This document shows, piece after piece, positions 1 through 64,000 of a stretch of 64,000 nucleotides of DNA. A program made the position numbers and the translations under genes. The stretch lies in contig JAHQWK010000030.1 of NCBI GenBank assembly GCA_029856145.1, positions 9,261 through 73,260 of the forward strand, written 5' to 3'. Each line of letters starts with the position of its first letter. Positions within the stretch are counted from its first letter, which is position 1. The notes below the pieces were generated by a model that was not told the origin of the DNA, did not search any database, and worked only from the letters and a program-made list of their open reading frames with translations. This stretch comes from Promethearchaeia archaeon (lineage in GTDB: Archaea > Asgardarchaeota > Lokiarchaeia > Sigyniarchaeales > SOKP01).

Positions 1-1
1 T

Positions 2-934
2 TATGGTGAATATGGATATGGTGAAATCGAGAATGTTATAACTCAAGTTCAACTAGAACGGATTTTAGCTCCAAATGGACCACTTGAAGGCCATGTGCAC
101 CGAATTTCAGATGATAAAGAGCCTAAAGAAATTGTTTTTATACAGTGCGTGGGAAGTCGAGAAACAGAAAGAACCTATTGTAGTGGTGTATGTTGTATGC
201 TTGCATTAAAAAATGGGCGATTATTACTGGAAGAATTTCCCGATGCGAACATAACAATCTGTTATATTGATATAAGAACTCCTGAAAAAGGATTTGAAGA
301 ATACTATGAACGAGCTAAAGATGCAGGTATTAGAATGATTCGTGGAAAAGTTGGTGAAATCTCTGAAGATCCTGAAACTAAAAATGTGAAAGTTCGCGTA
401 TATTCATCTCTCACAGATAAGATTGTAAAAATTGATGCTGATTTAGTTGTTTTATCTACAGCAGCACTCCCTTCAAAAGGTACTGAACAGATTGTAAAAG
501 TATTAAATCTTGATACTAATATGTATGGCTTTCTTACAGAATCACATTTCGGTTTAATGCCACAAGAAACAAAGGAAAAAGGAATTTTTATTGCTGGATT
601 TGCTCAGGGACCGAAAAATATTTCTTATTCAGTTTCTCAAGCTAGAGCTGCGGCTAGTAAAGTTGCTGAGTTAACATCACCAGGAGAAATCGATATAGAA
701 CTTATTACTGCGGAGGTGGACAGTGAATTCTGCATTTCTTGTAGACGATGCGAAAAAGAATGTCCTAAAAATGCCATTAGGATTGAAAAGGATATCGGTG
801 CGTTTATTGATGAAATAAATTGTGACGGATGCGGTATTTGTGCTACGTGTTGTCCTACTCAAGCAATTGATATCAGATATTATCGAGATCATCAATTATT
901 TGCTGAAATTGATGGTCTTTTAGGAGGTGGTTAA
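2..934 (+). CDS. hdrA: Heterodisulfide reductase subunit A-like flavoprotein, C-terminal part (5' end outside window)
   Basis: Frame is open from base 2 (YGEYGYGEIENVITQVQLERILAPNGP), upstream of the tracked start at 95. Motifs IQCVGSR, YCSGVCC and GIFIAGFAQGPK, plus two C-terminal CxxCxxCxxxCP ferredoxin motifs. Confidence 0.93.
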   Translation, partial: YGEYGYGEIENVITQVQLERILAPNGPLEGHVHRISDDKEPKEIVFIQCVGSRETERTYCSGVCCMLALKNGRLLLEEFPDANITICYIDIRTPEKGFEEYYERAKDAGIRMIRGKVGEISEDPETKNVKVRVYSSLTDKIVKIDADLVVLSTAALPSKGTEQIVKVLNLDTNMYGFLTESHFGLMPQETKEKGIFIAGFAQGPKNISYSVSQARAAASKVAELTSPGEIDIELITAEVDSEFCISCRRCEKECPKNAIRIEKDIGAFIDEINCDGCGICATCCPTQAIDIRYYRDHQLFAEIDGLLGGG

Positions 935-940
935 ACAAAC

Positions 941-1402
941 ATGAATAATACTTATAATATGATCGTGTTTGCTTGCTTAAAATGAGGATATAGCGCGGCT
1001 GATTTAGCTGGGGTTTCCCGATTAAAGTATACTCCTGCGGTAAAAATTATCAAAGTAAGATGTACCGGTAGAGTTGACATTAAGCACATTTTGTATAGCA
1101 TTCGTGCGGGAGCTGATGGTGTTATGATTGTCGGTTGAAGACCTAATGAATGTCAATTTAAAAACGGTAATTTCACAGCCGAAAGGCATGTTGATTTAGC
1201 AAATAGAATCTTAGAATCTAGAGGTTTCGGTAGTCAAAGAATAAATATGTATTGGTTAAGTGGAGGAGATGCTGGGAAATTTGTCGAATCTGTCGAGGAT
1301 GCTTACGAAAAGGTAAAAAAAGCTGGACCAAGTCCACTGAACTTAGAACCCGAAGAAATGAAAGTTGATACAAAACAAGTTATAACTACCCCTACAGAAT
1401 GA
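941..1402 (+). CDS. mvhD: Selenocysteine-containing MvhD/VhuD [2Fe-2S] subunit (153 aa, Sec15 and Sec66); absent from the ORF track
   Basis: Manual translation gives MNNTYNMIVFACLK-U-GYSAADLAGVSRLKYTPAVKIIKVRCTGRVD...GADGVMIVG-U-RPNECQF...KKAGPSPL. TGA at 983-985 and 1136-1138 align with the Cys of CNWC and GCH in the paralogs at 8488 and 21052. SD GGAGGTGG lies upstream and a SECIS-like hairpin lies at the 3' end. Confidence 0.93.
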
Positions 1403-1455
1403 TTCTTATAAACAAATTCTAGTTATAAGAAGACTAACCTTGCAAGGGAAGGGGT
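1388..1455 (+). promoter_or_regulatory. Eukaryote-type SECIS element (selenocysteine insertion sequence)
   Basis: AUGA (1399-1402), perfect 9-bp stem TTCTTATAA (1403-1411)/TTATAAGAA (1423-1431), loop containing AAA, then GA (1432-1433): the RUGA..GA kink-turn core. Possible lower helix ACCCCT (1388-1393)/AGGGGT (1450-1455). Confidence 0.85.
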
Positions 1456-1520
1456 TTTTAAATAGTATTCAATTAAAAATAAAAATTTTTATAGAAAATG
1501 TAATCCAAAAGGATGAAAAT

Positions 1521-3017
1521 ATGGTTCAAATTTCAAGAACTATCAATTTCAATGGAATATCGCCAAGAAATTTAATGGATGCCACCTATAAAGCAGTCGA
1601 AAACTTTCAAATTAGGGCATTTTTCGAAGCAAAAGATGAAATTTTGAAAACTGGAAAATATTCTGAAGAAGAATTTTATGAAATATTAGATACTATGATC
1701 GATGCTGAAACAGAGCGTAAATTAGTGTTAGAGGCATTAATAGGTAAAGAACCGTTATTTTTAGAGGAAATTTCAAAAACTCTAAAAGATTTTCCACCAG
1801 AAAACGTCATTCGTGATATTATTTATCTTAAAGAACAAGGATATATTGAAGAACATATTGAAATAAAAACTAAAACAGTCATTAAGAAAATAAAGGGAGA
1901 AGAAAAAGAAGTCGAGGAAAAAGAATATTTCTATAGGTATCAAGTTAAAGAGATACCTGATGGTTTTATTGAACATTTTTTTGAAACCGTTTCTATTGTG
2001 TTTGATTTTAAAGTATGCTGTCAATGTGGTTGGTGCTCATCAATTTGCCCTGTTAATGCAATTACAGTCACCGCAGACACTTTAGAGATTGATGATGAAA
2101 CTTGTATAAAATGTGGCTTATGTTATTCTGTTTGTCCGAGATCTTTTTCAATTGAACAAGCAGGTAAAAGTATAAATAAACTTGATAAATCTTTAAAATT
2201 TTCAGAAAAAATTAATAGTTATATTAATACATATTCTGCCACCACCACTAAGGATGAAATTAAAAAAGTTCGACAAGATGGTGGGATTGTAACTTCTCTA
2301 CTCGAATATTTACTCAAAAATAAATTAGTTGACGCCATTGTAGCAGTACAACATTCGAAGGACTTATGGAAACCAGAACCAGTAATAGTAGAAGACATTA
2401 AAGATTTGTACAAAACTAGTGGAACTAAATACGCAAATGCATCAACATTAAGTATAATCGATGAAACAAAAAAGTACGATAATATTGCGATTGTAGGTGT
2501 CCCGTGTATGATGAACGCTTTAGAAAAAGGAAATTTATTTCCAAGTAGACTGCCTTTTTTCAAGAATATCAAATATAGAATAGGACTTTTCTGCATGGAA
2601 TCTTTTCCTTACGAGGGCGTCCTTAACTTAATTAAAGAACAATTTCAAACAGATTTTAAAAAAGTAACAAAAATGGATATAAGTGGAGGTAAATTCATTA
2701 TATACTTAGATTCTGGTGAGGACTTAAGAGTACCCTTAAAGGAAGTTAAATCTTATGCTCGGTACAATTGTCATTTTTGCGAGGATCTAACATGCGATTT
2801 TGCAGATGTCAGTATTGGCTCAATTGGTTCACCCAGTGGGTGGTCTTCGGTAATAACGAGAACTAAATTAGGCGATAAACTTTTTAAGGACGCTATTAAG
2901 AAAGGATTAATTGAATCTAAAAGTTTAAAGGATGTTAAACCTGGACAACCCTTACTTGAACGGATAGCTGGAATAAAAAGAAAAAATTGTAAACCAATCA
3001 AATTGGAAAAGGAGTAA
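1521..3017 (+). CDS. FrhB/FdhB-family F420-binding subunit with 2x[4Fe-4S] and an N-terminal helical/wHTH-like extension
   Basis: QDGGIVTSLL, SGTKY, VGVPC, IGLFCMESF and CHFCEDLT..ADVSIGSIGS motifs; two ferredoxin motifs. ATG 1521 follows AGGATGA; the tracked TTG at 1440 lies inside the SECIS region. Confidence 0.88.
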   Translation: MVQISRTINFNGISPRNLMDATYKAVENFQIRAFFEAKDEILKTGKYSEEEFYEILDTMIDAETERKLVLEALIGKEPLFLEEISKTLKDFPPENVIRDIIYLKEQGYIEEHIEIKTKTVIKKIKGEEKEVEEKEYFYRYQVKEIPDGFIEHFFETVSIVFDFKVCCQCGWCSSICPVNAITVTADTLEIDDETCIKCGLCYSVCPRSFSIEQAGKSINKLDKSLKFSEKINSYINTYSATTTKDEIKKVRQDGGIVTSLLEYLLKNKLVDAIVAVQHSKDLWKPEPVIVEDIKDLYKTSGTKYANASTLSIIDETKKYDNIAIVGVPCMMNALEKGNLFPSRLPFFKNIKYRIGLFCMESFPYEGVLNLIKEQFQTDFKKVTKMDISGGKFIIYLDSGEDLRVPLKEVKSYARYNCHFCEDLTCDFADVSIGSIGSPSGWSSVITRTKLGDKLFKDAIKKGLIESKSLKDVKPGQPLLERIAGIKRKNCKPIKLEKE

Positions 3018-3033
3018 TGTAAAAGTTATTATT

Positions 3034-4146
3034 ATGAGTATAAAAACTTTTCAAGATTTAATTAAGGAAGTTCACGAAAAAGGAATCTGCCAAGAATGTG
3101 GAGGATGCACTTCTTTCTGTTCAGCAGCATTCGAAACTGTTATAGGCTTCAAAAAACCTAATTCTCCTCCTGAATACATAAACAAAGATGCATGCCTTGA
3201 GTGCGGTATATGTTATTACTTATGCCCTCAAACACATATCTTAGATGATGACCTAAATAATACTTATCAATTCACTGATTTTACATCAATGCCTTACGGA
3301 TTTGCTGAAGATGTCTATTCTTGTCAGACTATAGATGAAGAATTTCTTAAACATGGGACAGATGGAGGTGTGGTAAATACACTTTTAAATTTCTTATTAG
3401 AAAATAAAATTATCGATGGAGCAATAGTCTCTAAAGTTGAGAGTCCATTTTCTCGAGAAGCCATGTTAGCAGAGAATAAAGGTGACCTAATTAAAGCATC
3501 GGGTACAATTTTGAATGTATCTCCACAAGTAGATGAAATACAAAGGTTTAGCACTTATACACGCTCAATTCCTCAATTAAGTCATTATAAATTTAAAAAG
3601 TTAGCAATTGTGGGAACACCTTGTCAAATTTATACTATTAGATGTATGCAAACTTTAGGTGTTACCCCTTCGGAACATATTGAGATTTGTTTTGGTTTAT
3701 TCTGTTATCATAATTTTCTATTTGAAAAATCTCAAATCGAGAAATTTGAAAAAGAGTTTAAGGTAAAATTTGAAGATATAAAAAAAATAAACATTAAGGA
3801 AGATTTAATTCTAAAGGTAGAGGATAAAAACTCAAAAGAAAAGATAATTCATATTCCTTTTAATAAATTAGTTAATTATATACGCCCAGCTTGCCATTCC
3901 TGTCTTGATTTTACTAATGTTTATTCAGATATTTCGTTTGGAGGGCTTGGATCTCCAGACAAATTTACCACTGTAATTCCTCGTACTGAAAAAGGTAAAC
4001 AATTATTCCAAAAAGCATTAGATAAAAATATAATTAAGAATCTAAAACTTGATGAAAATGTAAAAAGAAATATGAAAACCCTAATAACAAAGTTTTCTAA
4101 ATCAAAAATTGAACGAAGAAATGAATTCATGAAAAACTTAAAATAA
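3034..4146 (+). CDS. Second FrhB/FdhB-family F420 hydrogenase/dehydrogenase beta subunit
   Basis: CQECGGC and CLECGICYYLCP, TDGGVVNTLL, VGTPCQ, GLFC, CHSCLDFT..SDISFGGLGS. Confidence 0.88.
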   Translation: MSIKTFQDLIKEVHEKGICQECGGCTSFCSAAFETVIGFKKPNSPPEYINKDACLECGICYYLCPQTHILDDDLNNTYQFTDFTSMPYGFAEDVYSCQTIDEEFLKHGTDGGVVNTLLNFLLENKIIDGAIVSKVESPFSREAMLAENKGDLIKASGTILNVSPQVDEIQRFSTYTRSIPQLSHYKFKKLAIVGTPCQIYTIRCMQTLGVTPSEHIEICFGLFCYHNFLFEKSQIEKFEKEFKVKFEDIKKINIKEDLILKVEDKNSKEKIIHIPFNKLVNYIRPACHSCLDFTNVYSDISFGGLGSPDKFTTVIPRTEKGKQLFQKALDKNIIKNLKLDENVKRNMKTLITKFSKSKIERRNEFMKNLK

Positions 4147-4150
4147 GGAA

Positions 4151-5428
4151 GTGAATTTTATAGTAGAAATTGAAAGATCTAAAAGGGCAAAATTGGAAGC
4201 AGATGAATTTGATTCGTACTTAAGAAAGATATATGAACCAAATTTAATTGATTTATTGAAAAAATGCTATCAATGCGCCCGTTGCTCAGGTGTATGTCAA
4301 ATCAGTAAAGTTCAAAAATTTACACCTAGTAGAATCATTCAAATGATATTAGAAGGTTTTGAAGATGAGATAATTAATAGTCAGGTATTATGGGATTGTT
4401 TAATGTGCAATAGTTGCTTACAACATTGCCCTAAAGATATTAATTTTGCTGATATTGTCAGAATGGCTAGATATAAAATGCGAACAAAAGATATCCAAAA
4501 TCCTGATCGTTCTATTGCTCATAAAGGTATTTATCCTCTAATGTCAGAACTTATGATTCAAAAAAATATTAAAATTGAAAGACCTTTAGATTGGATTCCA
4601 AAAGGCTGTAAAATTTCAAATAAAGGAGATATTTTATATTATGTAGGATGTTTACCTTTCTTTAATTATGAATTTCAAGACTCAAATTCCATAGCAGAAA
4701 GCACTTTAAAGATTATTTGTCAATTAGAAAAAGATCCAGTAGTTATTCTTAAAGATGAAATATGTTGTGGTCACGATTTATATTGGGGTCAAGCAAAATT
4801 CGAAGTTTTTATCGAATTAGCAAAAAAAAATATAAATATCTTTGAAAAAGCAGGAATCTCAAAAATAGTTACTGCATGTGCTGAATGTTATAGAACTTTT
4901 AAAATTGATTACCCGAAGCTTTTTGAAGATTTTAATGAAAAATTTGAAGTTAAACACATAATTGAATATATATATGATAAGTGGAAGCAGGGAAAAGTCC
5001 AATTTAAAAATCCTAATGAATCTAGTGATGTTATTCCTTTCACTTATCATGACCCTTGTAGATTAAGTAGATTTTTACCAAAGGATAATAAAATTATTGA
5101 GAAAGTCCGAGAAATCTTCAAACATTTGAAGACAATAGGATATAATTTTAATGAAATGGAACATAATAAAGAAAATTCCTATTGTTGTGGAGTAAATTCT
5201 TGGATGAATTGTAATGAAAAGTCTAAAGCTTTACGATATAAGCGTCTTTTAGAAGCTAAAGCTGCTGGAACAAAAATGATTACAGCATGCCCAAAATGTC
5301 GAATGCACTTAAATTGTCTAAAAAAAGACTATGAAGACTTCTCCTCTATTGAAATCTTAGATTTTTCAGAATTCTTAGTGGATTTTATAAAAATAATAGA
5401 ACCTAATCAAACAGTTGAGGAGAAGTAA
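4151..5428 (+). CDS. HdrD-like Fe-S oxidoreductase (HdrC-like 2x[4Fe-4S] plus two CCG domains)
   Basis: CYQCARCSGVC, CLMCNSCLQHCP, YYVGC, ICCG, TACAEC, YHDPCRL, CCG, TACPKC. The exact start is uncertain. Confidence 0.9.
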   Translation: MNFIVEIERSKRAKLEADEFDSYLRKIYEPNLIDLLKKCYQCARCSGVCQISKVQKFTPSRIIQMILEGFEDEIINSQVLWDCLMCNSCLQHCPKDINFADIVRMARYKMRTKDIQNPDRSIAHKGIYPLMSELMIQKNIKIERPLDWIPKGCKISNKGDILYYVGCLPFFNYEFQDSNSIAESTLKIICQLEKDPVVILKDEICCGHDLYWGQAKFEVFIELAKKNINIFEKAGISKIVTACAECYRTFKIDYPKLFEDFNEKFEVKHIIEYIYDKWKQGKVQFKNPNESSDVIPFTYHDPCRLSRFLPKDNKIIEKVREIFKHLKTIGYNFNEMEHNKENSYCCGVNSWMNCNEKSKALRYKRLLEAKAAGTKMITACPKCRMHLNCLKKDYEDFSSIEILDFSEFLVDFIKIIEPNQTVEEK

Positions 5429-8400
5429 TGGAGAAAGTCGGCGCTGTCTTAGTTATTGGTGGCGGAATTGCAGGGATCCAAACTTCTATAGATTTAGCAG
5501 ATTCAGGTTATAAAGTTTATCTAGCAGAATCGACAACCAGTATAGGTGGGGTTATGTCTCAATTAGATAAGACATTTCCAACTAATGACTGTGCAATATG
5601 TATACTTGCCCCAAAATTGGTACAAACTGGTCGACATGAAAATATCGATATTTTAATTAATTCATCAATTGAAAAAATTGAAGGTGTTCCTGGTAATTTT
5701 AATCTTGATTTAACTCAAAGAACGCTTCTTTTGGATCATAATAAATGTACAGGGTGCGGGTTATGTGCTCAACATTGTCCTATAGAGGCTATAGATTTTT
5801 TTAATGAGAAGCTTTCTAATATTGCAGCAATATCTGTAAAATTTCCTCAAGCAGTTCCATTAGTGTTCTCAATTAATAAAGAAAAATGTATAGGTTGCGG
5901 TATTTGTAAAGGAATTTGTAAAGCAAAAGCTATAGATTACGAACTTCAAAATGAATTAATTAACCTCAATGTAGGAGCTGTAGTATTAGCAATTGGGTTT
6001 GATGAATACGATCCTACACCTTTAACGCAATTTGGTTACGGTAAGCATTTAAATGTGATTACTAGTATTGAATTTGAACGTATACTCAGTGCTAGTGGAC
6101 CACACTCAGGTTTAATAATTCGCCCTTCTGATGGAATTATCCCTAGAAAAATTGCCTTTTTACATTGTATAGGGTCAAGGGATAGAAAACATAGAATTGA
6201 ATACTGCTCTTCTGTGTGTTGTATGTATACTACAAAGGAAGCAGTAATAGCAAAAGAGCATATGAATATTATAGAACCAACTATTTTTACAATGGATGTC
6301 AGAGCATATGGTAAAGATTTTGATAAATATATTGAACGAGCGAAGAATGAGTATGGAGTAAGATATATCAGACGTAGAATATCTTCTATTAAGGAAATTC
6401 CGGACTCTAAAGATTTAAAGGTTTATTATGAAACAGGAAATGGAAAAATTATTGAAGAAATTTTTAATCTAGTCGTCCTTTCTGTAGGAATGCAACCTAA
6501 TCAACAAGCAAAAGAACTAGCACAGAAATTAAATATCCAGTTAAATGAATATGGGTTTTGTAAAACTGGAACTTTTAACCCAGTAGAAACTTCAAGACCA
6601 GGGATTTATGTTTGTGGGTCTTTCGCAACACCTAAAGATATTCCAGAAACTGTTATTGAAGCTAGTGCTGCTGCTGGATGTGTAAATGTTCTTTTATCAG
6701 AAGCAAGAAACAAATTAGTCTCTAAGAAAGAACTTCCCGAGGAAATAGATGTAAGTGATCAACCACCGCGAATAGGAGTATTTATATGTCATTGCGGGAT
6801 AAATATTGGTGGGGTTGTTGATGTTCCTGATGTAGTTGAATATGTGAAAACTTTACCTGATGTAGTTTATGCAGAACATAATTTATATACCTGTTCAGCA
6901 GATACTCAGACTATTATTAAAGAAAAAATCGAAGAAAACCAACTCAATAGAGTTATCGTTGCCTCATGTACTCCAAGAACACATGAACCTTTATTTCAAG
7001 CAACAATCAGGGAGGTTGGTTTAAATAAATATCTTTTTGAAATGGTTAATATTCGAGATCAATGTTCATGGGTTCATATGCATGAACCTGAAAGAGCAAC
7101 CGCAAAATCAAAAGATTTATTGCGTATGTCAGTGGCGAAGGCTAGTCAATTAATCCCGTTACAGGAACAAGAAATCACTGTAATAAATAAAGGGCTAATT
7201 ATAGGCGGGGGTGTATCTGGAATGTCAGCAGCATTAAATTTAGCTTCTCAAGGGTATGAAGTTTTCTTAATTGAAAAGGAAGAAGCTCTAGGTGGGCTTG
7301 CTAAAAATATTTATCGAACCCTCGAAAATGATGATACCCAGGAATATCTTGAAAACCTAATTAAAAATGTTGAAGATAATCAACTAATTCAAGTATATAA
7401 AAATGCTCAAATCAATTCAATATCAGGATATATAGGAAATTTTTCCACAAATGTAAGCTACGGAAATAATAGCAAAAGTGTTGATCTAGAACATGGGATA
7501 ATCATTGTAGCTACTGGCGCAAAAGAATATCAACCAAAAGAATATAGTTTCGGGCAAGATCAAAGAATTATATCTCAAACTGAATTTGAAAAAGATCTTT
7601 TTACTACGGATAAAATAAAAGGATTGAAATCAGTTGTTATGATTCAATGCGTTGGATCTAGAAATGAAGATCACTCCTACTGTAGCAGAATCTGCTGTTC
7701 AGAAGCCATTAAAAATGCGTTGAAAGCAAAAGAAATCAATCCTAATATAGAAATAGTGATTCTATATCGTGATATTCGAACATATGGTTTTAAAGAAAAA
7801 TACTATAACTTAGCACGAGATAAAAAGATTATTTTCATTAGATTTGATGAAACTAAACTTCCTGAATTAAATATTAAAAATAAACAGTTAATAATAACAG
7901 TAAACAATCCAGATTTAGGAGAACTTGAAATAAATCCAGATTTAATTGTGTTAAGTACGGGGCTTGTAGCACCCATAAAAGAAAACGAAGAGTTAGCAAA
8001 AATGTTAAAAGTTCCACTTAATGAGGATAAATTCTTTTTAGAAGCTCATGTTAAATTGAGACCAATTGATTTTGCAACAGACGGTATATATTTATGTGGG
8101 TGTGCACATTCGCCTAAAGATCTTCGAGAATCAATTGCCCAATCTAATGGAGCTGCTGGTCAAGCAGTTAAAATCTTAAGTGCTAAAAAACTTGTAACAT
8201 CTGGGCTTGTAGCTGTCGTAATAGAGGAAAATTGCATTGGCTGTGGAAGCTGTATGGAAGTCTGTCAATTTAATGCTATAGAATTAATAGAGGAAGAAAG
8301 AACATTTGAAGATTTCACAATGACTATAAAGAAATCCCACATAAATCCAGCGCTTTGTAAAGGTTGTGGCACATGTGGTGCTCAATGCCCTAATTCAACA

Positions 8401-8469
8401 ATAGTTATTAAACATTTTGGTTTTGAGCAAATTCACGCTATGATTTCTGCTCTTTTAGTCCAAAGTTAA
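5428..8469 (+). CDS. hdrA: Large (about 1000 aa) two-module HdrA-like flavoprotein
   Basis: VLVIGGGIAG, QLDKTFPTNDC, CHCGINIG, SCTPRTHE, NIRDQCSWVH, a second GGGVSG FAD motif, EAHVKLRP and ferredoxin motifs. Start overlaps the upstream stop (TAATG). Confidence 0.95.
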   Translation: MEKVGAVLVIGGGIAGIQTSIDLADSGYKVYLAESTTSIGGVMSQLDKTFPTNDCAICILAPKLVQTGRHENIDILINSSIEKIEGVPGNFNLDLTQRTLLLDHNKCTGCGLCAQHCPIEAIDFFNEKLSNIAAISVKFPQAVPLVFSINKEKCIGCGICKGICKAKAIDYELQNELINLNVGAVVLAIGFDEYDPTPLTQFGYGKHLNVITSIEFERILSASGPHSGLIIRPSDGIIPRKIAFLHCIGSRDRKHRIEYCSSVCCMYTTKEAVIAKEHMNIIEPTIFTMDVRAYGKDFDKYIERAKNEYGVRYIRRRISSIKEIPDSKDLKVYYETGNGKIIEEIFNLVVLSVGMQPNQQAKELAQKLNIQLNEYGFCKTGTFNPVETSRPGIYVCGSFATPKDIPETVIEASAAAGCVNVLLSEARNKLVSKKELPEEIDVSDQPPRIGVFICHCGINIGGVVDVPDVVEYVKTLPDVVYAEHNLYTCSADTQTIIKEKIEENQLNRVIVASCTPRTHEPLFQATIREVGLNKYLFEMVNIRDQCSWVHMHEPERATAKSKDLLRMSVAKASQLIPLQEQEITVINKGLIIGGGVSGMSAALNLASQGYEVFLIEKEEALGGLAKNIYRTLENDDTQEYLENLIKNVEDNQLIQVYKNAQINSISGYIGNFSTNVSYGNNSKSVDLEHGIIIVATGAKEYQPKEYSFGQDQRIISQTEFEKDLFTTDKIKGLKSVVMIQCVGSRNEDHSYCSRICCSEAIKNALKAKEINPNIEIVILYRDIRTYGFKEKYYNLARDKKIIFIRFDETKLPELNIKNKQLIITVNNPDLGELEINPDLIVLSTGLVAPIKENEELAKMLKVPLNEDKFFLEAHVKLRPIDFATDGIYLCGCAHSPKDLRESIAQSNGAAGQAVKILSAKKLVTSGLVAVVIEENCIGCGSCMEVCQFNAIELIEEERTFEDFTMTIKKSHINPALCKGCGTCGAQCPNSTIVIKHFGFEQIHAMISALLVQS

Positions 8470-8487
8470 ATTATAAGGTATTAATTT

Positions 8488-8919
8488 ATGTCTAAGTCAA
8501 AAAAGAAAGTAAATAAAAAGGATTTTCACCCTAATATATTGTGTTTTTGTTGTAATTGGTGTAGTTATGCTGGGGCAGATTTAGCTGGCGTATCTCGTTT
8601 TCAATACCCTCCCACTATTAGAATAGTAAGAGTAATGTGCTCTGGTAGAGTAGACCCGGCTTTTATTTTAGAAGCATTTAGAGATGGGATTGACGGAGTC
8701 ATTGTGACAGGCTGTCACATTGGTGACTGTCATTATCTGAAAGGAAATGAGTTTGCAAGAGATAGGTTTGAAAATTTTCAGGAAGTTCTAAAAATATTCA
8801 ATCTTGAAAAAAGATTTAGACTTGAATGGGTTAGTGCGTCTGAAGGAAAAAGATTTGCTGAAGTTATTACGGAATTTACAAATGAAATTAAAAAACTAGG
8901 TCCATTACAAGCAATTTAA
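8488..8919 (+). CDS. mvhD: MvhD [2Fe-2S] subunit, cysteine form
   Basis: FCCNWCSYAGADLAGVSR, RVMCSGRVD, GCHIGDCHY, WVSASEG. Confidence 0.96.
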   Translation: MSKSKKKVNKKDFHPNILCFCCNWCSYAGADLAGVSRFQYPPTIRIVRVMCSGRVDPAFILEAFRDGIDGVIVTGCHIGDCHYLKGNEFARDRFENFQEVLKIFNLEKRFRLEWVSASEGKRFAEVITEFTNEIKKLGPLQAI

Positions 8920-9009
8920 CATACAATTTTTATTGATTTAAAAAATTCCATCTCTCTTTCTTATTAACTTTAAATTATATTAAAATTATCCACCTCTACA
9001 GACACGTAT

Positions 9010-9043
9010 GAAATGGTAAATTCAGAGTCTGATTTCAATGAAA
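9010..9043 (+). repeat. Dispersed 33-bp hairpin repeat, copy 1
   Basis: GAAATGGTAAATTCAGAGTCTGATTTCAATGAAA (one extra T relative to the other copies). Weaker similarity to copy 2 extends to about 9066. Confidence 0.9.
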
Positions 9044-9121
9044 ACTCAATGAAAAATGATAAAGTGGTAGTCTAAAACTGTAGAAAAAGAAATATAAAAA
9101 AAAGTTTTAATACGAATTTAA

Positions 9122-11485
9122 TTATTGTTTTCTTTTCTTTTTTCTTCTAATTAACAATATGCTTGCTATACCTATCACTGCTCCTCCACCAATAATCGAA
9201 GCTAGAATAATTAATTCGATAGGAATAGCTCCATCTGCTGTTATTTCTCCAACAGTCATAGTAACTGTGTGGGTCGTAAAATGACTATAAATATCCGTAA
9301 AATTCACCGTATAGATATATTGACCTTTGGATAGACCATCTGGAACATTATACGAAATTGCCGTGCCATTTGACCACATACTCGGACCAACTACGATACC
9401 AGACCCCTGAAGCTCAATCGTGAAATTGCTTGGGTTTGGATCTACTGCCGTCCATGAAATATTTTGCCCTGTATAACCGAGTTCTACACTGAAGTCACTT
9501 GGTGAGCTTGTTAATATCGGGTTTACAACATGACTTCGAATTTGAATGATGGCCAAACCTGGATAAAAATCTGCTAAATAGGCATAATCTCCGCTCACCC
9601 AAATGTCTGTAGAGATTCCATCCGTATTTTCGTATATGGGCATTCCTGGATTGGTAGGGTCAGAAATGTCAATAACCGCTAAACCTGAGGTACCATCAGC
9701 TACATAGGCGTAATCTCCGCTCACGTGAACGTCCCGTGCTACACCAGCTGTATCCATATATATAGGTACCCCTGGATTAGTCGGGTCGGAAATGTCAATG
9801 ATCGCTAAGCCTGAAAGTCCATCTGCTATATAGGCATAATCTCCGCTTATGTAGACATCATTTGCAGAATGAGCCGTATTTCTATATATGGGTGTCCCAG
9901 GATTGGTAGGGTCAGAAATGTCAAGAATCGCCAAGCCTGAATTTTCAACTCCTACATAAGCATAATCCCCCTCCACGTAAACACTAAGTGCAAAACCAGC
10001 TAAGCCTACGCCTTTAGGCAGTCCTGGGTTGGTTGGATCAGAAACATCAATGATCTCCAAACCTGGGGTACCATCAGCTACATAGGCATAATCTCCGCTC
10101 ACATAAACATCATTTGCAATAAAACCCGTATCTTCATACACGGGTGTTCCCGGGTTGGTCGGGTCAGATATATTAATGATCGCTAAGCCCGACGTATCAA
10201 CCGCTACATAGGCGTAATCTCCGTCCACGTAAACCTTACGTGCAGCTCCGCTTGTACTCTCATGTATGGCTATTCCGGGATTGATTGGATCAGAAATATC
10301 AATGATAGCTAAGCCTCCAAGACGAGAAGCCATATAAGCATAATTACCGCTAACATAAACTCCATCTGCATGAGAATTAGTGTTTTCATATACAGGGGTT
10401 GTTGGATTTATCGGTTCGGAAATTTCAACGACTGCTAAACCCGCATTTTCCTCAGCCACATAGGCATAATCCCCGTCTACGTAAACTCCATGTGCAGAAT
10501 CCGCTGTGTTTTCGTATACATGCAGTCCTGGGTTGGTTGGATCAGAAATGTCAATAACCGCTAAGCCTGAAAGACTATCCGCTACATAGGCATAATCTCC
10601 ATATACGTAAACATCATATGCTGATCCGGTCGTATCTTCATAAACGGGCGTTCCCGGGTTGGTAGGATCGGAAATGTCAATAACCGCCAAGCCTGAAAGA
10701 CTATCCGCTACATAGGCATAATCTCCGGTCACATAAACGCCCACTGCACTTCCGATCGTGTCTTCGTAGATGGGTGTTCCTGGATTGGTTGGGTTGGATA
10801 TATCAATGACCGCTAAACCTTCATCTCCATCTGCTACATAGACAAAATCTCCACTCACGTAAACATCAAATGCAAGTCCGATCGTATCTTCGTAAAAAGG
10901 CGTTCCCGGGTCAGTCGGGTCGGATATATTGATAACCGCTAAGCCTGAGCCATAATCAGCCATATAGGCAAAATCTCCGCTCACGTAAACATTATATGAC
11001 GATCCGGTTGTATCTTCGTAAAATGGCGTTCCCGGGTCAGTCGGGTTGGATATATTGATAACCGCTAAGCCAGACCCATAATCTGCCACATAGGCATAAT
11101 CTCCATACACGTAAACATCATATGCTGATCCGGTCGTATCTTCGTAAAATGGCGTTCCCGGGTCGGTCGGGACTGAAATATTAATTACTGCTAAGCCCGA
11201 AGAACCATCTGCTACATAGACATAATCTCCACTCACGTAAACACTTTTTGCCTGTCCAGTTGTATCTTCGTGGAATACATTAGATATTTTAAGGATAGAT
11301 GTAGTAATATCTTCTATTATCTTTGCGTTACTTCTTCTATTACTTGCTAATAAATTTGGGATTATGACTAATGTTATAAAAATCGTGATTACAAACCAAA
11401 TATTTACTTTTTTCCTCTTATTTGTTTTATATTTGCAATTTTTCATTAATTCGCACCTTTTTCTAAAATTATGTAAATAGTCCAT
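9122..11485 (-). CDS. LVIVD-repeat beta-propeller cell-surface protein with N-terminal hydrophobic segment, Ig-like domain and C-terminal membrane anchor
   Basis: About 14 units of ~42 aa (LAVIDISDPTNPG..AYDVYVSGDYAYVAD). C-terminal hydrophobic helix followed by RRKKKRKQ. The start may be the second Met. Confidence 0.9.
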   Translation of the reverse strand: MDYLHNFRKRCELMKNCKYKTNKRKKVNIWFVITIFITLVIIPNLLASNRRSNAKIIEDITTSILKISNVFHEDTTGQAKSVYVSGDYVYVADGSSGLAVINISVPTDPGTPFYEDTTGSAYDVYVYGDYAYVADYGSGLAVINISNPTDPGTPFYEDTTGSSYNVYVSGDFAYMADYGSGLAVINISDPTDPGTPFYEDTIGLAFDVYVSGDFVYVADGDEGLAVIDISNPTNPGTPIYEDTIGSAVGVYVTGDYAYVADSLSGLAVIDISDPTNPGTPVYEDTTGSAYDVYVYGDYAYVADSLSGLAVIDISDPTNPGLHVYENTADSAHGVYVDGDYAYVAEENAGLAVVEISEPINPTTPVYENTNSHADGVYVSGNYAYMASRLGGLAIIDISDPINPGIAIHESTSGAARKVYVDGDYAYVAVDTSGLAIINISDPTNPGTPVYEDTGFIANDVYVSGDYAYVADGTPGLEIIDVSDPTNPGLPKGVGLAGFALSVYVEGDYAYVGVENSGLAILDISDPTNPGTPIYRNTAHSANDVYISGDYAYIADGLSGLAIIDISDPTNPGVPIYMDTAGVARDVHVSGDYAYVADGTSGLAVIDISDPTNPGMPIYENTDGISTDIWVSGDYAYLADFYPGLAIIQIRSHVVNPILTSSPSDFSVELGYTGQNISWTAVDPNPSNFTIELQGSGIVVGPSMWSNGTAISYNVPDGLSKGQYIYTVNFTDIYSHFTTHTVTMTVGEITADGAIPIELIILASIIGGGAVIGIASILLIRRKKKRKQ
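9545..11275 (-). repeat. Coding tandem repeat, about 126-bp unit, about 14 copies
   Basis: Recurrent + strand TAGGCATAATCTCC...ACGTAAAC; near-identical stretches at ~10587-10640 and ~11091-11143. Confidence 0.88.
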
Positions 11486-11605
11486 AAGCTTGATCGTTTA
11501 TATGTTTTTGTTAAATTTTAAATTATTTTACATTAAGTTTTATTCCTTTTTAGAATATGTAGGACAAATTCTTAACTATTAAGATTAGAATTTTGTAAAA
11601 TTCCT

Positions 11606-11638
11606 GAAAGGTAAATTCAGAGTCTGATTTTAATGAAA
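11606..11638 (+). repeat. Dispersed 33-bp hairpin repeat, copy 2
   Basis: GAAAGGTAAATTCAGAGTCTGATTTTAATGAAA. Confidence 0.9.
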
Positions 11639-11720
11639 ATTTAGTAGAAAAAGAAAAAGTGTAAGAAATAATCACAGAAGTATTGCTTTAATAAGATGGA
11701 AAAATAGTAAAAATAATATA

Positions 11721-12269
11721 TCACATTTGTTTTTTTGGAAATCCTATCCAACGTGATACTTGATTCATGTAATCTTTATATTCTTCTTCAAATTCTAATA
11801 TCAAGTATTTTTCTTCATAATGGGCAAAGTATGAATAAAGTGCGAATATTCCCATAGAATAAATAAATCCAATAACTGAAAATGTCGCGATATTAAGACT
11901 AAAATACAATAATATAGCGCTTAAATACATGGGATGACGGGAGTATCGAAATGGTCCATTTCTAATCACATGTGGAGGTGTTCGAATCTCACCATATATA
12001 ATTTTCAGACTTTTTTTTGCAATTCTAAGAGCAATGATGATAATTGGAACAGCAATTATTAGTCTGAAATACCATTTTAAGATATTTTGAATTGATGACA
12101 TCAATTGAATTAGATTTAAATCTATTAGTATTGCAATTATGAATCCAGTAAAACAGATTATTTGCTTTAAATCACATTTTGATGAGGTTTTTCCCAAATC
12201 AATACGATCTTGATATTTAACTTGATTCGCTTTTAATCCTTTACTGCTTGAATTTTTGTTTGTTATCAT
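11721..12269 (-). CDS. Isoprenylcysteine carboxyl methyltransferase / PEMT-family membrane protein
   Basis: Hydrophobic helices, GPFRYSRHPMY, EEKYL..EF..EYKDYM..V.RW. Confidence 0.85.
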   Translation of the reverse strand: MITNKNSSSKGLKANQVKYQDRIDLGKTSSKCDLKQIICFTGFIIAILIDLNLIQLMSSIQNILKWYFRLIIAVPIIIIALRIAKKSLKIIYGEIRTPPHVIRNGPFRYSRHPMYLSAILLYFSLNIATFSVIGFIYSMGIFALYSYFAHYEEKYLILEFEEEYKDYMNQVSRWIGFPKKQM

Positions 12270-12410
12270 TTTGTTTTAGGTATATTTTTTATATTTACTA
12301 TAATATTAATATTTAATACATTATTTATAAATCAAAAAGTGCGATTTGAATGAGTAAGTATAAGTTCTTATACTTACACTATTTTAATCCAAATTTCATG
12401 GGTGGTAAAA

Positions 12411-12866
12411 ATGGGATATTCTTTAGAAAAGAAAAAAGAGGAATTAAAAGAAATGATTGAATTAATTCCAAAAATGCAAGAATCTGTTCGAAATGGATTA
12501 AAAAAGCATTTCCAAGGATTAAATAAACAAAATAAGGGTTCTATTGAATTTGAATTACATTCATTACGAAAGGCGATAGAAATTCTTGATTCAAAATATG
12601 TTTTAGACATTATATTCGTTTTAAGTAGAGAGGGGGAAAGTTTTTTTTTTAATGAATTAAAATCCATGTTATCTCATGTTAATGTAGGAACATTATCAAA
12701 ACGGCTGAAAGAATTGGAAAAGGATAAAGTTATTGATCGAAAAGTGTATCCTAATGAACGTCCAATTCGTGTGAGTTACAGCTTAACTAAAATGGGGTAT
12801 GGCATGTTTTATTTACTTCTTCCAATGTTGGTTTATGTTACCTATATTGATGAATTTCTTAATTGA
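12411..12866 (+). CDS. HxlR-family winged-helix transcriptional regulator
   Basis: FNELKSML...TLSKRLKELE..VIDRKVY..RPIRVSYSLT..G. ATG 12411 follows GGTGG. Confidence 0.88.
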   Translation: MGYSLEKKKEELKEMIELIPKMQESVRNGLKKHFQGLNKQNKGSIEFELHSLRKAIEILDSKYVLDIIFVLSREGESFFFNELKSMLSHVNVGTLSKRLKELEKDKVIDRKVYPNERPIRVSYSLTKMGYGMFYLLLPMLVYVTYIDEFLN

Positions 12867-13423
12867 ACTAATCCTCCCTAAAATCGATATAATGGCTAAG
12901 TCATGTTGTATTTGGTAGTCTATCTCTAATTTGATTTAATATCTTAATAATAAACTCTTCTCCAGTAGCAACATCAATGCTTTCTCCATTTTCTGCATTA
13001 TTTTAATGATTCTTGATCGATTCTGCTAACTTTAATGAGAAATGTGTTGGAGATGGATCATAATATTATTTATTATTATCATCATCTAACATTATGTAGA
13101 CAATGGACAATTTTAAAATATTCTCCTACTCAAATCCATCATTTCCACAAGAAAAGTTCCCAATTTGGATCTCATTCTTTTAATTACTTAACAAAAACGA
13201 ACAAAACATTCAGAAAGTCTAAAGAAAGATGGGAATTATGACCGATTACGAAAAATCAAACACAAAAGATGTTTGGGACTGATCATTCACAAAGTGAAAA
13301 ATGTAGGATATTGATCATTTATTATAAAAATATTTATATAATTACATTTCTTTATTTTTTAATCAACGGAAAAAAAGATGCGGAAAACAACTCTTTATCA
13401 AAAAAATTAAAAAGTGTTAAATA

Positions 13424-16400
13424 ATGGAAGGATCAGTATTAGTTATTGGTGGGGGGATTGCAGGGATACAAACTTCTTTGGATTTAACTGAATTAGGCTT
13501 TAAAGTTTACTTAGTAGAAAAGACTCCTTCAATTGGAGGAAGAATGGCTCAACTTGATAAAACCTTTCCAACAAATGATTGCAGTTTATGTATTCTTGCC
13601 CCTAAAATGGTGGAAGTATTTAGAAATCCTAACATTGAATTAATGACTTATCATGAAGTTCAAAAAGTCTCTGGAAAGCCAGGAAATTTTGTGGCTACAG
13701 TCTTTAAGAAACCTCGTTATATTGATGAGACTAAATGTAAAGGATGTGGTGACTGTGCTACTAAATGTCCAAAAATTGAATTCCCTAACATATTTGATAT
13801 GAATCTAGGTAAAAGAAAATCTATTTACATTCCATTTCCTCAAGCAGTACCCCCTGTATATTTAATTGACCCTGAATTATGTTTAAAACTCACTAAAGGA
13901 GTATGCGGAGTTTGTGAAAAAGTTTGTAAGGCAGAAGCAATAGATTTTGAACAAAAACCTCAAGAAATTAAATTAAACGTTGGTGCTATCGTTGTTGCTA
14001 CTGGATATGATGTATTAGGAGAAGAGTTAACCTCAAGATGGGGTTATAATTATAAAAATGTAGTAAATGCTTTAGAATATGAAAGGATGCTGTCTGCGTC
14101 TGGTCCGTTTGGAGGTCACATTTTAAGACCAAGTGATGAGAAAGAGCCAGAAATAATAGGATTTATTCAATGTGCGGGGTCAAGGGATTTACGCGAGGGA
14201 ATTCCCTATTGCTCTTCAGTTTGTTGTATGTATATAGCTAAGGAAGCAATCATAACTAAGGAACACTCTGAACAATCCAAATGTTTTGTATTCAGGCATG
14301 ATGTTAGAGCTTATGGTAAAAACTTTTATGAATTTACCCAGAGAGCTCAGGAAGAATATGGAGTAAAATATTTCCAGACTAAAATTAGTAGAATAATAGA
14401 AGATCCAGAAACAAATGATTTAGTAATTCATTATGAAGATCTAAAAACGGGTGAATTTAAGGATTTTAAGGCAAATCTAGTGGTGTTAGCTACACCTCTT
14501 GTCCCTTCAGCTGGAACTAAGGAATTAGCGAAAGTTGTAGATATCGAGTTGGATGATTATAATTTTTTTAAAGAGAAATCATATTATAATAAATCTTTAT
14601 CCTCTAAAGAGGGCTTTTTTTTAGCTGGTTTTTGTCAAGGTCCAATGGATATACCAGAAACGGTAGCTGACGCTAGTGGGGTAGCTTCACAAGTAGCGAT
14701 TCTACTTAATTCCTTTAAATTTACTGAAACAAAAGAGAAAATTATTGAGATACCAGAAAAAATAGTTAAAGAAACAGATATAACCAGAATTGGAGTCATT
14801 ATCTGTCATTGTGGTATCAATATTGGAAAATACATTGATATTCCTCAAGTTATAGAACACATAAAAACATTGCCTAATGTAGTCTTTTGTGAAGATAATT
14901 TGTATTCTTGTAGTTCAGATTCTCAAGAACGAATTAAAGAAGTAATAGGTGAATATAATTTAAATAGATTTATTGTAGCTTCTTGTACGCCAAGAACACA
15001 CGAATCTCTATTCCAGGAGACATGCCAAGAAGCGGGATTAAATAAATACTTATTTGAAATGGTGAATATCCGTGATCAATGTTCATGGGTACATATGACA
15101 GAAAAAGAGCTTGCTACGGAAAAAGCAATTGATTTAATAAGAATGGGTGTTGCTAAATCAAGATTATTAAAATCACAAGAAGAAAAGAAATTGAAAATCA
15201 CTCAAACTGCAATGGTAATCGGTGGAGGAATATCCGGAATGACTGCTGCATTAAACATAGCTAATCAAGGATTTATTGTTTATCTTATAGAAAAAGAGAA
15301 ATATTTAGGTGGAAATTTAAGATACTTAAATATGCTATATCCTACTCAAGAGGATGCTTCAGTCTTACTAAACGAAACCATAGAAAAGGTTGAACAGAAT
15401 AAGAATATTCAAATCTTTTCAAATTCTGATTTAAAAGATATTAATGGATATCTTGGTAATTATAATGTTTCACTTATCGATTCAGATAATAAAATTCATG
15501 AGTTAAAAATTGGCACTATTATTGTTGCCACTGGAGGACAAGAATTAAAACCTAATGAATTTTTTGAATATAAATATACGAACCACAATGTAATTACACA
15601 ATTACAACTAGAACAGAAATTAAAGGATGAAGATAATTCATGGCTTGATAAACTTAATCACATTACTACTCTATTATGTGTTAATGCTAGACAAGAAAAA
15701 GGGATAACATATTGTTCAAATATATGTTGTGAAAGTGCTATAAAGAATATTAATATCTTAAAGGAATTAAAGCAAGACCTTAAACTAATTGTTCTTTATA
15801 GAGATCTTCAAATGGCAAAGAAAGAATTTGAAAGATATTATCGTGAACGAAGAAAAGATGCCATTTTTTTGAGATATGATTTAGATAATCCGCCTGTAAT
15901 TAAAGAGAAAAATAGTGGAACAAGTAAGTTTGAAATTAAAGTATTTGATACCAATTTACAAGATAATATCAAATTTGATACAGATTTATTAGTATTATCC
16001 ACACCTATGATTCCCGCTGACAATTTAGATGAGCTAGCAAAAATGCTCAAGGTTCCTCTAGACAAAAATGGTTTCTTTTTAGAGGCTCATGTTAAATTGA
16101 GACCGTTAGATTTTGCTACTGATGGAATATTCTTATGTGGATGTGCCCAATGGCCAAAAAATATACAAGATTCAATATCACAAGGAAATGGTGCCGCAGG
16201 AAGAGCATGTAGGTTTTTAAGCGCAGAGGAAATTACCACATCTGGATTAATAGCGGAAGTAGATCCAGAGATGTGTATCGGATGTGGAACATGTGAGGAA
16301 GCATGTTCCTATAGCGCAATAGAAATTATAAGTGTCATGAAGGAATTTGAAGAAGTAAGTCTACCAATAAAAAAATCTTCTGTAAATTCAAGTTTATGCA

Positions 16401-16504
16401 AAGGATGTGGTACTTGTGCGGTGAATTGTCCAGTTGGGGCAATTTCTATTAAGCATTACGATTTTGAACAAATAAATGCTATGATTAGGACATTAGCAAT
16501 GTAA
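13424..16504 (+). CDS. hdrA: Large two-module HdrA-like flavoprotein
   Basis: Same motif set as 5428..8469; close paralog of 17934..21035. Confidence 0.95.
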   Translation: MEGSVLVIGGGIAGIQTSLDLTELGFKVYLVEKTPSIGGRMAQLDKTFPTNDCSLCILAPKMVEVFRNPNIELMTYHEVQKVSGKPGNFVATVFKKPRYIDETKCKGCGDCATKCPKIEFPNIFDMNLGKRKSIYIPFPQAVPPVYLIDPELCLKLTKGVCGVCEKVCKAEAIDFEQKPQEIKLNVGAIVVATGYDVLGEELTSRWGYNYKNVVNALEYERMLSASGPFGGHILRPSDEKEPEIIGFIQCAGSRDLREGIPYCSSVCCMYIAKEAIITKEHSEQSKCFVFRHDVRAYGKNFYEFTQRAQEEYGVKYFQTKISRIIEDPETNDLVIHYEDLKTGEFKDFKANLVVLATPLVPSAGTKELAKVVDIELDDYNFFKEKSYYNKSLSSKEGFFLAGFCQGPMDIPETVADASGVASQVAILLNSFKFTETKEKIIEIPEKIVKETDITRIGVIICHCGINIGKYIDIPQVIEHIKTLPNVVFCEDNLYSCSSDSQERIKEVIGEYNLNRFIVASCTPRTHESLFQETCQEAGLNKYLFEMVNIRDQCSWVHMTEKELATEKAIDLIRMGVAKSRLLKSQEEKKLKITQTAMVIGGGISGMTAALNIANQGFIVYLIEKEKYLGGNLRYLNMLYPTQEDASVLLNETIEKVEQNKNIQIFSNSDLKDINGYLGNYNVSLIDSDNKIHELKIGTIIVATGGQELKPNEFFEYKYTNHNVITQLQLEQKLKDEDNSWLDKLNHITTLLCVNARQEKGITYCSNICCESAIKNINILKELKQDLKLIVLYRDLQMAKKEFERYYRERRKDAIFLRYDLDNPPVIKEKNSGTSKFEIKVFDTNLQDNIKFDTDLLVLSTPMIPADNLDELAKMLKVPLDKNGFFLEAHVKLRPLDFATDGIFLCGCAQWPKNIQDSISQGNGAAGRACRFLSAEEITTSGLIAEVDPEMCIGCGTCEEACSYSAIEIISVMKEFEEVSLPIKKSSVNSSLCKGCGTCAVNCPVGAISIKHYDFEQINAMIRTLAM

Positions 16505-16644
16505 GGTTAAATTAAAAAGAATTTAACGCTATCATATCTATAATTTCTCATTTGACAATAGAGTTATTAATTCTAATCAGAAAAAATAAATTCTTTCTAT
16601 TTTTTTTCTAATCATTATCAATTCAATTTTTAAAATTTGAATAA

Positions 16645-17934
16645 TTGAATGAAGTGAATATTATTACTGAGACTAAAAAAACAGATGATTCAGAAGAACT
16701 CAGCGATGACATCAATTCTTACATTGAAAAAGTTTATGAACCAAATATAAGGAAATTATTGTATAGATGTTATCAATGTGTTCGCTGTAGTGGTGTCTGT
16801 CAACTCAGCAAGGTTCAGACTTTTGAACCTAGTAGAATAATTCAAATGATATTAGAGGGTTTTGAAGATAAAATTATTGAGAGTGGCATTTTATGGGATT
16901 GTTTAACTTGTAATGCTTGTCTTCAAAATTGTCCTGAAGGAATTAATTTTGCAGATATTGTTAGAATGACAAAATATAAAATGCGAGAATCGTATAATCA
17001 AAACCCGGATGATTTTATTGCTCATAAAGGTGTATATACCACTATCTCAGAGATAATGAGTGAATCTCATATAATTCCAGAAAGATCCCTTGAATGGGTT
17101 CCTAAGGGATGTGAAATTTCAAAACAAGGAAAGATTATGTTTTATGTTGGGTGTTTACCCTATTTTAATTTTGAGTTTGAAAATTCAGATTCTATAGCAG
17201 AAAGCACTTTAAGCATACTTTGCCAGATTGAAAAAGAGCCAATTGTAGTTCTTCAAGATGAAATTTGTTGTGGACATGACCTTTATTGGGGTCAAGGAAA
17301 ACTCAAAGAATTTATCAATTTGGGGAAGAGGAATATTAAAAGAATTGAAGAAACTGGAGTTAAGACAATAATTACGGCATGTGCTGAATGTTATAGGACA
17401 TTTAAAGTAGATTATCCGAATTTATTTGAAAATTTTAATAAAAAATTCGTTATCAAACATTTAATTGAGTATGTCTATGAAAATTGGAAAGCAAATAAAA
17501 TTGAATTTAAGAACCCATCTGAAAAAGAACAACCAATTCCATTTACTTATCATGACCCATGTCGTCTAAGTAGATTTTTACCGAAAGATAGTAAGATAAT
17601 AGATAATGTACGTGAAATTTTTTCTCATTTAAAGCAAATAGGATATGAATTTTCTGAAATGCTACATAATAAAACTGATGCTTTGTGCTGTGGAGTAAGT
17701 TCCTGGATGAATTGCAATGATCGCTCAAAAGCCTTACGCTATAAAAGGTTATTAGAAGCAAAAGATGCAGGGGAAATAATGGTCACTTCATGTCCTAAGT
17801 GTAAAATACATTTGTCTTGTCTACAAGAAGACTATGAAGATATCGCATCAATAGAAATAGTAGATTTTTCTGAATTCTTAGTTAATCTAATAACTATTGT
17901 AGATTCTAATCAAAAGGTGGAGGGAGAAAAATAA
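16645..17934 (+). CDS. HdrD-like Fe-S oxidoreductase (paralog of 4151..5428)
   Basis: CYQCVRCSGVC, CLTCNACLQNCP, two CCG domains, YHDPCRL. Confidence 0.9.
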   Translation: MNEVNIITETKKTDDSEELSDDINSYIEKVYEPNIRKLLYRCYQCVRCSGVCQLSKVQTFEPSRIIQMILEGFEDKIIESGILWDCLTCNACLQNCPEGINFADIVRMTKYKMRESYNQNPDDFIAHKGVYTTISEIMSESHIIPERSLEWVPKGCEISKQGKIMFYVGCLPYFNFEFENSDSIAESTLSILCQIEKEPIVVLQDEICCGHDLYWGQGKLKEFINLGKRNIKRIEETGVKTIITACAECYRTFKVDYPNLFENFNKKFVIKHLIEYVYENWKANKIEFKNPSEKEQPIPFTYHDPCRLSRFLPKDSKIIDNVREIFSHLKQIGYEFSEMLHNKTDALCCGVSSWMNCNDRSKALRYKRLLEAKDAGEIMVTSCPKCKIHLSCLQEDYEDIASIEIVDFSEFLVNLITIVDSNQKVEGEK

Positions 17935-20900
17935 TGGAGGGTTCAGTGTTAGTCATTGGAGGAGGTATAGCAGGAATTCAAATTTCTCTTGATCTCACCG
18001 AATTAGGATTTAAAGTTTATTTAGTGGAAAAATCACCTTCAATTGGAGGAAGAATGGCTCAATTGGATAAAACATTTCCAACATTAGATTGCTCTTTATG
18101 TATCTTAGCCCCAAAAATGGTTGAAGTGTTTCGGAATCCCAATATTGAATTGATGACTTACCATGAGGTTCTTCATATTGATGGTGAACCTGGTAATTTT
18201 ACTGCCAAAATTCTAAAGAAACCTCGATATGTTGACGAGGAAAAATGTAAAGGTTGTGGTGATTGTGCTAATAAGTGTCCAAAAATTTTGGCTCCAAATC
18301 CTTTTGAAATGAATATTGGTAAAAGAAAATCTGTATATATTCCTTTTCCTCAAGCGGTACCTCCTATCTACTTAATTGACTCAGAGATGTGTTTGTATTT
18401 ACAAAAAGGAGTATGTCAAGTATGTAAAAAAGTATGCACTGCAGAAGCAATCGATTTTGAACAGAAACCTGAAGAATTTGACATTAAAGTTGGAGCTGTA
18501 GTGGTCGCAACTGGTTTTGAGATGCCTGCTGAAAACTTATCTTCAAGATGGGGTTATAGATACGAAAATGTTGTAAGTGCTCTTGAATATGAAAGGATAT
18601 TATGCGCATCTGGACCATTTGATGGGCATGTCATGAGATTAAGCGATGATAAAGAACCTGAGGTTATCGCTTTTGTTCAATGTGCAGGTTCAAGAGATCT
18701 TCATGAAAATGTACCTTTTTGTTCTAGCGTTTGTTGCACTTATACGGCAAAACAAGCAATAATAACCCAAGAACATTCGGATAATTCAGAATGTTATGTC
18801 TTTCGGCATGACATTCGTGCGTATGGTAAAAATTTCTATGAATTCACACAAAGAGCGCAAAAAGAATATGGAGTAAAATATTTTCAATCAAAAATAAGTA
18901 CAATTAAAGAAGATCCTGATACTCAAGATCTATTCATACATTATGAGGATTTAAAGACAGGTGAATTTAAAGATTTTCGTGCTAATTTGGTTGTTTTAGC
19001 ATCACCCTTAGTTCCATCAAAAGGAGTTAAAGAATTAGGATACTCTTTAGGAATTGAGTTAGATAAGTATAATTTTTTCCAAGAAAAGTCATATTTTGAT
19101 AAATTAAAGTCTTCTAGAGATGGAGTTTTCTTATGTGGATTTTGCCAAGGACCAATGGATATTCCAGAGACAGTTGCAGACGCTAGTGGAGTAGCAGCAC
19201 AAATTGCTAATTTATTAAATTCCGTCAAATTTACTCAAATGAAAGAGAAAGTATTTGATGTACCGGAAAAAGAAATTAAAATTACAGATGAACCAAGAAT
19301 AGGAGTAATGGTTTGTCATTGTGGAATTAATATTGGAAACTATGTAGATGTGCCAAGAGTAGTAGAATATGTTAAGGAATTACAAAATGTAGTGGTTTGT
19401 GAAGCAAATTTATACTCTTGTTCTTCTGATTCTCAAATAAGGATTAAGGAATTAATTGCTGAATATGATTTAAATCGGTTTATCGTAGCATCTTGCACTC
19501 CTAGGACCCACGAATCATTATTTCAAGAAACATGCCAAGAAGGAGGTCTGAACAAATATCTTTTTGAGCTTGTAAATATTCGAGATCAATGTTCCTGGGT
19601 TCACATGACAGAAAAAGAAGCAGCTACAGAAAAAGCTATAGATTTAATTAGGATGCATGTTGCTAAATCAAAATTATTAAAGCCACAAAAGGAAGATAAA
19701 GTTGACATTACACATACAGCATTAATTATTGGTGGGGGCGTTTCTGGTATGACCGCAGCGTTAAATATTGCTAATCAAGGATTTAAAGCATACCTTGTCG
19801 AAAAGGAAAGCGAATTAGGTGGAAACCTAAAATTTCTAAATGTTTTGTATCCAGTTCATAAGAATGCCTTAGAATTTTTACGTGAATTAAAAGAGAAAAT
19901 AGATAAAAACAACAATATTCAAGTATTCTTAAATGGTGGAATTAAAAATATCAAAGGTTATGTTGGAAATTATGACGTAGTTATAAATGATTCAAATAAC
20001 GAAATTCATGATGTAAAAATTGGAACAATAATAGTTGCTACTGGAGGCCAAGAATTTAAACCATCAGGTCTTTTTGGGTATAATGATAAAAATAAGAATG
20101 TAATGACTCAATTGGAGTTAGAACAGAAATTACAAAATAAGGATCATTCATGGTTAGATCAAATTAATCGAGTAACAATAATTTTATGCGTAAATGCTAG
20201 ACAAGATGAAGGTATAACCTACTGTTCTAATATCTGTTGTGCGAATTCAATAAAAAATGTTAGAATATTAAAAGAATTGAAGCCTGAATTAGAAATTGTT
20301 GTAATTTACAGAGATTTACAAATGGCTAAGAAAGAATTCGAGGAATACTATCGTGAACGTAGAAAGGACGCAATTTTTCTTAGATATGACTTAGAAAAGC
20401 TACCAGAAGTAAAAAAGAAAAAAGGTACTCCCGAAAAATTTCAGATAATAGTATTCGATACTAATTTAAAAGACAATCTTGAATTTGAAACAGATTTAAT
20501 ATTACTTTCGACACCCATGATTCCCGCAGATAATTTGAAAGAATTAGCAATGATGCTTAAAGTTCCATTAGATAAGAATGGTTTCTTCTTAGAAGCACAT
20601 GTTAAATTACGACCTTTGGATTTTGCTACAGAAGGAATTTTCTTATGTGGATGTGCTCAATGGCCAAAGAATATTCAGGATTCAATTTCACAAGCTAATG
20701 GTGCTGCCGGTAGAGCAAGTAGGTTCCTAAGTGCAGATAAAATTACCACATCTGGATTAGTAGCTGAAGTCTCAGAAGAGAAATGCATTGGATGTGGAAA
20801 ATGTGAAGATGTATGTCCTTATAAAGCAATAAGTCTCATAGAAATAATAAAAGAATTTGAGGATATCAGTATTAAAGTCAATAAATCTAATATCAATGCT

Positions 20901-21035
20901 GCTGTATGTAAAGGTTGTGGAACATGTGCTGCAACATGCCCCGTTGGAGCTATAATGGTAAAACATTATGATTTTGATCAAATTTCTACAATGATTGATT
21001 CCTACTTATTAGAAAAGGAGGAAGTTAAGAATTAG
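17934..21035 (+). CDS. hdrA: Large two-module HdrA-like flavoprotein
   Basis: GGGIAG, QLDKTFPTLDC, CHCGINIG, NIRDQCSWVH, EAHVKLRP. Start overlaps the upstream stop. Confidence 0.95.
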   Translation: MEGSVLVIGGGIAGIQISLDLTELGFKVYLVEKSPSIGGRMAQLDKTFPTLDCSLCILAPKMVEVFRNPNIELMTYHEVLHIDGEPGNFTAKILKKPRYVDEEKCKGCGDCANKCPKILAPNPFEMNIGKRKSVYIPFPQAVPPIYLIDSEMCLYLQKGVCQVCKKVCTAEAIDFEQKPEEFDIKVGAVVVATGFEMPAENLSSRWGYRYENVVSALEYERILCASGPFDGHVMRLSDDKEPEVIAFVQCAGSRDLHENVPFCSSVCCTYTAKQAIITQEHSDNSECYVFRHDIRAYGKNFYEFTQRAQKEYGVKYFQSKISTIKEDPDTQDLFIHYEDLKTGEFKDFRANLVVLASPLVPSKGVKELGYSLGIELDKYNFFQEKSYFDKLKSSRDGVFLCGFCQGPMDIPETVADASGVAAQIANLLNSVKFTQMKEKVFDVPEKEIKITDEPRIGVMVCHCGINIGNYVDVPRVVEYVKELQNVVVCEANLYSCSSDSQIRIKELIAEYDLNRFIVASCTPRTHESLFQETCQEGGLNKYLFELVNIRDQCSWVHMTEKEAATEKAIDLIRMHVAKSKLLKPQKEDKVDITHTALIIGGGVSGMTAALNIANQGFKAYLVEKESELGGNLKFLNVLYPVHKNALEFLRELKEKIDKNNNIQVFLNGGIKNIKGYVGNYDVVINDSNNEIHDVKIGTIIVATGGQEFKPSGLFGYNDKNKNVMTQLELEQKLQNKDHSWLDQINRVTIILCVNARQDEGITYCSNICCANSIKNVRILKELKPELEIVVIYRDLQMAKKEFEEYYRERRKDAIFLRYDLEKLPEVKKKKGTPEKFQIIVFDTNLKDNLEFETDLILLSTPMIPADNLKELAMMLKVPLDKNGFFLEAHVKLRPLDFATEGIFLCGCAQWPKNIQDSISQANGAAGRASRFLSADKITTSGLVAEVSEEKCIGCGKCEDVCPYKAISLIEIIKEFEDISIKVNKSNINAAVCKGCGTCAATCPVGAIMVKHYDFDQISTMIDSYLLEKEEVKN

Positions 21036-21051
21036 TTCTTAGGTGATAATC

Positions 21052-21486
21052 ATGTCGAAATCAAATAAGAAAGCAAAACAAGAAGGATTTGAACCCAACA
21101 TTTTGGTTTTTTGTTGTAATTGGTGTAGCTATGCTGGAGCAGATTTAGCAGGGGTTTCACGATTTCAATATCCCCCCAATATCAGGATAATAAGGGTAAT
21201 GTGTTCTGGACGAGTAGATCCTTCATTTGTGTTAAAAGCTTTAAAGAACGGTGTTGATGGAGTCCTTGTAAGTGGATGCCATATAGGCGATTGTCATTAT
21301 ATTACAGGAAATGAATATACACAGGAAAGATTTGAAAGACTACATTCAATTTTAATAAAACAATTGGGAGTAGATCCTAAACGAGTACGACTAGAATGGG
21401 TAAGTGCGTCTGAAGGAAAGAGATTTGCTGAAGTAATAACAGAATTTACTAATCAAATTAAAGAATTAGGGCCATTAAGACCTTAG
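21052..21486 (+). CDS. mvhD: MvhD [2Fe-2S] subunit, cysteine form
   Basis: FCCNWCSYAGADLAG, GCHIGDCHY. ATG 21052 lies 5 nt after SD GGTGA. Confidence 0.96.
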   Translation: MSKSNKKAKQEGFEPNILVFCCNWCSYAGADLAGVSRFQYPPNIRIIRVMCSGRVDPSFVLKALKNGVDGVLVSGCHIGDCHYITGNEYTQERFERLHSILIKQLGVDPKRVRLEWVSASEGKRFAEVITEFTNQIKELGPLRP

Positions 21487-21708
21487 TATTTCTAATGCTT
21501 CATTGATAGGTAAATGATTTAACTTAATTGCTTTATTATAATGTTTTTTGCAAAACCATTCCGCGTTTGGTGGATGTCCTACGCCTCCAATTTTTTCCAT
21601 TCTTTTTTCCCATTCTATATCAGATGGACGTTTCTTAAAGTATATCAACCCGCCATCATCCATATCCACTAATTTCTTATCACATATTCTACATATAGGG
21701 GGTTTCAT
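21475..21708 (-). CDS. Small putative zinc-binding protein
   Basis: CRIC near the N-terminus and WFCKKH; plausible ATG start. Confidence 0.65.
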   Translation of the reverse strand: MKPPICRICDKKLVDMDDGGLIYFKKRPSDIEWEKRMEKIGGVGHPPNAEWFCKKHYNKAIKLNHLPINEALEILRS

Positions 21709-21818
21709 AATATCAATTTTTTAAACATTTATTTAATATTTTATTATTGATAAAAGAAATTTAAATTAAATTATCTAATTTTTAAGTAATTTAAGTTAAA
21801 TTTCATGAGTTGATCAAT

Positions 21819-22556
21819 ATGGAAAAAAAATATCAATTTATCAATATTGAGAAGAAAGGTAAAATCTCAATAATTAAATTTAATCGCGCAGAAAAGAAAA
21901 ATGCTTTAAGTGAAACTATGAGAGCAGAAATTATTGAAGCTTTAAATTCACTTAAAGATGAAAAAAGAGTTAAAGCTGTAATTTTTTATGGAGGAGAAGA
22001 ATTCTTTTCCGCTGGATTTGATAGAGATGAAGTACAAGCAATTGTACAAGGAAAGGGGGATTACCAGCAATTTATCGATTCTAATCATCTTTTTCATCAG
22101 ACAATTTTTGAGTTTCCGAAATTATTAATTGCTGCCATCAATGGGTATGCTCTAGCAGGAGCATTTGACCTTGCTGTTATTTGTCACCTTCGGGTTGCTT
22201 CAAAAGGTTCACTTTTTGGACATCCTGAGATAAGATTCGGTGCATGTCCTTTGTTTTTTCCCTATATGACACTTGTGGGGCGCGGAAAAGCTCTAGAACT
22301 TACATTAAATACAGGAAATCGAGAAACTTTTCTCACCGCTGATGAAGCTTATCGTTTGAACATTATAAATAAATTAGTTGAAAAAAGAGAGGTTTTAAAT
22401 GAAGCAATTAATTTGGCAAAACAAATCACTCAATCACCTGAATATGTTATAAAACAATTGCTTCAAGTAAACAATATTTTCTTCGATCAAGTTAAAATAT
22501 TTGACACTGAAATCAAAACCATCCTTAAAAGTATGAGTACGTTATTAGGGATTTAA
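21819..22556 (+). CDS. Enoyl-CoA hydratase/isomerase family protein
   Basis: NRAEKKNAL, FSAGFD, IAAINGYALAG, FGHPE. Confidence 0.92.
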   Translation: MEKKYQFINIEKKGKISIIKFNRAEKKNALSETMRAEIIEALNSLKDEKRVKAVIFYGGEEFFSAGFDRDEVQAIVQGKGDYQQFIDSNHLFHQTIFEFPKLLIAAINGYALAGAFDLAVICHLRVASKGSLFGHPEIRFGACPLFFPYMTLVGRGKALELTLNTGNRETFLTADEAYRLNIINKLVEKREVLNEAINLAKQITQSPEYVIKQLLQVNNIFFDQVKIFDTEIKTILKSMSTLLGI

Positions 22557-22656
22557 ATTCCTTTTTTTTTACATTTTATTCCTAAATTTACAAAAAGTAT
22601 ATTATTTTTTTTAAATAAATGATATAAAAGAAGAAATATTTTGAGATGATTATTCT

Positions 22657-23640
22657 ATTAGAGCTGCTGTTATTGAAGATATCCAAAAATTAGTATATAA
22701 GGAGGATTATCCAAAACCTATTCCGGGTCCAGAGGAAGCCTTGGTTAAAGTTCATTACTGTGGAATTTGTGGAAGCGATATTACAAATTTCAAGTATAAA
22801 ATGTATAATTTTCCATTAATAATGGGACATGAAATCACAGGTGTCGTTGAAGAAATTGGAGAAAATATTTCGAATGTAAAGGTGGGAGATAGAGTTATCT
22901 GTGTGAACGTATCACTTGATGTTAGCCAAGGTCAATTAAAAGGGATGGGTATGTTTCAAGATGGGGGTTTTGCTGAATATGTAAAAGTTCCAAAGATATC
23001 TTTATTTCCAATACCTGCAAATACTACAATTAAAGATGCTGTAATGGTAGAAACATTTGCATTAATAATGAGAGCTTTTAAACTTTCGAAAATTGAGAAA
23101 GGGGAAAATGTGCTTATTATTGGAGGCGGAAATGTTGGGTTAGCAGCTCTCAAGACATTATTAATTGAAAAAAGTCCTAATTATGTTGTTGTAGTTGAAC
23201 CCAATGAGTTTTTAAGGAAAGAGGCTTTAGCAATGGGAGCAACTGATGCGGTTGGTACAAGTCGAGCTAAAGTAAAAAAGGCTACTAAAAAGCTTGGAAC
23301 ACCTAATTTTATATTTGATTGTGTTGGAAATGAAGAAACAATATCTAATGCTGTCAATTTCATTAAAAAAGGCGGTACGATCCTACTAGAAGGAATTCAT
23401 AAAGGAAGCATAACATTCCCTTTGTTTATGTTAAATTCTAAAGAGGTCACCTTGAAAGGATGTCTAGGTCATGATCGAGATGACATAATAGCTGCTATTG
23501 ATTTGTTTGCTAAGAATAAAGTTGATGCTAATGAATTTATTTCTGAAGTGATTCGTTTAGAAGATATGCAGAAAACATTTGAAAGATTTCTAAAACCGAG
23601 TGGTCGGAATTTTGTTAAAATTTTAGTCGATATCAAGTAA
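22657..23640 (+). CDS. Zinc-binding (MDR) alcohol/polyol dehydrogenase; probable AUU start
   Basis: CGICGSD, GHE, GGGNVG. The frame extends upstream of the tracked TTG to (I)RAAVIEDIQKLVYKEDYPKPIPGPEEAL, the normal MDR N-terminus. In-frame TGA at 22642 and no in-frame ATG/GTG/TTG before 22741. Confidence 0.85.
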   Translation: MRAAVIEDIQKLVYKEDYPKPIPGPEEALVKVHYCGICGSDITNFKYKMYNFPLIMGHEITGVVEEIGENISNVKVGDRVICVNVSLDVSQGQLKGMGMFQDGGFAEYVKVPKISLFPIPANTTIKDAVMVETFALIMRAFKLSKIEKGENVLIIGGGNVGLAALKTLLIEKSPNYVVVVEPNEFLRKEALAMGATDAVGTSRAKVKKATKKLGTPNFIFDCVGNEETISNAVNFIKKGGTILLEGIHKGSITFPLFMLNSKEVTLKGCLGHDRDDIIAAIDLFAKNKVDANEFISEVIRLEDMQKTFERFLKPSGRNFVKILVDIK

Positions 23641-23778
23641 TTTTTTACTCGAAATTATCTTTTTTATGATTTTAATGTAATGATGAGAAAAGATATATAG
23701 ATTAAAAAACAAGCAATTATTTCTGAAACTATTGCTTAATATACATATTATCAAGATTAACCTCTATGTAAGATCATC

Positions 23779-24735
23779 ATGTCATTTAAAGGGATACAGA
23801 ACGCTTATAAGAGAATTAAATCACATGCTAACAAAACCCCAGTAATGACATCTAGCACGTTAAATAAAATAACAAATGCTAAAATCTATTTTAAGTGTGA
23901 AAACTTTCAGAAAGTAGGTGCTTTTAAGTTCCGCGGAGCTTTTAATGCATTAAGTATGCTTACAAATGATCAAAAGAAGCGTGGTGTTATAACACATTCC
24001 AGTGGAAATCATGCTCAAGCTGTTGCCTTAGCAGCATCAATTTTAGGGATTGTTGCGACTATTGTAATGCCAAAAGGAGCCCCGAAGAACAAAATAAATG
24101 CAACAAAAGGATACAATGCTAAAATTGAATTTTGTGAGAATACACTCGAAGCGAGAGTTCAAAAAACAGAAGATATAATAAAACAAAAGAAACGTATTTT
24201 AATTCATCCATATGATAATGATACTATTATTAATGGTCAAGGAACTGCGGCTTATGAATTAATTGAAGAGGTTAGTAAATTAGATATTGTCATTACTCCA
24301 CTTGGAGGTGGAGGTTTATTAAGTGGGACAGTTATCGCTACTAAAGGTTTATGTCCAAATGCAAGAGTTATTGGAGTTGAACCATCATTAGCAGATGATG
24401 CGCTTAGGTCACTTAAAGCGGGTTATATCATACCAAGTACCTATCCAGATACTATAGCTGATGGTTTACGTACTTCTCTTTGTGAAAGAACATTCAATAT
24501 CATTCGAAAAAATGTTGATGATATAATAACTGTTTCTGAAATGGAGATAATCGAAGCAATGAGATTTCTCTGGGAGCGTATGAAGATTGTCGTAGAACCT
24601 TCAGGAGCAGTTCCATTAGCAGCTATATTATCAAAAAAAGTCTCAGTAGAAAGTAAAAAGATCGGAGTGATTTTGAGTGGTGGCAATATTGATGTTGAAC
24701 CTTTCTTTCAATTATTAGAAAAAAAAATTGTATGA
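23779..24735 (+). CDS. PLP-dependent threonine/serine dehydratase (serine racemase-like)
   Basis: KCENFQKVGAFKFRGA, SSGNHAQ, GGGGLLSG, VEPSGA, SGGNID. Confidence 0.93.
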   Translation: MSFKGIQNAYKRIKSHANKTPVMTSSTLNKITNAKIYFKCENFQKVGAFKFRGAFNALSMLTNDQKKRGVITHSSGNHAQAVALAASILGIVATIVMPKGAPKNKINATKGYNAKIEFCENTLEARVQKTEDIIKQKKRILIHPYDNDTIINGQGTAAYELIEEVSKLDIVITPLGGGGLLSGTVIATKGLCPNARVIGVEPSLADDALRSLKAGYIIPSTYPDTIADGLRTSLCERTFNIIRKNVDDIITVSEMEIIEAMRFLWERMKIVVEPSGAVPLAAILSKKVSVESKKIGVILSGGNIDVEPFFQLLEKKIV

Positions 24736-24738
24736 ATT

Positions 24739-26013
24739 ATGTTAGACTCACTAAGTAAATTATTTAAAAACATAGAACTTTCTTGGATTGATTCAGTAGC
24801 TAATATTGATAGTTCTGATGAGTTTTCTGATCTTATCTCAATATTTCCAAACTTAGAGAGAATTTTTCAAGACGCTCGAGAGAAAAATAGAGATGAAATT
24901 CAAAGAACAATAAGACACATATTTAGATCGTATAAAATTTTCTTTTTGATAAAAAGTGGAAAGTTCTCTCATGAAACTCTTTCACAAGAATCTATAACTA
25001 AAATCCGAGAAAAAGTTTTGAATCAACATTCTAAAAACCAGTTAATCATCCCAATAATTTTAATGTATCATGATATTGGAAGATATGTTGATAATAAAAA
25101 ACATCCATATCATAGTTATAATCTTATATCACGCATGGATTTGCTTGAACTATTTGAGCTTTCAGATATCGAGAAATTACTTATCAAAAATATAGTCCAC
25201 TATCACTTACTTATTGCTACTATATATACCGGAGAATCTACTTTTTATGGAATCTATTCACTATTTAATGATCCTGAATTCATTAAGCTCCTCTCATATG
25301 AAAATATCATTAACAGATTCATTGATCTCTTAGAAGTTTTTACATATATTGATATTCTTGGCTACTATTATACTAAAATCTTTGACCATTACATTAAGTA
25401 TTATGATGAGATCAGTTCAAAATTGAAGATGATTTTGAGGTTTTTACCAGATAAAGAGTTGGCTTTAAAGAAAGCAAAAGAATATTCACATGAATGGTTA
25501 GAATGGAGGCTTGCAGGTGCCCTTAGAATATTCCAATTTGTTGAAACAAAACCACATTTAACCAAAGAATTTTATTACAATAAATTAAAAGAAAGTATAA
25601 AGGAATGTGGTAATCAACTACTCAGTGAACTCAATTGGGATTCATTAAAAGATCAATATTTAACCCATTCTTATAAAATTCAAATGAGATATTCTCTAGC
25701 TTTGTTAATGATTCTAGCATTTGGGAGCTTTCAACGCATGGGATTAAAAATTAATACTGGTGTTTCATACAAATTAATTTTATTTTGGACTCTGCTTTCT
25801 AAAGAAGTAAAATCAAGATCCGGAAATAATTCTAAATCTCTATGGAACGTATTTTTAGAGGGCATACCTCATTGGTCAAAAATTGATAAATCATTTATTG
25901 AAAAAATAAATGAGGACAAGATCGAAATTATAATTCATAACGCCAACCATGAATTTGATGAAACTAAAGGAGAATTTACCTTATACTTAGATTTTAATCA
26001 AGTTGCCAATTAA
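24739..26013 (+). CDS. Hypothetical protein with HD-domain-like motif
   Basis: RHIF...YHDIGR...HPYHS...VHYHL...YID pattern; long ORF. Confidence 0.6.
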   Translation: MLDSLSKLFKNIELSWIDSVANIDSSDEFSDLISIFPNLERIFQDAREKNRDEIQRTIRHIFRSYKIFFLIKSGKFSHETLSQESITKIREKVLNQHSKNQLIIPIILMYHDIGRYVDNKKHPYHSYNLISRMDLLELFELSDIEKLLIKNIVHYHLLIATIYTGESTFYGIYSLFNDPEFIKLLSYENIINRFIDLLEVFTYIDILGYYYTKIFDHYIKYYDEISSKLKMILRFLPDKELALKKAKEYSHEWLEWRLAGALRIFQFVETKPHLTKEFYYNKLKESIKECGNQLLSELNWDSLKDQYLTHSYKIQMRYSLALLMILAFGSFQRMGLKINTGVSYKLILFWTLLSKEVKSRSGNNSKSLWNVFLEGIPHWSKIDKSFIEKINEDKIEIIIHNANHEFDETKGEFTLYLDFNQVAN

Positions 26014-26169
26014 ATCATCCAATTCTTCAAAGCTTTCCGATTACACAAATTAATTAATTACATTTTCTTCAAACATTTTTTACTTTTTTTTCTAGTTAAA
26101 CTTTTAGAATAAGAAGGATTTTTTTCACTTGAAAAAAGAATAATTATTTTCTTTAGAACAACAATTGGA

Positions 26170-27219
26170 TTGGTTGCATTGTCGGATATATTTAATAGAT
26201 CAGTGGAAAAAAACCCCTCTGAGTTTTTATGCGTTGTATATGTCATGTTTTTCGATGAAAAACGTGGACAGGTACCTTTATTAATGTATCCTGACGACAG
26301 ACTTAGAAACGATAAAAGATACATGCGACCAGTAAATTATCATCCGGTCTGGTTTTTAGAGACTGAAGAACTTGATCACATTGATTTGGAATATAAAGGG
26401 TATGCATTTTTTGGGAAAAAATTTCTTGTAAAATCAGAAAGACCAAAACGTAGGGCTGGACTTGAGGAGGAAAGTCCAGAGACGATCGTTATTATTGTTT
26501 CTCTTCCTGTTGAAATAGAGATTTTTGGTGATGATCTCATTAAAGTATTGACGGAAAAATTACGTGAGAACTTCGAAGATCAGGTATCTGACGTCATAGA
26601 AAGCGAGATTGCTTCTGAAACTGTGATAAAGACACCGAAAATTCAAGAACGTATATCTAAAGGAACTAAAATTAAGGTATTTATGAGGGAATTAATTGAC
26701 AAGACTATTAAAGGATATTTTTCAAAAACTATTGAAAAAAGATCTGAATCCCCTTCTCTTAAAAACCAAAAAGCAATTTCTTATTTCTCTCTAAAGGGTT
26801 TTGAGTTTTCTCCTCTTAGTAGTTTAAAAGGAGAAAGTGGATTTGCTGATGTAGATCTTTTTGATCCTATAAAAAAAATAAGTGAAGAGCTTGCAACCAA
26901 ACCTTTACTTTCAGTTACTAACATTAATTATATTGAGAATAGCCAAGAACTTGAAATTACAGTTCAAAATAATATAGATAAGGAATTGAAAAATTTAGCT
27001 ATAACAATAACACATATCAAAGATTATTTTGAAAAAGAAGTAATGCATCAAGAGGTTAACTTTTGGTTCCCTCAAGAGGAGCTCTTGTTTGTTACACCAA
27101 TAGTTCCTCATATTGATGAATATTTGTTTTCTATTAAGAAAGAAGATGATAGTGGGAATGATCTAAAGGTCTTTACCCAAAGAATTGATTTAAAATTAAT
27201 TAATAAAATAACAAGTTAA
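26170..27219 (+). CDS. Hypothetical protein with an N-terminal uDENN/longin-like motif and a C-terminal beta-rich (Ig-like) domain
   Basis: CVVYVMFFDEKRGQVPLLMYP; C-terminal LEITVQNN..KELKNLAITI. The ORF is solid; the domain call is an inference. Confidence 0.55.
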   Translation: MVALSDIFNRSVEKNPSEFLCVVYVMFFDEKRGQVPLLMYPDDRLRNDKRYMRPVNYHPVWFLETEELDHIDLEYKGYAFFGKKFLVKSERPKRRAGLEEESPETIVIIVSLPVEIEIFGDDLIKVLTEKLRENFEDQVSDVIESEIASETVIKTPKIQERISKGTKIKVFMRELIDKTIKGYFSKTIEKRSESPSLKNQKAISYFSLKGFEFSPLSSLKGESGFADVDLFDPIKKISEELATKPLLSVTNINYIENSQELEITVQNNIDKELKNLAITITHIKDYFEKEVMHQEVNFWFPQEELLFVTPIVPHIDEYLFSIKKEDDSGNDLKVFTQRIDLKLINKITS

Positions 27220-27221
27220 AG

Positions 27222-27710
27222 ATGGAAAGTATAATGTCAAATGATGAAATTAAAGAAGAAGATATTATAATCAGGAATTATCGTACTTCAGATTATCAAG
27301 TAACTTTAGAAATTTTAAAAGAGCTTCAGGATCAGTATGATATCGGCTTTAGTGAACAACAATGGAGAGAATCTTCAGGATTAAGGCAATTTAAACCAAA
27401 TCTAAAGCGAATCACATTAATTGCGGAATTAAAATCTACAGGTCAAGTTGTAAGTATGGGAATGGTTGAAGCAGTAAAAAATACACTTGGACGCTATATT
27501 GGTTATTTAGACAATTGGGCTACTAAAAAAGAATTTATTGGTAAAGGTATAGGTAAACTTTTAGCAGACAGAGCTACTCAAATTCTCGAGTCATGGGGTT
27601 GCGATTCTATCAGAATTAACCTTGCATATAAATCAACAAAAAAATTACTTGATGTTTTTGGTAAAGCAGGTTTTCAACCAATTATTACCATACTTGAAAA
27701 AAGGTTTTAG
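27222..27710 (+). CDS. GNAT-family acetyltransferase
   Basis: IIIRNY, YLDNWAT..EFIGKGIGKLL, KAGF. Confidence 0.85.
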   Translation: MESIMSNDEIKEEDIIIRNYRTSDYQVTLEILKELQDQYDIGFSEQQWRESSGLRQFKPNLKRITLIAELKSTGQVVSMGMVEAVKNTLGRYIGYLDNWATKKEFIGKGIGKLLADRATQILESWGCDSIRINLAYKSTKKLLDVFGKAGFQPIITILEKRF

Positions 27711-27714
27711 GTTA

Positions 27715-29091
27715 TTAAAGAGTAAGTTGTTCGAATCTAGCCTGGAAAAACCGCAAATGTTTAGGCTCAAAAACCATTTTCAAGCCAGGTATGGTATCTC
27801 TCTTCTCATAGAGTCTAGCTATAGAATCCGCGATATATTCCATATGCGTATTAGTATAAACTCTACGTGGAATTGTAAGTCTAACAAGTTCTAATTTTGG
27901 AAATATATTATCACCCGTTTCTTTATCTCTGCCTTTAGAGACGGCCCCTCTTTCCATAGTCCTAACAGCGGAGTCTTCATAGATGGCAGCTGAAAGAGTT
28001 TGTGCTGGCCATTGGTCCCGTGGAAGGTGAGGCAAGAATTTTAAAGCATCAAGAAAGACACCATGACCACCAATTGGTTTTACTATAGAAACTCCCGCTT
28101 TCATCAATAACTCGCCTAAATAACGCACTTGATTAATTCGATATTTCAGATACTCATAATCAGCACCTTCCCTTAAGCCACGAGCAACGGCTTCCAGATC
28201 TCGGCCCGCAAGCCCACCATAGGTATGAAGCCCTTCAAATAAAACAACCATCCCCCTCGTATAATCGAAAATATCTTTACTATGGGTTGCTAAAAAGCCT
28301 CCAATATTCACTAGACAATCCTTCTTCGCACTGTATATACACCCATCCGAATAGCTCATCATTTCTCTTAGTATATCGATAATGGGCGTACTTTCATAAC
28401 CTTTTTCTCGCTCTCTAATAAAGTAAGCATTTTCACTTGACCTAGTGGCGTCGAATATTATTTTTAGTTTATATTCATCACAGTATTCTTTTAATTTTCT
28501 CAAGTTCTTCATTGAGACTGGCTGTCCAGCTGCCATGTTAACGTTTAATTCCACGTTTACAAACGCAATCTTTTCTGGTCCATACTCATCAATTAGATTT
28601 TGAAGCTTTTTAAAATCAATATCTCCTTTAAAAGGATTTTCATTCTCAGGATCATGAGCGTCATCAATAATAACATCAAGCATGGTTCCTCCTGCTAATT
28701 CTACATGAGCTTTTGAGGTCGTGAAATACATGTTTCTAGGAACAATTTGTCCAGGATTAGTAAGATGACCATACATTAAATGTTCAGCACCACGTCCTTG
28801 ATGAGTAGGTACAACATATTTATACCCTAAAACATCTTGTATTGCTTTTTCAAGGTTATAAAAGTTTTTACTGCCTGCGTATGCCTCATCTCCGAGCATA
28901 ATGCCTGCCCATTGGTTATCAGACATAGCAGTAGTTCCAGAATCTGTTAATAAATCAATAAATACATCATCAGAATAAAGTAAGAATGTATTAAATCCAG
29001 CTTCTCTAATTGCTTCTTTTCTCCTCTTTTCAGAGGGTATTTTTACATGTTCGATCATCTTAATCTTAAAAGGTTCAACGGGACCATTCAC
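27715..29091 (-). CDS. tpl: Tyrosine phenol-lyase (beta-eliminating lyase family)
   Basis: IDLLTDSGT, GDEAYAGS, THQGRGAE, SAKKD. TPL-type residues NTFLL, NMYFTT and LRFF rather than tryptophanase FDTT/LRHF. Confidence 0.85.
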   Translation of the reverse strand: MNGPVEPFKIKMIEHVKIPSEKRRKEAIREAGFNTFLLYSDDVFIDLLTDSGTTAMSDNQWAGIMLGDEAYAGSKNFYNLEKAIQDVLGYKYVVPTHQGRGAEHLMYGHLTNPGQIVPRNMYFTTSKAHVELAGGTMLDVIIDDAHDPENENPFKGDIDFKKLQNLIDEYGPEKIAFVNVELNVNMAAGQPVSMKNLRKLKEYCDEYKLKIIFDATRSSENAYFIREREKGYESTPIIDILREMMSYSDGCIYSAKKDCLVNIGGFLATHSKDIFDYTRGMVVLFEGLHTYGGLAGRDLEAVARGLREGADYEYLKYRINQVRYLGELLMKAGVSIVKPIGGHGVFLDALKFLPHLPRDQWPAQTLSAAIYEDSAVRTMERGAVSKGRDKETGDNIFPKLELVRLTIPRRVYTNTHMEYIADSIARLYEKRDTIPGLKMVFEPKHLRFFQARFEQLTL

Positions 29092-29377
29092 AATAATTCT
29101 CCCTCAAAATTTTTTTTATTTAATTAGATAATTATATCACAACTGAAAAATATTTCTGTAATGCCTTACCCACTTGTTTCCCCTATAAATACGATAATGA
29201 CCAGTATTAACAATTGAGGTAAAATTCAGAAGAATAGAACTAGAAAACAATAATTACTTATGTGTAAAATTTTGATTATTAAATTTCTCACTCTGATTTA
29301 ATGAAATATATTAATTTTAAAAAATTCAAAATTATAATATAAATTAATTTTCAAAATAAAAAGGGAGAAAAAATAAA

Positions 29378-30814
29378 TTGATTGGAATTAAATCATATGG
29401 AGCTTATTTACCTAAGTATTTATTACCTAGGGATTTAATTGCTAAGGCTTGGGATTTTCCGTCTATGCCGGGTACTAAAGCACTAGCTAATGCTGACGAA
29501 GACAGCATTACAATGGGAGTTGAGGCTGGTTTGGATTGTTTATATGGGATTGACCCTAAAACTATTGATGGTCTTTTCTATGCTACAACCACTCAGGTTT
29601 ATACTGAAAAAAATTCAGCATCGTTTATTGCTAACGTCTTGGATTTAAGGGATGATATTGTAACTACAGACTTCACAGACTCGTTAAGGGCAGGGACAAC
29701 TGCAGTATGCAGAGCAGTAGATACTATAAAAGCAAATAATGATATAAAAAGGATTCTTGTTATTGCTGCTGATACTAGAGAACCTGAACCAGGAACATTT
29801 TGGGAATACGGTTTATCTGATGGTGCTGCTGCCTTACTTATTGCCGAAGAAGATTTACTACCAATCTCAATTGAGGATTACTATTCAGTTTCGGCAAATG
29901 TTACTGGTCCTTGGAAAAATGTTGGAGATAAATTCATTAAAACATTTCAGGATAAAATGGATAATAAATTTTATTTTCAAAGCTTAACAAAAGTTATAAC
30001 TGTACTTTTAGAAAAAAATAATCTAAAACCTGAAGAAATTGCTACTGCTGCATATCATTATCATGATCCTAGGGTACTTGGCGGAGTCGCGAAGATGGTG
30101 AAATTTCCTCCAGGGGTTGCTCAAAATGGGTTATTCCTTCAAATAGGTTGTACTGGAACTCCAATGGCATTCTTACTTTTAATAGCTGCTCTGAGAAGAC
30201 CTAAACCTGATGCAAAAATAATTTTCGCAGGGTATGGCGATGGAGCAGATGCGATTTTATTACAAGTAAGAGATAAAAACCTTTTAAAAGACGCTTCAAA
30301 AGGTCGAATGGGTTTATTAAAACATCAGAAATCGATGAAACCAATAGAAAATTATAATACATTGATTGAAAATAAGAAGCTTATTGAAAGAAATAGATAT
30401 ACAAGAAGGAGTTCGGCTGTTACAATCTGGCGTGACACGAAATCTTTATATCAGATGTATGGGATTAAATGCAAAAAATGCGGAACTATTCAATATCCAA
30501 TGATGTATAAGAGTTGTTATAATTGCAGAACAGATGACCAGTTTGATCTTATAAAACTTGCTTTAAAGGGTACTGTTTTTACTTATACCTTAGATCATTT
30601 ATATGGAGGTGCTTACTTAAATACTCCTGTTCCGAGATGTGTAATTGATCTGGAGGGTGGTGGTCGTGTAATGTTAGATATGACTGAAATTGAAAAACCA
30701 GAGGAAAATGTCAAAATTGATATGCCTGTTGAATTAACCTTTCGGTTAATGCATGAAGGTGGAGGATTTCGTAATTATTATTGGAAATGCCGCCCTGTGA
30801 GGGGGAGGCCTTAA
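29378..30814 (+). CDS. HMG-CoA-synthase-like domain fused to a DUF35 zinc-ribbon/OB-fold
   Basis: IGIKSYGAYLP, DEDSITM, GYGDG; C-terminal CKKCGTIQYP..CYNC, GTVFTYT, VELTFR, YYWK. Confidence 0.88.
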   Translation: MIGIKSYGAYLPKYLLPRDLIAKAWDFPSMPGTKALANADEDSITMGVEAGLDCLYGIDPKTIDGLFYATTTQVYTEKNSASFIANVLDLRDDIVTTDFTDSLRAGTTAVCRAVDTIKANNDIKRILVIAADTREPEPGTFWEYGLSDGAAALLIAEEDLLPISIEDYYSVSANVTGPWKNVGDKFIKTFQDKMDNKFYFQSLTKVITVLLEKNNLKPEEIATAAYHYHDPRVLGGVAKMVKFPPGVAQNGLFLQIGCTGTPMAFLLLIAALRRPKPDAKIIFAGYGDGADAILLQVRDKNLLKDASKGRMGLLKHQKSMKPIENYNTLIENKKLIERNRYTRRSSAVTIWRDTKSLYQMYGIKCKKCGTIQYPMMYKSCYNCRTDDQFDLIKLALKGTVFTYTLDHLYGGAYLNTPVPRCVIDLEGGGRVMLDMTEIEKPEENVKIDMPVELTFRLMHEGGGFRNYYWKCRPVRGRP

Positions 30815-30829
30815 AAGAGGTGAAAAAAA

Positions 30830-32005
30830 ATGGTTAGAAAAGGAATTGCAGATAAAATTGCTATAATAGGGTGCGACGCAACAAAATTTGGTGAATTATG
30901 GGACAAAAATCAATATGATTTACTCTTCGAGGCAGTTCAAGGTGCTAATAAAGATGCGGGGATAACTAAGGATGAGATAGATGCGGTTTGGGTTGGAATA
31001 TTTTATTTCTTTACAGGACTTTCAGGTGCTACAGTAGAAGATATTTTAAGATTAGATGGTAAACCAATTACTAGAACGGAAAATTATTGTGCTTCGGGGA
31101 TGGATGCTTTCAGAAATGCGTGCTTTGCTCTTGCTAGTGGTGCCTATGATGTTGTTCTCGCTTGTGGTGTGGAAAAACTAATGGATGAGTCCTCTAGTGG
31201 ATTACCCGGCTTTGATTTATTTGGCCATCCAACATTACCTATACCTTCTGCCCCTGCGATGTTTAGCATGGCAGCAACAAGATCTTTTCATGAATGGGGT
31301 TGGAGTAAGGAAGATTTAGCTCGAGTTGCTGTTAAAAACCACGATAACGGATCTCATCATCCTAAAGCACATTTTCGAAGACCAACTACAATTGAAAAAG
31401 TAATGAGGGATGTTATGATTGCGGACCCATTGGGGCGTAGCGATTGTTGTGCTATGAGTGATGGTGCTGCAGCACTGATTTTAACAAGAGTAGAAGATGC
31501 TCCAAGTTATGCTCATTCAGATGACTACATTGTTGTAAAAGCGAATGCTATATCTTGTCAAACAAATACTCCTTGGTATCAGCCATCCCATACCTTCACA
31601 AAATTCCCAGCAACACTAAAGGCAGGGGAAATGGCCTATAAAGAAGCAGGGATTACAAATCCTAGAAAACAAATTGATTGTGCAGAAGTCCATGATTGTT
31701 TTACAATTACTGAACTTTTAAACTGTCAAGATTTAAAGTTTTGCGACAGTGGAATGGCAGCTGAAGAATTAAAGAATGGTACATTTAATTGGGATGGTGA
31801 AACTGCTGTTAATCCCTCTGGAGGCTTAAAAGCCTTCGGACATCCAATAGGTGCTACTGGCTGTAGAATGTTACAAGAAGTAACAAAACAACTTCAAGGA
31901 AGAGCAGAAGGAAGACAAGTGCCAGATGCTAAAATAGGATTAGCACATAACCTTGGTGGAGCATTTTGCGTTTGTAGCGTTAGTATTTTAGGTCAAGCAG
32001 ATTGA
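30830..32005 (+). CDS. Thiolase (acetyl-CoA acyltransferase, SCP2/archaeal type)
   Basis: ENYCASG, GVEK, SDGAAA, EVHDCF, NPSGGL, GHPIGATG, HNLGG. Confidence 0.94.
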   Translation: MVRKGIADKIAIIGCDATKFGELWDKNQYDLLFEAVQGANKDAGITKDEIDAVWVGIFYFFTGLSGATVEDILRLDGKPITRTENYCASGMDAFRNACFALASGAYDVVLACGVEKLMDESSSGLPGFDLFGHPTLPIPSAPAMFSMAATRSFHEWGWSKEDLARVAVKNHDNGSHHPKAHFRRPTTIEKVMRDVMIADPLGRSDCCAMSDGAAALILTRVEDAPSYAHSDDYIVVKANAISCQTNTPWYQPSHTFTKFPATLKAGEMAYKEAGITNPRKQIDCAEVHDCFTITELLNCQDLKFCDSGMAAEELKNGTFNWDGETAVNPSGGLKAFGHPIGATGCRMLQEVTKQLQGRAEGRQVPDAKIGLAHNLGGAFCVCSVSILGQAD

Positions 32006-32038
32006 GATATTAAAATTAAACTTATTTTTCTTTTTATT

Positions 32039-32737
32039 TCATTTAAAATCTTTAAACCTAGTCTTTAAATTAGAGTGAATAGATTTGTATAAAACGCTTT
32101 CACTTTCTACTAAATTATTTTCTTCCAAAATCATTTTTGCTTTTTTAAAGTTTTTTTTTGCTTTTCCAAAGGATGAGCTTCCTAGATTATAATCTATTGT
32201 TATAAGTTTATCAACTCCATATGCATCGTTTAGGGGTATTTTATTGATATAAGTTAAACCAATTTGATTGTAGATCTTTGCTTGTTCAGCATGCAAACCC
32301 ATTTCTTCATATATCTTTTCAGCCTTCTTAAAGTGGTTAATGGCTTGTTTAAACTTATCTTGAAGATGTTTCACTCTTCCTAATTTAAAATGATTTTCAG
32401 CTAATATCCCATAAAATTTTTTTTTGGTTGCTTTTTTAATAGAAGAGTTATAAGCTTCATATGCTTCGTCAAGCAACCCAAGTTCAAAATTGAAGTCTCC
32501 CAAATATTTATAAAATTCATGAAGATTCTGAGAAGCAGAACTTTTTTTACTAAGCTCTATTGCTTCTTGAACATATTTTAAACCTAACTCATTAGCTTTA
32601 ATTTCATAGCATAATTCACCTAGTTTTAATAAAAAATGAAAGATTTCCGAAATACTACCTGAATTTTTAGCAATTTCTAAAGCTTTCTCCAAATTTTTTA
32701 ACTTTTCATATGGTTTTTCTTCATTTGGATTACTCAT
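32039..32737 (-). CDS. Tetratricopeptide-repeat protein
   Basis: Repeated LG..Y...A..Y..A helical units. Confidence 0.8.
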   Translation of the reverse strand: MSNPNEEKPYEKLKNLEKALEIAKNSGSISEIFHFLLKLGELCYEIKANELGLKYVQEAIELSKKSSASQNLHEFYKYLGDFNFELGLLDEAYEAYNSSIKKATKKKFYGILAENHFKLGRVKHLQDKFKQAINHFKKAEKIYEEMGLHAEQAKIYNQIGLTYINKIPLNDAYGVDKLITIDYNLGSSSFGKAKKNFKKAKMILEENNLVESESVLYKSIHSNLKTRFKDFK

Positions 32738-32902
32738 ATAGAACACTAATATGAATTATAAATAAAATAATTTAAAACTTCTCATATAAAGAACTATTAA
32801 ATTTACTATCTCATTAGGTATTAAGTTTTTTCAATAAGTATTATAGGGAAAACTGAATAATAAAGAAAAAAAAAGATGTATTAGATTTTTAAGACTAGAC
32901 TT

Positions 32903-33277
32903 TTATTCAAGTCCTATTTTCGCAGCGTACTTTACTATAAGAAATATTATAAGCGCTATAATTATGAAATTGATGAAAGCTGCTATGAAATTTCCTATCC
33001 CAAATACACCAATTCTAATATCCTGAATACTTTCAAAACCAGGGATAAATATTCCGATTATTGGTGTTATTATATCTTGAGCTAATGATATAATTAGCGC
33101 ATTTACAGCGAGACCGAGAATAAACGCTGAAGCTAATCCAAGAACTTTATATTTCTTGATAAATTGTAAAAATTCAGCAGCAAGATTCTTTGGTTTTTTT
33201 GGTTCAGGTTCTGGTTTTGGAGTCAAGAGTTCGCGAATTTTCTTTAATTCATCTAACATATCATTTTCTTTTGACAT
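32903..33277 (-). CDS. mscL: Large-conductance mechanosensitive channel
   Basis: EFLQFI..YKVLGLASAFILG, DIITPII, GNFIAAFINFIIIA. Confidence 0.9.
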   Translation of the reverse strand: MSKENDMLDELKKIRELLTPKPEPEPKKPKNLAAEFLQFIKKYKVLGLASAFILGLAVNALIISLAQDIITPIIGIFIPGFESIQDIRIGVFGIGNFIAAFINFIIIALIIFLIVKYAAKIGLE

Positions 33278-33410
33278 ACTATTTTTCTCCTTAATTTAAC
33301 TTTTTATGAAATTTCTATATATATAAAAATATTGTAAGTTATGATTTTTTCACGATTATTTAAAACTTATCTCTATTTTTTAGAAAAAGGAATTCTTATA
33401 GAACTTGTTC

Positions 33411-34046
33411 TTAAAAAAATAAGTCCATTATGTCATATAATTCGATAAGTTTCTCTATAGTAAGATTTGCTTCTGCCTTTAGATCATCTAAAGTTTTGTT
33501 TAAGAGAGATTTTTGCTCTTTCCAAAACACGGTATAAATCAATCCAAGATACTTTCCATAGACTAATAACCCTCCTTCGAAATCGGAATCTCTTTCTATG
33601 GATATTGCTCCAAAAGTATTATCTTCTTCATACTCAGTTAAGAAATCAACTAAAGATAAATAAAATTTAGAACTCAAAAATGCCCTATCTGAAACACTAG
33701 CTACTTTATGTTCAAATCCCCTTCCTCCTTTCCGAGGGACTTTAAGATGGTAAAATCTTATATCATCTTTTAACTCATTTATTCGATTTCGAGCATTTTC
33801 AAGTAACTGATCATTAAGAGAAATTTCTTCGTCAGCTTCAACATCATCTATTTTTTGAGAACCTCTATGCTTGCCATTGTTATCTATAAAAGCAATAAAA
33901 GGAGGACAGCTTGAATTATCTGAATGATTTTTTATTAATATTGTAAAAAGACCACTCTTTTTTTCATATTCTACATGCTTTCTGAAACTTTCTTTGCAGT
34001 AAGGACAAATCATATTGATCAAAGTTGAATCTTCATAACTATTCAT
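33411..34046 (-). CDS. Hypothetical protein with an N-terminal CPxC metal-binding motif
   Basis: ICPYCKE...GLFTILI...C..FIAFIDNNGKHRG. Confidence 0.7.
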   Translation of the reverse strand: MNSYEDSTLINMICPYCKESFRKHVEYEKKSGLFTILIKNHSDNSSCPPFIAFIDNNGKHRGSQKIDDVEADEEISLNDQLLENARNRINELKDDIRFYHLKVPRKGGRGFEHKVASVSDRAFLSSKFYLSLVDFLTEYEEDNTFGAISIERDSDFEGGLLVYGKYLGLIYTVFWKEQKSLLNKTLDDLKAEANLTIEKLIELYDIMDLFF

Positions 34047-34214
34047 GTCTTCTCAAAACGATAATCAAGTGAGAATTTATAAATTTTAGTAAAAAGAAAA
34101 AGAATCAAGTACTGATGCATGTTTAGTGGAATTATTTCATTTCTTGATTTATTAAATTGAATTTAATAAAAAATATCAAAAAAATATTTAATTTTAAATT
34201 AATTTCATTTAATT

Positions 34215-35069
34215 ATGAGTAATAAGGGTTTTAATAAATTCAAAGGAGACGTTAAAACTGAGAATGTGAAATATCTTGCTGACCCTCAGCTTAGAAATAT
34301 TGTAAATGTCTCAATAGCTCTAGCACGCCCTTTATTAGTAAAAGGAGAGCCAGGAACCGGAAAAACCATGCTTGCGCATGCCATAGCTGAAAGTCTAAAT
34401 AAAAAATTAATGATTTGGAACATTAAAAGCACAAGTGAGGCCATTGATGGTTGTTACATGTATGATACAGTTCAAAGATTGAATGACAGTAGGTTTGGTT
34501 GTGATGACCGAGATGTTGATAACATTCATGACTATATAACTCTTGGCCCATTGGGAGAGGCTTTTGTTTCTGATGAACAAGTTGTTCTCTTATTAGATGA
34601 GATTGATAAAGCTGATATTGAATTTCCCAATGACCTATTACAAGAATTAGATGTTATGGAATTTTATATTAAAGAAACTAAAGAATTCGTGAAAGCTAAA
34701 ACTAGACCAATTGTAATAATTACATCCAATAATGAGAAAGAATTACCTGATGCTTTCTTAAGAAGATGTGTATTTCATTGGATAGAATTTCCTTCTAAAG
34801 ACTTTATGGCAGATATTTGTAAATTACATTATCCTGACTTAAAGCAACACTTACTGAATCAATGTTTACAACATTTTTATGCATTAAGGGCTATAACAAA
34901 AATGAGAAAAATGCCTTCTACTTCTGAACTTCTTGATTGGATTGGAGTGTTGTTGAAAAGTGGAATCACAATGGAAGAACTGAAAAAAGAAATACCATTC
35001 TTAGGAGTTTTAATTAAAAAGGAAAAAGATTTTGAAATAGCATTGGATAAAGTAAAATTTCCTACATAA
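34215..35069 (+). CDS. MoxR-family AAA+ ATPase (CoxD-like)
   Basis: GEPGTGKT, LLDEIDKAD..FPNDLL, TSNNEKELPDAFLRRC, PSTSELLDW. Confidence 0.93.
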   Translation: MSNKGFNKFKGDVKTENVKYLADPQLRNIVNVSIALARPLLVKGEPGTGKTMLAHAIAESLNKKLMIWNIKSTSEAIDGCYMYDTVQRLNDSRFGCDDRDVDNIHDYITLGPLGEAFVSDEQVVLLLDEIDKADIEFPNDLLQELDVMEFYIKETKEFVKAKTRPIVIITSNNEKELPDAFLRRCVFHWIEFPSKDFMADICKLHYPDLKQHLLNQCLQHFYALRAITKMRKMPSTSELLDWIGVLLKSGITMEELKKEIPFLGVLIKKEKDFEIALDKVKFPT

Positions 35070-35324
35070 AGATAAAATTTCTTTTTCTTATTTCTTGTCA
35101 TTAAACATGAAAAGAATTATGTTTATACTTTCTAATCGCGTCTAAATATAACTTCTTTATTATTTTCATAAAATGGTAAGTTAATCTTGACACAACGTAA
35201 TATCAAGAATAAGAGATACAATGTTTAAAATTCTTTTAAAAGTTGAAATTTAATCTAAAACTATTAGAGTAATTTTCTATCAAAATCTTGAATAAAATAT
35301 TTTAGAAAAATAAGTTAGATTAAA

Positions 35325-36251
35325 ATGGAATCTTATAGTACATATTTAGATTTTAAATATAGATATAGAACAGTTTCTGTTGATCATTTAGAAGAGTTGC
35401 AAGAGGATATCGATAAATTGCGCCGTGAGGGAAAACTCAGCAATAATGAAGTCTATAGGAGCTATATTGATAGTAAAAAGTTTGAAATCCCCGAAAACCT
35501 TCCTAATGCTAAATCGATAATAGTACTTGCGATATTTAGCAAGTTAGCATTAGTAAATTTTCATTTAGATGGTAAAAAACATGAAATTATGATACCCCCA
35601 AATTATTATAATGATGGAACAACATTCGAAGACTTCGAGAGTCTCATATTAAAAGAGATAATAAAGGAACCAGGCTTTAAAATTGAATATACAAATAAAC
35701 TTCATGTAAAATTATTAGCTGTCAGAAGTGGGCTTGGAAAATATGGTAGGAATAATATTTGTTATGTTGATAAATGGGGTAGCATGATAAATTTATTTGC
35801 TTACTTTACGGATTTTCAATTTAAAGAAGATAATTGGACTGAGATGAGAATGATGGACCAGTGTAAAAATTGTTCTATCTGTATTAAAAAATGTCCCACC
35901 GGTGCAATCCCAACACCCTCTGATGAGAATTTTGTAATAAATGCAGGTAAATGCATTTCTGTGTATAATGAAATAAAAGGGATAATTCCTGATTGGGTTC
36001 CTTCTGATGCACATAACGCTTTAATAGGTTGTATGAGATGTCAAAAACTTTGTCCAAGCAATCGCGAAGTAATCGGGTTGACAGAAATATTTGAAGATAT
36101 TACAGAAGAAGAAACTAAAATGATATTAGATGGAATCAGTGATCAGAAATTGGTAGATTCTCTCTCTAAGAAGCTCAAAATGTTCACTCCTTCTGAGGCA
36201 GAACGAGTACTTCCTGTTATTAAAAGAAATCTTTCAGTTTTGGTGCAATAA
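35325..36251 (+). CDS. QueG/epoxyqueuosine reductase-like 2x[4Fe-4S] protein
   Basis: AKSIIV, KLLAVRSGLGKYGRNN, CKNCSICIKKCPTGA, GCMRCQKLCP. Confidence 0.8.
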   Translation: MESYSTYLDFKYRYRTVSVDHLEELQEDIDKLRREGKLSNNEVYRSYIDSKKFEIPENLPNAKSIIVLAIFSKLALVNFHLDGKKHEIMIPPNYYNDGTTFEDFESLILKEIIKEPGFKIEYTNKLHVKLLAVRSGLGKYGRNNICYVDKWGSMINLFAYFTDFQFKEDNWTEMRMMDQCKNCSICIKKCPTGAIPTPSDENFVINAGKCISVYNEIKGIIPDWVPSDAHNALIGCMRCQKLCPSNREVIGLTEIFEDITEEETKMILDGISDQKLVDSLSKKLKMFTPSEAERVLPVIKRNLSVLVQ

Positions 36252-36580
36252 ACTTCTTAGAATTTATTTGGGTTTATTTTAAAATAAATATAAAAATTGT
36301 ATTTTTCAATTTTATTGAAGTAAATTAGTATGGATATGTATAAACTTCTTCAAGATATAAATCAAAAGATGATATGAGTCGACTTACAATATAATCAATA
36401 GATGAATCCGAAATTTTTTCAGCTCTTTTTATCATAGAAACTTTTCTAATAAATTTGAGTTAACAAAAAAAATTAGTTAAATCAGCATAAACTTTAAATA
36501 ATACCAGTTAATTATAATTAATTAATCTCAATTACATTTAATTAAATATAATTATAATAATAAATATCGGTTTAATAAAA

Positions 36581-36736
36581 ATGTCAATTGGTTGGGAAAT
36601 TGGAAAAGAGGCGCAAGAATTAGATGAAAAATCAATTAAAGAAAGAATGAAGATCGAACGGCGTTCTATTAAGAGGGTCGGTTTTGCATTAATCCTTTAT
36701 TCTATAACAATAATATTATTCTACTTCTGTTTATAA
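36581..36736 (+). CDS. Small single-pass membrane protein (51 aa), below the ORF-track cutoff
   Basis: MSIGWEIGKEAQELDEKSIKERMKIERRSIKRVGFALILYSITIILFYFCL; ends 12 bp before the TauE gene. Confidence 0.6.
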   Translation: MSIGWEIGKEAQELDEKSIKERMKIERRSIKRVGFALILYSITIILFYFCL

Positions 36737-36748
36737 GGTTCTACCCTC

Positions 36749-37540
36749 ATGGAATTATTTTTAATTATTATCATTTTAGCCTTTATCTTTGAATCTATGG
36801 ATTCTATGGCTGGTATGGGTTTTGGCACAGCATTATCACCGCTTCTATTCTTATTAGGGTATACTCCACTTCAAGTTGTTCCAACTATCCTCATTTCAGA
36901 AGCAATAACTGGCATAGTTGATACTTTTTTTGATCATGAATTTAAGAATGTTCAATATTCTTTCCGTCCCTTAAATGATGCCACAAAAATAGGGCTAATA
37001 ATGGCTTTCTTTGGATGTATAGCTATATTTATATCGGTTCTTCTAGGCTATTTTGCTATAAAATTCCCTGTTATTGTAATTAAAACCTATGTCGCAATAT
37101 TAGTCCTTTTTATGGGTATTTCAGGATTCATTAGAGTTAAATTAAGAAAAATAGAGTTTTCTAAAACACACCCTAAATTACTTATTGGATTTTCGGCATT
37201 AGCAGGTTTTAATAAGGGAATTGGAGGAGGAGGATACGGCCCCGTAATTACCATGGGACAAATTTTTTCTGGTGTTTATGAAAAAAGCGCAACGGCTATT
37301 GTATCATTCTCAGAATCAATAGTTTCAGTTGTAGGGATTTTGACATTTTTTTTAGTTAGTTTTGCAGGTGTCCAAATAGATTTGGTTCTTTTACCATCAA
37401 TATTTACAGGAGGGTTTATAGCAGCGCTTTCAGCCCCATATTTAGTAAGGGTACTACCAAATAAAATTTGGAAATATTTCATACCATCATATGCATTTGG
37501 AATTGGAATATTTTTATTAGTAAAAATAATAATGCTATAA
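36749..37540 (+). CDS. TauE/SafE-family sulfite exporter-like membrane protein
   Basis: DSMAGMGFGT..SP, GFNKGIGGGGYGP, multiple TM helices. Confidence 0.88.
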   Translation: MELFLIIIILAFIFESMDSMAGMGFGTALSPLLFLLGYTPLQVVPTILISEAITGIVDTFFDHEFKNVQYSFRPLNDATKIGLIMAFFGCIAIFISVLLGYFAIKFPVIVIKTYVAILVLFMGISGFIRVKLRKIEFSKTHPKLLIGFSALAGFNKGIGGGGYGPVITMGQIFSGVYEKSATAIVSFSESIVSVVGILTFFLVSFAGVQIDLVLLPSIFTGGFIAALSAPYLVRVLPNKIWKYFIPSYAFGIGIFLLVKIIML

Positions 37541-37699
37541 ATTGTAATCTCTAATAAGGTGTCCAAATTAATTTTAACTCGACTAAAGATTATAATAAAA
37601 GGAAAAAAAAGAATCTCAAGATTAATTTATGTCTAGGTTAAAAAATGAATAATTTGAAATATCACTACAAAAAAGACCAATCCACATACTAATCCAACT

Positions 37700-38149
37700 C
37701 TATCTTACAACCAATACATCACATCGAGCATATTTTACAACTTTAGTCGAGACAGTCCCCAATAACACTTCTTTTATCTTAGAATGGTATCCCTTTGAAC
37801 CCAAAACTACAAGATCAAAATTCTCTTTTTCAACAATTCGTGCAATATATTCCTCAGGCGATTCATCCTCAATTAAGCGAGTTTCGGCGGGAAGTTGTGA
37901 TTTATCGAAAACCTTTTTAGTCTTTTCAAGTAAAACTTCTCCTGCTTTTTTACTAACTTCTTCAATATTACAATAAATTTTTACAGGAAGAAATGCGTCA
38001 GGATATAATGATTTTGGAAGTTTATGATGTTTTATTGAATGAAATATCACCACCTTGCAATTCCATAACTTTTGGAATTCTAGAACTTGTTCAGTTGCAT
38101 TATTGGAATGGAATGACCCATCAACGGCAAGTAAAATCTTTTTATATAT
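37700..38149 (-). CDS. Universal stress protein; probable AUA start
   Basis: (I)YKKILLAVDGS, DLVVLGSKG, LLGTVSTKVV..A.CDVLVVR. AGGTGA lies 5 nt before ATA at 38149. Confidence 0.88.
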   Translation of the reverse strand: MYKKILLAVDGSFHSNNATEQVLEFQKLWNCKVVIFHSIKHHKLPKSLYPDAFLPVKIYCNIEEVSKKAGEVLLEKTKKVFDKSQLPAETRLIEDESPEEYIARIVEKENFDLVVLGSKGYHSKIKEVLLGTVSTKVVKYARCDVLVVR

Positions 38150-38181
38150 CTTTATCACCTTGAATTGATTAATTATTAAAC

Positions 38182-38373
38182 TTAATCCTTCAACTTCGCG
38201 AAGCAATCTTCACAAAAAAAAATCCTTCGTACTTTAGTAGCATCCCAAACCATATGACCTGATTTATGCTTCGTTTCGCAACCCCAACACAGTTTAAATA
38301 CTTTAGTATCAACAAGATAAACATCTTCTGCTTTAAAAATATCGTCTTTTATTATCTCTTTATAACTTTTCAA
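38182..38373 (-). CDS. Small zinc-finger-like protein
   Basis: CWGC and FCEDC; TTG start after GAGTTG. Confidence 0.6.
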   Translation of the reverse strand: MKSYKEIIKDDIFKAEDVYLVDTKVFKLCWGCETKHKSGHMVWDATKVRRIFFCEDCFAKLKD

Positions 38374-38403
38374 TTTTTTAACAACTCATTTCTATATTGA
38401 TTT

Positions 38404-38532
38404 TGAATGAATATTCAATATTATAGACTATGTAATATATATCAGTACAGCAATTTAAGAGTTGTGAATAATCATTCAATTTGTAGTTATAAATGCTAAT
38501 CATTAAATTTAAGTTTTAAGAATAATTATTCA
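38404..38532. promoter_or_regulatory. Three TGAAT-N4-ATTCA palindromic operator sites
   Basis: TGAATGAATATTCA 38404-38417, TGAATAATCATTCA 38465-38478, AGAATAATTATTCA 38519-38532, in a divergent intergenic region. Confidence 0.7.
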
Positions 38533-38593
38533 CAAACCATAATTGTTTTTTTTAAAAATTTAAAAAACAATAATAAGAATATGTGTGAGAAAT

Positions 38594-38974
38594 ATGAATA
38601 GAATAATTGGAATTCCTTCTGATGGCCCTGAAACTTCTGATAGCATATCACCCCATTTTGGACATTGTAGCTATTTCGTTGGAATTGAAATCTATGATGA
38701 TGGTAAGTTCAAAAAGGTTTTTGCATTACCTAATGGTGGTGATTCTGGCTGTAAGGAACCGGTTATGAACATGAAACAAAAAAATGTTACCGATATGATT
38801 TTAACTGGTATAGGGATGCGTCCATTCATGGGTTTTCAACAAGTTAACATAAATTTATTTCAAGGTGTCAATGGAAGCATTGAAAGAAATGTGAGAATGT
38901 TATTAGATGACCAATTAACATCTTTAAACAACTCTAGCTGTGGAGATAACTCAGAACATGCTCACACTCATTAA
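38594..38974 (+). CDS. NifB/NifX-family FeMo-cofactor-binding-like protein
   Basis: IGIPSDG, ISPHFGHCSYF, GIGMRP, His-rich tail. Confidence 0.85.
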   Translation: MNRIIGIPSDGPETSDSISPHFGHCSYFVGIEIYDDGKFKKVFALPNGGDSGCKEPVMNMKQKNVTDMILTGIGMRPFMGFQQVNINLFQGVNGSIERNVRMLLDDQLTSLNNSSCGDNSEHAHTH

Positions 38975-39014
38975 TTTGAAATAAAAAATTATATTTTAAA
39001 ATAGATGAATTTAA

Positions 39015-39515
39015 ATGCCAAGTTTTAAAGAAACATATGAAGCCATTAAGGCAGATTGGAATGCTGGTGAAAAAAATTTCAATGTAAAGTGTTCAATGCT
39101 TAATGAGGGAATGCAGTGTGAAGTTACTATGGGCGCAAAACCACATGTAATGATAATTGATGCCCCGGGTGGATTAGATGGTACTGATGAGGGGCCTTCT
39201 CCGTTATTAGCAATTTTAGGAGCCATTGGTGCTTGCATTATAGCAGTAACAAAATTTTGGGCAAAAATAATGGATATTAAGATTAATGAACTTGAAGTTT
39301 TTTCACGAGGACATATCAACCTAGGTGCTCTCTTTGGGATTGATGATTCAAAATTAGCAGGTTATGATAAACTTGAACCTGTCATTAGAATTAAAGCAGA
39401 TGCTCCCGAAGAAAAAATCAACGAATTGATGGATAAAGTTCTCACCCATTGCCCTGTAATTACTAATTTTAATGGAGCTTCTCCAATCAAACCAAAGGTT
39501 CAGATTAAAAAATAA
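39015..39515 (+). CDS. OsmC-family protein
   Basis: IDAP..LDGTDEGPSP, LGAIGAC, HCPV. Confidence 0.88.
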   Translation: MPSFKETYEAIKADWNAGEKNFNVKCSMLNEGMQCEVTMGAKPHVMIIDAPGGLDGTDEGPSPLLAILGAIGACIIAVTKFWAKIMDIKINELEVFSRGHINLGALFGIDDSKLAGYDKLEPVIRIKADAPEEKINELMDKVLTHCPVITNFNGASPIKPKVQIKK

Positions 39516-39581
39516 ATAATATTCTCAATTTTTTTTTATTTTAAATTAGAAAGTAATTTCTTTAATTTATATAAAATTATC

Positions 39582-40019
39582 ATGGAAGATGAGAAACTAT
39601 TTCCTATATATATTAATCCAAATTTATGCGTATTATGTCAGCGATGCATGTATAGCTGTCCAAGTAAAGCCATTTTTTTTAGAAATTCACTCCGATATGT
39701 GAATTATGATAAATGTCAAGGATGCTTAAAATGTGTAGATGTATGTGAGCATGGTGCCATTGAGGTTATCTCGATTAAGGAAGGGAAATTAACAGGTTTT
39801 CACATTGATCAAGATAAATGCGAATTATGTAAACTCTGTCTAGAGGAGGATTTCTGCTTTCAAAATTTATTTGAACTGAAAAAAAATAAAAATACTGATA
39901 ATGAGTGGATTGAATTTCGGAAAGAAAATCTTTCAAATTGCTTCAAATGCTTAAAATGTTTTAAAAATTGTCCAAACAATGCAATAATTCCTGAAATTAT
40001 CAATAAAATTATTAGTTAG
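39582..40019 (+). CDS. Polyferredoxin-like 4Fe-4S protein
   Basis: Four CxxCxxC motifs. Confidence 0.88.
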   Translation: MEDEKLFPIYINPNLCVLCQRCMYSCPSKAIFFRNSLRYVNYDKCQGCLKCVDVCEHGAIEVISIKEGKLTGFHIDQDKCELCKLCLEEDFCFQNLFELKKNKNTDNEWIEFRKENLSNCFKCLKCFKNCPNNAIIPEIINKIIS

Positions 40020-40080
40020 CAAAATTATTATTCTCGATATAATAACTATAATAAAACTAGGTTGAAGGCTATAAGCAAAA

Positions 40081-40287
40081 TTGAAACCTAAAGATAAAAC
40101 ATGTAAATGGTATCAAGGTTGCCCAATTAAACTTTTTGTTGAAAGTGGTAAACTAGACAAAAAATGGGTCGAAGACTATTGTTTAATTGGAAATAAAGAT
40201 TGTGTGAGATATCAATTAGAAGAAAATGGAAAGTATCATCCCGATAATCTGCTACCTAATGGTGATATTAAAAATGATCTTTCTTAG
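40081..40287 (+). CDS. Small Cys-rich hypothetical protein
   Basis: CKWYQGCP...YC....DCVRY...HPDNLLPNG. Confidence 0.7.
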   Translation: MKPKDKTCKWYQGCPIKLFVESGKLDKKWVEDYCLIGNKDCVRYQLEENGKYHPDNLLPNGDIKNDLS

Positions 40288-40301
40288 TTCTAATTAATCA
40301 T

Positions 40302-40706
40302 TTAATCATGATGATGATGTTCATGGTTATCATCAGCATCAGTATGAATTTTTTCAACACCATATCCTTTACCACCCCCTGGAGCACAAAGACTTTCTCC
40401 TCCTTCTAAAGTTCCGTCTAGTATCTTTTTGATAACATCATCAATTTTACCAGAAATTCCTACAATTACTTCAATTCCATATTGATTAAAAAAAGCTTCA
40501 GCTCTGCGACCCATTCCTCCCGCTATCATGTATTTCGCTCCCTGTTGGTTTACAAATTCGGGTATACTGCCTACAGAATGACCTGGATTTTGAAGTACTT
40601 CTTTTTCTATTACTTGGTTATTTTCGATCGTAACAAGAGTAAACTCTGGCGCTCGGCCAAAGTGAGCGCAAACATTTCCTGAATCTGTACTAATAGCTAT
40701 TTTCAT
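40302..40706 (-). CDS. NifB/NifX-family protein
   Basis: MKIAISTD, AHFGRAPEF, AGGMG; His-rich tail. Confidence 0.9.
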   Translation of the reverse strand: MKIAISTDSGNVCAHFGRAPEFTLVTIENNQVIEKEVLQNPGHSVGSIPEFVNQQGAKYMIAGGMGRRAEAFFNQYGIEVIVGISGKIDDVIKKILDGTLEGGESLCAPGGGKGYGVEKIHTDADDNHEHHHHD

Positions 40707-40758
40707 TTTTTTATCAACTCTGTTATATATTTGATTAATATATAATTATATTTATAAT

Positions 40759-40778
40759 TTATGAATAATTATTCATAA
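40759..40778. promoter_or_regulatory. Perfect 20-bp palindromic operator
   Basis: TTATGAATAATTATTCATAA between the divergent nifX-like and DUF134 genes. Confidence 0.75.
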
Positions 40779-40968
40779 TAAATATTATGTGTATAAATTT
40801 GTATAAAACCATATAATATATTAAGTATAAAGATGAAAAGAACTAAAATATTTCTTTATAAATATTTTCTTATAATTTTGAATAATTAATAATAAAAATC
40901 TAAATTAATACTTTTATATAGTATATCAATTGGAAATATTGTTATAATCATTTTTTTGGTGATTCGAT

Positions 40969-41388
40969 ATAGGAAGAAACAGACATCGACGATGGGTTAA
41001 TCAAACTCCTAATAATACTTATTTCCCTGGAGATTCACCTAAAACCCAAGATTCGATAATAATAACTGTTGCTGAATTTGAAGCTATGAGATTAAAACAT
41101 TATTTAGGCTTGAATCAGAAAGCAGCTGCTGAAAGAATGGATATAAGTCAACCTACATTTTCAAGAATTCTTGAAAGCGCTCATCAAAAAAACACCTTAG
41201 CTCTGCTTGAGGGGAAAGAAATTAAAGTCTATGGTGGGAATTTTGATTATAAGTTAAGCTTTAAGGGATATGGATGTCATAACTGTAATCATGAGTGGGA
41301 AGATCCTAATGCGTCCAAGAATGGAAAAGTTAATTGCATTAAATGTAATTCCAATAACGTATATCATCTTATTAGAGAATACATGTAG
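40969..41388 (+). CDS. DUF134-family DNA-binding protein with C-terminal zinc ribbon; probable AUA start
   Basis: (I)GRNRHRRWVNQTP...EFEAMRL..YLGLNQKAAAERMDISQPTFSRILESA; CHNCNHEW..CIKC. GGTGA lies 6 nt before ATA 40969, with an in-frame TGA at 40960. Confidence 0.88.
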   Translation: MGRNRHRRWVNQTPNNTYFPGDSPKTQDSIIITVAEFEAMRLKHYLGLNQKAAAERMDISQPTFSRILESAHQKNTLALLEGKEIKVYGGNFDYKLSFKGYGCHNCNHEWEDPNASKNGKVNCIKCNSNNVYHLIREYM

Positions 41389-41410
41389 ATTCTTATTTTA
41401 AATAAAAAGA

Positions 41411-42343
41411 TTAAATTAAAGTTTTATTCCATAATATTTCTTTTAAATTTTGATAAATCATTTTAATAGATAAACTTGCTTTAGAATCTGGGGCAAAATC
41501 TACAACTGGTTCAGCAAAAGACATTGCTTTCGGGATTGATAAGTCGAATGGAATTTTTCCCAAGATGTCAAACCCCGTATTGTCGATGTAATCCTTGAAT
41601 TTATCTTGAAAAGGGCTTTTCAAATCAGATTTATTAATTATTATCCCAAACGGAATTTTAAATTGCTGTACGACTTCTATCGCCCGTATTAGGTCGTGTA
41701 ATCCAGAAGGAGTAGGTTCGGTTACGGTAATGACATAATCCAAGCCTGAAACGGTCGCAATTACGGGGCAGCCAATTCCCGGAGGGCCATCTATTAATGT
41801 TAAATTGGTTTCTTCGAACTCTTTTAAGTTCTTCACAAATTCTTTAGTATCCGAGACTAACTTTCCGGATGTTGAGCTTCCTAAAATGGTTTTGCCATAA
41901 ACTAGCGGTGAGCCCATCTCTGAAATGTAAGAAACGATAACTCCGCTTTTAACGGAATTTATTTCAAAGGCGTGCTCAGGACATAAAAACTTACAAGCCC
42001 CACATCCCTCACACGCTAAATAATCCACTACTGGAACTTGATTATCATCGTCCCATCCTAACGCGTGAAACTCACAAAAATGCTCGTCAATGCATTTCTT
42101 ACAATTAACACATTTTTGTTCGAGGAATGTAGCTTTTAGAGTAACATAAATGTCTTGACTCTTTATTGTATCTTCAGCCATCGCCGGAAGTATTAAAGAT
42201 AGATTAGGAGCGTCTACATCACAATCAAGTACGATTGTTTTTAAATCCGGATCCTTATTGGCTAAACTTGCCAAGGATGCAACCAGAGAAGTTTTACCTA
42301 CTCCACCTTTCCCCGAAATGATTCCAACATTCTTTTTTTCCAT
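41411..42343 (-). CDS. MinD-superfamily P-loop ATPase with inserted ferredoxin
   Basis: SGKGGVGKT, DCDVDAPNL, CEGCGACKFLCP, DGPPGIGCPV, VTEPTPSGLHD. ATG 42343 follows GGGGAG. Confidence 0.92.
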   Translation of the reverse strand: MEKKNVGIISGKGGVGKTSLVASLASLANKDPDLKTIVLDCDVDAPNLSLILPAMAEDTIKSQDIYVTLKATFLEQKCVNCKKCIDEHFCEFHALGWDDDNQVPVVDYLACEGCGACKFLCPEHAFEINSVKSGVIVSYISEMGSPLVYGKTILGSSTSGKLVSDTKEFVKNLKEFEETNLTLIDGPPGIGCPVIATVSGLDYVITVTEPTPSGLHDLIRAIEVVQQFKIPFGIIINKSDLKSPFQDKFKDYIDNTGFDILGKIPFDLSIPKAMSFAEPVVDFAPDSKASLSIKMIYQNLKEILWNKTLI

Positions 42344-42347
42344 TACT

Positions 42348-43286
42348 TTAGCTCCCCTCACCTTGTTCTTTAGTTTCCATCCATTCGATTAAATTCTCAA
42401 ATATCCTTTTAAATGCTTTATACCCCTTTCCATTCTTGTCAGTTTCGCTATTTCCATCCATTAAAGGCACGCCTATACAATACGAATGTACGATGTCGTC
42501 ATCTAAAGGAATGTCGCCAAGAATTATTATATTCTTTTCTTTTAACTCCTTTAAGAATTCGTCTCTGAAGCCCAATAACGAAGATCTATTAACAATAGCT
42601 CGATGATCTTTATTCAATAATTCAATTAGTTCTATTATCCGGATCAAGTCTAACTTACCAAACCTAGTTGGCTCTGTAACGGGAATTACTAAATCGGCCT
42701 TATTGATTAAGGCTTCTACATCACAATGCGCCCCTGGAGAGGTATCTAGAATGACTACATCGAACCTATCCGGATCATCTTTTATAATCTTGTCAAGTTC
42801 TTCGAGGAGCGTTTCTACAATTGCTACCGAACGAGCCTCTGCCGGTTTTAATTCACCTATTAAAAGAGAAATCCCGTTTACTTTTGTCGAATAAGTCCAG
42901 CCTATTACTTTTGAATCAGCTTCAATTGCCTCTTCCGGACATATCTTATAACATAATTGGCATCCAGAACATAAGGCTAATACTGGAATGGGAAATGAAT
43001 CTGTTATGTGTAATAAAGCATGCGGCGCACAATTTTGAGCACATAATCCACATTTAGAGCATTTACTTTCAATAATTTTAGGTTTGAAAAATGGAACATC
43101 TCTCTTATTTTCAAGCCTTCCATTTAATAATAAATATGTATTAGGATTTTCTACATCACCATCAATAAGAAGAACCTTTTTTCCCTCATTTTTAAACATG
43201 ACAGCAAGATTAACAGCACATAAAGTTTTACCAGTTCCTCCTTTACCTCCCGTAATACAAATTATTTTGGATTTATTGCTACTCAT
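42348..43286 (-). CDS. MinD-superfamily P-loop ATPase with inserted ferredoxin (partner paralog)
   Basis: GGKGGTGKT, DGDVENPN, CSKCGLC and CSGCQLC, VTEPTRFG. Confidence 0.92.
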   Translation of the reverse strand: MSSNKSKIICITGGKGGTGKTLCAVNLAVMFKNEGKKVLLIDGDVENPNTYLLLNGRLENKRDVPFFKPKIIESKCSKCGLCAQNCAPHALLHITDSFPIPVLALCSGCQLCYKICPEEAIEADSKVIGWTYSTKVNGISLLIGELKPAEARSVAIVETLLEELDKIIKDDPDRFDVVILDTSPGAHCDVEALINKADLVIPVTEPTRFGKLDLIRIIELIELLNKDHRAIVNRSSLLGFRDEFLKELKEKNIIILGDIPLDDDIVHSYCIGVPLMDGNSETDKNGKGYKAFKRIFENLIEWMETKEQGEGS

Positions 43287-43324
43287 AAGAGATATCTTTT
43301 TTTTCTAATTATCTTTTAGTTCTT

Positions 43325-43786
43325 CTAGGGTTGATTATCTCTTCCCATACCTTGACCTCGTCCTCCCATGCCTCTACCACCACCCCCCATACCTCGACCA
43401 CCTCCCATTCCATAGTGTGAAGCGACATTTGAGGTAGCAATCGGTTGTAATTTTCCTTCTATATAGAGATTCATAACTTCTTTTATCGTAATTGCTTGAT
43501 TTGGAGCTTGAAAGATTTTTATATTTAAAGCATTAAGCCCACTAGCTGCATTAGGACCTAAAAACCCTACGATTATAACAGTAGCACCATTATTACCAAT
43601 TATTTGAGTAGCTTGTACACCAGCTCCCCCCATCGCATTTGCTGCAGGATTTGGAACCGCTTTAACGGCTTTAATCTCGTTATTTTCCAATTCAACAAAT
43701 GTGAAACTTACACATCTTCCAAAACGAGGACTCATTTGATCATTTAAGCCTCCACTTCCCATTGAAGGAATTGCAATAATACTCAT
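43325..43786 (-). CDS. NifB/NifX-family protein with Gly/Arg-rich tail
   Basis: IAIPS, SPRFGRC..F, GGAGVQA, GPNA; C-terminal GMGGGRGMG repeats. Confidence 0.9.
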   Translation of the reverse strand: MSIIAIPSMGSGGLNDQMSPRFGRCVSFTFVELENNEIKAVKAVPNPAANAMGGAGVQATQIIGNNGATVIIVGFLGPNAASGLNALNIKIFQAPNQAITIKEVMNLYIEGKLQPIATSNVASHYGMGGGRGMGGGGRGMGGRGQGMGRDNQP

Positions 43787-43846
43787 TCTTTTTTACACCA
43801 TTTTTCTTTTTTTTTTTTAGTAACTTTTTTAACTTTTGAATAATTT

Positions 43847-43860
43847 TGAATAATTATTCA
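43847..43860. promoter_or_regulatory. TGAATAATTATTCA operator site
   Basis: Perfect 14-bp palindrome between the divergent nifX-like and mrp genes; extra half site at 43837. Confidence 0.72.
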
Positions 43861-44014
43861 TTACTAGAAAAAACTTGAAAATATTTAAATTTAACTTATT
43901 TAGATTAAAATTACATTTAATTTAATAAAAATTAAGAGGTAAACGAATATTCAAGAAAAAAAAATTCCAGATATTGATTTAAAGAAGACAGTTGAACAAG
44001 GAAAGAAAGAAAAA

Positions 44015-44821
44015 ATGGATGAATTAACGGAGAATATTAACAAAAACATGGATAAAATTAAGCACAAAATCGTTGTTATATCAGGTAAAGGTGGAGTCGG
44101 AAAAACCACAGTAGCTATAAACCTTGCTATGAGTTTAGTAAGCGTTGGATTGAGGGTTGGAATCTTAGATGTGGATATAACAGGTCCAAATGTACTGAAG
44201 ATGCTGGGTATTGACCCAAATCTTAAACCGAGGGTTGATGCTGAAAAGAAAAGATTTTATCCCGTTAATGGGCCCTTAAATCTTAAAGTAATGAGCATGG
44301 CTTTTCTCATTGAAAGTTCAGACTCACCAGTTATTTGGAGGGGTCCAATGAAAATGAGTGCAGTAAGACAGTTTTTAGGGGAGGCTATTTGGGGTGAATT
44401 AGACTATTTAATTTGTGATTTACCACCAGGAACATCAGATGAAACCTTAGATATTTTACAACTTATTCCCGACGAGAATGTTATCGTAGTTTCGACACCT
44501 CAAGAAGTTGCGTTAATGGATGCTCGAAAAACTATTAGAATGGCTCAGATAATGGAAAGAAAAGTACTTGGTTTAATAGAAAACATGTCTGGCTTCGATT
44601 GTCCTCATTGTGGAGAACATATTGATTTGTATCCCCCCGGTGGTGTAGAAAAGGCATCTCAGGATTTTGAAATTCAATTATTAGGTAAAATACCTTTTGA
44701 AGTTGAAGTAAGCCAGCAAGGTGATAGGGGCTTACCTTTTGTATTAAAATATCCTGAAAGTAAATCATCCAAAGCATTTAAAGAGACAGTAAAAAAGATT
44801 CGAGGAATACTGGAAAATTAA
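44015..44821 (+). CDS. mrp: Mrp/ApbC/NBP35 Fe-S cluster carrier ATPase
   Basis: SGKGGVGKT, VIWRGPMK, DLPPGTSD, ENMSGFDCPHC. Confidence 0.93.
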   Translation: MDELTENINKNMDKIKHKIVVISGKGGVGKTTVAINLAMSLVSVGLRVGILDVDITGPNVLKMLGIDPNLKPRVDAEKKRFYPVNGPLNLKVMSMAFLIESSDSPVIWRGPMKMSAVRQFLGEAIWGELDYLICDLPPGTSDETLDILQLIPDENVIVVSTPQEVALMDARKTIRMAQIMERKVLGLIENMSGFDCPHCGEHIDLYPPGGVEKASQDFEIQLLGKIPFEVEVSQQGDRGLPFVLKYPESKSSKAFKETVKKIRGILEN

Positions 44822-44907
44822 AAGAATAATTTTTATAAATTTTCAAAATTTTCAAATCAATAATAAATCAAGCTTTTATTGAAAAACCTCGAAGTAGTAA
44901 TAATAAA

Positions 44908-45348
44908 ATGCCACCAGATAATTTAGATAAATGGGTAGAAGAAATTCAAAAAGAAATCATAGAAGAGGAAATTAAAAGATATAATAAATATATTGTTGAA
45001 TTACTTCAAAATCCAAAAAATTGGGGTAAACCAAAAGATGATGAAATAAGTGCATGGCATACATATGAAGGATCATGCGGGGATACAATGCAATTCTTTC
45101 TGAAGATCAAGGAAAGTATAATTGAAAAAGCGAATTTTATTACAGATGGCTGTGGTGCTACAGTAGCAGCGGGAAGTCAAACTACTATGATGGTAGAAGG
45201 CAAAGTATTAGAATTTGCTGAGAATTTACAACCAATTGATGTCGAAAATGCTTTAGGTGGCTTACCTGATGATCATAAACATTGTGCTGAATTAGCAGTA
45301 ACTACTTTAAAACGTGCGATTGAGAAATACAAAATACAAAGTTCTTGA
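44908..45348 (+). CDS. IscU/NifU-like Fe-S scaffold protein
   Basis: NPKNWG, SCGDTM, TDGCGA, LGGLP..HKHCA. Confidence 0.9.
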   Translation: MPPDNLDKWVEEIQKEIIEEEIKRYNKYIVELLQNPKNWGKPKDDEISAWHTYEGSCGDTMQFFLKIKESIIEKANFITDGCGATVAAGSQTTMMVEGKVLEFAENLQPIDVENALGGLPDDHKHCAELAVTTLKRAIEKYKIQSS

Positions 45349-45370
45349 TAAAGGTTCTTAATAGAAAAAT

Positions 45371-46306
45371 ATGAAATATGTATATGGACCTGTTCCTAGC
45401 AGGAGATTAGGAAATTCATTAGGAATTGATCCAATCCCTTCTAAGACATGTAATTATCAATGTATCTATTGTCAATTAGGTAAAACAACTAATTTTACTA
45501 ATATCCGGAAGAATTACTTCCCGAAGAAAGATATCACTGCTGAAATCGAAAAAGCAATCAAATTAAATGAAAATAAATTCGATTATATAACCTTTGTAGG
45601 TAGTGGCGAACCTACATTATATAAAGATTTAAAGGATTTGATAATAAAAACTAAAGAGTTATCTGAAAAACCTTTATGCGTGATTACTAATGGAAGTTTA
45701 CTTTATGAAAAAGGAGTTCAGAATGCTTTAATATATTCAGATGTAGTTTTACCTAGTTTAGATGCTGGAGATGAAAAATCATTCCTAAGAATAAATCGCC
45801 CTCATCCCTCTATTAATTTTGAAAAATTAATTCAAGGTTTTATAGATTTTAAGAAGAAATTCGAGGGGAGATTTTGGATAGAAGTGATGTTAATGAAGGG
45901 GATTAATGATTCTAAAGAAGAATTATTCAAAATTAAAGAAAAAATTGATATAATAAAACCAGATAAAATAGATATCAATGTTCCAATAAGACCTCCAGTA
46001 GAAAAATGGGTTGAAATTCCTGATAACAGTATATTTTTGATTTTAAATGAAATTTTTGGTGATTATTCTAATATAAGTTTTCCTGAGAAAGGATTATTCA
46101 GGACCCATTCTTTAGATTTCGAAAAAGAGGTTCTATCTATACTTGAGAGACATCCAATGAGACAAGATCAAATAATTGAAACATTTTCTACTTCTGGTTT
46201 GAATAAAGAAATGATTATAACGGGATTAAAAAAGCTTAAATCTCAAGAAAGAATTAAAGAGATTCTCTATAATAAGCAAACCTTTTGGAAATTAAATCTT
46301 GATTAA
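45371..46306 (+). CDS. Radical SAM protein
   Basis: YGPVPSRRLGNSLGID, CNYQCIYCQLG, GSGEPTL, TNGSLL. Confidence 0.92.
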   Translation: MKYVYGPVPSRRLGNSLGIDPIPSKTCNYQCIYCQLGKTTNFTNIRKNYFPKKDITAEIEKAIKLNENKFDYITFVGSGEPTLYKDLKDLIIKTKELSEKPLCVITNGSLLYEKGVQNALIYSDVVLPSLDAGDEKSFLRINRPHPSINFEKLIQGFIDFKKKFEGRFWIEVMLMKGINDSKEELFKIKEKIDIIKPDKIDINVPIRPPVEKWVEIPDNSIFLILNEIFGDYSNISFPEKGLFRTHSLDFEKEVLSILERHPMRQDQIIETFSTSGLNKEMIITGLKKLKSQERIKEILYNKQTFWKLNLD

Positions 46307-46683
46307 TATTCAAGTATTAGATTTTCTAATGCATTAGATACTTCAGGATTTAAATGATGTTCAATTTCACAAGATAATTTATGGACAATTGATTCATTTT
46401 TCAACTTTAGAACATGTACAAAAAACTTGAATAAGCAATTATAGTTTCTAATAGTGCTTAGAGCAATTCCCTTTCCTTTTTTAGTTAATCTTAAAGATTT
46501 TCTAGGTTTCCATGCAATGAGCTCATTTTCTTTTAAATTATATAACATGTTAGTCACTGAGGATGGTTTGACGTTTAAAAAATTTGAGATTTCAGAATTG
46601 GATGTCCAACCACCCTTATTACCTTTTGAAATTAAATAAATTGCTTTGAGATAATTTTCATAACTTTCATGAATTTCTGACAT
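46303..46683 (-). CDS. DtxR/MntR-family metal-dependent repressor
   Basis: ENYLKAIY, EIS..LNVKPSSVTNML, LTKKG, CEIEH. Confidence 0.92.
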   Translation of the reverse strand: MSEIHESYENYLKAIYLISKGNKGGWTSNSEISNFLNVKPSSVTNMLYNLKENELIAWKPRKSLRLTKKGKGIALSTIRNYNCLFKFFVHVLKLKNESIVHKLSCEIEHHLNPEVSNALENLILEY

Positions 46684-46720
46684 TTTATCACTTAATATTT
46701 AAAAAAAAAAAATAAAGAAT

Positions 46721-47101
46721 TTATTCTTTCTTTTCTAAATCTTCAATTCTTTTAGAGATATCATCCATTGCGCTTTTAATTCCATTCATTTCTGATTCTA
46801 GATATTCTTTTTCTTGCTTAAGCATCGTTAACTGATTCTCTGGCGTGATTTTTGGTATAATACCTGATGGATATGGAGCATAAACAGGTGCATAGATTGG
46901 AGCTCTATAACCCAAACCATAACCTCTACCATACCCATAACCTCTACCATACCCCATTCCCCTACCTCGTCCCCAACCTCGACCAAGTCCCATTCCAGGA
47001 CCCCTTGTATATCCTGGTGAATCATAACCCGCACAATATCCTAAACCTCTACCAGTCATTGAACCTAATCCTCTAGGTCCAGTTCTATCTCCACTTGGCA
47101 T
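46721..47101 (-). CDS. DUF5320-family protein (RG/GY-rich with C-terminal coiled coil)
   Basis: MPSGDRTGPRGLGSMTGRGLGYCAG, GRGYG repeats, coiled-coil end. Confidence 0.88.
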   Translation of the reverse strand: MPSGDRTGPRGLGSMTGRGLGYCAGYDSPGYTRGPGMGLGRGWGRGRGMGYGRGYGYGRGYGLGYRAPIYAPVYAPYPSGIIPKITPENQLTMLKQEKEYLESEMNGIKSAMDDISKRIEDLEKKE

Positions 47102-47125
47102 ATTTTTTCCTCCTAAGATTTTTTA

Positions 47126-47200
47126 TGAATGATTATTCATTATTATATATTATAATAATAGTATTAAACTACTTATTTAAGTGTTATGAATATATATTCA
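47126..47200. promoter_or_regulatory. Two TGAAT-N4-ATTCA operator sites upstream of the DUF5320 gene
   Basis: TGAATGATTATTCA 47126-47139 and TGAATATATATTCA 47187-47200. Confidence 0.7.
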
Positions 47201-47390
47201 GAATACCTTAAAAATTTTATCATCAATTATAAAATTTTACAATAATATTCTAACTCATTTCTATAATATTAGAATAAATTGTTGCTGAAATTTAAATATT
47301 GTCGAAATTAATAATAATCTAATTATGGATTGATTCAATTTTTCATCGATTTTAAGAAAAATATAAAAAAAACAAAAGAAAACTTACATT

Positions 47391-47418
47391 TATTAGGCAT
47401 AACTAATAACTTTAAATA
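47391..47418 (+). promoter_or_regulatory. Putative DtxR-type box abutting the feoAB TATA box
   Basis: TATTAG-GCATAA-CTAATA palindrome (47391-47408) followed by TTTAAATA (47411-47418); DtxR-family gene 700 bp away. Confidence 0.65.
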
Positions 47419-47474
47419 TAATTAAACTTATATTTCAATAGGGAAAAAAAAGTTATTTTTCACAATAAAATACC

Positions 47475-47792
47475 ATGAAATCAAAATTCGAAAGTTCGAA
47501 GGTTCATTTCAAGAGAAAAAGAAAAGTTGAACCACTAATAAATCGCTTGATTGACTGTCCAATCGGAGTAAAACTAAAAGTATTAAGAGTAAATACCGGT
47601 CATCATGGTCATCATGGTCATCATGCTAAAAGAAGGCTTGCTAATTTAGGAATTATACCAGGTGTTCAAATAATTAAAAGAAAAGCTGCTCCTTTTCGAG
47701 GTCCTATTGAAATAATTGTAAAAGGATCCTTATTAGTTATTGGCAGAGGTTTAGCAGCTAGAATAATTGTAATTAATGAAAATTCTGAATAA
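47475..47792 (+). CDS. feoA: Ferrous iron transport protein A with His-rich insert
   Basis: RRLANLGIIPG, APFRGPI, IGRGLA; HHGHHGHH. Confidence 0.9.
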   Translation: MKSKFESSKVHFKRKRKVEPLINRLIDCPIGVKLKVLRVNTGHHGHHGHHAKRRLANLGIIPGVQIIKRKAAPFRGPIEIIVKGSLLVIGRGLAARIIVINENSE

Positions 47793-47851
47793 TTCTTTTA
47801 AAACAATTTGATAATTTAACCATAAAATATCTATATTTTTTAGAAAGAGAA

Positions 47852-49981
47852 ATGCAGATCAATAAAACTAAGAAAAAGCAGAATACGAAACCCAATAAAG
47901 TCAAAAATATTATTAATATTGCTTTAGCTGGTAACGCAAACGTTGGCAAATCAGTGATTTTTAATCAACTTACTGGACTTTCTCAAACTATAGGAAATTG
48001 GCCTGGAAAAACTGTAGAAAAAATGGAAGGACATTTGAATTTTTTAGGGTATAGATTTAATATTGTAGATTTACCGGGAATTTATTCCCTATCAACCTAC
48101 TCACTAGAGGAAATTATTAGTAGAGAGTACATAGTATCGGAAGAAGTAGATATTATTATTAATGTAATAGATGCTACGAATCTTGAGCGTAATTTATTCT
48201 TTACATTCCAACTATTAGAATTAAAAGTCCCGATGATATTAGCTATCAATCAAATGGATATATTACGAAAGAGAAATCTAGAACTAAATTTTAAGAAGTT
48301 AGAAGAGATTTTCAAATTACCTGTTATTCCTGTTGTAGCAGTTCATGGTATAGGTGTTCATCAATTACTTGAAGAAGCAATAGAATTAGCAGTTTATCAC
48401 CAACCTACTTCCCATTATACTCAAGATGGCAAAAAAATTCATGATAAATTATCTCATGATGATAAAAAATTCAAAAATAAATTATCTACTAAAAAAACCT
48501 TCAAATTTCCAGATTTGTCTTCAATATTGACGTATGGTAAAGAAGTCGAAACTAGAGTAAATGAATTAATTAGAAACATTGATATGTATCCAGAATATTT
48601 CTCAAGATTTAATTACGTCTCAAAATTCTTAGCTAATAAGATTTTAGAAAACGATGAAGAAATTGAAAAAATTTTCAAGGCTAACCAGGAAACATCTTAT
48701 ATAATTGATTTAGCTGATAAATATCGAACAGAGTTAGAAGAAATACATGGGGAAGATATCAGTACAATCATCTCTTCTGAAATTTATACAAATATTCATA
48801 AAATCATTGAAGAAGTTGTCATTGTTAAAGGTCGTGGTGAAAAAAAACTTGGTTGGGCTGATAAACTAGATCACTTAACTACTCATTCTCTTTGGGGTTA
48901 TGTCATATTAATTTTAATCCTTTTTGGGATATATTATTTTACGTTCCTTATTGGAGATTTCTTTGGTGGAGTTATTGAGGATTTCTTTGAGGTTTTAAGC
49001 AACATTATCTATGATATTTTTGGAGAGGATGATTTGGGGGTTAAAATATTTTGGGAAGGTGGTATAGGAGGAATTTTTGGAGCATTAGGTGGTGTTTTGG
49101 TATATGTTGTCCCTTTCTTTTTAATTATTGAATTTTTACAAGATTCCGGTTATTTACCACGAGCAGCATACCTCATGGATAGATTCATGCATTTCTTAGG
49201 TGTTCATGGAAAAACTATTATTCCTATGATATTGGGATTTGGATGTAATGTTCCTGCATGTACTGGATGTAGAATCATGGAAACAGAACGGGAAAAGAAA
49301 ATTTCAATTGCATTAACCTCTCTAGTTCCATGTGCAGCAGTAATGACTGTAGTTTTAGGCTTGGTTGGACGGTATATAGGTATAACTTGGGTATTAATAT
49401 TGTTTGGAATAAATTTCATTGTCATAATAATTACTGGAAAAATATTAAATAAGGTTTTACCTGGTCAATGTACTGAGTTAATTATGGAAATGCATGAATA
49501 TCGTGTTCCAAATTATTCTGTTATTGCAAAACAAACCTGGGTAAGAACTAAAGAATTCATCTTTAAAGCAATGCCTATTATTGTTATATCAGGAGTCTTA
49601 TTAGAGATTTTCTTTATGTTCCGATTATTAGATCCTATCAATTTCATTTTATCACCAATTACTGTCTTTTGGTTAGGATTACCAGCTATTACTGGAATCT
49701 TTTTAATATATGGGATTCTTAGGAAGGAATTAACTTTAGTTCTTTTAGCTTTATTAGCAAATTCAATGGGTACTACTCTCCTAGGATTACTTACTCCAGT
49801 CCAGATGATCACATTCAGTTTAGTAACAATGCTTTATATCCCTTGCTTCGCAACTGTAGTTCTAATTGCTAAAGAAACTAATTGGAAATATGCTATACAA
49901 ATAGCTGGTCTTGAAATAGGAATGGCATTATTAATAGGAGGAGTGGTTAATTGGGGATTATTCTTCTTTATGAGTTTTTAA
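47852..49981 (+). CDS. feoB: Ferrous iron transport protein B
   Basis: [46 protein letters not shown]. Confidence 0.96.
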
Positions 49982-50121
49982 ATTTCACTTTTTAGAACTA
50001 ATTAAAAATCATTTTTCCCTCCAAAATATTCATTTTTTAAGATTAGTATTGAAAACTACATAACTAAAAGAGTTTTTAACAAACAACCTAAAAATCTTAA
50101 TTTTTCTGATCTTAAATAAAC

Positions 50122-50208
50122 TGAATAATGTTCGATTCAAATAATTATATCTAACATATCGTACGATGATATAGGCAATAATCGAATTAACTTCGATAGG
50201 TTTAAATA
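50122..50208 (+). promoter_or_regulatory. Two YGAA-N5-TTCR (Lrp-type) sites upstream of a TATA box
   Basis: TGAATAATGTTCG 50122-50134; ATCGAATTAACTTCGAT 50181-50197; TTTAAATA 50201-50208. Confidence 0.62.
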
Positions 50209-50330
50209 TTATAATCTATATATTTTATATTAGAGAAACTAAATTGTTATAAAATCAAGAAAAATAATAAATGAATTTTATTCAGATTTATAATAAAAAA
50301 AAATTTTAAATTTTAATTAATACAAACGAG

Positions 50331-50924
50331 TTGATTGTTTTGGTAACCTGTCCTAAATGTGGAGAAGAATACTCATTAGGTAGAAAAATTTATCATAGTT
50401 GTGAAGGGTTTTCAATATCTCACGGTGTTGTTTTTAATGATGATCGTGAAAATCGTCCTTGGAATTGTCATTCTATAGATGAAACGGATAAGGAAATTTT
50501 AAATATTTTACAGGAGAATAATAAAATTTCATATCGGGAATTAGCAGAGAAGCTAAAATTAGCTGCGAGTACGATTCATAATAGAGTACAAAAGATGATT
50601 GAAGAAGAAATAATAAAGCAATTTGGAGCTATAGTAGATCCCGTGAAAATTGGCTATAACACCATAGCACTAGTAGGCCTTTCAGTCGATCCAGTAAAAA
50701 TGAATGAAATTGCAGAGATAATTGCATCATTTGATGAAACTCAACTTGTAGCGATTTCATCAGGAGATCATGACATTATCGCTCAGATCATTGCTAAGGA
50801 TGAAAAATCACTCTGGAACTTTATAAATATAAAAATAAAGACAATAAGTGGAATAAAACCTCAAATTCATGTATCAAACTTTCTAGATATATTCAAATCT
50901 ACACATTCAATAAAAATCGCCTAA
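50331..50924 (+). CDS. Lrp/AsnC-family regulator with an N-terminal CPKC...HxC metal-binding domain
   Basis: IDETDKEILNILQEN..ISYRELAEKL..AASTIHNRV, SGDHDI. The start may be TTG 50340. Confidence 0.9.
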   Translation: MIVLVTCPKCGEEYSLGRKIYHSCEGFSISHGVVFNDDRENRPWNCHSIDETDKEILNILQENNKISYRELAEKLKLAASTIHNRVQKMIEEEIIKQFGAIVDPVKIGYNTIALVGLSVDPVKMNEIAEIIASFDETQLVAISSGDHDIIAQIIAKDEKSLWNFINIKIKTISGIKPQIHVSNFLDIFKSTHSIKIA

Positions 50925-50981
50925 TAATAATTTAAATAAATAAAATCGTTTTATTCTTCTTTTTAGAAACCTATCTTATAT

Positions 50982-51428
50982 TTAATCATCCTCAAAATGC
51001 TTTACAACTGTAAACCAAAAGTTTATTATTGAATTAATAATTCTGTAAAATTCCTTCATTTCTAAAGGTTTAATTATATAACAATTAGCATGAAGATTAT
51101 AAGCTTTTATTAAATCTTCTCTTACATCAGATACTGTTAAGATTACCACAGGAATCCTTTTTAATTCTTCATCATGTTTCATTTCTTTCAATACATCAAA
51201 ACCATTCCTCTTTGGCAAATTTAAATCTAAAAGGATTAGGTTTGGTTTACTAGCATTAGAAAATTTACCTCTCTTCTTTAAGAAATCAATCGCTTCAGCA
51301 CCGTCCCTTACAATATCTAAACTACCTACAATTTTATTCTCTTGAAGAACTTTCTTGGTAAGACGAATATCTGCAGCATTATCTTCAACGAGTAAGATTT
51401 TAGCCTTAGTTCTTTTATATTCATTCAT
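50982..51428 (-). CDS. Stand-alone response regulator (Rcp1-like)
   Basis: ILLVEDN, LILLDLNLPK, IPVVILT, AY.LHANCYIIKP. Confidence 0.93.
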   Translation of the reverse strand: MNEYKRTKAKILLVEDNAADIRLTKKVLQENKIVGSLDIVRDGAEAIDFLKKRGKFSNASKPNLILLDLNLPKRNGFDVLKEMKHDEELKRIPVVILTVSDVREDLIKAYNLHANCYIIKPLEMKEFYRIINSIINFWFTVVKHFEDD

Positions 51429-51447
51429 AATTATATACCATTATTCT

Positions 51448-52509
51448 TTATTTTTTTTTTGGAAAAATTGTAAAGAAGAAGGTTGATCCTTTACCAAATT
51501 CTGATTTTACCCATATTTTTCCACCATATCGTTGTACTATCTTCTTACATATAGGTAATCCTATACCTGTACCAGGATATTCTTCTTTAGTGTGTAACCG
51601 GTAAAAAATATTAAAAAGTTTATCAAAAAATGTTGATTCAATACCTATGCCATTATCTTTTATAGAGAATAACCACTCATCATTAATTTTTTTTACTCCA
51701 ACATGAATTTTAGGTGTTTCTTGGCTTCGGAATTTTATAGCGTTACTAAGTAGATTCTGAAATAATTGTATAAATTGAGTTTTATCAACATTTAGTATCG
51801 GCATTTTGTCATGAGTTATAACAGCACCACTTTCTTTTATTGCCTCTTGTAAGTTAAATAAAGCATCTTCTAAAATCTTCTCAAGATTAGTTAATTTTGA
51901 AGGTTTAGCATGTGTAGTGATCCTTGAATATGATAATAGATCTTTTATAAGAGTATTCATTTTTTTTGCGCCGTCTGTAATAAAGTGAATGAATTCTTTA
52001 CCTTCCTTATTTATTTGATCTTGATATTCTTCTTCAAGAAGTTGAGAAAAGCTTACAATTGCTCTTAAAGGTTCTTGTAGATCATGAGATGCTACATAGG
52101 CAAATTGTTGTAAATCTTCGTTAGAACGCCTTAAATCCTCCATTATTACATTGAATTCAATTTCTCTTTTTGAAATATGCTCAGATAGGAATGATACTAC
52201 TATTCCAACAATTATTAATGAGATAGCTCTCAGAAAATTATTAATGGTTTCTAAATTAAAAAACTCATTTTCTGGGATAAAATGAAATATAATTATTATT
52301 GCAGCTAATAAAACCGGAATAATTAAACCTTTTCTTTTCCACCATAAACATGCTAAAATTGAAGGAAAATAAAAAAAATGCGCAACTAGAATAGAAGTTC
52401 TAAGTACTACATCGAAATAATAAATTAATAAAAATGATAAAATCATTAAAATAAAAATAATTAATATTCTCAATCTCTCTTCTTTAAGTTTCAGGTTCAT
52501 TACAATCAT
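51448..52509 (-). CDS. Membrane sensor histidine kinase (Cph1-like transmitter)
   Basis: N-terminal TM helices; LQQFAYVASHDLQEPLR, NLLSNAIKF, DNGIGI, GTGIGL. Confidence 0.94.
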   Translation of the reverse strand: MIVMNLKLKEERLRILIIFILMILSFLLIYYFDVVLRTSILVAHFFYFPSILACLWWKRKGLIIPVLLAAIIIIFHFIPENEFFNLETINNFLRAISLIIVGIVVSFLSEHISKREIEFNVIMEDLRRSNEDLQQFAYVASHDLQEPLRAIVSFSQLLEEEYQDQINKEGKEFIHFITDGAKKMNTLIKDLLSYSRITTHAKPSKLTNLEKILEDALFNLQEAIKESGAVITHDKMPILNVDKTQFIQLFQNLLSNAIKFRSQETPKIHVGVKKINDEWLFSIKDNGIGIESTFFDKLFNIFYRLHTKEEYPGTGIGLPICKKIVQRYGGKIWVKSEFGKGSTFFFTIFPKKK

Positions 52510-52860
52510 TTCTCATCTTTTATTACATATTCTTTAATATGTGATTTTTTTAAAACGAATTGGTAAAAAATCATAGGAAAAAATCATAATTAATAAGAAT
52601 ATTATCCAATATAAAATAAATTTTATCGAACAAAAATATCACTAATTATAGTCTAGAAAATGAGCTTTCAGTTTAAAAATTAGAAAAACAATAATAGTAT
52701 TCTTTATACATTTAAAAATTTTATAACTAAAATGATTCATTTGAATTATAGATAAAATAATTATTTATATTAAACTGAATATTATTCAGTATAAGGAAAA
52801 TAGAGATGGAAAAAATTTTAATTTTTAAAATGTCCTAAAAACATTTTCGGGTGAACAAAT

Positions 52861-53760
52861 ATAGAGAATAAAAAACTCGATATCCTACTAATTGAAGATA
52901 ATACTGCTGATGTGCGCCTTATTGAAAAATTATTAAAAACTTCCGCAGAATTCAAATTTGATTTAGAAGCTTATCCTAGACTTTCAGAAAGTCTGAATCA
53001 TCTTAAGACTAAAAACTTTGATATTATTTTATTAGATTTAACTCTACCAGATAGCGAGAGAGAATCTACTTTAGAAAGAGTTTTAAGTTTTACTGTTGCA
53101 ATTCCTATAATAATTTTAACTGGATTAGATGATAAGGAATTAGCCTTACGATCTCTTCAAAAGGGAGCCCAAGATTATATAGTAAAAAGTGAACTTAATG
53201 GACAAAGTTTAACACGAGCTATCTTATATGCAATTGAACGACACAGAATTGAAAGCGAAAAAGAAAGAGATAAGGCGTTTAAAACGCAATTTGATGAAAA
53301 AGATAAAGAAATTCTTAATTTTCTACAAGAAAATTACAAAATCTCTTATAAAGATTTAAGTAAAAAAGTAAATCTAGCTGCTAGTACTATTCATAATCGA
53401 GTACAAAATATGATAAAAGAGGGAATCATAAGAAAATTTGATACACTCGTAGATCCATTTAAAGTTGGATATGAATCTATAGCTATTCTTGGTCTATCTA
53501 TTGATCCAATGAAATTGGATGAAGTCGCAAAAAGGCTAACCGAATATGATGATATACAATTGGTTGCATCATCAACTGGAGATCATAATTTATTAATAAA
53601 AATTATTGCTAAGGATGAAAAAAATCTCTGGAGATTTATTAATGATGAGATTAAAATATTAGATGGAATTCAACTACCAATGCGTGTATCAAGTTTTATT
53701 GATATTTTTAAAATGACTCAGAAAATAAATTTTGATATTGGAAAAAATAATAAATCCTAA
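52861..53760 (+). CDS. Receiver domain fused to an Lrp/AsnC regulator; probable AUA start
   Basis: The frame extends to ATA 52861: (I)ENKKLDILLIEDNTADVRL, restoring the REC acidic pocket. In-frame TGA at 52852 within the SD GGGTGA. ILLDLTLPD, ILTG, DYIVK, then a full Lrp HTH and ligand-binding domain. Confidence 0.9.
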   Translation: MENKKLDILLIEDNTADVRLIEKLLKTSAEFKFDLEAYPRLSESLNHLKTKNFDIILLDLTLPDSERESTLERVLSFTVAIPIIILTGLDDKELALRSLQKGAQDYIVKSELNGQSLTRAILYAIERHRIESEKERDKAFKTQFDEKDKEILNFLQENYKISYKDLSKKVNLAASTIHNRVQNMIKEGIIRKFDTLVDPFKVGYESIAILGLSIDPMKLDEVAKRLTEYDDIQLVASSTGDHNLLIKIIAKDEKNLWRFINDEIKILDGIQLPMRVSSFIDIFKMTQKINFDIGKNNKS

Positions 53761-55103
53761 GGGAAAATTCCTCTCAATTCAATTGCTTTAGCTAATCTTG
53801 ATATAGCAATCATATATGAGGCTATTCTTAGACTAGCATTCTTTTCTTTTGATAGATTATAAACATCCTCGAATGCACTAACAAGAATATTTTTTAATTC
53901 CTGATTAATTCTTTCTAATTTCCAAAAATAGCTATGAATATCTTGAATGTATTCAAAATACGAGACACATACGCCTCCAGCATTAGCAAGAATATCAGGG
54001 ACTACAATTATCCCTTTTTTCTCTAGAATATTATCTGCTCCTGGAGTAGTTGGACCATTAGCACCTTCTAATATAATTTTACAATTTATTCTATTTGCAT
54101 TTGATCGGGTTATTTGGTTTTCTATTGCAGCAGGAATTAAGATATCACATTTTAAAGTAAGTATATCTTCATTACTGACGAATTTATAGCCTTTACCTTG
54201 AAAATCTTTTAAATAATTACTTTCATCTCTCCATTTTAATAATTGGTCGATATTTAATCCGCCTTTGGCATATAAACCTCCACTAATGTCTGACACAGCT
54301 ATAATTTTACATCCTTTCTCATATAAAATTTTTGCAATATTTCCTCCAACATTGCCAAATCCTTGAATAACAATATCCTGGGGGTTTAGATCTAAATTAA
54401 TTTTATTGCATAAAGCTTCGAGTACAAAAAATAATCCCATTCCAGTTGCAGATTCTCTCCCAACTGAACCTCCTATTTCTATTGGTTTCCCCGTAACGAC
54501 CCCAGGAACAGCCCTCCCTTTATGCATCGAATAAGTATCCATAATCCACGCCATGATCTGAGGATTTGTATTTACATCAGGAGCTGGAATATCCTTATCG
54601 GGGCCTATAAAATTTATGATTTCTGAAGTGTATCTCCTAGTTAGCCTTTCTAATTCCTCTTTTGATAATTTTCTGGGGTCAACACATACACCACCTTTTG
54701 CTCCTCCAAGAGGTAAATTTAATAAGCTACATTTCCAAGTCATCCAAATAGCCAACGCTTTAACTTCATCAAGGTTAACATTTGGAGCAAATCTAATACC
54801 TCCTTTACCAGGACCTCGAACTGTTGAATGTTGCACTCTGTAACCCTCAAATATCTTGAGTGTTCCATCATTCATCTTAATTGGAATAGAAACAATTAAA
54901 GAACGTTCAACTCTTTTGAGAAATTTCTTAATATTATTATTCAATCCCATCTTTTCGGCAACAATGTCAATTTGTTTTTTTGCCATTTCAAATGGATTTG
55001 TTTCCATTAATAATTCTTCCTTGACCGTAACAGAAACGTCAGCAGCAACTAAAGCTTCGGGATAAATTATTTTCATTTGTTCCTTTTTCTTATTTTCTAA
55101 CAT
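53757..55103 (-). CDS. gdhA: Glutamate dehydrogenase (Glu/Leu/Phe/Val family)
   Basis: GPGKGGIRF, GGAKGG, DIPAPD, VVTGKP, QGFGNVG, GANGPTT, PDILANAGGV. Confidence 0.95.
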   Translation of the reverse strand: MLENKKKEQMKIIYPEALVAADVSVTVKEELLMETNPFEMAKKQIDIVAEKMGLNNNIKKFLKRVERSLIVSIPIKMNDGTLKIFEGYRVQHSTVRGPGKGGIRFAPNVNLDEVKALAIWMTWKCSLLNLPLGGAKGGVCVDPRKLSKEELERLTRRYTSEIINFIGPDKDIPAPDVNTNPQIMAWIMDTYSMHKGRAVPGVVTGKPIEIGGSVGRESATGMGLFFVLEALCNKINLDLNPQDIVIQGFGNVGGNIAKILYEKGCKIIAVSDISGGLYAKGGLNIDQLLKWRDESNYLKDFQGKGYKFVSNEDILTLKCDILIPAAIENQITRSNANRINCKIILEGANGPTTPGADNILEKKGIIVVPDILANAGGVCVSYFEYIQDIHSYFWKLERINQELKNILVSAFEDVYNLSKEKNASLRIASYMIAISRLAKAIELRGIFP

Positions 55104-55106
55104 TTT

Positions 55107-55270
55107 CGAATAGAATTCAATTTCATTCTTTTCAATTTAATTGATTAGATAATATCTCTTCATTTTATATATGTCATTTAATGCTTATAAATGTGTCGAA
55201 CAATATCCTTTCATCAGTTTATTAAAGCGAAGAGAGTTCGAGCATCCCTATATCAAACGAATCTAATTCA
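55107..55270. promoter_or_regulatory. Three YGAA-N5-TTCR sites in the gdh upstream region
   Basis: CGAATAGAATTCA 55107-55119, CGAAGAGAGTTCG 55228-55240, CGAATCTAATTCA 55258-55270. Confidence 0.62.
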
Positions 55271-55349
55271 ATTAAGCATATTAATCTTTATCATGATATT
55301 TTAGCATACCCAACTAATAAAAAAGATAAAATTCTTAGAAGATAAGGGA

Positions 55350-55577
55350 TTAAAAGATCTTAAAGATTTTACAAAATAGACTTATAATTTCAGATAAAGC
55401 TTTTTGAAAATATCTTCGAGCTAATGTAATATTTTCTCGAGAAGGAGAATAAATAACACCTCCTGGAACAAGTGAAATCAAATGAACAGATCTTCCGCCA
55501 AATAATTCATTTATTTCATTTCCAACTTTAATTAAATCATATAAATTAGATGTTAATTGAGGATTATTATTCCTCAT
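55350..55577 (-). pseudogene. Internal fragment of a group 3 [NiFe]-hydrogenase large subunit
   Basis: GNEINELFGGRSVHLISLVPGGV matches the conserved GGR.IHP....PGG segment. Only 75 aa, with no CxxC Ni-binding motifs. Confidence 0.65.
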
Positions 55578-55609
55578 GAGTTTTTAAATTTCAACTTTAA
55601 AAAAAAAAA

Positions 55610-57289
55610 TTAATAAGAAATTTTTATTTCCCTTCCAAATAGTATTTTTCTAGCTTTCTCAAATGCTTCATTATAATCAAAAATTTTTTTTCCTTTAGTA
55701 GTCGCTGCTTCTTTTAGAATTGAAGCCTCAACTTCTGATTTAAGAGTACCAACTGCTAATGCTCCTGTTCCAAATATAGCTGGAAAAATTTCCTTATTAT
55801 TATCTTTAGGCTTTAAACCCTCAATTCCATAAGGAGGTACTAAATTAATATCAATTACAATTTTGTTTTTTAATTTAATCATGAGTTCTTTTGATAATAC
55901 TTGAACTCCTACTGCGGCTAAGGACCATATTATCTCAGCGTTTTCTATAATCTCGAATTTTTGATCGTCATTAACAGCATATATACCCTTTATTAAGGTA
56001 GCATCTTCTCCAGCTTCAGTAGATAATTCTTCTGCTAAATTCTGAATAAAATTCTTACTTGATTTATTCCATGTTTCAACAATAAAAGTTTTACATTTTA
56101 ATTTTGCTGACAAAATGGCAGCAATTCTCGCAACTGGTCCTGCTCCTAAAATTACAACTTTCTTTCCTTTTAAATCTCCGATGTTATGCATCCTAGCAAA
56201 CTCCATCGTTTTTGCTACTATGCAGGGAGCGGTTGTGTGTGAACCTCTCGGGTCAATAATTATAGGGCATTCAAATGGGGGGACTAATGAATTTATTACT
56301 TCTTTAGCAATTTTATATCCTTCTTTTACATTAGACCCCCCAACAAAAAATGAGGTAGGAGCACTAGGTTTGCGAGAAAAAATAGCATCTTGTACTAATT
56401 TTGGTACTTGATCAGCAGAAATTTTACTAATTGGAATTACAATATCAAATCCTGCGTCATAAGCCATATTAATATCAAAAGGGGAAGCATTTTCATCAGT
56501 ATCGAAAAAATAACAAATTTTCTCTAGTTCTTCTTTTTTTTTAATTTTAATTGGGGTTAAATTAATTGTTTTATTAAGAATACTTTTTATCGTAGAATTT
56601 TCAATATTAGTAGCAATTTGAGAAATCCTTTTAATTTTGATTTCTTCGATTTCTACTCCTAATTCTTCAGCGTATTGTTTTATTCCATCAAAATGTTGTA
56701 CGTCACATATAAAAAAAGCTGTTAAATTTTTACTTTTTGTCTCTCGTGCTTTATTCATAATTTTCATCATCATCCACGCTTCTCTAACTTTAAATCTTAC
56801 TTCATTTTCTTGTTCTTCATATTCTTGTTGTAGGTATTGTTTCCATAATAAAACTCTTTGAAATTCAAAATTATTTTTAAGAAATTCTTCTCTTAAATTT
56901 GAGTTGGTATTAATTACATTCTTTAGTTGCTTAATAAGTGATCTATGTTCATCTAAATTAGCATTAAGATAACCTTCTGCATTTTCAGAAATATCGATTA
57001 TTTGATATGGAATATTATATGTTCTAAATAATACTGAGATTGGGTCATCTTGTGATATAACCTCTTCCCATCTACTTCCTTTTTCTTCGACTGCAAAATT
57101 AGGTTGATATTTTTCAATAATACTCTCAATTAATTCAAGATACTCTTTTGAGATTAAATGTAAATTCCAAGCTAAATCATGCTTTTTTTCAGCTGGACCT
57201 TCAAACCACCAATCAATTGGAAATTCACTTTCAATTAATATTATTTTTAATTTGCTCCTCTCTAGTGGTATTAATTCTAAAACTTCCAT
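55610..57289 (-). CDS. NAD(P)-dependent methylene-H4MPT dehydrogenase (MtdB/MtdC-like) fused to an unknown ~250-aa N-terminal domain
   Basis: SPFDINMAYDAGFD, VQDAIFSR, VPPF, DPRGSHTTA, GAGPVA, DINLVPPYGIEG, GALAVG.LK. Confidence 0.85.
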   Translation of the reverse strand: MEVLELIPLERSKLKIILIESEFPIDWWFEGPAEKKHDLAWNLHLISKEYLELIESIIEKYQPNFAVEEKGSRWEEVISQDDPISVLFRTYNIPYQIIDISENAEGYLNANLDEHRSLIKQLKNVINTNSNLREEFLKNNFEFQRVLLWKQYLQQEYEEQENEVRFKVREAWMMMKIMNKARETKSKNLTAFFICDVQHFDGIKQYAEELGVEIEEIKIKRISQIATNIENSTIKSILNKTINLTPIKIKKKEELEKICYFFDTDENASPFDINMAYDAGFDIVIPISKISADQVPKLVQDAIFSRKPSAPTSFFVGGSNVKEGYKIAKEVINSLVPPFECPIIIDPRGSHTTAPCIVAKTMEFARMHNIGDLKGKKVVILGAGPVARIAAILSAKLKCKTFIVETWNKSSKNFIQNLAEELSTEAGEDATLIKGIYAVNDDQKFEIIENAEIIWSLAAVGVQVLSKELMIKLKNKIVIDINLVPPYGIEGLKPKDNNKEIFPAIFGTGALAVGTLKSEVEASILKEAATTKGKKIFDYNEAFEKARKILFGREIKISY

Positions 57290-57584
57290 TTTCTCTCAAA
57301 CACCTCTCATATTTTTTTATAATGTTTAAATTTAAACTTCCTTTGTAGATTTTCCTATATCATATTATGTTTCTATTGCATAAAAACTTATGTATTCGAA
57401 AGTATTAATACAATAAAACGATCATCAAATGATCACTAATCTACAATTTTTAAGTTAAACTTTTTCTTTTGAAATATAAAAGTGAGATTTATTAGATTTA
57501 GAGACACATAATCTATAGCGCTAATTTATTGAAAAATCAATGTATCTTTACAAAATAAATTTTTAAAAAAAGAGGTGATAAGTC

Positions 57585-57950
57585 ATAACCCAAAATGAAA
57601 AACATATTTTATATGTACAAACTTCCCATGATCCAGAACGCCAATATTCACCATTAGTTCTAGCTCAAACAGCTAAAGCAATGGATATCAAAGCAACAGT
57701 CTACTATTTAGGTACCGCATTAAAAATTTTAAAACCAGGAGAAGCTGATAAAATTAAATTAGGTAGTTTTCCAAGTGTGAAAGAAATGATTGATAAAACT
57801 ATGAATATGGGTATTGAAATCTTAGTTTGTGAAGCTTCAAAAAGAATGTTAGGTTTGGAAAAAGTGGATTTAATTCCCGGTGTTAAGATTGTCGGTGCTG
57901 CTACTTTAAATGATTTAGTTTTAGAGGCAGATGCGACTCAATGGTTTTAA
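57585..57950 (+). CDS. DsrE-family protein; probable AUA start
   Basis: The frame extends to ATA 57585: (I)TQNEKHILYVQTSHDPERQYSPLVLAQTAKAMD...VCEAS...IVGAATL. SD GAGGTGA lies 6 nt upstream, with an in-frame TAA at 57579. Confidence 0.82.
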   Translation: MTQNEKHILYVQTSHDPERQYSPLVLAQTAKAMDIKATVYYLGTALKILKPGEADKIKLGSFPSVKEMIDKTMNMGIEILVCEASKRMLGLEKVDLIPGVKIVGAATLNDLVLEADATQWF

Positions 57951-57999
57951 GATAAAACAAATAAAAAATAAGTAAAAAAAACTAAGTAGTTATTAATTC

Positions 58000-59133
58000 T
58001 TATTGTATGAGTTCTAGAAATGTTTTATTCCCAATCATATTTTTCTCTGGTGGGACATTATCTCGCACTTTAATCATTTTTATTGCATCATTTGGACAAT
58101 TTGCTGCGCAAATACCACATCCAATGCAAAGTTCTTCTCTTAATACCATTCTTTCAATAGGATCAATTTCAATTGGAAATTTATGATAAATTGCTTCATT
58201 GGGGCATTTTCTCATACAAGTTTCACATTTATTACAGAGTTCAATATTAAATTTAGGTGAAAAATTAGAGGGAAGTGCACCTTTCTCATGAAATATTTTT
58301 GCTGGAAATAAAGATCCACAGTGGCAACTACAACAATTACAGATAAAAACAGAAGATTCATAACCTTTATCAAAAATAGCATTATGTACTAAGCCTCTTT
58401 TTTCAGTCTCTTTAATGAATTCAATAGCTTCTTCTTTATTTAACAATCTTGCACCACGAATGCCATCAGACACCATCATAACACCAGCAGATCCTACAAT
58501 AAAGCACCCCATTTCAGAAGGTGCAACTTCACATGGTTCTCCTGATAGTTCTCCAATCAAACGGCATTGACAAGATATTACAGCAAACTGGTCATTTTTG
58601 TCTATAAGGGTTTTTACTGATTCATAAGGCAATATTTGTGATTGAATATCAAAATCTTTATTGATTTCAATCAATTTTTCTTCAGCTTCTAATGGAAGCA
58701 TTGGTCGAAAAAGATTCCATTCTGTATCATTTAGCTGATTTCGTTGAGGCATAATCTCCTTCATAATATCCCTATATAGCTTAGCTGCTTTACTTATGTT
58801 CTCCTCTGTATCCTTACTTTTCATAAAGTATTTTTCAAAAATCCCCGGAATGATAGGATCAAGACAGTATTTTAATCCTTTTTTCGATATTGTTCCATTC
58901 TCTACTGACCTTTTTAATAGGTTTTTAATCTTATCTTTTGGTAATCCCGATCTTTCCATTAGTTGTTTTATTGAATTCCACTTATCAGCACTGTCAAAAT
59001 GAAAAAGTAATTTAATTTCCTCTTCATTCCAAAAAATTTTCAGTAATTTAATTATTTTCCGATGTTTTGGTGCTGTTAATGGGCCTAATACTAGTTTCTG
59101 TCTTACAATATCATAATAATCTGGTTCAGCCAT
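58000..59133 (-). CDS. 4Fe-4S protein with N-terminal HTH-like region and CxCR/CNCC motifs
   Basis: SCQCR, GLVH, ICNCCSCHC, two ferredoxin motifs. Confidence 0.88.
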   Translation of the reverse strand: MAEPDYYDIVRQKLVLGPLTAPKHRKIIKLLKIFWNEEEIKLLFHFDSADKWNSIKQLMERSGLPKDKIKNLLKRSVENGTISKKGLKYCLDPIIPGIFEKYFMKSKDTEENISKAAKLYRDIMKEIMPQRNQLNDTEWNLFRPMLPLEAEEKLIEINKDFDIQSQILPYESVKTLIDKNDQFAVISCQCRLIGELSGEPCEVAPSEMGCFIVGSAGVMMVSDGIRGARLLNKEEAIEFIKETEKRGLVHNAIFDKGYESSVFICNCCSCHCGSLFPAKIFHEKGALPSNFSPKFNIELCNKCETCMRKCPNEAIYHKFPIEIDPIERMVLREELCIGCGICAANCPNDAIKMIKVRDNVPPEKNMIGNKTFLELIQ

Positions 59134-59418
59134 AGTCTTTATTATAACATTATTTTATAAATACTTAAGTGTGAATTTTTTTCAAAATCGTAAAAAAATT
59201 ATTATACAAAATAACAATTAACGTAGCTCTAATTAATCAGAATATTGTCTAAGTGTAATTTATTAAAATTAAAAATTCTCTCTGTTATCTAAGACATATT
59301 AAAAAACATGATCTTATTCGGATTTGGTATGAGGAGATATATCATAAATAAACATAAACCTAAATTTAATGCTTAATTCATATCAATTAATAGAGAATAT
59401 ACTTGAAAATTCTATTTA

Positions 59419-60843
59419 ATGTTTGTTGAATATTTCTATTATTTAAAAGAACGCTTACCAGTTAGCATTACAGAATACATGACTTTAATGGAAGCTCTCA
59501 ATAAAGGGCTTATCCACAACATGGTTGAGTTTTATTACACCTCACGCTCAATTCTATGTAAGAATGAGCACCATTTCGACATTTATGACATCGCATTCGC
59601 AAACTTTTTCAAAGAGGCAATGTTAAAATTCCCAGAAGATATTAAACAAGAGATCTGGGATTGGCTCAATAAAGATATTACTCTCCCGGAACTTATAGAG
59701 GGCCTACAACTAATTCTACGTGAATACCAACAATATATTAATATTGAAAATTTAGAACAATTTCTCGAAGAACTTTTGGAAAAATATAAGGGGAAATTTG
59801 GTAATAACTTATTAATTAATGCTCCAAATGAAATAAAGGATGAAATCTGGAAATGGCTGGAAAAAAACTTTGACCTCTCGGAAATGCAGGGTTCATTCCA
59901 AGAGATGATGAGTCAATTCTTTGATCTCGAAGAAATGCAAAAAAGATTCGAAGAATTAATGCAAAAACAAGACGAGGAACATAATGGAGGGAACCGTTGG
60001 ATTGGTACTCAAGGACAATCCCCTTTTGGTCATGGAGGTCAAAATCCTATGGGTATGAGAGTCGGGGGCTCCTCTGGAGCGCGAACGGCAGTTCAAATCG
60101 CGCAAAAACGCATCTTTAAAGATTACCGAAAAGATATCGTGCTCGATACAAGACAAATTAAAGTTGCTTTAAAACGTCTTAAAAAACTTGAAGAAATAGG
60201 GAAAAAAGATGAATTAGACTTGGATAAGACGATTGATAAGACTGCTAAGAACTGTGGAGATATTGAAATTGTATTTGATAAAAAAAGGAAGAACAATGTT
60301 AGAATGGTTCTCTTAATGGATGTTGGGGGTAGTATGACCCCTTATGCTCATTTGGTCAATCTTCTTTTCTCAGCAGCTAATAATATGTCACACTGGCGCT
60401 CATTTGATTTTTTCTATTTTCACAATTGTTTATATGAGCAGGTCTATTTCAATGCTCGAAGGAATCCAGATGAAGCAATTGAATTTAACGAGTTCTTAAA
60501 AAAATTTGATAACAAGTATAAAGTAGTACTTGTTGGAGATGCCGCAATGGCGAGTTGGGAACTAACCGAAAAGTATGGCTCGATTTATTATTATCATCGA
60601 AATGAATTTCCCGGAATATTCTTTATTAAAGAACTAGCTAATCATTTTAAAAATAACGTAGTTTGGTTAAATCCCGAACTTATAAGACCTGAATGGGCGC
60701 CGTGGACTCGAAAGATTATTTCAAGCATCATCCCAATGTTTGATTTGACTGTCGAGGGAATTGAAGACGCAATGGATTATCTTCGAAAAGGAGGTAAAAA
60801 TATGTACACAACTGTTCAAATGCTTAAGGGCTTAAATTATTAA
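59419..60843 (+). CDS. VWA-domain (CoxE-like) partner of a MoxR AAA+ ATPase
   Basis: HNGGNRWIGT.G.SPFG.GG, LLMDVGGSM, FYFHNC.YE, VGDAAM, VWLNP. Confidence 0.9.
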   Translation: MFVEYFYYLKERLPVSITEYMTLMEALNKGLIHNMVEFYYTSRSILCKNEHHFDIYDIAFANFFKEAMLKFPEDIKQEIWDWLNKDITLPELIEGLQLILREYQQYINIENLEQFLEELLEKYKGKFGNNLLINAPNEIKDEIWKWLEKNFDLSEMQGSFQEMMSQFFDLEEMQKRFEELMQKQDEEHNGGNRWIGTQGQSPFGHGGQNPMGMRVGGSSGARTAVQIAQKRIFKDYRKDIVLDTRQIKVALKRLKKLEEIGKKDELDLDKTIDKTAKNCGDIEIVFDKKRKNNVRMVLLMDVGGSMTPYAHLVNLLFSAANNMSHWRSFDFFYFHNCLYEQVYFNARRNPDEAIEFNEFLKKFDNKYKVVLVGDAAMASWELTEKYGSIYYYHRNEFPGIFFIKELANHFKNNVVWLNPELIRPEWAPWTRKIISSIIPMFDLTVEGIEDAMDYLRKGGKNMYTTVQMLKGLNY

Positions 60844-61140
60844 AAACTTTAATTTTATAATAAAGAGGATTAGGAAGGTCTAAATCTGAAAAGAAATTAA
60901 ACATCGTAAATCGGTAGTTAATAAGGTTTATTTGCTTAATCTTTCATTTGAATACTAGATAGTTCAAAATGCACTATTTAAAATCGTAATATTTCAACCA
61001 ATTTCGAATCTTACTCATATGATCCCTTTGATTGAAGAATTTACCTAATTTTTCTTTAAATACTATCAAATTATTTTTGTCTATTATTGGTTAATTGATT
61101 AAATTTTAGTATAAAAAAATTAATTCCAGAGTTTTTGAAG

Positions 61141-61173
61141 GAAAGGTAAATTCAGAGTCTGATTTCAATGAAA
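61141..61173 (+). repeat. Dispersed 33-bp hairpin repeat, copy 3
   Basis: GAAAGGTAAATTCAGAGTCTGATTTCAATGAAA. Confidence 0.9.
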
Positions 61174-61319
61174 TTTCCATTAAAAAAGATAATCAAAAAC
61201 AATAAACTCAATAAAACTGGCTCGAAAAAGCTTTTGATTAGATTCTAGGATTTCTTCTTTTTTAAATTCTTTATGATACTTTCATCATTGTAAGCTTCAA
61301 GCATGATTCGAAAGATAGA

Positions 61320-61808
61320 ACATAATACTTAACTTTTTAATAATAAATTTCCTATATTTAAACATGTTAAAAACAACTAATTTTAGAAATGCAATTTTAT
61401 TCTCTCTATTACTAACTATTTCCATACATCTTGGAACCTTTATCCCCATAGTAAGTCTCTTTTTCTTACTTCGATTTTCCAAAGCCAATCCCGACAATAA
61501 TTATTTGGTCTCAAAAAGTCTTAGCGTAATGAATGATTTTGCTATTCCCTCTTTCGGATTCTAATAATTATTAATCTTATAGAGAGGAAGGGAAAACTAA
61601 AAAAGCGGAAGTTTTACAAGAATTTGATAATTTTTTAATTTTTTTTAGTGAATTAGATAAACTTATCAATTACTTTTTGATACCTCCCCGAAAAAAATTA
61701 ATAAAAAGAATTAGTTATAATTACCTTACTATTGTTTTGGGAATCTATATTCTATTTCTAATCCTACTACAGGTTATTTATTCTATTAAAATTGGGATGG
61801 AAAGGTAA
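61320..61808 (+). pseudogene. Decayed membrane-protein gene between repeat copies 3 and 4
   Basis: Hydrophobic ORF 61364-61564, then a second open frame 61575-61808 (SYREEGK...YLTIVLGIYILFLILLQVIYSIKIGMER*) that ends on the TAA inside repeat copy 4. Confidence 0.45.
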
Positions 61809-61832
61809 ATTCAGCGTCTGATTTCAATGAAA
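61800..61832 (+). repeat. Dispersed 33-bp hairpin repeat, copy 4
   Basis: GAAAGGTAAATTCAGCGTCTGATTTCAATGAAA. Confidence 0.9.
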
Positions 61833-61891
61833 ATTCCTTTGAAAAAGCTTATTGCTTATTTATCAATATACATTTTTTCTTTTATATAGCC

Positions 61892-62284
61892 ATGAAGAAG
61901 GATAAAGTTATAAGGATCAGAAACCCAAAACTAAGAATCATCAGGAATAATTTGAGAGAAATTATTAAACAAGCAAAATATGCGAAATCTAAGCAATTAC
62001 TCAACAAAATCAAAAGATTAGAACATGTTATGGAATACAGAGATGGAATAAAACCAACGAAGGAAGGACAAAAGCAAGCTCAGAAATTGAAAATAGAAAG
62101 AAGTAAACTTGATAATGACTTTAACAGGTCCATAATTTATTGTTAAAATTGTAAGAGTTGGGATAAAGATATGAGATATTTTACGAAATGGGCAGAGTGG
62201 GTATGTGTTGATTGCTATGATGAGGTTGTTAAAAGAGGGGAGCATGCTGAGAAGTATCGTAAAGAATCTGAAAAGTATGAGTAG
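61892..62284 (+). pseudogene. Basic coiled-coil/zinc-finger protein gene with a premature TAA
   Basis: TAA 62144-62146 falls inside C*NC. The same frame continues KSWDKDMRYFTKWAEWVCVDCYDE... to TAG 62282-62284, restoring a CxxC..CxxC finger. Confidence 0.7.
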
Positions 62285-62538
62285 TAATAAGTGGGATTTG
62301 CGGAAGTTTGAAGGTATTTGAGATGGAAAGGGAAGTGGAGTATGTTCATGAGCAGAATTTTACGCATTCTTTCTTTTAATTTTTATGAAAAACAACTGAT
62401 TAGACTTCTAATATGTTAGAGAAGTCTTTTTCTTTATAAAGGAACAAAATAATTCAATATTAATATTGATTGAATCAAAAAATATTATAAAAATAACATA
62501 GATGTTGTATTAATATTAATAAAAAAGGGTGGTTTAAA

Positions 62539-62808
62539 TTGGACAAATGGGAAGAATTGATTAAATACACAATTATTCTAATTTTTTCCTTATTTATTGA
62601 ATATGCTGTTTTAGGTCCAATTGTTCAGCATTTCGTTGAATTAGGACTAAATAATGAAATAACAGTTGGAGGAGTAACTGCACCTGCGAATGAATTAATT
62701 GATCCAACAATTCTTTATTTATATAAATCGATGTGGCACATAATAGATATAATCGGAATATTTGGTACGATTTCAGGTATCCTTTATTATATTAAAAAAA
62801 TGAAATAA
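62539..62808 (+). CDS. Small two-TM membrane protein
   Basis: SD GGGTGG before TTG; two hydrophobic segments; basic C-terminus. Confidence 0.65.
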   Translation: MDKWEELIKYTIILIFSLFIEYAVLGPIVQHFVELGLNNEITVGGVTAPANELIDPTILYLYKSMWHIIDIIGIFGTISGILYYIKKMK

Positions 62809-63268
62809 TAAAATAATAATCTATGGCTAGAAAGTGTCTCACTCTATGAGGATAAGTGAAATATCACTTATGAGCACTCAAATGTCAAATAACATATAGA
62901 GAATAATTTCATAATTTTACTCCTAATTGATATATCACGCAATTCAGGCTAAAATTTCGGAAGGATTAATTCCCGCCCTTTATTCAATCGGTGAGAGCTC
63001 AGTGGAGGATCCGCTCCTATGTAATGCTAAAAAGATCAATTACCACTTCGAGCAATGACATTTTACAATTAATTTGGAACATAATAACTGGTACTTATTG
63101 TCGACTCAAACCCTTATCTAAATTACATTGGATTTTAATCTCCCTCCCCCGTGGTGTCCTCCTAATTACTTGGGAAAAAGGAATAGGAAAAGCTAGCTCA
63201 AGGAATAAGTACCCCGGATTAAGGGCTTAAACTATTAAAAACTAGAATTTTACAATAAATTTAATGCT

Positions 63269-63424
63269 TTATTTTGTTTGTTTTTTTTCACATTCTGGGC
63301 ACCAACGATTAAATGATTTTAAATAATTTGGAGTTGCCCACCATTCATGATTACATAATCCACAACGCCATTTCAATTGTTCTTTTGAACTCCAGGAATA
63401 ATATATGTAATCTCCAAATAAGAC
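63269..63424 (-). pseudogene. Zinc-ribbon (treble-clef, DUF4379-like) gene remnant
   Basis: SSKEQLKWRCGLCNHEWWATPNYLKSFNRWCPEC; frame bounded upstream by TGA, no ATG. Confidence 0.6.
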
Positions 63425-63559
63425 TCAAAAGGATTAAAATATTGAATTGAATTATAATCCCTGTAGTGAATCAGGAAATATAGAAAAAGAAATAAAAAAA
63501 AAAAGGAATTTTTAACTTAATCATGGTATTGAAATTTTTGAACCATATATTATTTTACC

Positions 63560-64000
63560 TTAAACCGCGCCATTAAGCCTATATATATTATAAAAAAGCT
63601 GATTTTGAATGGTAATATCTGTTAATACCTCAGCGTGATCTATACCTACATACCCGTTATGATTCCTCGCATCATTAGATGTACCCGTTATGATTGAAAA
63701 CAAATGAGTAATTGGAGCCAATGGATGAAAAATTACCCAAACCCTATTATCAAGTGCAACATTCCAACAAGGAACAATAATATCCAGAAGGTCTCCCGAA
63801 TATGTAGAATAACGAATATCGGCATAACTACTTGAATCAGATACGCTATAGGGTGTTCTATCTCCTGTGTTGAGATTATTTAATAAATCATGAAAACCCC
63901 AATAAGAAGCCATCTGGAAACCTTGGGTAGTAAATGCGAATCCACCAATGGGAGCACCAAAGTTAGGCGTGGCGAGCGTTGCTAGGTGTCTGACGGTTAT
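63560..64000 (-). CDS. Alpha/beta-hydrolase (lipase/PGAP1-like), C-terminal part (5' end outside window)
   Basis: The frame is open to the window edge: ITVRHLATLATPNFGAP...; a C-terminal DH may supply the catalytic His. Confidence 0.6.
   Translation of the reverse strand: MTVRHLATLATPNFGAPIGGFAFTTQGFQMASYWGFHDLLNNLNTGDRTPYSVSDSSSYADIRYSTYSGDLLDIIVPCWNVALDNRVWVIFHPLAPITHLFSIITGTSNDARNHNGYVGIDHAEVLTDITIQNQLFYNIYRLNGAV

Follow-up and report, generated by a model that had tools for sequence, protein, structure and literature searches.

The window, the whole 64,000-nucleotide stretch of DNA that was analysed (G000:C30:9261-73260, from a host genome of 3.55 Mb and 30% GC), begins inside hdrA, the 3' part of which occupies positions 2-934 on the + strand (complete gene G000:C30:8254-10194) and ends in a TAA stop at 932-934. 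After a gap of 6 nt, a second + strand frame, vhuD/mvhD, runs from ATG 941 to 1402; direct read-through of the window sequence gives 153 residues and a stop, and the in-frame stops are limited to three TGA triplets: codon 15 (983-985), codon 66 (1136-1138), and the terminator (1400-1402). A putative Shine-Dalgarno sequence, GGAGGTGG, is visible at 920-927 (+ strand), 13 nt before the ATG. Listing ORFs with translation table 11 recovers just a 51-aa fragment (1247-1402) of this frame; a standard gene caller would thus miss vhuD and leave an apparent gap. The first-pass annotation had claimed precisely this, namely an mvhD frame after hdrA that was interrupted solely by TGA at 983 and 1136 and was overlooked in ORF calling, and both statements are borne out.

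The read-through product covers positions 2-123 of the 123 in Pfam profile PF02662 (FlpD/MvhD; E 4.4e-42, 143.4 bits against a gathering cut-off of 22.3). Its best solved relative is Methanococcus maripaludis VhuD from the super-assembly of Hdr, Vhu, and Fwd (9sfi_K, E 4.5e-39), with the structures of Cys-type MvhDs scoring lower, at about 1e-29 to 1e-30. The alignment is full length and places codons 15 and 66 on the two Sec residues of the solved protein, X14 and X65, respectively (KUGY vs QXGY; GURPNEC vs GXKPNEC). The two MvhD paralogs encoded within the window, at 8488-8919 and 21043-21486, both have Cys in each of the TGA columns (CLKU vs CNWC; GURPNEC vs GCHIGDC), in agreement with the earlier assignment of the TGAs to paralog cysteines. 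Overall, VhuD has five conserved Cys-type positions, C12, U15, C41, U66, and C71, each of which aligns with Cys both in the paralogs and in the MvhDs of solved structure. From the homology to 9sfi_K, 5odc_D, and 9sw2_D, together with the synteny with hdrA, VhuD is predicted to bind a [2Fe-2S] cluster and to dock on HdrA.

The upstream gene had been taken as hdrA, and the Pfam FAD and Fer4 domains of its read-through product, as well as its match along the full length of HdrA from M. maripaludis (9sfi_A, E 8.5e-195), uphold that identification. The hdrA frame itself contains four TGAs on the + strand, at contig positions 8296, 8398, 8473, and 8848, all upstream of the window. The first three correspond to Cys residues in the N-terminal Fe-S domain of 9sfi_A, and the fourth falls on the M. 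maripaludis HdrA Sec, X197 (DDCAIU vs DDCAMX). The 6-nt spacer suggests that translation of hdrA and vhuD is coupled.

By Pfam search, vhuD is flanked by FrhB/FdhB-like genes at 1440-3017 and 3034-4146, and by another upstream on the minus strand; beyond these are HdrB/C-like genes and large HdrA-like ones, accompanied by Cys-type MvhDs. The latter form a redox module that is repeated in window region 1440-21486, occurring twice (4151-8919 and 16645-21486) in the order FrhB/FdhB-like genes, an HdrB/C-like CCG+Fer4 gene (about 425 aa), a giant double HdrA-like gene, and a Cys-type MvhD; the giant double HdrA-like proteins of the two modules are 1013 and 1033 aa. In the mechanism that we propose, VhuD would be the small [2Fe-2S] subunit docked on HdrA, and electrons would pass from an input module, whether hydrogenase, formate dehydrogenase, or F420-type, through VhuD towards HdrA's bifurcating FAD. 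A family search of the genome gave one match to the [NiFe] hydrogenase large subunit, on another contig.

The SECIS element at the 3' end of vhuD

Mariotti et al. (2016, PMC4989117) reported that Lokiarchaeota use a SECIS element (lokiSECIS), situated near the stop codon, in which AUGA is followed by a 9-bp stem with an apical loop of 11 nt and then by GA; the first five bases of the loop are A-rich, and the loop closes with G, usually after an A. An RNAalifold consensus, a pattern search, and a covariance model all place such a type I, eukaryote-like element at 1377-1459 (+ strand), over the end of vhuD. Its lower stem pairs 1388-1393 with 1450-1455 (RNAalifold on 18 same-genus orthologs) and is followed by a T-run at 1455-1459. 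The AUGA core, identified both by eye and by the pattern search, is at 1399-1402 and contains the UGA stop of vhuD. The upper stem is formed by UUCUUAUAA (1403-1411) and UUAUAAGAA (1423-1431), nine Watson-Crick pairs with no mismatch; the 11-nt apical loop between them, ACAAAUUCUAG (1412-1422), has A at four of its first five bases and ends in AG, and GA (1432-1433) directly follows the stem.

Every same-genus ortholog whose 3' end is complete (18/18) retains the element, as do 48/48 public orthologs, where the stem carries at most one mismatch. AUGA does not vary among the 18 sequences aligned from the genus, and it encloses the stop UGA in 17 of the 18 complete same-genus orthologs, as it does in almost every public one. 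RNAalifold recovered both the 9-bp stem and the lower stem from the 18 sequences, and 6 of 18 pairs have changed on both sides with pairing kept, including pairs 27-55 (UA/AU/CG), 30-52 (UA/UG/CG), 32-50 (AU/GC), and 14-77 (CG/UA); this covariation is mostly within one genus and its depth is modest, and further variants occur in the public orthologs. A strict lokiSECIS pattern matches six times in the genome, as opposed to zero or one time in composition-preserving shuffles, and five of the six matches are directly 3' of frames with TGAs at Cys positions (three VhuD paralogs with two Sec each, a Prx-like frame, and one that ends in tandem UU). A covariance model built on the same-genus alignment (model R1) scores 107 bits at the vhuD 3' end; it also matches G000:C22:125119-125200 (+, 49.7 bits) and C26:76618-76697 (+, 32.8 bits).

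The free energy of the region 1385-1450, folded as a single sequence, is unexceptional (z = -1.4). A short AU-rich hairpin is indistinguishable by energy alone, and support for the SECIS was therefore taken from conservation, covariation, and the genome-wide pattern. Nor is the lack of any Rfam match at gathering thresholds within the 64-kb window evidence against the element, because the Rfam SECIS models miss lokiSECIS. The Asgard selenoprotein literature cited here contains no reporter assay of an Asgard SECIS; the element is predicted to direct Sec insertion at the UGAs upstream of it.

With filters off, model R1 found no second SECIS at E<0.5 on the + strand of C30:1-10800, a region that takes in both genes, and its single match there argues that hdrA has no SECIS of its own. 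One lokiSECIS per hdrA-vhuD pair is the published arrangement (PMC4989117), and the vhuD element most likely serves the four hdrA UGAs as well; it would then act on six UGAs, the first of which is about 2.36 kb upstream. Mariotti et al. (2016, PMC4989117) noted that HdrA never ends in UGA, as they predicted where a cistron shares a SECIS located downstream, and the TAA terminator of the present hdrA matches that prediction. The terminal UGA of vhuD at 1400 is presumably too near the SECIS to be recoded, following the minimal-distance argument of the same authors; were it read through, three codons (U-F-L) would be added before TAA at 1409-1411.

The two genes are presumably carried on one bicistronic mRNA. 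The SECIS lower stem ends in GGGGTTTTT, after which come an AT-rich spacer with a TTTATA-like box (window 1450-1520) and, at 1521, the likely ATG of the next FrhB-like gene. This layout suggests that the hdrA-vhuD transcript ends near 1450-1520 and that the FrhB-like gene has its own promoter. An RNA-library contig also stops at about 1530, which is weak evidence for the transcript end. A scan of the + strand for sigma-70 promoters and intrinsic terminators returned nothing useful, those models not being applicable to archaea.

Conservation, decoding machinery, and competing explanations

Two sets of orthologs were collected, probably with some overlap: searching 40 relatives in all six frames gave an ortholog of 68-86% identity in each of 18 same-genus genomes, and 48 full orthologs at 66-97% identity were found on public Promethearchaeota/Asgard MAG contigs. 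Conservation of the TGAs among relatives was one of the checks proposed in the first-pass annotation, and both are kept in every case, 18/18 of the complete same-genus orthologs in the codon alignment and 48/48 of the public ones (one of which, L076, was checked by hand), or 66/66 across the two sets. Synonymous divergence among the same-genus genes is high (dS about 1-1.5), and pooled Nei-Gojobori estimates of dN/dS are 0.23 for the codons preceding the first TGA, 0.058 for those between the two, and 0.10 over the 65 codons 3' of the second, indicating strong purifying selection past the putative stops.

The last 25 codons of vhuD (1325-1402) behave differently: dN/dS is 0.85, pS is lowered to 0.38 from the 0.55-0.65 found elsewhere in the gene, and the C-terminus, …ITTPxE, is nearly fixed. 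The pattern fits constraint from the overlapping SECIS lower stem and core, not from the protein. Several of the orthologs, 67-84% identical, come from MAGs titled Odinarchaeota, Hermodarchaeota, Hodarchaeota, Thorarchaeota, and a Sumerlaeota bacterium (L059, L067, L078-L082, L091, L094); identity this close across phylum labels suggests wrongly named bins or contamination with foreign contigs, and not a genuine spread between phyla.

Metatranscriptomes were also represented. A contig about 96% identical to the window covers 725-1530, and therewith the hdrA 3' end, vhuD, and the SECIS, and none of the 31 differences listed for it touches a TGA, which is weak support for a selenoprotein gene. 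Three RNA libraries in all cover vhuD, as assembled contigs that do not prove transcription, strand, or a single transcript, and a lack of coverage elsewhere in the stretch carries no information.

The genome also encodes the machinery to decode UGA as Sec, for which the first-pass annotation had proposed a search. tRNA-Sec (G000:C8:12919-13007, -; 62 bits, above the Rfam cut-off) is called SeC with anticodon TCA by ARAGORN, which found no tRNA in the 64-kb window itself, the tRNA-Sec being on another contig. Directly beside it is SepSecS (G000:C8:11546-12703, -; 374 bits, above the curated cut-off), and 4 kb from the two is a SelB/EFSec-like gene (G000:C8:17129-18019, +; 231 bits), the whole forming a Sec cluster at C8:11546-18019. 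Both the SelB/EFSec-like gene and a PSTK-like gene (146 bits) are clear best matches that score below the NCBIfam curated cut-offs, as is expected for divergent Asgard versions, although such scores are not proof of identity. Two tandem SelD/SPS genes (G000:C9:622849-624880, +) exceed the curated cut-off, each with one in-frame TGA; multiple selD copies are a peculiarity of Loki- and Thorarchaeota (Huang et al. 2024, PMC11227280). UGA15 and UGA66 would be decoded as Sec by tRNA-Sec and the archaeal/eukaryotic-type pathway of PSTK, SepSecS, SelD, and EFSec, under the direction of the one 3' lokiSECIS whose AUGA core holds the vhuD stop.

MvhD-family genes number 11 in this genome, four of them Sec-type with two TGAs and seven Cys-type. 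A SECIS follows all four of the former and none of the seven latter. The three Sec-type paralogs other than vhuD, each with a SECIS after it, are at G000:C2:22414-22869 (-), C2:105939-106456 (-), and C25:80180-80690 (+), with the motifs CDKU/ISU, CWKU, and CWKU/NAU.

The vhuD/mvhD gene at 941-1402 is real, and we put the probability at roughly 95% that it encodes a functional two-Sec selenoprotein read via the lokiSECIS; insertion of Sec at UGA15 and UGA66, and the use of one SECIS for both cistrons, are what the genomic evidence predicts. The first-pass annotation had likewise favored a functional selenoprotein over a pseudogene, and TGA conservation, low dN/dS, the SECIS, the machinery, and the homology at the Sec positions all support that choice.

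One rival explanation is a conditional gene, in which Sec is inserted only when selenium is available and translation otherwise stops at codon 15, with Cys-type paralogs substituting. Sec-type and Cys-type MvhDs do coexist here, and there is a precedent for such Sec/Cys switching in Methanococcus, where Vhc replaces Vhu (PMC13518236). However, the Cys paralogs are just 36-38% identical to VhuD and sit beside different, much larger HdrA-like genes, and are thus not simple isoforms of it; moreover, this would be a refinement of the selenoprotein reading and not a replacement, and as an independent account we consider it very improbable.

It is also highly unlikely that the UGAs are read through without Sec, either by a near-cognate Cys or Trp tRNA or following a lineage-wide reassignment of UGA. 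Stop-codon recoding other than Sec is reported for some Asgard lineages (PMC9723677), but in this genome TGA closes 201 of 1428 long frames (14%) and is therefore an ordinary stop, the code not being reassigned. In addition, in-frame TGAs are confined to the Cys-equivalent positions of known selenoprotein families and have a SECIS 3' of them, and the genome maintains a dedicated tRNA-Sec and SepSecS; reassignment was rejected on these grounds.

A decaying pseudogene, i.e., an mvhD copy with two nonsense mutations, might be proposed from the way in which table-11 ORF calling fragments the frame, and from the seven intact Cys-type paralogs that could render vhuD redundant. Against this, TGAs that are identical in 66/66 orthologs at 66-97% identity, together with a dN/dS of 0.06-0.10 3' of the TGAs, rule out decay; there are also no further stops or frameshifts, the SECIS is conserved behind the gene, and the TGAs coincide exactly with the Sec residues of a selenoprotein of solved structure. 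The pseudogene was rejected as effectively refuted, with a negligible chance of being correct. Sequencing error was weighed as a source of the two TGAs and was rejected too.

Predicted roles of Sec15 and Sec66

In solved complexes, VhuD or MvhD delivers electrons towards the bifurcating FAD (PMC13518236; PMC13580544), and the 2026 structure papers raise the question of the path taken from MvhD to that flavin. Both TGA sites were originally described as those of [2Fe-2S]-ligand cysteines. For codon 66 that is likely to stand, but for codon 15 it is probably wrong, as the aligned residue, MvhD Cys16, is reported to be a conserved additional cysteine that lies, together with HdrA Cys202/Cys205, between the cluster and the FAD and is not a ligand (PMC13580544). 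Neither PMC13518236 (Nature 2026) nor PMC13188914 (a 2026 review) says whether the cluster is ligated by the Sec residues of VhuD, and of these three papers only PMC13580544, with its phrase "additional Cys16", bears on the question. The correction ties vhuD to a live mechanistic debate over electron transfer from MvhD to the bifurcating flavin.

The solved Cys-type proteins used for comparison were Methanothermococcus thermolithotrophicus MvhD (5odc_D) and 9sw2_D, which we take to be the M. marburgensis MvhD of PMC13580544. Sec15 aligns with MvhD Cys16, and Sec66 with MvhD Cys67. VhuD shares with these two structures and with the window paralogs the fold family and the Cys-type positions 12, 15, 41, 66, and 71; it differs in having Sec and not Cys at 15 and 66, in its 36-38% identity to the window paralogs, and in its SECIS, which those paralogs lack. 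A basic and an acidic residue also flank the second site in both types of protein, R67 and E70 here occupying the positions of His68 and Asp71 in the 9sfi-related MvhD.

The five conserved Cys-type positions of the MvhD/VhuD/FlpD family comprise four [2Fe-2S] ligands and one extra cysteine. With position 15 being the extra one, C12, C41, U66, and C71 remain as ligands by elimination, which makes Sec66 a likely ligand of the VhuD cluster. Sec15 is probably a non-ligand redox residue that faces the HdrA Cys196/Sec199 pair.

More tentatively, the two selenocysteines may divide the labor. With Sec66 as a cluster ligand and Sec15 opposite HdrA Cys196-x-x-Sec199, a selenium-based two-electron relay (selenylsulfide or diselenide) could connect the one-electron cluster to the bifurcating FAD. 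We rate this idea, which draws on the published structures and the VhuD alignment, as possible but doubtful. Were it true, co-translation from one mRNA with one SECIS would keep the Se-bearing VhuD and HdrA partners matched, and the arrangement would bear on the electron path from MvhD to FAD that the structure papers leave in question.

Relation to known systems and other Sec frames in the genome

The two-Sec VhuD with a lokiSECIS is already known, having been published in 2016 by Mariotti et al. as tandem HdrA-VhuD selenoprotein genes of Lokiarchaeota with one shared lokiSECIS (PMC4989117) and matched by Huang et al. (2024, PMC11227280), who catalogued hdrA-frhD across 227 Sec-using Asgard genomes; the first-pass annotation was correct to call the class known. 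In that survey, no selenoprotein sequences are more abundant than hdrA and frhD/mvhD/vhuD, which are always adjacent and have a common type I eSECIS-like element (PMC11227280; reviewed in PMC13188914). Like the Loki genes of 2016, the present vhuD encodes a protein of about 150 aa with two Sec, directly 3' of a multi-Sec hdrA on the same strand and separated from it by a very short spacer; hdrA has TAA as its stop, and there is a single SECIS, behind vhuD. Six UGAs over about 2.4 kb is the published maximum, and occupation of the AUGA core by a UGA stop has also been described, the one difference being that the published overlapping stop belongs to VhuU.1, whereas here and in nearly all orthologs it is that of VhuD. 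We found no substantive departure of this copy from the published Lokiarchaeial and Asgard description.

M. maripaludis VhuD has Sec at the same two alignment positions, is likewise a [2Fe-2S] subunit that binds HdrA, and is encoded in synteny with hdrA. In contrast, the SECIS of methanococcal genes is of the archaeal GAA_A type, an AUGA motif being confined to hdrA and vhuD, and their HdrA has a single Sec; the host here, an Asgard archaeon, is a non-methanogen, and its vhuD neighbors are FrhB/FdhB-like rather than vhuAGU. The eukaryotic type I SECIS has in common with lokiSECIS a kink-turn core (AUGA...GA), an apical loop with unpaired A's, a 3' location, and action at a distance, whereas lokiSECIS has a shorter upper stem (9 bp), extends over the stop codon, and is apparently used by two cistrons. 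No SBP2 is known from Asgard archaea.

Annotation of this genome should reinstate vhuD and the four-Sec hdrA, without which one of its core redox complexes looks broken. The copy described here is a clean and well-conserved case of six UGAs in two cistrons with one eukaryote-like SECIS and a stop in the AUGA core, and the arrangement is stable over the 66 orthologs of two probably overlapping sets. It opens no new question.

Two further frames with a lokiSECIS were observed on another contig. A Prx-like, thioredoxin-fold frame at G000:C9:430658-431237 (+) has one TGA (GNWUSHC) and a lokiSECIS 6 nt past its end, and fits the published PrxL selenoprotein. The other, at G000:C9:170425-170956 (+), contains a tandem TGA-TGA (…VVHADUU…) followed by a perfect lokiSECIS, ATGA GACTTTTCA AAAAATGCTAG TGAAAAGTT AA, with AA as its 3' core; by motif, this UU frame matches none of the five published Loki selenoprotein families.

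Follow-up and report, generated by a model that had tools for sequence, protein, structure and literature searches.

The AUGA core of a lokiSECIS element as the probable stop codon of vhuD in a Lokiarchaeia hdrA-vhuD selenoprotein pair

Eukaryote-like selenocysteine (Sec) insertion elements have been described in Asgard archaea in two previous studies. Mariotti et al. (2016, Mol Biol Evol, PMC4989117) reported lokiSECIS elements in the HdrA-VhuD, VhuU, and PrxL genes of Lokiarchaeota, and the text of that article defines them as AUGA followed by a 9-bp stem, an 11-nt loop, and then GA (or AA). The first five bases of the loop are A-rich, and its last G is ultraconserved and usually preceded by A. 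According to the same text, a single lokiSECIS is located behind the vhuD gene of each hdrA-vhuD pair, AUGA doubles as the stop codon in VhuU.1, the stop codons of VhuD genes are diverse and include UGA, and UGAs situated too close to the SECIS are not recodable for structural reasons. The SECIS-binding protein SBP2 was not detected in the Lokiarchaeota covered there. More recently, Huang, Xiao, and Zhang (2024, ISME J, PMC11227280) described a type I eSECIS-like structure in Asgard archaea, with the core GA_[G/A]A, an upper stem of 7 to 15 bp, an apical loop of 8 to 20 nt, and an internal loop with a lower stem. Their text states that hdrA and frhD (vhuD) share one element and that UGA stop codons in Lokiarchaeia often overlap the AUGA motif; the text gives no frequency for this overlap.

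The 64-kb window analyzed here, meaning the whole stretch of DNA under study (genome G000, contig C30, positions 9261 to 73260), belongs to a 3.55-Mb genome with a G+C content of 30%, and its first genes are an hdrA-vhuD selenoprotein pair of the kind known from Lokiarchaeota. The 3' part of hdrA, encoding heterodisulfide reductase subunit A with 4Fe-4S domains (Pfam), occupies positions 2 to 934 of the plus strand and ends with UAA (932 to 934). The start of the gene lies upstream of the window. When read from the genome, the whole frame comprises 664 codons with four in-frame UGA codons (C30:8296, 8398, 8473, and 8848) and no other stop before its terminal UAA. Only 6 nt separate this UAA from the ATG at position 941 of vhuD (mvhD; 941 to 1402, plus strand), which encodes the delta subunit of a methyl-viologen-reducing hydrogenase (153 residues plus stop) and was identified by the Pfam family FlpD (PF02662; E value, 4.6e-42). 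Translation with UGA read as Sec (U) places Sec codons at 983 to 985 (codon 15) and 1136 to 1138 (codon 66), both of which are kept in the 103 orthologs analyzed. A third in-frame UGA at 1400 to 1402 (codon 154) is the first in-frame stop after these two. For annotation purposes, vhuD should be treated as one 153-residue selenoprotein, which the ORF caller reports in fragments, with UGA 1400 to 1402 as its probable stop; hdrA upstream adds four further Sec codons that would depend on the same SECIS.

As for other lokiSECIS hosts, Sec machinery of the archaeal/eukaryotic kind is encoded in the genome. It includes tRNA-Sec (ARAGORN, 12915 to 13007), SepSecS (G000:C8:11546-12847, minus strand; 477 bits, over the curated cut-off), and an EFsec-like GTPase (C8:17129-18019, plus strand), which scored 231 bits and just missed the TIGR00475 (SelB) cut-off, a threshold tuned to bacterial SelB. 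Approximately 4 kb separates SepSecS and the EFsec-like GTPase on contig C8, and tRNA-Sec may share this contig, beside SepSecS. The presence of tRNA-Sec, SepSecS, an EFsec-like GTPase, and UGA-bearing reading frames therefore indicates that UGA is read as Sec in this organism. Two more MvhD paralogs are located within the window (8533 to 8907 and 21097 to 21474, plus strand); in both, Cys replaces Sec, so that Sec and Cys isoforms of MvhD occur side by side.

A covariance model of the element in its full three-helix form (cmsearch) matched positions 1375 to 1467 of the plus strand with 104.9 bits, a score to which the window's own sequence contributed as part of the model. Paralogous elements outside the model still scored E values of 3e-11 to 4e-5. 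The match was the sole significant one within the 64-kb window: the scan found no second SECIS, including at the two Cys-type MvhD paralogs. The AUGA core (1399 to 1402, plus strand), whose UGA is the vhuD stop, is followed by the upper hairpin (1403 to 1431), consisting of a 9-bp stem (1403 to 1411 paired with 1423 to 1431; nine Watson-Crick pairs without mismatch) and an 11-nt loop (1412 to 1422; ACAAAUUCUAG), which is A-rich, with A in four of its first five positions and AG at its end. Directly thereafter comes the GA of the SECIS quartet (1432 to 1433), which would pair with G1401 and A1402 of the core as tandem sheared G.A pairs. The core and upper hairpin are enclosed by a lower helix with its 5' strand, ACCCCU, at 1388 to 1393, inside codons 150 to 151 of vhuD, and its 3' strand, AGGGGU, at 1450 to 1455. 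An accessory 3' hairpin (CCUUGCAAGG, 1438 to 1447) lies between the core and the lower helix. The first-pass annotation had read all of these parts from the sequence, and each of them is present: the AUGA, the stem, the AAA-containing loop, and the GA; the in-frame core UGA with a UAA (1409 to 1411) two codons further on, within the 5' strand of the stem; and the lower helix with its inner hairpin, both of which are conserved in relatives.

The minimum free energy (MFE) structure computed by RNAfold is exactly this three-helix fold. Compared with shuffled sequences, the fold energy is not significantly more stable (z score of −1.4, also −1.2), which is due to the AU-rich sequence. Loose pattern scans of the genome, allowing one to two mismatches or variable loops, returned dozens to hundreds of chance matches, and the pattern was then restricted. 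The strict, mismatch-free pattern occurred four times in the 3.55-Mb genome: three times directly behind VhuD genes with in-frame UGAs and once behind another UGA-containing ORF. As all four strict matches follow UGA-bearing ORFs, and as conservation and covariation of the element extend to 97 other genomes, it exceeds what is expected by chance.

The window element matches the lokiSECIS as defined in the text of Mariotti et al. (PMC4989117) in its AUGA, 9-bp stem, 11-nt loop, loop bases, and GA. The locus likewise shares with the loci described there the single element behind a tightly spaced hdrA-vhuD pair, the multi-Sec HdrA, and an hdrA gene that ends with UAA. In contrast, the explicit example of AUGA serving as a stop in that text is VhuU.1, whereas here it is VhuD, and the text describes one stem-loop, with no mention of the lower helix or the 3' accessory hairpin. 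With the type I eSECIS-like structure (PMC11227280), it has in common the core, the stems, the element shared by hdrA and vhuD, and the overlap of UGA stop and AUGA, but the text of that study contains no accessory hairpin in the 3' side of the internal loop. Figures and supplements aside, the accessory hairpin was thus found in the searchable text of neither paper.

Comparison with eukaryotic SECIS elements of form 1 (Rfam RF00031) revealed a common AUGA...GA quartet, lower helix, and internal loop, unpaired apical adenines approximately 10 to 11 nt past the core, and action at a distance on several UGAs. However, the upper helix of the window element is shorter (9 bp), it carries the extra 3' hairpin, and it lies partly within an ORF, while the eukaryotic element is located deep in the 3' untranslated region. 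Furthermore, an Rfam scan of positions 1300 to 1560 with E values up to 10 returned no SECIS family, only chance matches to caiA, a snoRNA, and U4. The texts of PMC4989117 and PMC11227280 report the same failure of SECIS-finding tools on Asgard elements. The sequence motif of the AUGA/GA quartet is present and invariant among 98 aligned elements, and in eukaryotes the corresponding kink-turn is bound by SBP2. We consider the element to be a eukaryote-like, probable kink-turn Sec insertion element of Lokiarchaeia.

The VhuD SECIS elements of Methanococcales and Methanopyrus, as presented in the text of Mariotti et al. (2016, PMC4989117), belong to the same gene and occupy the same place behind vhuD. 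They are of the archaeal type with an added AUGA...GAC motif, and the window element shares the 5' AUGA and the 3' GAC (here G1432-A-C1434). Reading of the sequence from 1375 to 1467 did not reveal the canonical archaeal (methanogen) arrangement, in which an asymmetric GAA_A bulge is flanked by a lower stem rich in GC and a GC upper stem of 3 bp, and the stems of the window element are AU-rich (31% GC).

The first-pass annotation had also proposed that conservation and covariation in orthologs would decide on the nature of the structure. Ninety-eight distinct elements were aligned with MAFFT without structural guidance, and a three-helix structure string was then imposed for the covariation counts. 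AUGA, the loop AAA, the closing G of the loop, and the A of GA were invariant in all 98 elements, with G or A as the first base of the GA in every aligned relative. The loop was 11 nt long in 93 elements, and C1434, directly after the GA, was more than 90% conserved. In the upper stem, 94.7% of the alignment cells were paired and all nine pairs showed compensatory double changes. Corresponding values were 78.8% and five of six pairs for the lower helix and 83.9% and three of four pairs for the accessory hairpin. None of 500 shuffled alignments reached any of the observed covariation measures, and moving the pairing partners by 1 to 3 columns lowered pairing to 42 to 58%. All three helices thus covary. 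The upper-stem pair nearest the core was unpaired in 42 of the 98 elements, as expected of the fourth, noncanonical pair of a SECIS quartet.

RNAalifold applied to the unguided alignment recovered the upper stem de novo, and the upper stem only, as many rows of the alignment are not in register in the 3' flank. Support for the lower helix and the accessory hairpin consequently comes from the imposed structure string, the shuffle and slide controls, and folds of single sequences. In alignment-free folding, the full three-way fold was obtained for 59 of the 98 elements, compared with 9% of flank-shuffled controls. Similarly, six of the eight SECIS elements of the host genome, which represent four gene families, folded with both an upper stem and an accessory hairpin, and in five of these six the enclosing lower helix formed as well. 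The accessory hairpin also occurs in the SECIS of VhuD paralogs, a PrxL-like gene, and two other host genes.

These data also bear on the possibility that the structure is a mere transcript-end or stability hairpin, such as a terminator, with only a fortuitous likeness of its AUGA and GA to a SECIS. The structure does lie between two genes, and a U5 tract (1455 to 1459, plus strand), common to many but not all orthologs, directly follows the lower helix. This tract may act as an archaeal oligo-U terminator, possibly extending the lower helix; a scan for bacterial-type terminators called no site there. A terminator would not account for covarying helices combined with invariant bases in the core (AUGA), the loop (AAA and closing G), and the GA (its A). 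In-frame UGA codons are present in the ORFs that precede seven of the eight SECIS-like elements examined in the host genome (VhuD paralogs, the Prx-like gene, and two unnamed ORFs); the eighth element, which is degenerate, comes after a UGA-free ORF. No such element accompanies the Cys-type MvhD paralogs of the window. We regard a fortuitous likeness as scarcely credible and retain the reading of the structure as a lokiSECIS.

The position of the stop codon relative to the SECIS core was compared among relatives. Searches of 161 species-representative genomes of the same class yielded a best VhuD ortholog in 105 genomes, that of the host included. Two matches cut by contig ends were left out, and each of the remaining 103 orthologs (own genome counted) was searched for its closest lokiSECIS and for the in-frame stop met first beyond the second Sec codon. 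A pattern scan gave no match near the stop in five distant orthologs, four of which were recovered by the covariance model. In total, an element was present no more than 19 nt from the stop in 102 of the 103 orthologs. The core UGA was in frame and served as the first stop in 70 orthologs, which are related and do not represent independent events. The remaining orthologs stopped at a UAG 5 nt upstream of the core (12 orthologs; conserved UAGAAUGA read in another frame), a UGA 4 nt upstream (6 orthologs), a UAA 7 nt upstream (1 ortholog), or a UAA 16 to 19 nt upstream, in the region of the 5' strand of the lower helix (13 orthologs), while one distant homolog lacked a recognizable core. It follows that the element in every case adjoins the end of the ORF or overlaps it and that stops are available in all three frames of its 5' part.

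All 22 of the closest relatives of the window's vhuD use the core UGA. On a quick maximum-likelihood tree of VhuD proteins, from which C-terminal columns were excluded, the state in which the core UGA is the stop switched approximately 13 times, with at least 3 switches forced by well-supported branches. The three other Sec-VhuD genes of the host genome stop at UAG (−5), UAG (−5), and UAA (−24). Given the optional position of the stop in both orthologs and paralogs and the approximately 13 switches, the overlap of core and stop is frequent and tolerated but not obligatory; it is stable in this clade but not required. The suggestion of a built-in stop that accompanied the initial description of this locus is supported: of the two refuting outcomes named there, a lack of conservation or covariation of the AUGA..GA stem and a core UGA out of frame in most relatives, neither was observed. 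The arrangement is nevertheless optional, with the rest of the orthologs stopping upstream, and the idea has already been published.

Among the more distant relatives, the VhuD SECIS of four genomes of one sister genus (L109 to L112) is a variant resembling type II, in which the apical region is much longer (21 nt separate the two strands of the stem) and the UGA stop of vhuD directly abuts the core (UGA-AUGA). Behind a distant VhuD homolog with 48% identity and two UGAs (L113; G006:C11:387520-388918), the layout is the same, comprising a hairpin of 9 bp, a second, small hairpin on the 3' side, and a lower helix. A-rich sequence takes the place of AUGA and GA there, so that the core may be a divergent one.

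A role of the downstream UAA as a backup stop, as proposed in the first-pass annotation, was not borne out. This stem triplet is the next stop, two codons past the core, in 58 of the 70 core-stop orthologs. However, reading of the alignment showed that the same triplet is UAA in 26 of the 28 aligned elements with an upstream stop. As it is at least as common when the stop is located upstream, it is not a selected backup but a by-product of the conserved stem sequence.

The same region of the alignment is relevant for the alternative that the third UGA is also decoded as Sec and that the protein ends with ...TTPTE-U-F-L at UAA 1409 to 1411. The frame indeed remains open for two more codons before UAA, and 64 of the 70 core-UGA orthologs have a stop within 2 to 3 codons, but in 5 of the 70 no stop follows for 21 to 30 codons. 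The codons past the core UGA vary as RNA pairs rather than as a peptide: the first stem position accepts any of the four bases, with a tendency toward pairing with its stem partner, and the tail is not conserved. A C-terminal Sec would, moreover, be dispensable, as 32 of the 103 orthologs and the three Sec-VhuD paralogs stop at UAA, UAG, or UGA before the core. In addition, the SECIS presumably cannot be folded while a ribosome decodes its core. A U-F-L tail on VhuD is therefore very improbable.

Instead, the element is very probably the lokiSECIS of a bicistronic hdrA-vhuD message, in which the core UGA terminates translation because the SECIS itself has been opened. The proposed structure is a three-helix junction composed of the lower helix, the core with its 9-bp upper hairpin, and the small 3' accessory hairpin, with the 5' third of the SECIS inside the vhuD reading frame. 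A ribosome with UGA 1400 to 1402 in its A site would already have unwound the lower helix and the core. It would then hold the G and A meant for the tandem G.A pairs and would also cover most of the 5' strand of the 9-bp stem. With no folded SECIS at that moment, the Sec elongation factor would not be recruited, a release factor would terminate translation, and the VhuD protein would end with ...TTPTE. Unfolding of the SECIS as the cause of termination would be in line with the text of Mariotti et al. (PMC4989117).

The six upstream Sec codons, on the other hand, would be far enough away for the SECIS to be folded when they are decoded: the distance down to the core is 416 and 263 nt for the codons of vhuD and 1.8 to 2.4 kb for the four of hdrA. 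Most likely, the single SECIS serves all six Sec codons of the hdrA-vhuD message, its use by hdrA being suggested by the arrangement of the genes. The UAA at the end of hdrA agrees with the prediction in the text of PMC4989117 for a stop codon that would be subject to recoding if it were UGA. Across orthologs, the conserved feature is a SECIS that abuts the end of the ORF, and the first stop met in its 5' part is used, whether the core UGA, the UAG or UGA just before it, or the UAA in the lower-helix strand.

The overlap could alternatively represent adaptive regulation, in which each ribosome that ends vhuD translation switches the SECIS off for the six upstream UGAs and thereby couples Sec decoding to ribosome traffic or selenium supply. 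One SECIS serving two cistrons fits this idea, as does the location of the stop in the 5' part of the SECIS or no more than 19 nt before the core in all 102 elements, since a terminating ribosome must then always open at least the lower helix. However, the stop codon varies in both place and type across three frames and has switched approximately 13 times, a drift that looks neutral, and the same layout would arise without regulation from compact archaeal genes and the need for a SECIS on the same transcript. Regulation by this route thus appears unlikely. We likewise assign a low probability to an extended form of this proposal, in which the three-helix junction is the functional unit, the accessory hairpin and lower helix dock an Asgard SECIS-binding factor, and ribosomes erase the SECIS to place HdrA and VhuD under traffic- or selenium-dependent control. 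Opening of the SECIS as a local cause of termination at the core UGA remains the preferred explanation.

Evidence for expression was available from a metatranscriptome contig of a 96%-identical relative, which spans positions 725 to 1530 (the 3' end of hdrA, vhuD, and the SECIS) and contains an identical SECIS. Such contigs constitute weak evidence, as neither the ends nor the strand of a transcript, nor co-transcription, can be read from them and as RNA libraries can contain DNA; other parts of the hdrA-vhuD stretch were not covered by a metatranscriptome contig. The contig crosses the U5 tract into the start of an FrhB-like gene at 1521.

Several further SECIS candidates were observed in the host genome. 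A 158-codon ORF (L119:1039-1515; G000:C9:170437-170913, plus strand) has two adjacent in-frame UGAs (...VVHAD-U-U-ADV...), belongs to no Pfam family, and ends with UAA-UAA. A perfect lokiSECIS (core at C9:170922), complete with accessory hairpin, lies downstream of this ORF, a candidate for a tandem-Sec selenoprotein. Another ORF without a Pfam family, of 73 codons and predicted to encode a membrane protein (L118:1289-1510; G000:C26:76402-76623, plus strand), has one in-frame UGA (GGGG-U-GC). The SECIS-like element after it (C26:76614-76705) scored 38 bits with the SECIS model and folds in the three-helix form, and the ORF may encode a small uncatalogued selenoprotein. Behind a 64-codon ORF without UGA, the SECIS model matched a further element (L117:1501-1592; G000:C22:125117-125208, plus strand) with 48.9 bits; its upper stem is degenerate, and it is either a SECIS decaying after loss of Sec or a false positive. 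A Prx-like selenoprotein gene (L121:968-1501; G000:C9:430667-431200, plus strand; FFRGNW-U-SHC) has its own lokiSECIS, with a UAA stop two bases ahead of the AUGA; here, too, the core UGA is in frame and provides a second stop.

Overall, the overlap between SECIS core and stop codon at this locus is correctly identified but already known, and the window provides a clean example rather than a new principle. The present data add figures on how often the overlap occurs in VhuD and how readily it changes (70 of 103 orthologs, approximately 13 switches), the three-frame layout of stops, and independent support for a three-helix form with an accessory hairpin, while the published principle is unchanged. 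As the lokiSECIS is a proposed evolutionary bridge from archaeal to eukaryotic selenocysteine decoding, its exact anatomy matters for finding the archaeal SECIS-binding factor.

Follow-up and report, generated by a model that had tools for sequence, protein, structure and literature searches.

The window analysed here, a 64,000-nucleotide stretch of the source genome (G000), carries a block of accessory DNA between two conserved plus-strand genes, mvhD/FlpD (8488..8919) on the left and an hdrA-like gene (13424..16504) on the right. Within this block are two copies of a short direct repeat, which we call REP. The mvhD-proximal anchor copy (REP copy 1, 9010..9056, plus strand; 33-mer at 9011-9043) is preceded by an 87-nt leader common to G016, G024, G002, G004 and G046. 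It is followed by cassette 1 (9057..11604, minus strand) and by REP copy 2 (11605..11651, plus strand), a minor 3' variant (...GAAAATTTAGTAGAAAAA). As the preliminary description had stated, this pair encloses a single, GC-richer gene: it lies on the minus strand at 9122-11485 and encodes an LVIVD beta-propeller protein of 787 aa, and its GC content of 41.8% is the highest of the 33 window ORFs of at least 200 aa (median 31.9%). DNA relatives of cassette 1 elsewhere in the genus reach only 64-75% identity. Beyond copy 2 lies terminal cargo with no closing REP (11652..12970, minus strand), comprising a gene for a PEMT/ICMT-like membrane methyltransferase (11721-12269) and a 97-aa ORF (12374-12667), for which we found no DNA matches in 53 congeners. 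Copies 1 and 2 are located 79 and 83 nt past the stop codons of minus-strand genes, in agreement with the placement beyond 3' ends first reported. Measured against G014, G017 and G018, in which the mvhD-hdrA intergenic region is empty, the entire insert amounts to about 4.0 kb (8947..12970) and replaces approximately 26 nt of the empty site; the region of about 450 nt upstream of the hdrA-like gene is present in the empty sites as well.

The second pair consists of REP copy 3 (61140..61186, plus strand), an exact 33-mer, and REP copy 4 (61799..61845, plus strand), which has a C at polymorphic loop position +11. The 612-nt segment between them (61187..61798) may be an 'empty' or decayed cassette; it has no ORF of at least 90 aa and no similarity to the compared cargo proteins, which leaves the decayed gene of the preliminary description putative. 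Its last 75 nt together with REP copy 4 (61726-61846) have a 98% match at the end of contig C26 of the same genome, and different cassettes follow the shared 75 nt and REP at the two locations.

Numbering from the G of GGTAAATT as position 0, which we use throughout, the conserved stretch of REP spans 47 nt from -5 to +41 (GGAAAGGTAAATTCAGMGTCTGATTTCAATGAAAATTCCTTTGAAAA), with the 33-mer as its core. On the plus strand of the window the 33-mer matches at 9011, 11606, 61141 and 61800 with 2, 1, 0 and 1 mismatches, and none would be expected based on 100 shuffles of the window. The four same-strand copies reported before are thus correct, except that copy 1 differs from the consensus at two positions rather than one at most. 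A census of the kind suggested at that stage found 11 copies of the 33-mer in G000. Weaker similarity on the 3' side had also been noted and is real; conservation reaches +41. The reported absence of similarity on the 5' side holds for G000, in which the edge is sharp, but not for other genomes, where about a quarter of the copies are of a long form with a 5' extension of approximately 50 nt that carries a predicted TATA box; no conserved promoter was found ahead of the short form. Comparison of 125 distinct copies revealed near-complete invariance from -3 to +28, defining a 32-nt core (AAAGGTAAATTCAGMGTCTGATTTCAATGAAA) with +11, in the loop, as its sole polymorphic position, followed on the 3' side by ATTCCTTTGAAAAA or ATTTAGTGAAAAA. 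Both previously described dyads exist in the sequence, but the hairpin shows no excess stability: the stem that can be drawn has 7 bp with one unpaired T, folding energies are no better than those of shuffled controls (z from -1.6 to +0.8, not significant), and there is no covariation of the paired positions because nothing varies in the sequence. No Rfam family matched the window at gathering score. A textbook layout, with two inverted arms separated by a spacer of 6-8 bp, is not seen in the core, which counts against reading REP as a cassette site.

A search with a REP model detected the repeat in 103 of the 126 genomes sampled from the source family, covering nine genera; matches in six further families belonging to the class were marginal at most. 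Copy number ranges from 1 to 36 per genome, and the copies are found only in variable regions, arranged as several arrays per chromosome. Among neighbouring REPs no more than 10 kb apart, 178 pairs are co-oriented and 3 opposed, with a median spacing of 1184 bp (range 277 to 8269 bp). A single ORF of at least 90 aa occupies 72% of 173 inter-REP segments, and ORFs run in the same direction as REP in 87 cases and in the opposite direction in 82. This excludes a gene-linked signal and, with it, a transcription-factor operator at a fixed promoter position of conserved genes, one of the explanations that the preliminary description had set against its own. Family-wide spread and gene orientation in both directions, like the recombinase found beside REP in other genomes (see below), lay outside the view of a single window. 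Among the cargo, 139 proteins matched a total of 160 Pfam families, including TPR, beta-helix, hydrolase and GNAT families, and protein clustering of the array-end genes over 24 loci returned cargo families only. The genes between the members of three inverted REP pairs encode membrane proteins, a hydrolase and a transferase; enzymes acting on DNA are not among them. Two cassettes are inverted relative to their own REPs, an arrangement not predicted by a strict one-site cassette model. In 1 of 62 upstream same-strand ORFs the stop codon is supplied by REP (ATG GAA AGG TAA), which we regard as incidental.

These features also bear on whether REP could be a miniature element of the selfish kind (MITE or REP/RAYT-like), or else a signal in regulation or at the RNA level, such as a terminator, operator or small RNA, that merely accumulates in variable regions. 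Like such elements, REP is short and intergenic, has a dyad with an unpaired T and, in its long form, a TATA box, and the 3' ends of genes are nearer to it than the 5' ends. However, no REP-only insertion was seen among 335 junctions tested (in a database mostly of REP-bearing loci), synteny breaks exactly at REPs, and the 178:3 co-orientation is independent of gene direction. Moreover, Rfam matches, fold stability and a conserved short-form promoter are all lacking, and a search for Y1 HUH genes (PF01797) gave no match in five genomes, with control genomes matching as they should. We therefore consider an origin as a miniature element or signal highly improbable.

The mvhD-hdrA interval differs between relatives. 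It measures 517-567 bp and is REP-free in G014, G017 and G003, and in eleven other genomes it holds unrelated cargo with one to three REPs. In G000, G016, G024 and G002, the anchor REP with the common leader is followed by differing cargo. Accordingly, the genes bracketed in the window are not syntenic in relatives lacking the repeat, another of the outcomes that would have spoken against a cassette system. The first insertion after mvhD was not a clean site-for-site event, in that the empty site contains no REP and neither does the right end of the insert. In G014, the empty site contains 9 nt that match the 5' end of REP in inverted orientation (CCCTTTCCAT); this match is absent from G017 and G018 and was dismissed as chance. 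Elsewhere, entire inter-REP segments recur with 80-95% identity next to non-homologous neighbours (L040/L097, L129/L142, L030/L154 and L026/L169); the recurring segment is found in different arrays of different species, and homology stops inside REP. Comparing pairs that share one flank, we found that positions up to -4 track the upstream flank and those from +29 the downstream flank, and the junction thus falls within the invariant 32-nt core. This core is also the resolution limit for the crossover, as +11 is linked to neither flank.

That breakpoints can be placed only somewhere within an identical core would suit an explanation with no dedicated enzyme, in which REPs serve as portable 47-bp patches of identity for homologous recombination after DNA uptake or cell contact. 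Blocks of homology abutting either the left or the right REP, and the absence of the candidate recombinase described below from most genomes, are consistent with it too. Yet handles for homologous recombination need no set sequence, whereas the core is constant across nine genera, and the arrival of new unrelated genes between REPs, the strict polarity at several separate loci and a recombinase operon that repeatedly ends in REP would all go unexplained. We judge this explanation to be quite unlikely.

The preliminary description found no recombinase in the window, and this extends to the whole G000 assembly, which gave no PF00589 match and from which the entire xerA neighbourhood is missing; with that neighbourhood gone, the assembly gives no basis for a loss of XerA. 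Across the family genomes searched we identified no IS110 and almost no serine recombinases, and G000 has no multicopy IS; together with the missing Y1 genes, this argues against REP being the end of a known IS. The multicopy segments that do occur in G000 were traced to paralogous genes for solute-binding proteins and to an ORF-less segment that is probably rRNA. An origin from CRISPR was likewise discarded, with no CRISPR-like array in G000 and irregular REP spacing as opposed to 55-100 bp.

The host chromosome-dimer resolvase XerA, the only tyrosine recombinase in nearly all family genomes, might act on REP as Xer recombinases do for IMEX or Acinetobacter pdif modules. It is equally common in REP-free families, however, and therefore has no specific association with the repeat. 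A dif-type site has 28 bp, in which two 11-bp inverted arms flank 6 bp of spacer (Cortez et al. 2010, PMC2958812), and is related to the dif of its host; REP has no clear 11-6-11 layout. Three dif-like candidates resembling parts of REP were rejected as not conserved: C28:42637 (TTCACCAATTT-ATCATA-AATTTGGTCAA) occurs in only 4 of 54 genomes, C9:525215 (CAATGAAAATC-TCCAAA-GATTTTCATTA) in 1 and C21:14151 (a palindrome centred on ATTTCAATGAAAAT) in 10. Many dispersed Xer-active sites per chromosome should also be harmful. Taken together, we see little chance that XerA is the enzyme.

A different tyrosine recombinase does adjoin REP in other genomes, as the preliminary description had proposed looking for; its other candidate, an HUH gene, was not found. 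At about ten loci, a gene for a 302-aa tyrosine recombinase and that of a small upstream partner of 172-207 aa, ribbon-helix-helix-like, lie directly 5' of REP and read away from it. In the same divergent geometry the operon abuts REP or a variant in G041 (four copies, REP variants there including GGTCAATTCA...), in G048 and on the metagenome contigs L260, L259 and L264, and G120 has a strongly diverged version of the operon-REP arrangement. The operon copies at G048:C168 and on L260 adjoin a canonical REP. The module of approximately 1.8 kb common to the G041 copies starts inside REP. With a PF00589 score of 81.7 bits (cut-off 27.1), the protein belongs to the tyrosine recombinase superfamily. 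Aligned with XerA, residues R151, K175, H242, R245, H268 and Y278 are invariant, and with this R-K-HxxR-H-Y set of catalytic residues kept, the enzyme is predicted from its sequence to be active. It is not IntI: TIGR02249 gives 49 bits for this protein and 102 bits for XerA, both below the cut-off of 265. The recombinase is present in 22 of 135 genomes and absent from G000, whose arrays are therefore integrase-less. Approximately twelve recombinase loci have no nearby REP, which counts against the cassette reading, and since some of the REP-adjoining loci are duplicates of a single module, independent support comes from perhaps five lineages. Weighing these associations, we give close to an even chance, if slightly under it, to the 302-aa recombinase being the enzyme that acts on REP.

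The same loci raise the possibility that a family of small plasmids or viruses uses REP as the attachment site for its integration and encodes the 302-aa integrase together with the partner and, in some cases, a primase-helicase of the D5 type. The arrays would then be decayed tandem integrations piled up at a single att site rather than a platform dedicated to gene capture. The integrase adjoins the site as attP lies beside int in many elements, and in L259 it is accompanied by a D5-type primase-helicase gene (D5_N/DUF5906). The module occurs in several copies and has a patchy distribution, copies from different genera being 80-84% identical, and the recombinase genes are on short contigs, typical of mobile DNA. 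Against this, most inter-REP units are about 1.2 kb long and consist of one ordinary gene, genes for replication or structural proteins being absent, most arrays contain no integrase remnant, and the 2.9 million viral contigs of IMG/VR include no exact REP site and no relative of the integrase. We hold this scenario to be unlikely.

Our preferred interpretation is that REP arrays are an integron-like, site-specific gene-cassette system built from other parts, and we consider this likely to be correct. A recombination site that delimits single-gene cassettes and is acted on in trans is what the preliminary description had put forward, and the comparisons that could have contradicted it favoured this reading; of the three mechanisms suggested then, the integron-like one fits best, an HUH/REP-like one has no enzyme, and the evidence on a pdif/Xer-like one points neither way. 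The comparisons show the site, its polarity, the shuffling of cassettes, the empty sites and the position of junctions within REP; conservative site-specific exchange, circular intermediates and the identity of the enzyme are inferred. Strand exchange would take place inside the invariant 32-nt core, such that the semi-conserved bases 5' of the core would go with the upstream cassette and those 3' of it with the downstream cassette. A circular cassette with one site, inserted into a resident site, would yield two direct REP copies, and repeated rounds would build arrays of uniform polarity, made up largely of single-gene units, at a small number of hot spots on the chromosome such as the one just after mvhD. 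The operon of the recombinase and its partner would be transcribed away from REP using the long form as its promoter, and most genomes, including G000, would retain arrays without the recombinase gene, comparable to integrase-less attC clusters. The fullest version of this model, a dedicated integron analogue of this Lokiarchaeia family in which a 47-bp site, an Xer-like recombinase, a ribbon-helix-helix partner and a site-borne promoter capture and reshuffle single genes in either orientation at several hot spots as the main route of gene gain, is a tentative proposal that we would lean somewhat against holding in every part.

Integrons are the textbook bacterial gene-capture device, and the archaeal integrons reported so far are, to our knowledge, canonical attC/IntI systems. 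Similar to integrons, above all the sedentary chromosomal ones (Vibrio VCR arrays) and integrase-less attC clusters (CALINs), REP arrays have co-oriented, near-identical sites between mostly single, promoter-poor accessory genes, with cassettes reshuffled between genomes at the site and sites more similar within a lineage. In both cases the recombinase gene is missing from most arrays, and the tyrosine recombinase, where present, adjoins the site and reads away. The site itself differs. Within -100 to +150 of 269 REP regions, none contains both inverted attC core boxes, R'' (RYYYAAC) and R' (GTTRRRY), at a separation of 40-130 nt, compared to a shuffled mean of 4.1, and the REP consensus has neither GTT nor AAC, in line with the initial view that REP is not attC. 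While attC is a structure-defined, sequence-variable hairpin, REP has 47 nt with an invariant core and no significant fold. Its cargo genes are split close to 50:50 between the two orientations, a chromosome carries several arrays, and the associated recombinase is multicopy and has a small DNA-binding partner. CALINs have been described in archaea (Ghaly et al. 2022, PMC9668308); in the accessible part of the supplementary text of that study, we found neither the REP centre nor the accession prefixes of these MAGs, and full-text literature searches returned no description of this repeat. Xer-dependent modules (Acinetobacter pdif, and IMEX such as CTX phage) are alike in that short recombinase sites bound modules without a recombinase gene; however, pdif sites are inverted with an 11-6-11 dif layout, whereas REPs are direct, and XerA is not specifically tied to them. 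REP/BIME elements with RAYT transposases, Y1 HUH enzymes typically encoded between inverted copies of the element, and the ends of IS200/IS605 resemble REP in being imperfect palindromes, short and extragenic, in which one base is unpaired, but they differ from the repeat described here, which has no Y1 HUH enzyme, low copy number, confinement to variable regions, uniform rather than alternating orientation and synteny breaks at the element.

The system would thus follow integron logic while using another site and probably another recombinase. It is found in the majority of the sampled genomes from one Asgard family, and these genomes are otherwise nearly free of transposases and insertion sequences. 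If this is true, it would account for how accessory genes such as those for surface proteins, hydrolases and acetyltransferases are acquired and exchanged, and it would mean that integron-like platforms arose more than once. Under the fullest version of the model, these close relatives of the ancestor of eukaryotes would gain genes mainly in this way. A simple, sequence-defined system of a 47-bp site, a 302-aa enzyme and a small partner could perhaps also become a genetic tool for archaea that have none.

In assembled Logan contigs, which break at every REP, we saw neither an excised circle nor a rearrangement under way; summed depth rises 10- to 20-fold at the REPs. One apparent 'skip' joint from 9044 to 11586 rests on 29 letters, probably represents another REP context and was set aside. 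In the annotation of these MAGs, REP copies can serve as practical markers both of the flexible genome and of the places where assemblies break.

The 33-mer repeat reported in the preliminary description was recovered on the plus strand of the window at positions 9011, 11606, 61141 and 61800, with 2, 1, 0 and 1 mismatches respectively, where none would be expected by chance. Across the whole assembly (3.55 Mb, 30% GC, 32 contigs), of which the window is C30:9261-73260, there are 11 copies, including a minus-strand array of four at the end of contig C26, a single copy at the start of C17, and one copy each in C9 and C15, and no other dispersed exact repeat is as prominent in this otherwise repeat-poor genome. 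Stacking 125 distinct copies, drawn from about 25 genomes, without gaps gave a 47-nt consensus, GGAAAGGTAAATTCAGMGTCTGATTTCAATGAAAATTCCTTTGAAAA, hereafter REP, which we number from an internal G as position 0, with negative positions on the 5′ side. Nearly all positions from −3 to +28 are invariant in this stack and the 5′ edge is sharp; the sole varying position within the 32-nt core is +11 (A or C), in the loop of a small dyad. The dyad noted at first reading is indeed present, but when folded single-stranded it shows no greater stability than shuffled sequence does, and with a sequence that does not vary there is no covariation of its pairs on offer. No Rfam family matched REP. From +30 to +42, in the part linked to the downstream segment, two discrete variants occur, ATTCCTTTGAAAAA (major) and ATTTAGTGAAAAA (minor, the type of window copy 2), which may be markers of two lineages of such segments.

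REP is an invariant site shared across a family. Its 29-nt centre, with at most three mismatches, was found in 23 of 24 congeners at 1–36 copies per genome, and in none of 16 genomes from other families of the order. In the proposed count of copies in related Asgard genomes, a sequence model built on 74 copies matched 103 of the 126 genomes sampled from the home family, spanning nine genera, with scores as high as those in the home genus; six other families of the class yielded only two marginal matches. In a species-representative collection every named exact match was an Asgard MAG, under labels that include Promethearchaeota and Promethearchaeia and some given by submitters such as Hod-, Hermod-, Odin- and Borrarchaeota, and the complete chromosome CP070831.1 was among the exact matches. 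None was found in 2.9 million viral contigs.

Neighbouring copies show strict local polarity: among pairs within 10 kb of each other, 178 are co-oriented and 3 are not, with spacings of 277–8269 bp (median 1184 bp). The segments between them (n = 173), here called cassettes, are mostly single-gene units, with one ORF of at least 90 aa in 72%, none in 6%, and two to five in the remainder. Relative to REP the ORFs point in both directions (87 same, 82 opposite among 169 non-redundant ORFs), which excludes reading REP as a terminator, 3′ UTR element or operator linked to the genes. Two cassettes are inverted relative to their REPs. Three REP pairs are inverted, and one of them (L171:1299-4583) encloses four genes for multi-pass membrane proteins without Pfam matches, two of them paralogous at 58% identity. 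Cargo is diverse, with 160 Pfam families across 139 proteins, most commonly TPR proteins, NosD/beta-helix surface proteins, alpha/beta hydrolases and GNAT acetyltransferases; few match defence-system models. Cargo in the window comprises the LVIVD beta-propeller gene between copies 1 and 2, whose GC content of 41.8% is the highest of 33 long ORFs (median 31.9%), a PEMT/ICMT-like membrane methyltransferase gene and a 97-aa ORF; apart from the LVIVD gene, none of it matched the DNA of 53 congeners. Over its last ~35 codons and 3′ flank (window 9115-9225) the LVIVD gene matches genes in several other genomes at 80–85%, with only 64–75% identity over the rest of the gene, and this stretch looks like a C-terminal anchoring or sorting module that surface proteins share.

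The same units occur in different contexts. Whole inter-REP segments recur in other genomes at 80–95% identity between non-homologous neighbours, and their alignments stop within a few bases of both REPs (L040:13821-14693 with L097:442-1314, and likewise loci L129 with L142, L030 with L154 and L026 with L169). Hot spots are empty in some genomes and differently filled in others. The mvhD–hdrA interval, whose comparison in relatives had been suggested, was examined across 17 congeners; it is 517–567 bp long and without REP in G014, G017 and G003, contains one to three REPs together with 1.1–4.9 kb of unrelated cargo in the window's genome (G000), G006, G024, G041, G002, G010 and G004, is larger in cargo in G011, G007, G013 and G016, and has cargo and no REP in G023. 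A leader and first REP after mvhD are common to G000, G016, G024 and G002, with different genes behind them. About 100 nt after mvhD in G004 and G046 (loci L056 and L054) the same leader is followed by a REP that ends after GGTAAAT (+6) and gives way to unrelated DNA, a possible footprint of exchange or deletion inside the core. The 4.0-kb G000 insert at the mvhD site stands in place of ~26 nt, and its right end lacks a REP. A second locus, in C9, follows the pattern of the mvhD–hdrA interval: conservation is limited to the flanking 402-aa gene, and G007 too carries a REP at this position. Within 21 kb (window 95-21035) there are four paralogous hdrA-like genes (~1013–1033 aa) plus mvhD genes, and the variable intervals fall between these conserved units.

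Cassette junctions lie within the site itself. We compared 44 REP pairs with only the downstream flank in common and 18 with only the far upstream flank in common; the variable positions +29 to +49 go with the downstream flank (agreement 0.73–1.0 versus a background of 0.3–0.8), −60 to −4 with the upstream flank and +11 with neither, figures that are descriptive and not tests since the pairs are non-independent. This places the joint inside the invariant core. In addition, the last 121 nt of C26 match window 61726-61846 at 98% and diverge just past the core, and thus one upstream segment leads through REP into either of two cassettes, whether within a single genome or across the sampled population. 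With respect to insertion of REP alone, none of 335 ‘REP-deleted’ junctions matched contiguous DNA, in a comparison set mostly chosen for bearing REPs. The original interpretation of a recombination site delimiting single-gene cassettes holds, and we consider REP to be probably a cassette-junction recombination site. Cassettes would move when a resident site and the single site of a circular cassette undergo conservative exchange within the 32-nt core.

It is possible, though unsupported, that XerA acts on REP. This recombinase is encoded once in every well-assembled genome (NF040815, 245 bits versus a cut-off of 220), never close to a REP array, and its neighbourhood is wholly unassembled in G000. 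XerA is just as frequent in families that lack REP (140 of 151 genomes), so its distribution is uninformative, and none of the three dif-like palindromes found to contain parts of REP is conserved in the genus. One of them, a 29-bp imperfect palindrome at C21:14151-14179 (L212), CCCAAATAATTTCAATGAAAATTTCTGGG, centred on ATTTCAATGAAAAT as in REP, is single-copy, was found in 10 of 54 congeners, varies at its centre and is too poorly conserved for dif.

Sub-threshold matches in the XerA search were the first signal of another family, a 302-aa tyrosine recombinase (PF00589, 81.7 bits). Its gene is the second of a two-gene operon, overlapping by 4 nt that of a 172–207-aa partner whose N-terminus weakly resembles NikA/MbpA ribbon-helix-helix (RHH) proteins. 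This operon repeatedly ends in REP, lying immediately 5′ of a REP or a variant of it and reading away from this site, in all four copies of G041, at a canonical REP in G048:C168 (62 bits) and on three unrelated metagenome contigs (L260, 61 bits; L259; L264), while both copies in G120 have a very diverged REP-like sequence in the same place. Operons were mapped at L220:2380-3833, L218:69-1522 and 12514-13967, L252:~950-2406 and L260:722-2226. A ~1.8-kb module common to three similar G041 copies starts inside REP and ends ~265 nt past the recombinase stop at ...GGTACTCTGTGAATT, which resembles the REP centre. Alignment with XerA matches the catalytic residues of the recombinase (R, K, HxxR, H and Y), and the enzyme is predicted to be active.

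The family is patchy (22 of 135 genomes, 7 of 13 genera), with copies frequently multiple or broken and identities between genera of up to 80–84%. Among 183 metagenomic relatives, most on short contigs, all named ones are Asgard; IMG/VR contained none. About 12 loci have no REP nearby. One REP-associated copy adjoins a 510-aa D5_N/DUF5906 primase-helicase gene (L259:6646-8178), which suggests that an integrative plasmid or virus carries some of the copies. No recombinase had been seen in the window, and G000 has no copy of the 302-aa enzyme. We regard this enzyme as a serious but still tentative candidate for the enzyme of REP, which would act in trans where a genome lacks the gene.

A 5′ extension, GGTTCGAGCCTTTTTAAATTTTGT-CCCAATTTCCTTTGAAATTGG-AATG, is present on about one in four REPs of other genomes and on no REP of G000. 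The opposite strand of this long form is the upstream region of the partner–recombinase operon, with a palindrome and then a TATA-like box (TTTAAAAA or TTTATAAA) ~45 nt upstream of the start codon. In arrays it is commoner where the gene 5′ of REP points away (17 of 59 versus 4 of 62). From these motifs we infer an outward promoter with an operator-like palindrome, to which the partner protein would bind.

The closest match to REP arrays is found in sedentary chromosomal integrons and CALINs, the latter reported with attC models to be enriched in Asgard archaea (Ghaly et al., PMC9668308), and functionally the arrays are an integron analogue. However, the R″/R′ box pair is absent from all 269 REP regions, in agreement with the early remark that the repeat lacks the attC core, and the IntI model scored far below its cut-off on all tyrosine recombinases tested. 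On these two molecular grounds, attC and IntI, the REP system is not filed as an integron. We found no paper describing REP or its link to the 302-aa recombinase in a partial coverage of the literature. A CRISPR repeat was rejected, G000 being without a CRISPR array. Five genomes contained no Y1 HUH transposase or IS110 enzyme and only one serine recombinase, which is broken; control genomes scored in these searches. G000 has no insertion sequences: what it carries in multiple copies are paralogous genes and a segment that is probably rRNA. The latter, 3–4.3 kb long and without an ORF of at least 120 aa, is present in three copies (C8:34506-38773, C28:3649-7935 and C9:646481-649473; L208) and is probably an rRNA operon. 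The copies are only 89–94% identical to one another, which may reflect unusual divergence within one genome or a strain mixture in the MAG.

Follow-up and report, generated by a model that had tools for sequence, protein, structure and literature searches.

The locus raises the question of whether ATA, ATT and ATC serve as regular translation start codons in an archaeal lineage. The window, i.e., the whole stretch of 64,000 nucleotides of DNA analyzed here, derives from a 3.55-Mb MAG of 30% GC assigned to an uncultured member of the Promethearchaeota (Lokiarchaeia-type), and the original prediction held that five of its genes lack a canonical start at the N-terminus normal for their family and carry ATA or ATT there instead. 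The results indicate that translation very probably starts at ATA, ATT or ATC (ATH), about six bases 3' of a ribosome-binding site, in six intact window genes and in some 55–90 genes genome-wide, and that the same holds for relatives of this archaeon. Lokiarchaeia are among the closest known prokaryotic relatives of eukaryotes. Gene calls in public Asgard MAGs accept only ATG, GTG and TTG; standard gene finders would thus shorten the affected proteins, and a few percent of proteins would be truncated or have inconsistent N-termini. Such truncation distorts structure prediction as well as domain and signal-peptide calls, and it also skews the comparisons of "eukaryotic signature proteins" that underlie eukaryogenesis arguments. 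A tubulin (PMC13394414), regulators, ribosomal proteins and small GTPases are among the proteins concerned.

Probable start sites in the window

All five predicted sites were found at their positions, and the two ATG genes named for comparison do carry GGTGA+5+ATG (21052) and GGTGA+6+ATG (30830). A sixth gene with an ATH start, absent from the prediction, encodes an Mrp/NUBPL-type P-loop ATPase (Mrp/ParA). The sites and genes are as follows:

22643–22649, plus strand: SD-like GAGATGA of the Zn-dehydrogenase (ADH) gene, 7 nt before ATT; in-frame TGA at 22642–22644
22657–23640, plus strand: Zn-dependent alcohol dehydrogenase (ADH), start ATT 22657; ADH_N at residues 24–120 from ATT
38155–38159, minus strand: SD of the USP gene (GGTGA), separated from ATA by 5 nt; in relatives GAGGTGA or GAGGTGG, spaced 5–6 nt
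37700–38149, minus strand: universal stress protein (USP), start ATA 38149; Usp at residues 2–149
40958–40962, plus strand: SD of the DUF134 gene (GGTGA), separated from ATA by 6 nt and ending in an in-frame TGA stop
40969–41388, plus strand: DUF134 protein (putative DNA-binding), start ATA 40969; DUF134 domain at residues 2–93
43936–43940, plus strand: SD of the Mrp/NUBPL-type ParA gene (GAGGT, AGAGGTAA); in orthologues AAGAGGTAA or AAGAGGTG, followed by 6 nt and ATT
43949–44821, plus strand: Mrp/NUBPL P-loop ATPase (Mrp/ParA), start ATT 43949
52850–52854, plus strand: SD of the REC-Lrp gene (GGTGA), separated from ATA by 6 nt and ending in an in-frame TGA stop
52861–53760, plus strand: response-regulator receiver plus Lrp/AsnC regulator (REC-Lrp), start ATA 52861; Response_reg at residues 8–111
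57572–57578, plus strand: SD of the DsrE-like gene (GAGGTGA), separated from ATA by 6 nt; in-frame TAA at 57579–57581
57585–57950, plus strand: DsrE/DsrF-like gene, start ATA 57585; DsrE at residues 6–118

As predicted, ADH, DUF134, REC-Lrp and DsrE have an in-frame stop upstream and no canonical start at the conserved N-terminus. Nevertheless, the true start might be the first ATG, GTG or TTG downstream (or, for USP, a GTG within the SD), with any conservation upstream reflecting non-coding regulatory sequence or coincidence. Downstream starts are what gene finders would call, and the Pfam domain of the ParA gene survives a start at ATG 44015. By contrast, the Pfam domains of the five flagged genes are complete only when read from the ATH codon, and downstream starts strip 5–38 domain residues. 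The first canonical start of ADH, TTG 22741, lies 28 codons downstream and would cut ADH_N; that of DUF134, ATG 41086, lies 39 codons downstream and costs 38 domain residues; in REC-Lrp, GTG 52912, 17 codons downstream, loses the acidic pocket of the receiver; and in DsrE the first canonical in-frame start, 32 codons downstream, cuts into the Pfam domain. Moreover, no SD precedes the downstream canonical codons. In Mrp/ParA, the peptide IPDIDLK, which lies upstream of the first ATG, is conserved between paralogues.

Conservation of the start codon in relatives

Comparison with orthologues showed that the codon aligned with each flagged ATA or ATT is ATA, ATT or ATC in 13–30 related genomes per gene, standing 5–7 nt 3' of GGAGGTGA-like motifs, while ATG, TTG or GTG occupies exactly this codon in a minority of congeners and in most orthologues of other genera. 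A check on whether orthologues alternate between ATG and ATA had been proposed, and ATH, ATG, TTG and GTG do interchange at one position: across seven genes and 165 aligned loci, which are phylogenetically non-independent, the start is ATH in 117, ATG in 23 and GTG, TTG or CTG in 17, always at the same aligned codon. For ADH the counts are ATT 14, ATC 2 and ATG 3, many of the orthologues having upstream in-frame stops, and GGAGATGA, GGGGATGA or GAGTTGA is kept at the SD position in 16 orthologues with ATT or ATC. DUF134 has ATA in 15 orthologues, ATC in one and ATG in four, with an invariant SD GGTGA in 16 congeners with ATA or ATC; REC-Lrp has ATA in 11, ATC in two and ATG in one. DsrE starts with ATA or ATT in congeners (ATG in a few) and with ATG in other genera. 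The ATT of Mrp/ParA is retained in 14 syntenic orthologues, and in the paralogue the codon aligned with it is ATG. The genes for L21e and V-ATPase subunit D behave in the same way as the window genes.

These comparisons speak against the downstream starts. Between the ATH codon and the first canonical start it is the protein sequence that is conserved, synonymous changes being in excess (32–68% of changed codons), and ATG stands exactly at the ATH position in other genera. The spacers of 5–7 nt between SD and ATH, in turn, differ at 32–54% of positions. It is therefore very unlikely that the proteins begin downstream.

The situation of USP is special in that an in-frame GTG (38158) lies within its SD, three codons upstream of ATA, and is a canonical start; likewise, the genes with a 5-nt spacing (USP, uS12 and IleRS) have the GTG of GGTG in frame in the source genome. 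Since the GTG is out of frame in orthologues with a 6-nt spacing, its frame in USP appears to be an accident of the 5-nt spacing. The GTG was thus rejected as the start on the basis of the orthologues, although it remains a candidate when the source genome is considered alone. At the aligned start codon, the 26 members of the family have ATT (11), TTG (6), ATA (4), ATG (3), GTG (1) and CTG (1).

A further explanation would be artefact or decay: an ATG might have been misassembled or miscalled, the genes might be pseudogenes, or the frame might have shifted from an out-of-frame ATG close by. Such ATGs do lie near two of the sites, in ATGAAAAA at 57595 for dsrE and at 22646 for ADH, and a missing A at 57595 had been put forward as an explanation of the former. 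However, congeners have no ATG there, which disposes of the missing A, and the frame offset of the ADH ATG varies, with TTG in its place in two species. Nor was the pseudogene-like decay that had been considered found, as the ORFs are intact and under coding constraint. The ATH codons recur in 13–23 independently assembled genomes per gene, and an assembly error is excluded because the named MAGs, a closed chromosome among them, stem from many independent studies. Additionally, an 8-kb stretch of the window was nearly whole (85–95% of sampled words) in runs of two studies beyond the probable source; none of the sequencing runs containing the locus is recorded as RNA. Artefact or decay is hence almost inconceivable as the cause, and we hold with high confidence that the flagged genes are intact and that AUA, AUU and AUC are genuine SD-led near-cognate start codons in them.

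Dependence on the SD and extent in the genome

An SD run of at least 5 nt precedes 79% of ATH starts as compared to 35% of their ATG orthologues, and the sole congener with ATG at V-ATPase D shows a decayed SD. Across orthologues the spacing of ATH starts is 5–7 nt with a mode of 6; in the source genome ATH peaks at 5–6 nt, at the normal SD spacing of the organism, where ATG starts peak at 4–7 nt. As had been suggested, the source genome was scanned, here for SD 5-mers that lead an ORF of 100 codons or more and lack a canonical start 3–11 nt further on, and the signal proved to be genome-wide. ATA, ATT or ATC was found in 67 of 151 cases (44%) at spacings 5–6 versus 123 of 870 (14%) at spacings 0–3 and 8–15 (Fisher p = 8e-16), an excess of about 55 genes, whereas the A/T-rich control codons AAA, AAT, TTA and TAT were not enriched at spacings 5–6 in the same scan (28/151 versus 234/870); ACG and CTG were slightly enriched. 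A second set was chosen blind to the SD, comprising 81 genes whose first canonical start is preceded by 25 or more coding-like codons, and by-eye judgement of the listing gave roughly 40 with an SD and ATH at the 5' end of the ORF.

The ATH starts thus probably extend to about 55 genes with a 5-mer SD and 80–90 in total, i.e., 2–3% of genes and 15–20% of SD-led genes, and very probably include the highly expressed genes for ribosomal protein L21e and V-ATPase subunit D. The ATH-start signal was also present in a second family of the order and, judged from sequence, the habit is common to the whole genus and at least one further family. Taken together, the alternation of ATH, ATG, TTG and GTG, the SD enrichment and the signal both genome-wide and in a second family support the predicted relaxed, SD-driven selection of start codons in this lineage.

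Initiation machinery and comparison with known systems

The genes for aIF1 and the initiator tRNA were not found in the source MAG assembly, and the machinery, whose inspection had been proposed, was therefore inspected in congeners only. Their initiator tRNA gene is canonical (A1-U72, GGG/CCC anticodon stem, CAU anticodon), and the 16S rRNA 3' end of a congener, GGATCACCTCC, is complementary to the SD (the 16S 3' end of the source MAG being unassembled). The aIF1 gene itself starts at an invariant ATT in 22 of 22 readable congener loci, where an in-frame stop lies 1–3 codons upstream and the frame lacks any canonical codon up to the zinc-knuckle cysteines; an ordinary Ile codon nearby varies between ATT, ATA and ATC while the start ATT stays fixed. 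One other genus has ATA, and other genera of the order have ATG, GTG or TTG.

In the published model of SD-led archaeal initiation, the initiator tRNA samples P-site triplets after SD pairing and aIF1 proofreads, the Pyrococcus abyssi test mRNA carrying GGAGGUGA+5+AUG (PMC6237735). As cited there, S. solfataricus aIF1 destabilizes complexes on non-AUG mRNA (PMC6237735), and tolerance in the Lokiarchaeon thus needs explaining. We propose that the 16S rRNA 3' end (...GGAUCACCUCC in the congener) pairs with the GGAGGUGA-like motif, a complementarity visible in the sequences, and sets the P site 5–7 nt downstream, where the ordinary initiator Met-tRNA with its CAU anticodon would be accepted on a codon matching in the first two bases only. 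The weak codon-anticodon pairing would be offset by the strong SD, and proofreading by aIF1 would be lenient enough to let the near-cognate start pass. With a strong SD and tolerant proofreading, a subset of SD-led genes in this 30% GC lineage might tolerate the pressure that drives the final G of ATG towards A or T, and in these genes ATA, ATT, ATC, ATG, TTG and GTG would then swap over evolutionary time.

Alternatively, the ATH starts might be real but depend on a modified C34 of the initiator tRNA, on initiation by an isoleucine tRNA, or on a lineage-specific change in aIF1 or aIF2. The modification f5C34 enables mitochondrial tRNA-Met to read AUA. The accepted codons are mainly AUH, which is the mitochondrial set, and the invariant ATT of aIF1 in the 22 congener loci is a hint that the factor itself forms part of the system. 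On the other hand, the initiator tRNA gene sequence is fully canonical, and the alternation with TTG, GTG and CTG together with the slight enrichment of ACG and CTG fits a general one-mismatch tolerance better than a modification specific to the third base. A specialized mechanism of this kind is therefore improbable. The parallel with mitochondria (NCBI tables 2 and 5) lies in the same AUH start-codon set in an A+T-rich genome; however, mitochondrial mRNAs are mostly leaderless and use a modified tRNA-Met, and leaderless initiation of that type was rejected for the Lokiarchaeal starts, which depend on the SD. Furthermore, AUA inside Lokiarchaeal genes is an ordinary Ile codon, unlike in mitochondria.

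In E. coli, infC and pcnB use AUU starts. Our preferred reading of an SD-led near-cognate start shares with these bacterial cases (ATT, ATC and ATA in NCBI table 11) a codon one base off AUG at normal SD spacing, presumably read by the ordinary initiator tRNA. The bacterial starts are found in isolated, low-efficiency genes, whereas those of the Lokiarchaeon are estimated at 2–3% of genes, L21e and V-ATPase D included, are stably inherited across the genus and interchange with ATG, TTG and GTG; the machinery also differs, with archaeal aIF1, aIF1A and aIF2 as compared to bacterial IF3. The ATT of aIF1 in congeners resembles both the AUU of infC, which encodes IF3, and the autoregulation of eukaryotic eIF1 through poor context, as in each case the gene of a proofreader has a weak start. 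Here the feedback is putative and the ATT is seen in congeners only, with ATG, GTG or TTG in other genera of the order. It is conceivable, if somewhat short of an even chance, that Lokiarchaeia have a start dialect of their own, in which AUA, AUU and AUC (rarely CUG or ACG) behind a strong SD are regular initiators in a few percent of genes, among them essential and highly expressed ones, and in which aIF1 sets the leakiness by limiting its own synthesis via its invariant AUU. If so, the loop would correspond to the feedback exerted by IF3 in bacteria and by eIF1 in eukaryotes, and the invariant AUU makes it directly testable in archaea. The lineage is, moreover, a natural system in which to study the trade-off between SD and codon strength, and the control of start-codon stringency by the aIF1/aIF1A/aIF2 core that it shares with eukaryotes.

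In the literature, the only printed Asgard case found was a tubulin, AtubA of a Kariarchaeaceae MAG, with a "rare ATT start codon": the deposited protein is N-terminally truncated, and an upstream ATT at a plausible RBS distance restores the first beta-strand (PMC13394414). In contrast to the present data, that case concerns one gene of another Asgard class, called rare, without genome-wide or comparative analysis (PMC13394414). In Haloferax volcanii, ribosome profiling found about 30% of putative alternative initiation sites to be near-cognate (PMC7261190); those sites are extra or alternative and were set aside by the authors, whereas the Lokiarchaeal ones appear to be the sole, conserved starts of ordinary genes.

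Probable ATA and ATT start codons of the window genes and their orthologues

On re-reading of the sequence, the Shine-Dalgarno-like (SD) motifs, spacings and coordinates of the original prediction, which had assigned ATA or ATT starts to five genes, were all correct, as were those of its two ATG comparator genes. Together with a sixth gene, the starts are as follows.

Window genes with ATH (ATA, ATT or ATC; AUH in RNA) start codons, Pfam matches of the proteins read from these codons, and aligned start codons of orthologues
22657 (+), ATT, ADH: ADH_N 24-120 and ADH_zinc_N, full-length; orthologues on named MAG contigs ATT 14, ATC 2, ATG 3
38149 (-), ATA, USP: Usp 2-149, full-length; USP family ATT 11, ATA 4, ATG 3, TTG 6, GTG 1, CTG 1
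40969 (+), ATA, DUF134 protein: DUF134 2-93, full-length; 5' alignment ATA 15, ATC 1, ATG 4
43949, ATT, Mrp/NUBPL ParA ATPase: ATT kept in 14 syntenic orthologues; the paralogue carries ATG there
52861 (+), ATA, REC-Lrp: Response_reg 8-111, HTH_24 and AsnC_trans_reg, full-length; 5' alignment ATA 11, ATC 2, ATG 1
57585 (+), ATA, DsrE protein: DsrE 6-118, full-length; ATA 11, ATT 5, ATG 4, with ATG one codon further on in 6 loci of other genera

If the first canonical (ATG/GTG/TTG) in-frame codon, which standard gene finders would call, were the start, 5-38 residues of the Pfam domains of the five originally listed genes would be lost. Orthologues were searched with each protein as query in 40 genomes related to the source genome G000 (24 of the same genus, hereafter congeners, the remaining 16 representing three further families of that order) and their 5' ends were aligned; for ADH they were taken from named MAG contigs instead. 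G000 comprises 3.55 Mb in 32 contigs at ~30% G+C and contains an archaeal 16S fragment. Close relatives of the window genes were found in Promethearchaeota / "Hermodarchaeota" MAGs (Loki_b32, the DZ series, LW40_87, YT_039, Hel_238_bin13 and the closed chromosome of bin108), which identifies G000 as a Lokiarchaeia-type Asgard archaeon. The runs containing the window sequence are marine-sediment or subsurface metagenomes, none of them recorded as RNA.

Alternation of ATG with ATH at one aligned codon, the check suggested with the original prediction, was seen in the orthologues of all five genes. Ahead of their ATH codons stands GGTGA, GGTGG or GAGGTG, or GGAGATGA for ADH, at 5-7 nt, while 32-54% of the spacer positions differ from G000. 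In the codons that follow the ATH, up to the first canonical one, synonymous and non-synonymous differences to orthologues numbered 93:197, 38:46, 135:64 and 120:101, and the many synonymous differences argue that this stretch is translated. Base-calling or assembly errors are excluded as the source of the ATH codons because the orthologues come from independent assemblies of many studies, and A-to-I editing (AUA to AUI) is rejected since ATA is interchangeable with ATT and ATC at these positions.

Three gene-specific explanations were also considered. A missing A in dsrE, raised in the original prediction, is contradicted by the congeners: they do not share the out-of-frame ATGAAAAA that G000 has at 57595, and carry CAA AAT GAA AAT, GAA AAA GAG AAA or similar at that place. 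The out-of-frame ATG within GAGATGA of ADH varies in frame offset between species, is TTG in two of them and is often followed by in-frame stops, and is therefore an SD variant and not a frameshifted start. Regarding USP, the in-frame GTG belongs to the GGTGA motif, which lies 5 nt from the start codon; in relatives where the spacing is 6 nt, this GTG falls out of frame and the start codon is still ATT or ATA.

Extent of the probable ATH starts and their association with the SD motif

The genome-wide scan of G000 proposed earlier was based on the SD 5-mers GGTGA, GGTGG, GAGGT and GGAGG wherever they precede an ORF of 100 or more codons with an in-frame stop at most 15 codons upstream. It returned 287 SD-led ORFs with ATG, GTG or TTG at 3-11 nt, with a peak at 4-7 nt. 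Among ORFs without such a canonical start, ATH accounted for 67 of 151 codons at spacing 5-6 as compared to 123 of 870 at spacings 0-3 and 8-15 (p = 8e-16), and the excess over spacings 4-7 amounted to ~55 genes; the control codons AAA/AAT/TTA/TAT were not enriched at SD spacing. Since the scan recovered four of the six window cases, missing ADH (SD variant) and USP (in-frame GTG), the real number is estimated to be nearer 80-90 genes, corresponding to 2-3% of genes and some 15-20% of those led by an SD. When genes were instead selected independently of an SD, by a coding-like stretch of 25 or more codons ahead of the first canonical start, 81 were obtained; about 40 of these, judged by eye from the listing, have SD and ATH at the extreme 5' end of the ORF. 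ACG/CTG were weakly but significantly enriched at spacing 4-7 (13/305 vs. 5/870, p = 5e-5) and CTG replaces ATH in one USP and one L21e orthologue (L121, L296), so that tolerance of one mismatch may extend past the third base. ACG examples in G000 are C26:17682 (behind AAGGTGA+6) and C6:16370.

Scoring SD association for each of the first 60 codons of every ORF was uninformative because GGTGA-like motifs within genes swamped the signal, and raw counts of GAGGTGR-Nx-codon regardless of ORF context did not show an ATG peak either, so that pattern counting across other genomes was abandoned. In addition, in 76 G000 ORFs of 150 or more codons the first canonical start is preceded by at least 45 codons, a number that far exceeds the geometric decay found at shorter distances. 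Of these ORFs, 46 are devoid of any 5-mer SD in the preceding stretch and just 18 have a 5-mer SD with ATH. Some of the 76 may represent antisense shadows, others non-canonical starts lacking a strong SD.

Across 165 aligned loci an SD run of at least 5 nt precedes 79% of ATH, 71% of GTG/TTG/CTG and 35% of ATG starts, a contrast that is a trend and not a test because the loci are mutually related. The ATH spacing is 5 nt in 25 loci, 6 nt in 71 and 7 nt in 8, and any given SD 5-mer is carried by just a few percent of first-ATG genes. The 3' end of the 16S rRNA of a congener (...GGATCACCTCC) is complementary to GGAGGTGATCC; this 16S was used since G000 has only a 5' fragment at a contig end and the 3' end was not found in the assembly. 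In the closed genome G022, the archaeal SSU model matched the last ~125 nt of the 16S alone (L380, G022:C1:871810-871932), and G005 gave no match to it; the rRNA genes of both may be interrupted by introns.

Other genomes were sampled at 400 kb each, which gives low power outside G000. The sample of the closed congener genome G005 peaked at 6 nt as in G000, and G032 and G038, from another family (~31% GC), had four ATH each at spacing 5-6, including a shared orthologue that has ATA in each genome, and a TsaA-like gene in which the next canonical codon is 111 codons away on the downstream side. No ATH at SD spacing was found in the sample of G033 (third family, 54% GC). These samples and their individual candidates hint that the habit is at least order-level in A+T-rich lineages.

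The G000 candidates include ribosomal protein L21e, V-type ATPase subunit D, uS12, isoleucyl-tRNA synthetase, an RNase P Pop5-like protein and Arf-like GTPases, of which the first two were checked by orthologues. L21e starts with ATA in 10, ATC in 5, ATT in 5, TTG in 2 and CTG in 1 of 23 congeners, never with ATG; other genera have ATG or TTG. The V-ATPase D start is ATA in 11, ATT in 6 and ATC in 4 of 21 congeners, G000 included, and ATG, TTG or GTG in other genera. One further congener, G010, has ATG, and its SD has decayed from AAGGTGT to CAGTTGT (L345 vs. L320-L340), so that codon strength and SD strength appear to trade off against each other. The V-ATPase D ATA lies 3 nt after the TAA stop of the upstream gene, and translational coupling may thus assist this start.

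Initiation machinery and proposed mechanism

Inspection of the initiator tRNA (tRNAi) and of the start-codon proofreading factor aIF1 (SUI1), as advised earlier, was carried out in congeners. The tRNAi genes of G018, G010, G008 and G021 are textbook archaeal (A1-U72, G29-31/C39-41, loop CUCAUAA, encoded CCA), some copies containing introns; in several Lokiarchaeia these are at unusual places, namely T-arm, D-arm and anticodon loop (L261, L266, L267, L249, L258, L264). ARAGORN and Rfam gave ~25 tRNAs in total in G000, many with introns. The G000 assembly is 97% complete yet has no recognisable aIF1 gene (no match to PF01253) or tRNAi gene (ARAGORN with and without introns, regex, GC-island scan, and blastn with tRNAi of genera g2, g7 and g1). 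Both lie on one contig in G010 (C57), ~23 kb apart, and a single unassembled region may therefore explain both gaps.

In the congeners (g1, L140-L163), aIF1 itself starts with an invariant ATT in 22 of 22 readable loci, with an in-frame stop 1-3 codons upstream and no canonical codon before the zinc-knuckle cysteines, while an ordinary Ile codon four codons further drifts among ATT, ATA and ATC. This weak, invariant start is a candidate for a feature like infC/eIF1 self-limitation. Other genera use ATA, TTG, GTG or ATG, the ATA of g5 (L168) standing behind GAGATGA. In G032 and G036 (g2; L139, L141) no canonical codon was seen at the expected start, and TTA aligns with the TTG of G025.

In bacteria, SD-led near-cognate starts are known in isolated genes, and NCBI table 11 lists ATT/ATC/ATA as initiators. 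Mitochondria routinely initiate at AUH, though in another way. What is established by sequence here comprises the SD, its spacing and 16S complement, coding constraint from the ATH onward, interchange with canonical starts and a canonical tRNAi gene. We propose that AUH would be an acceptable P-site codon for Met-tRNAi because SD pairing would keep the mRNA in register and aIF1 proofreading would tolerate a third-base mismatch, with A+T mutation pressure possibly supplying the ATG to ATH changes; this proposal agrees with how SD-led initiation in archaea has been described (PMC6237735). Ribosome profiling of Haloferax saw near-cognate alternative sites, which were set aside (PMC7261190). A full-text literature search for a systematic report of ATH starts in Asgard archaea found only the remark that a "rare ATT start codon" restores the N-terminus of an Asgard tubulin (PMC13394414). 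The novelty is how widely and stably an Asgard lineage uses ATH starts, essential genes included.

Additional features of the window and genome

Three paralogous ORFs of ~1010-1030 aa at window positions 5428-8469, 13424-16504 and 17934-21035 (+), two of them followed by a short ORF of ~145 aa, have an N-terminus of FAD/NAD-binding appearance (GGGIAG) and look like repeated HdrA-like oxidoreductase modules. Elsewhere in G000, a selenocysteine tRNA with anticodon TCA is predicted at C8:12915-13007, and the organism therefore probably uses selenocysteine.
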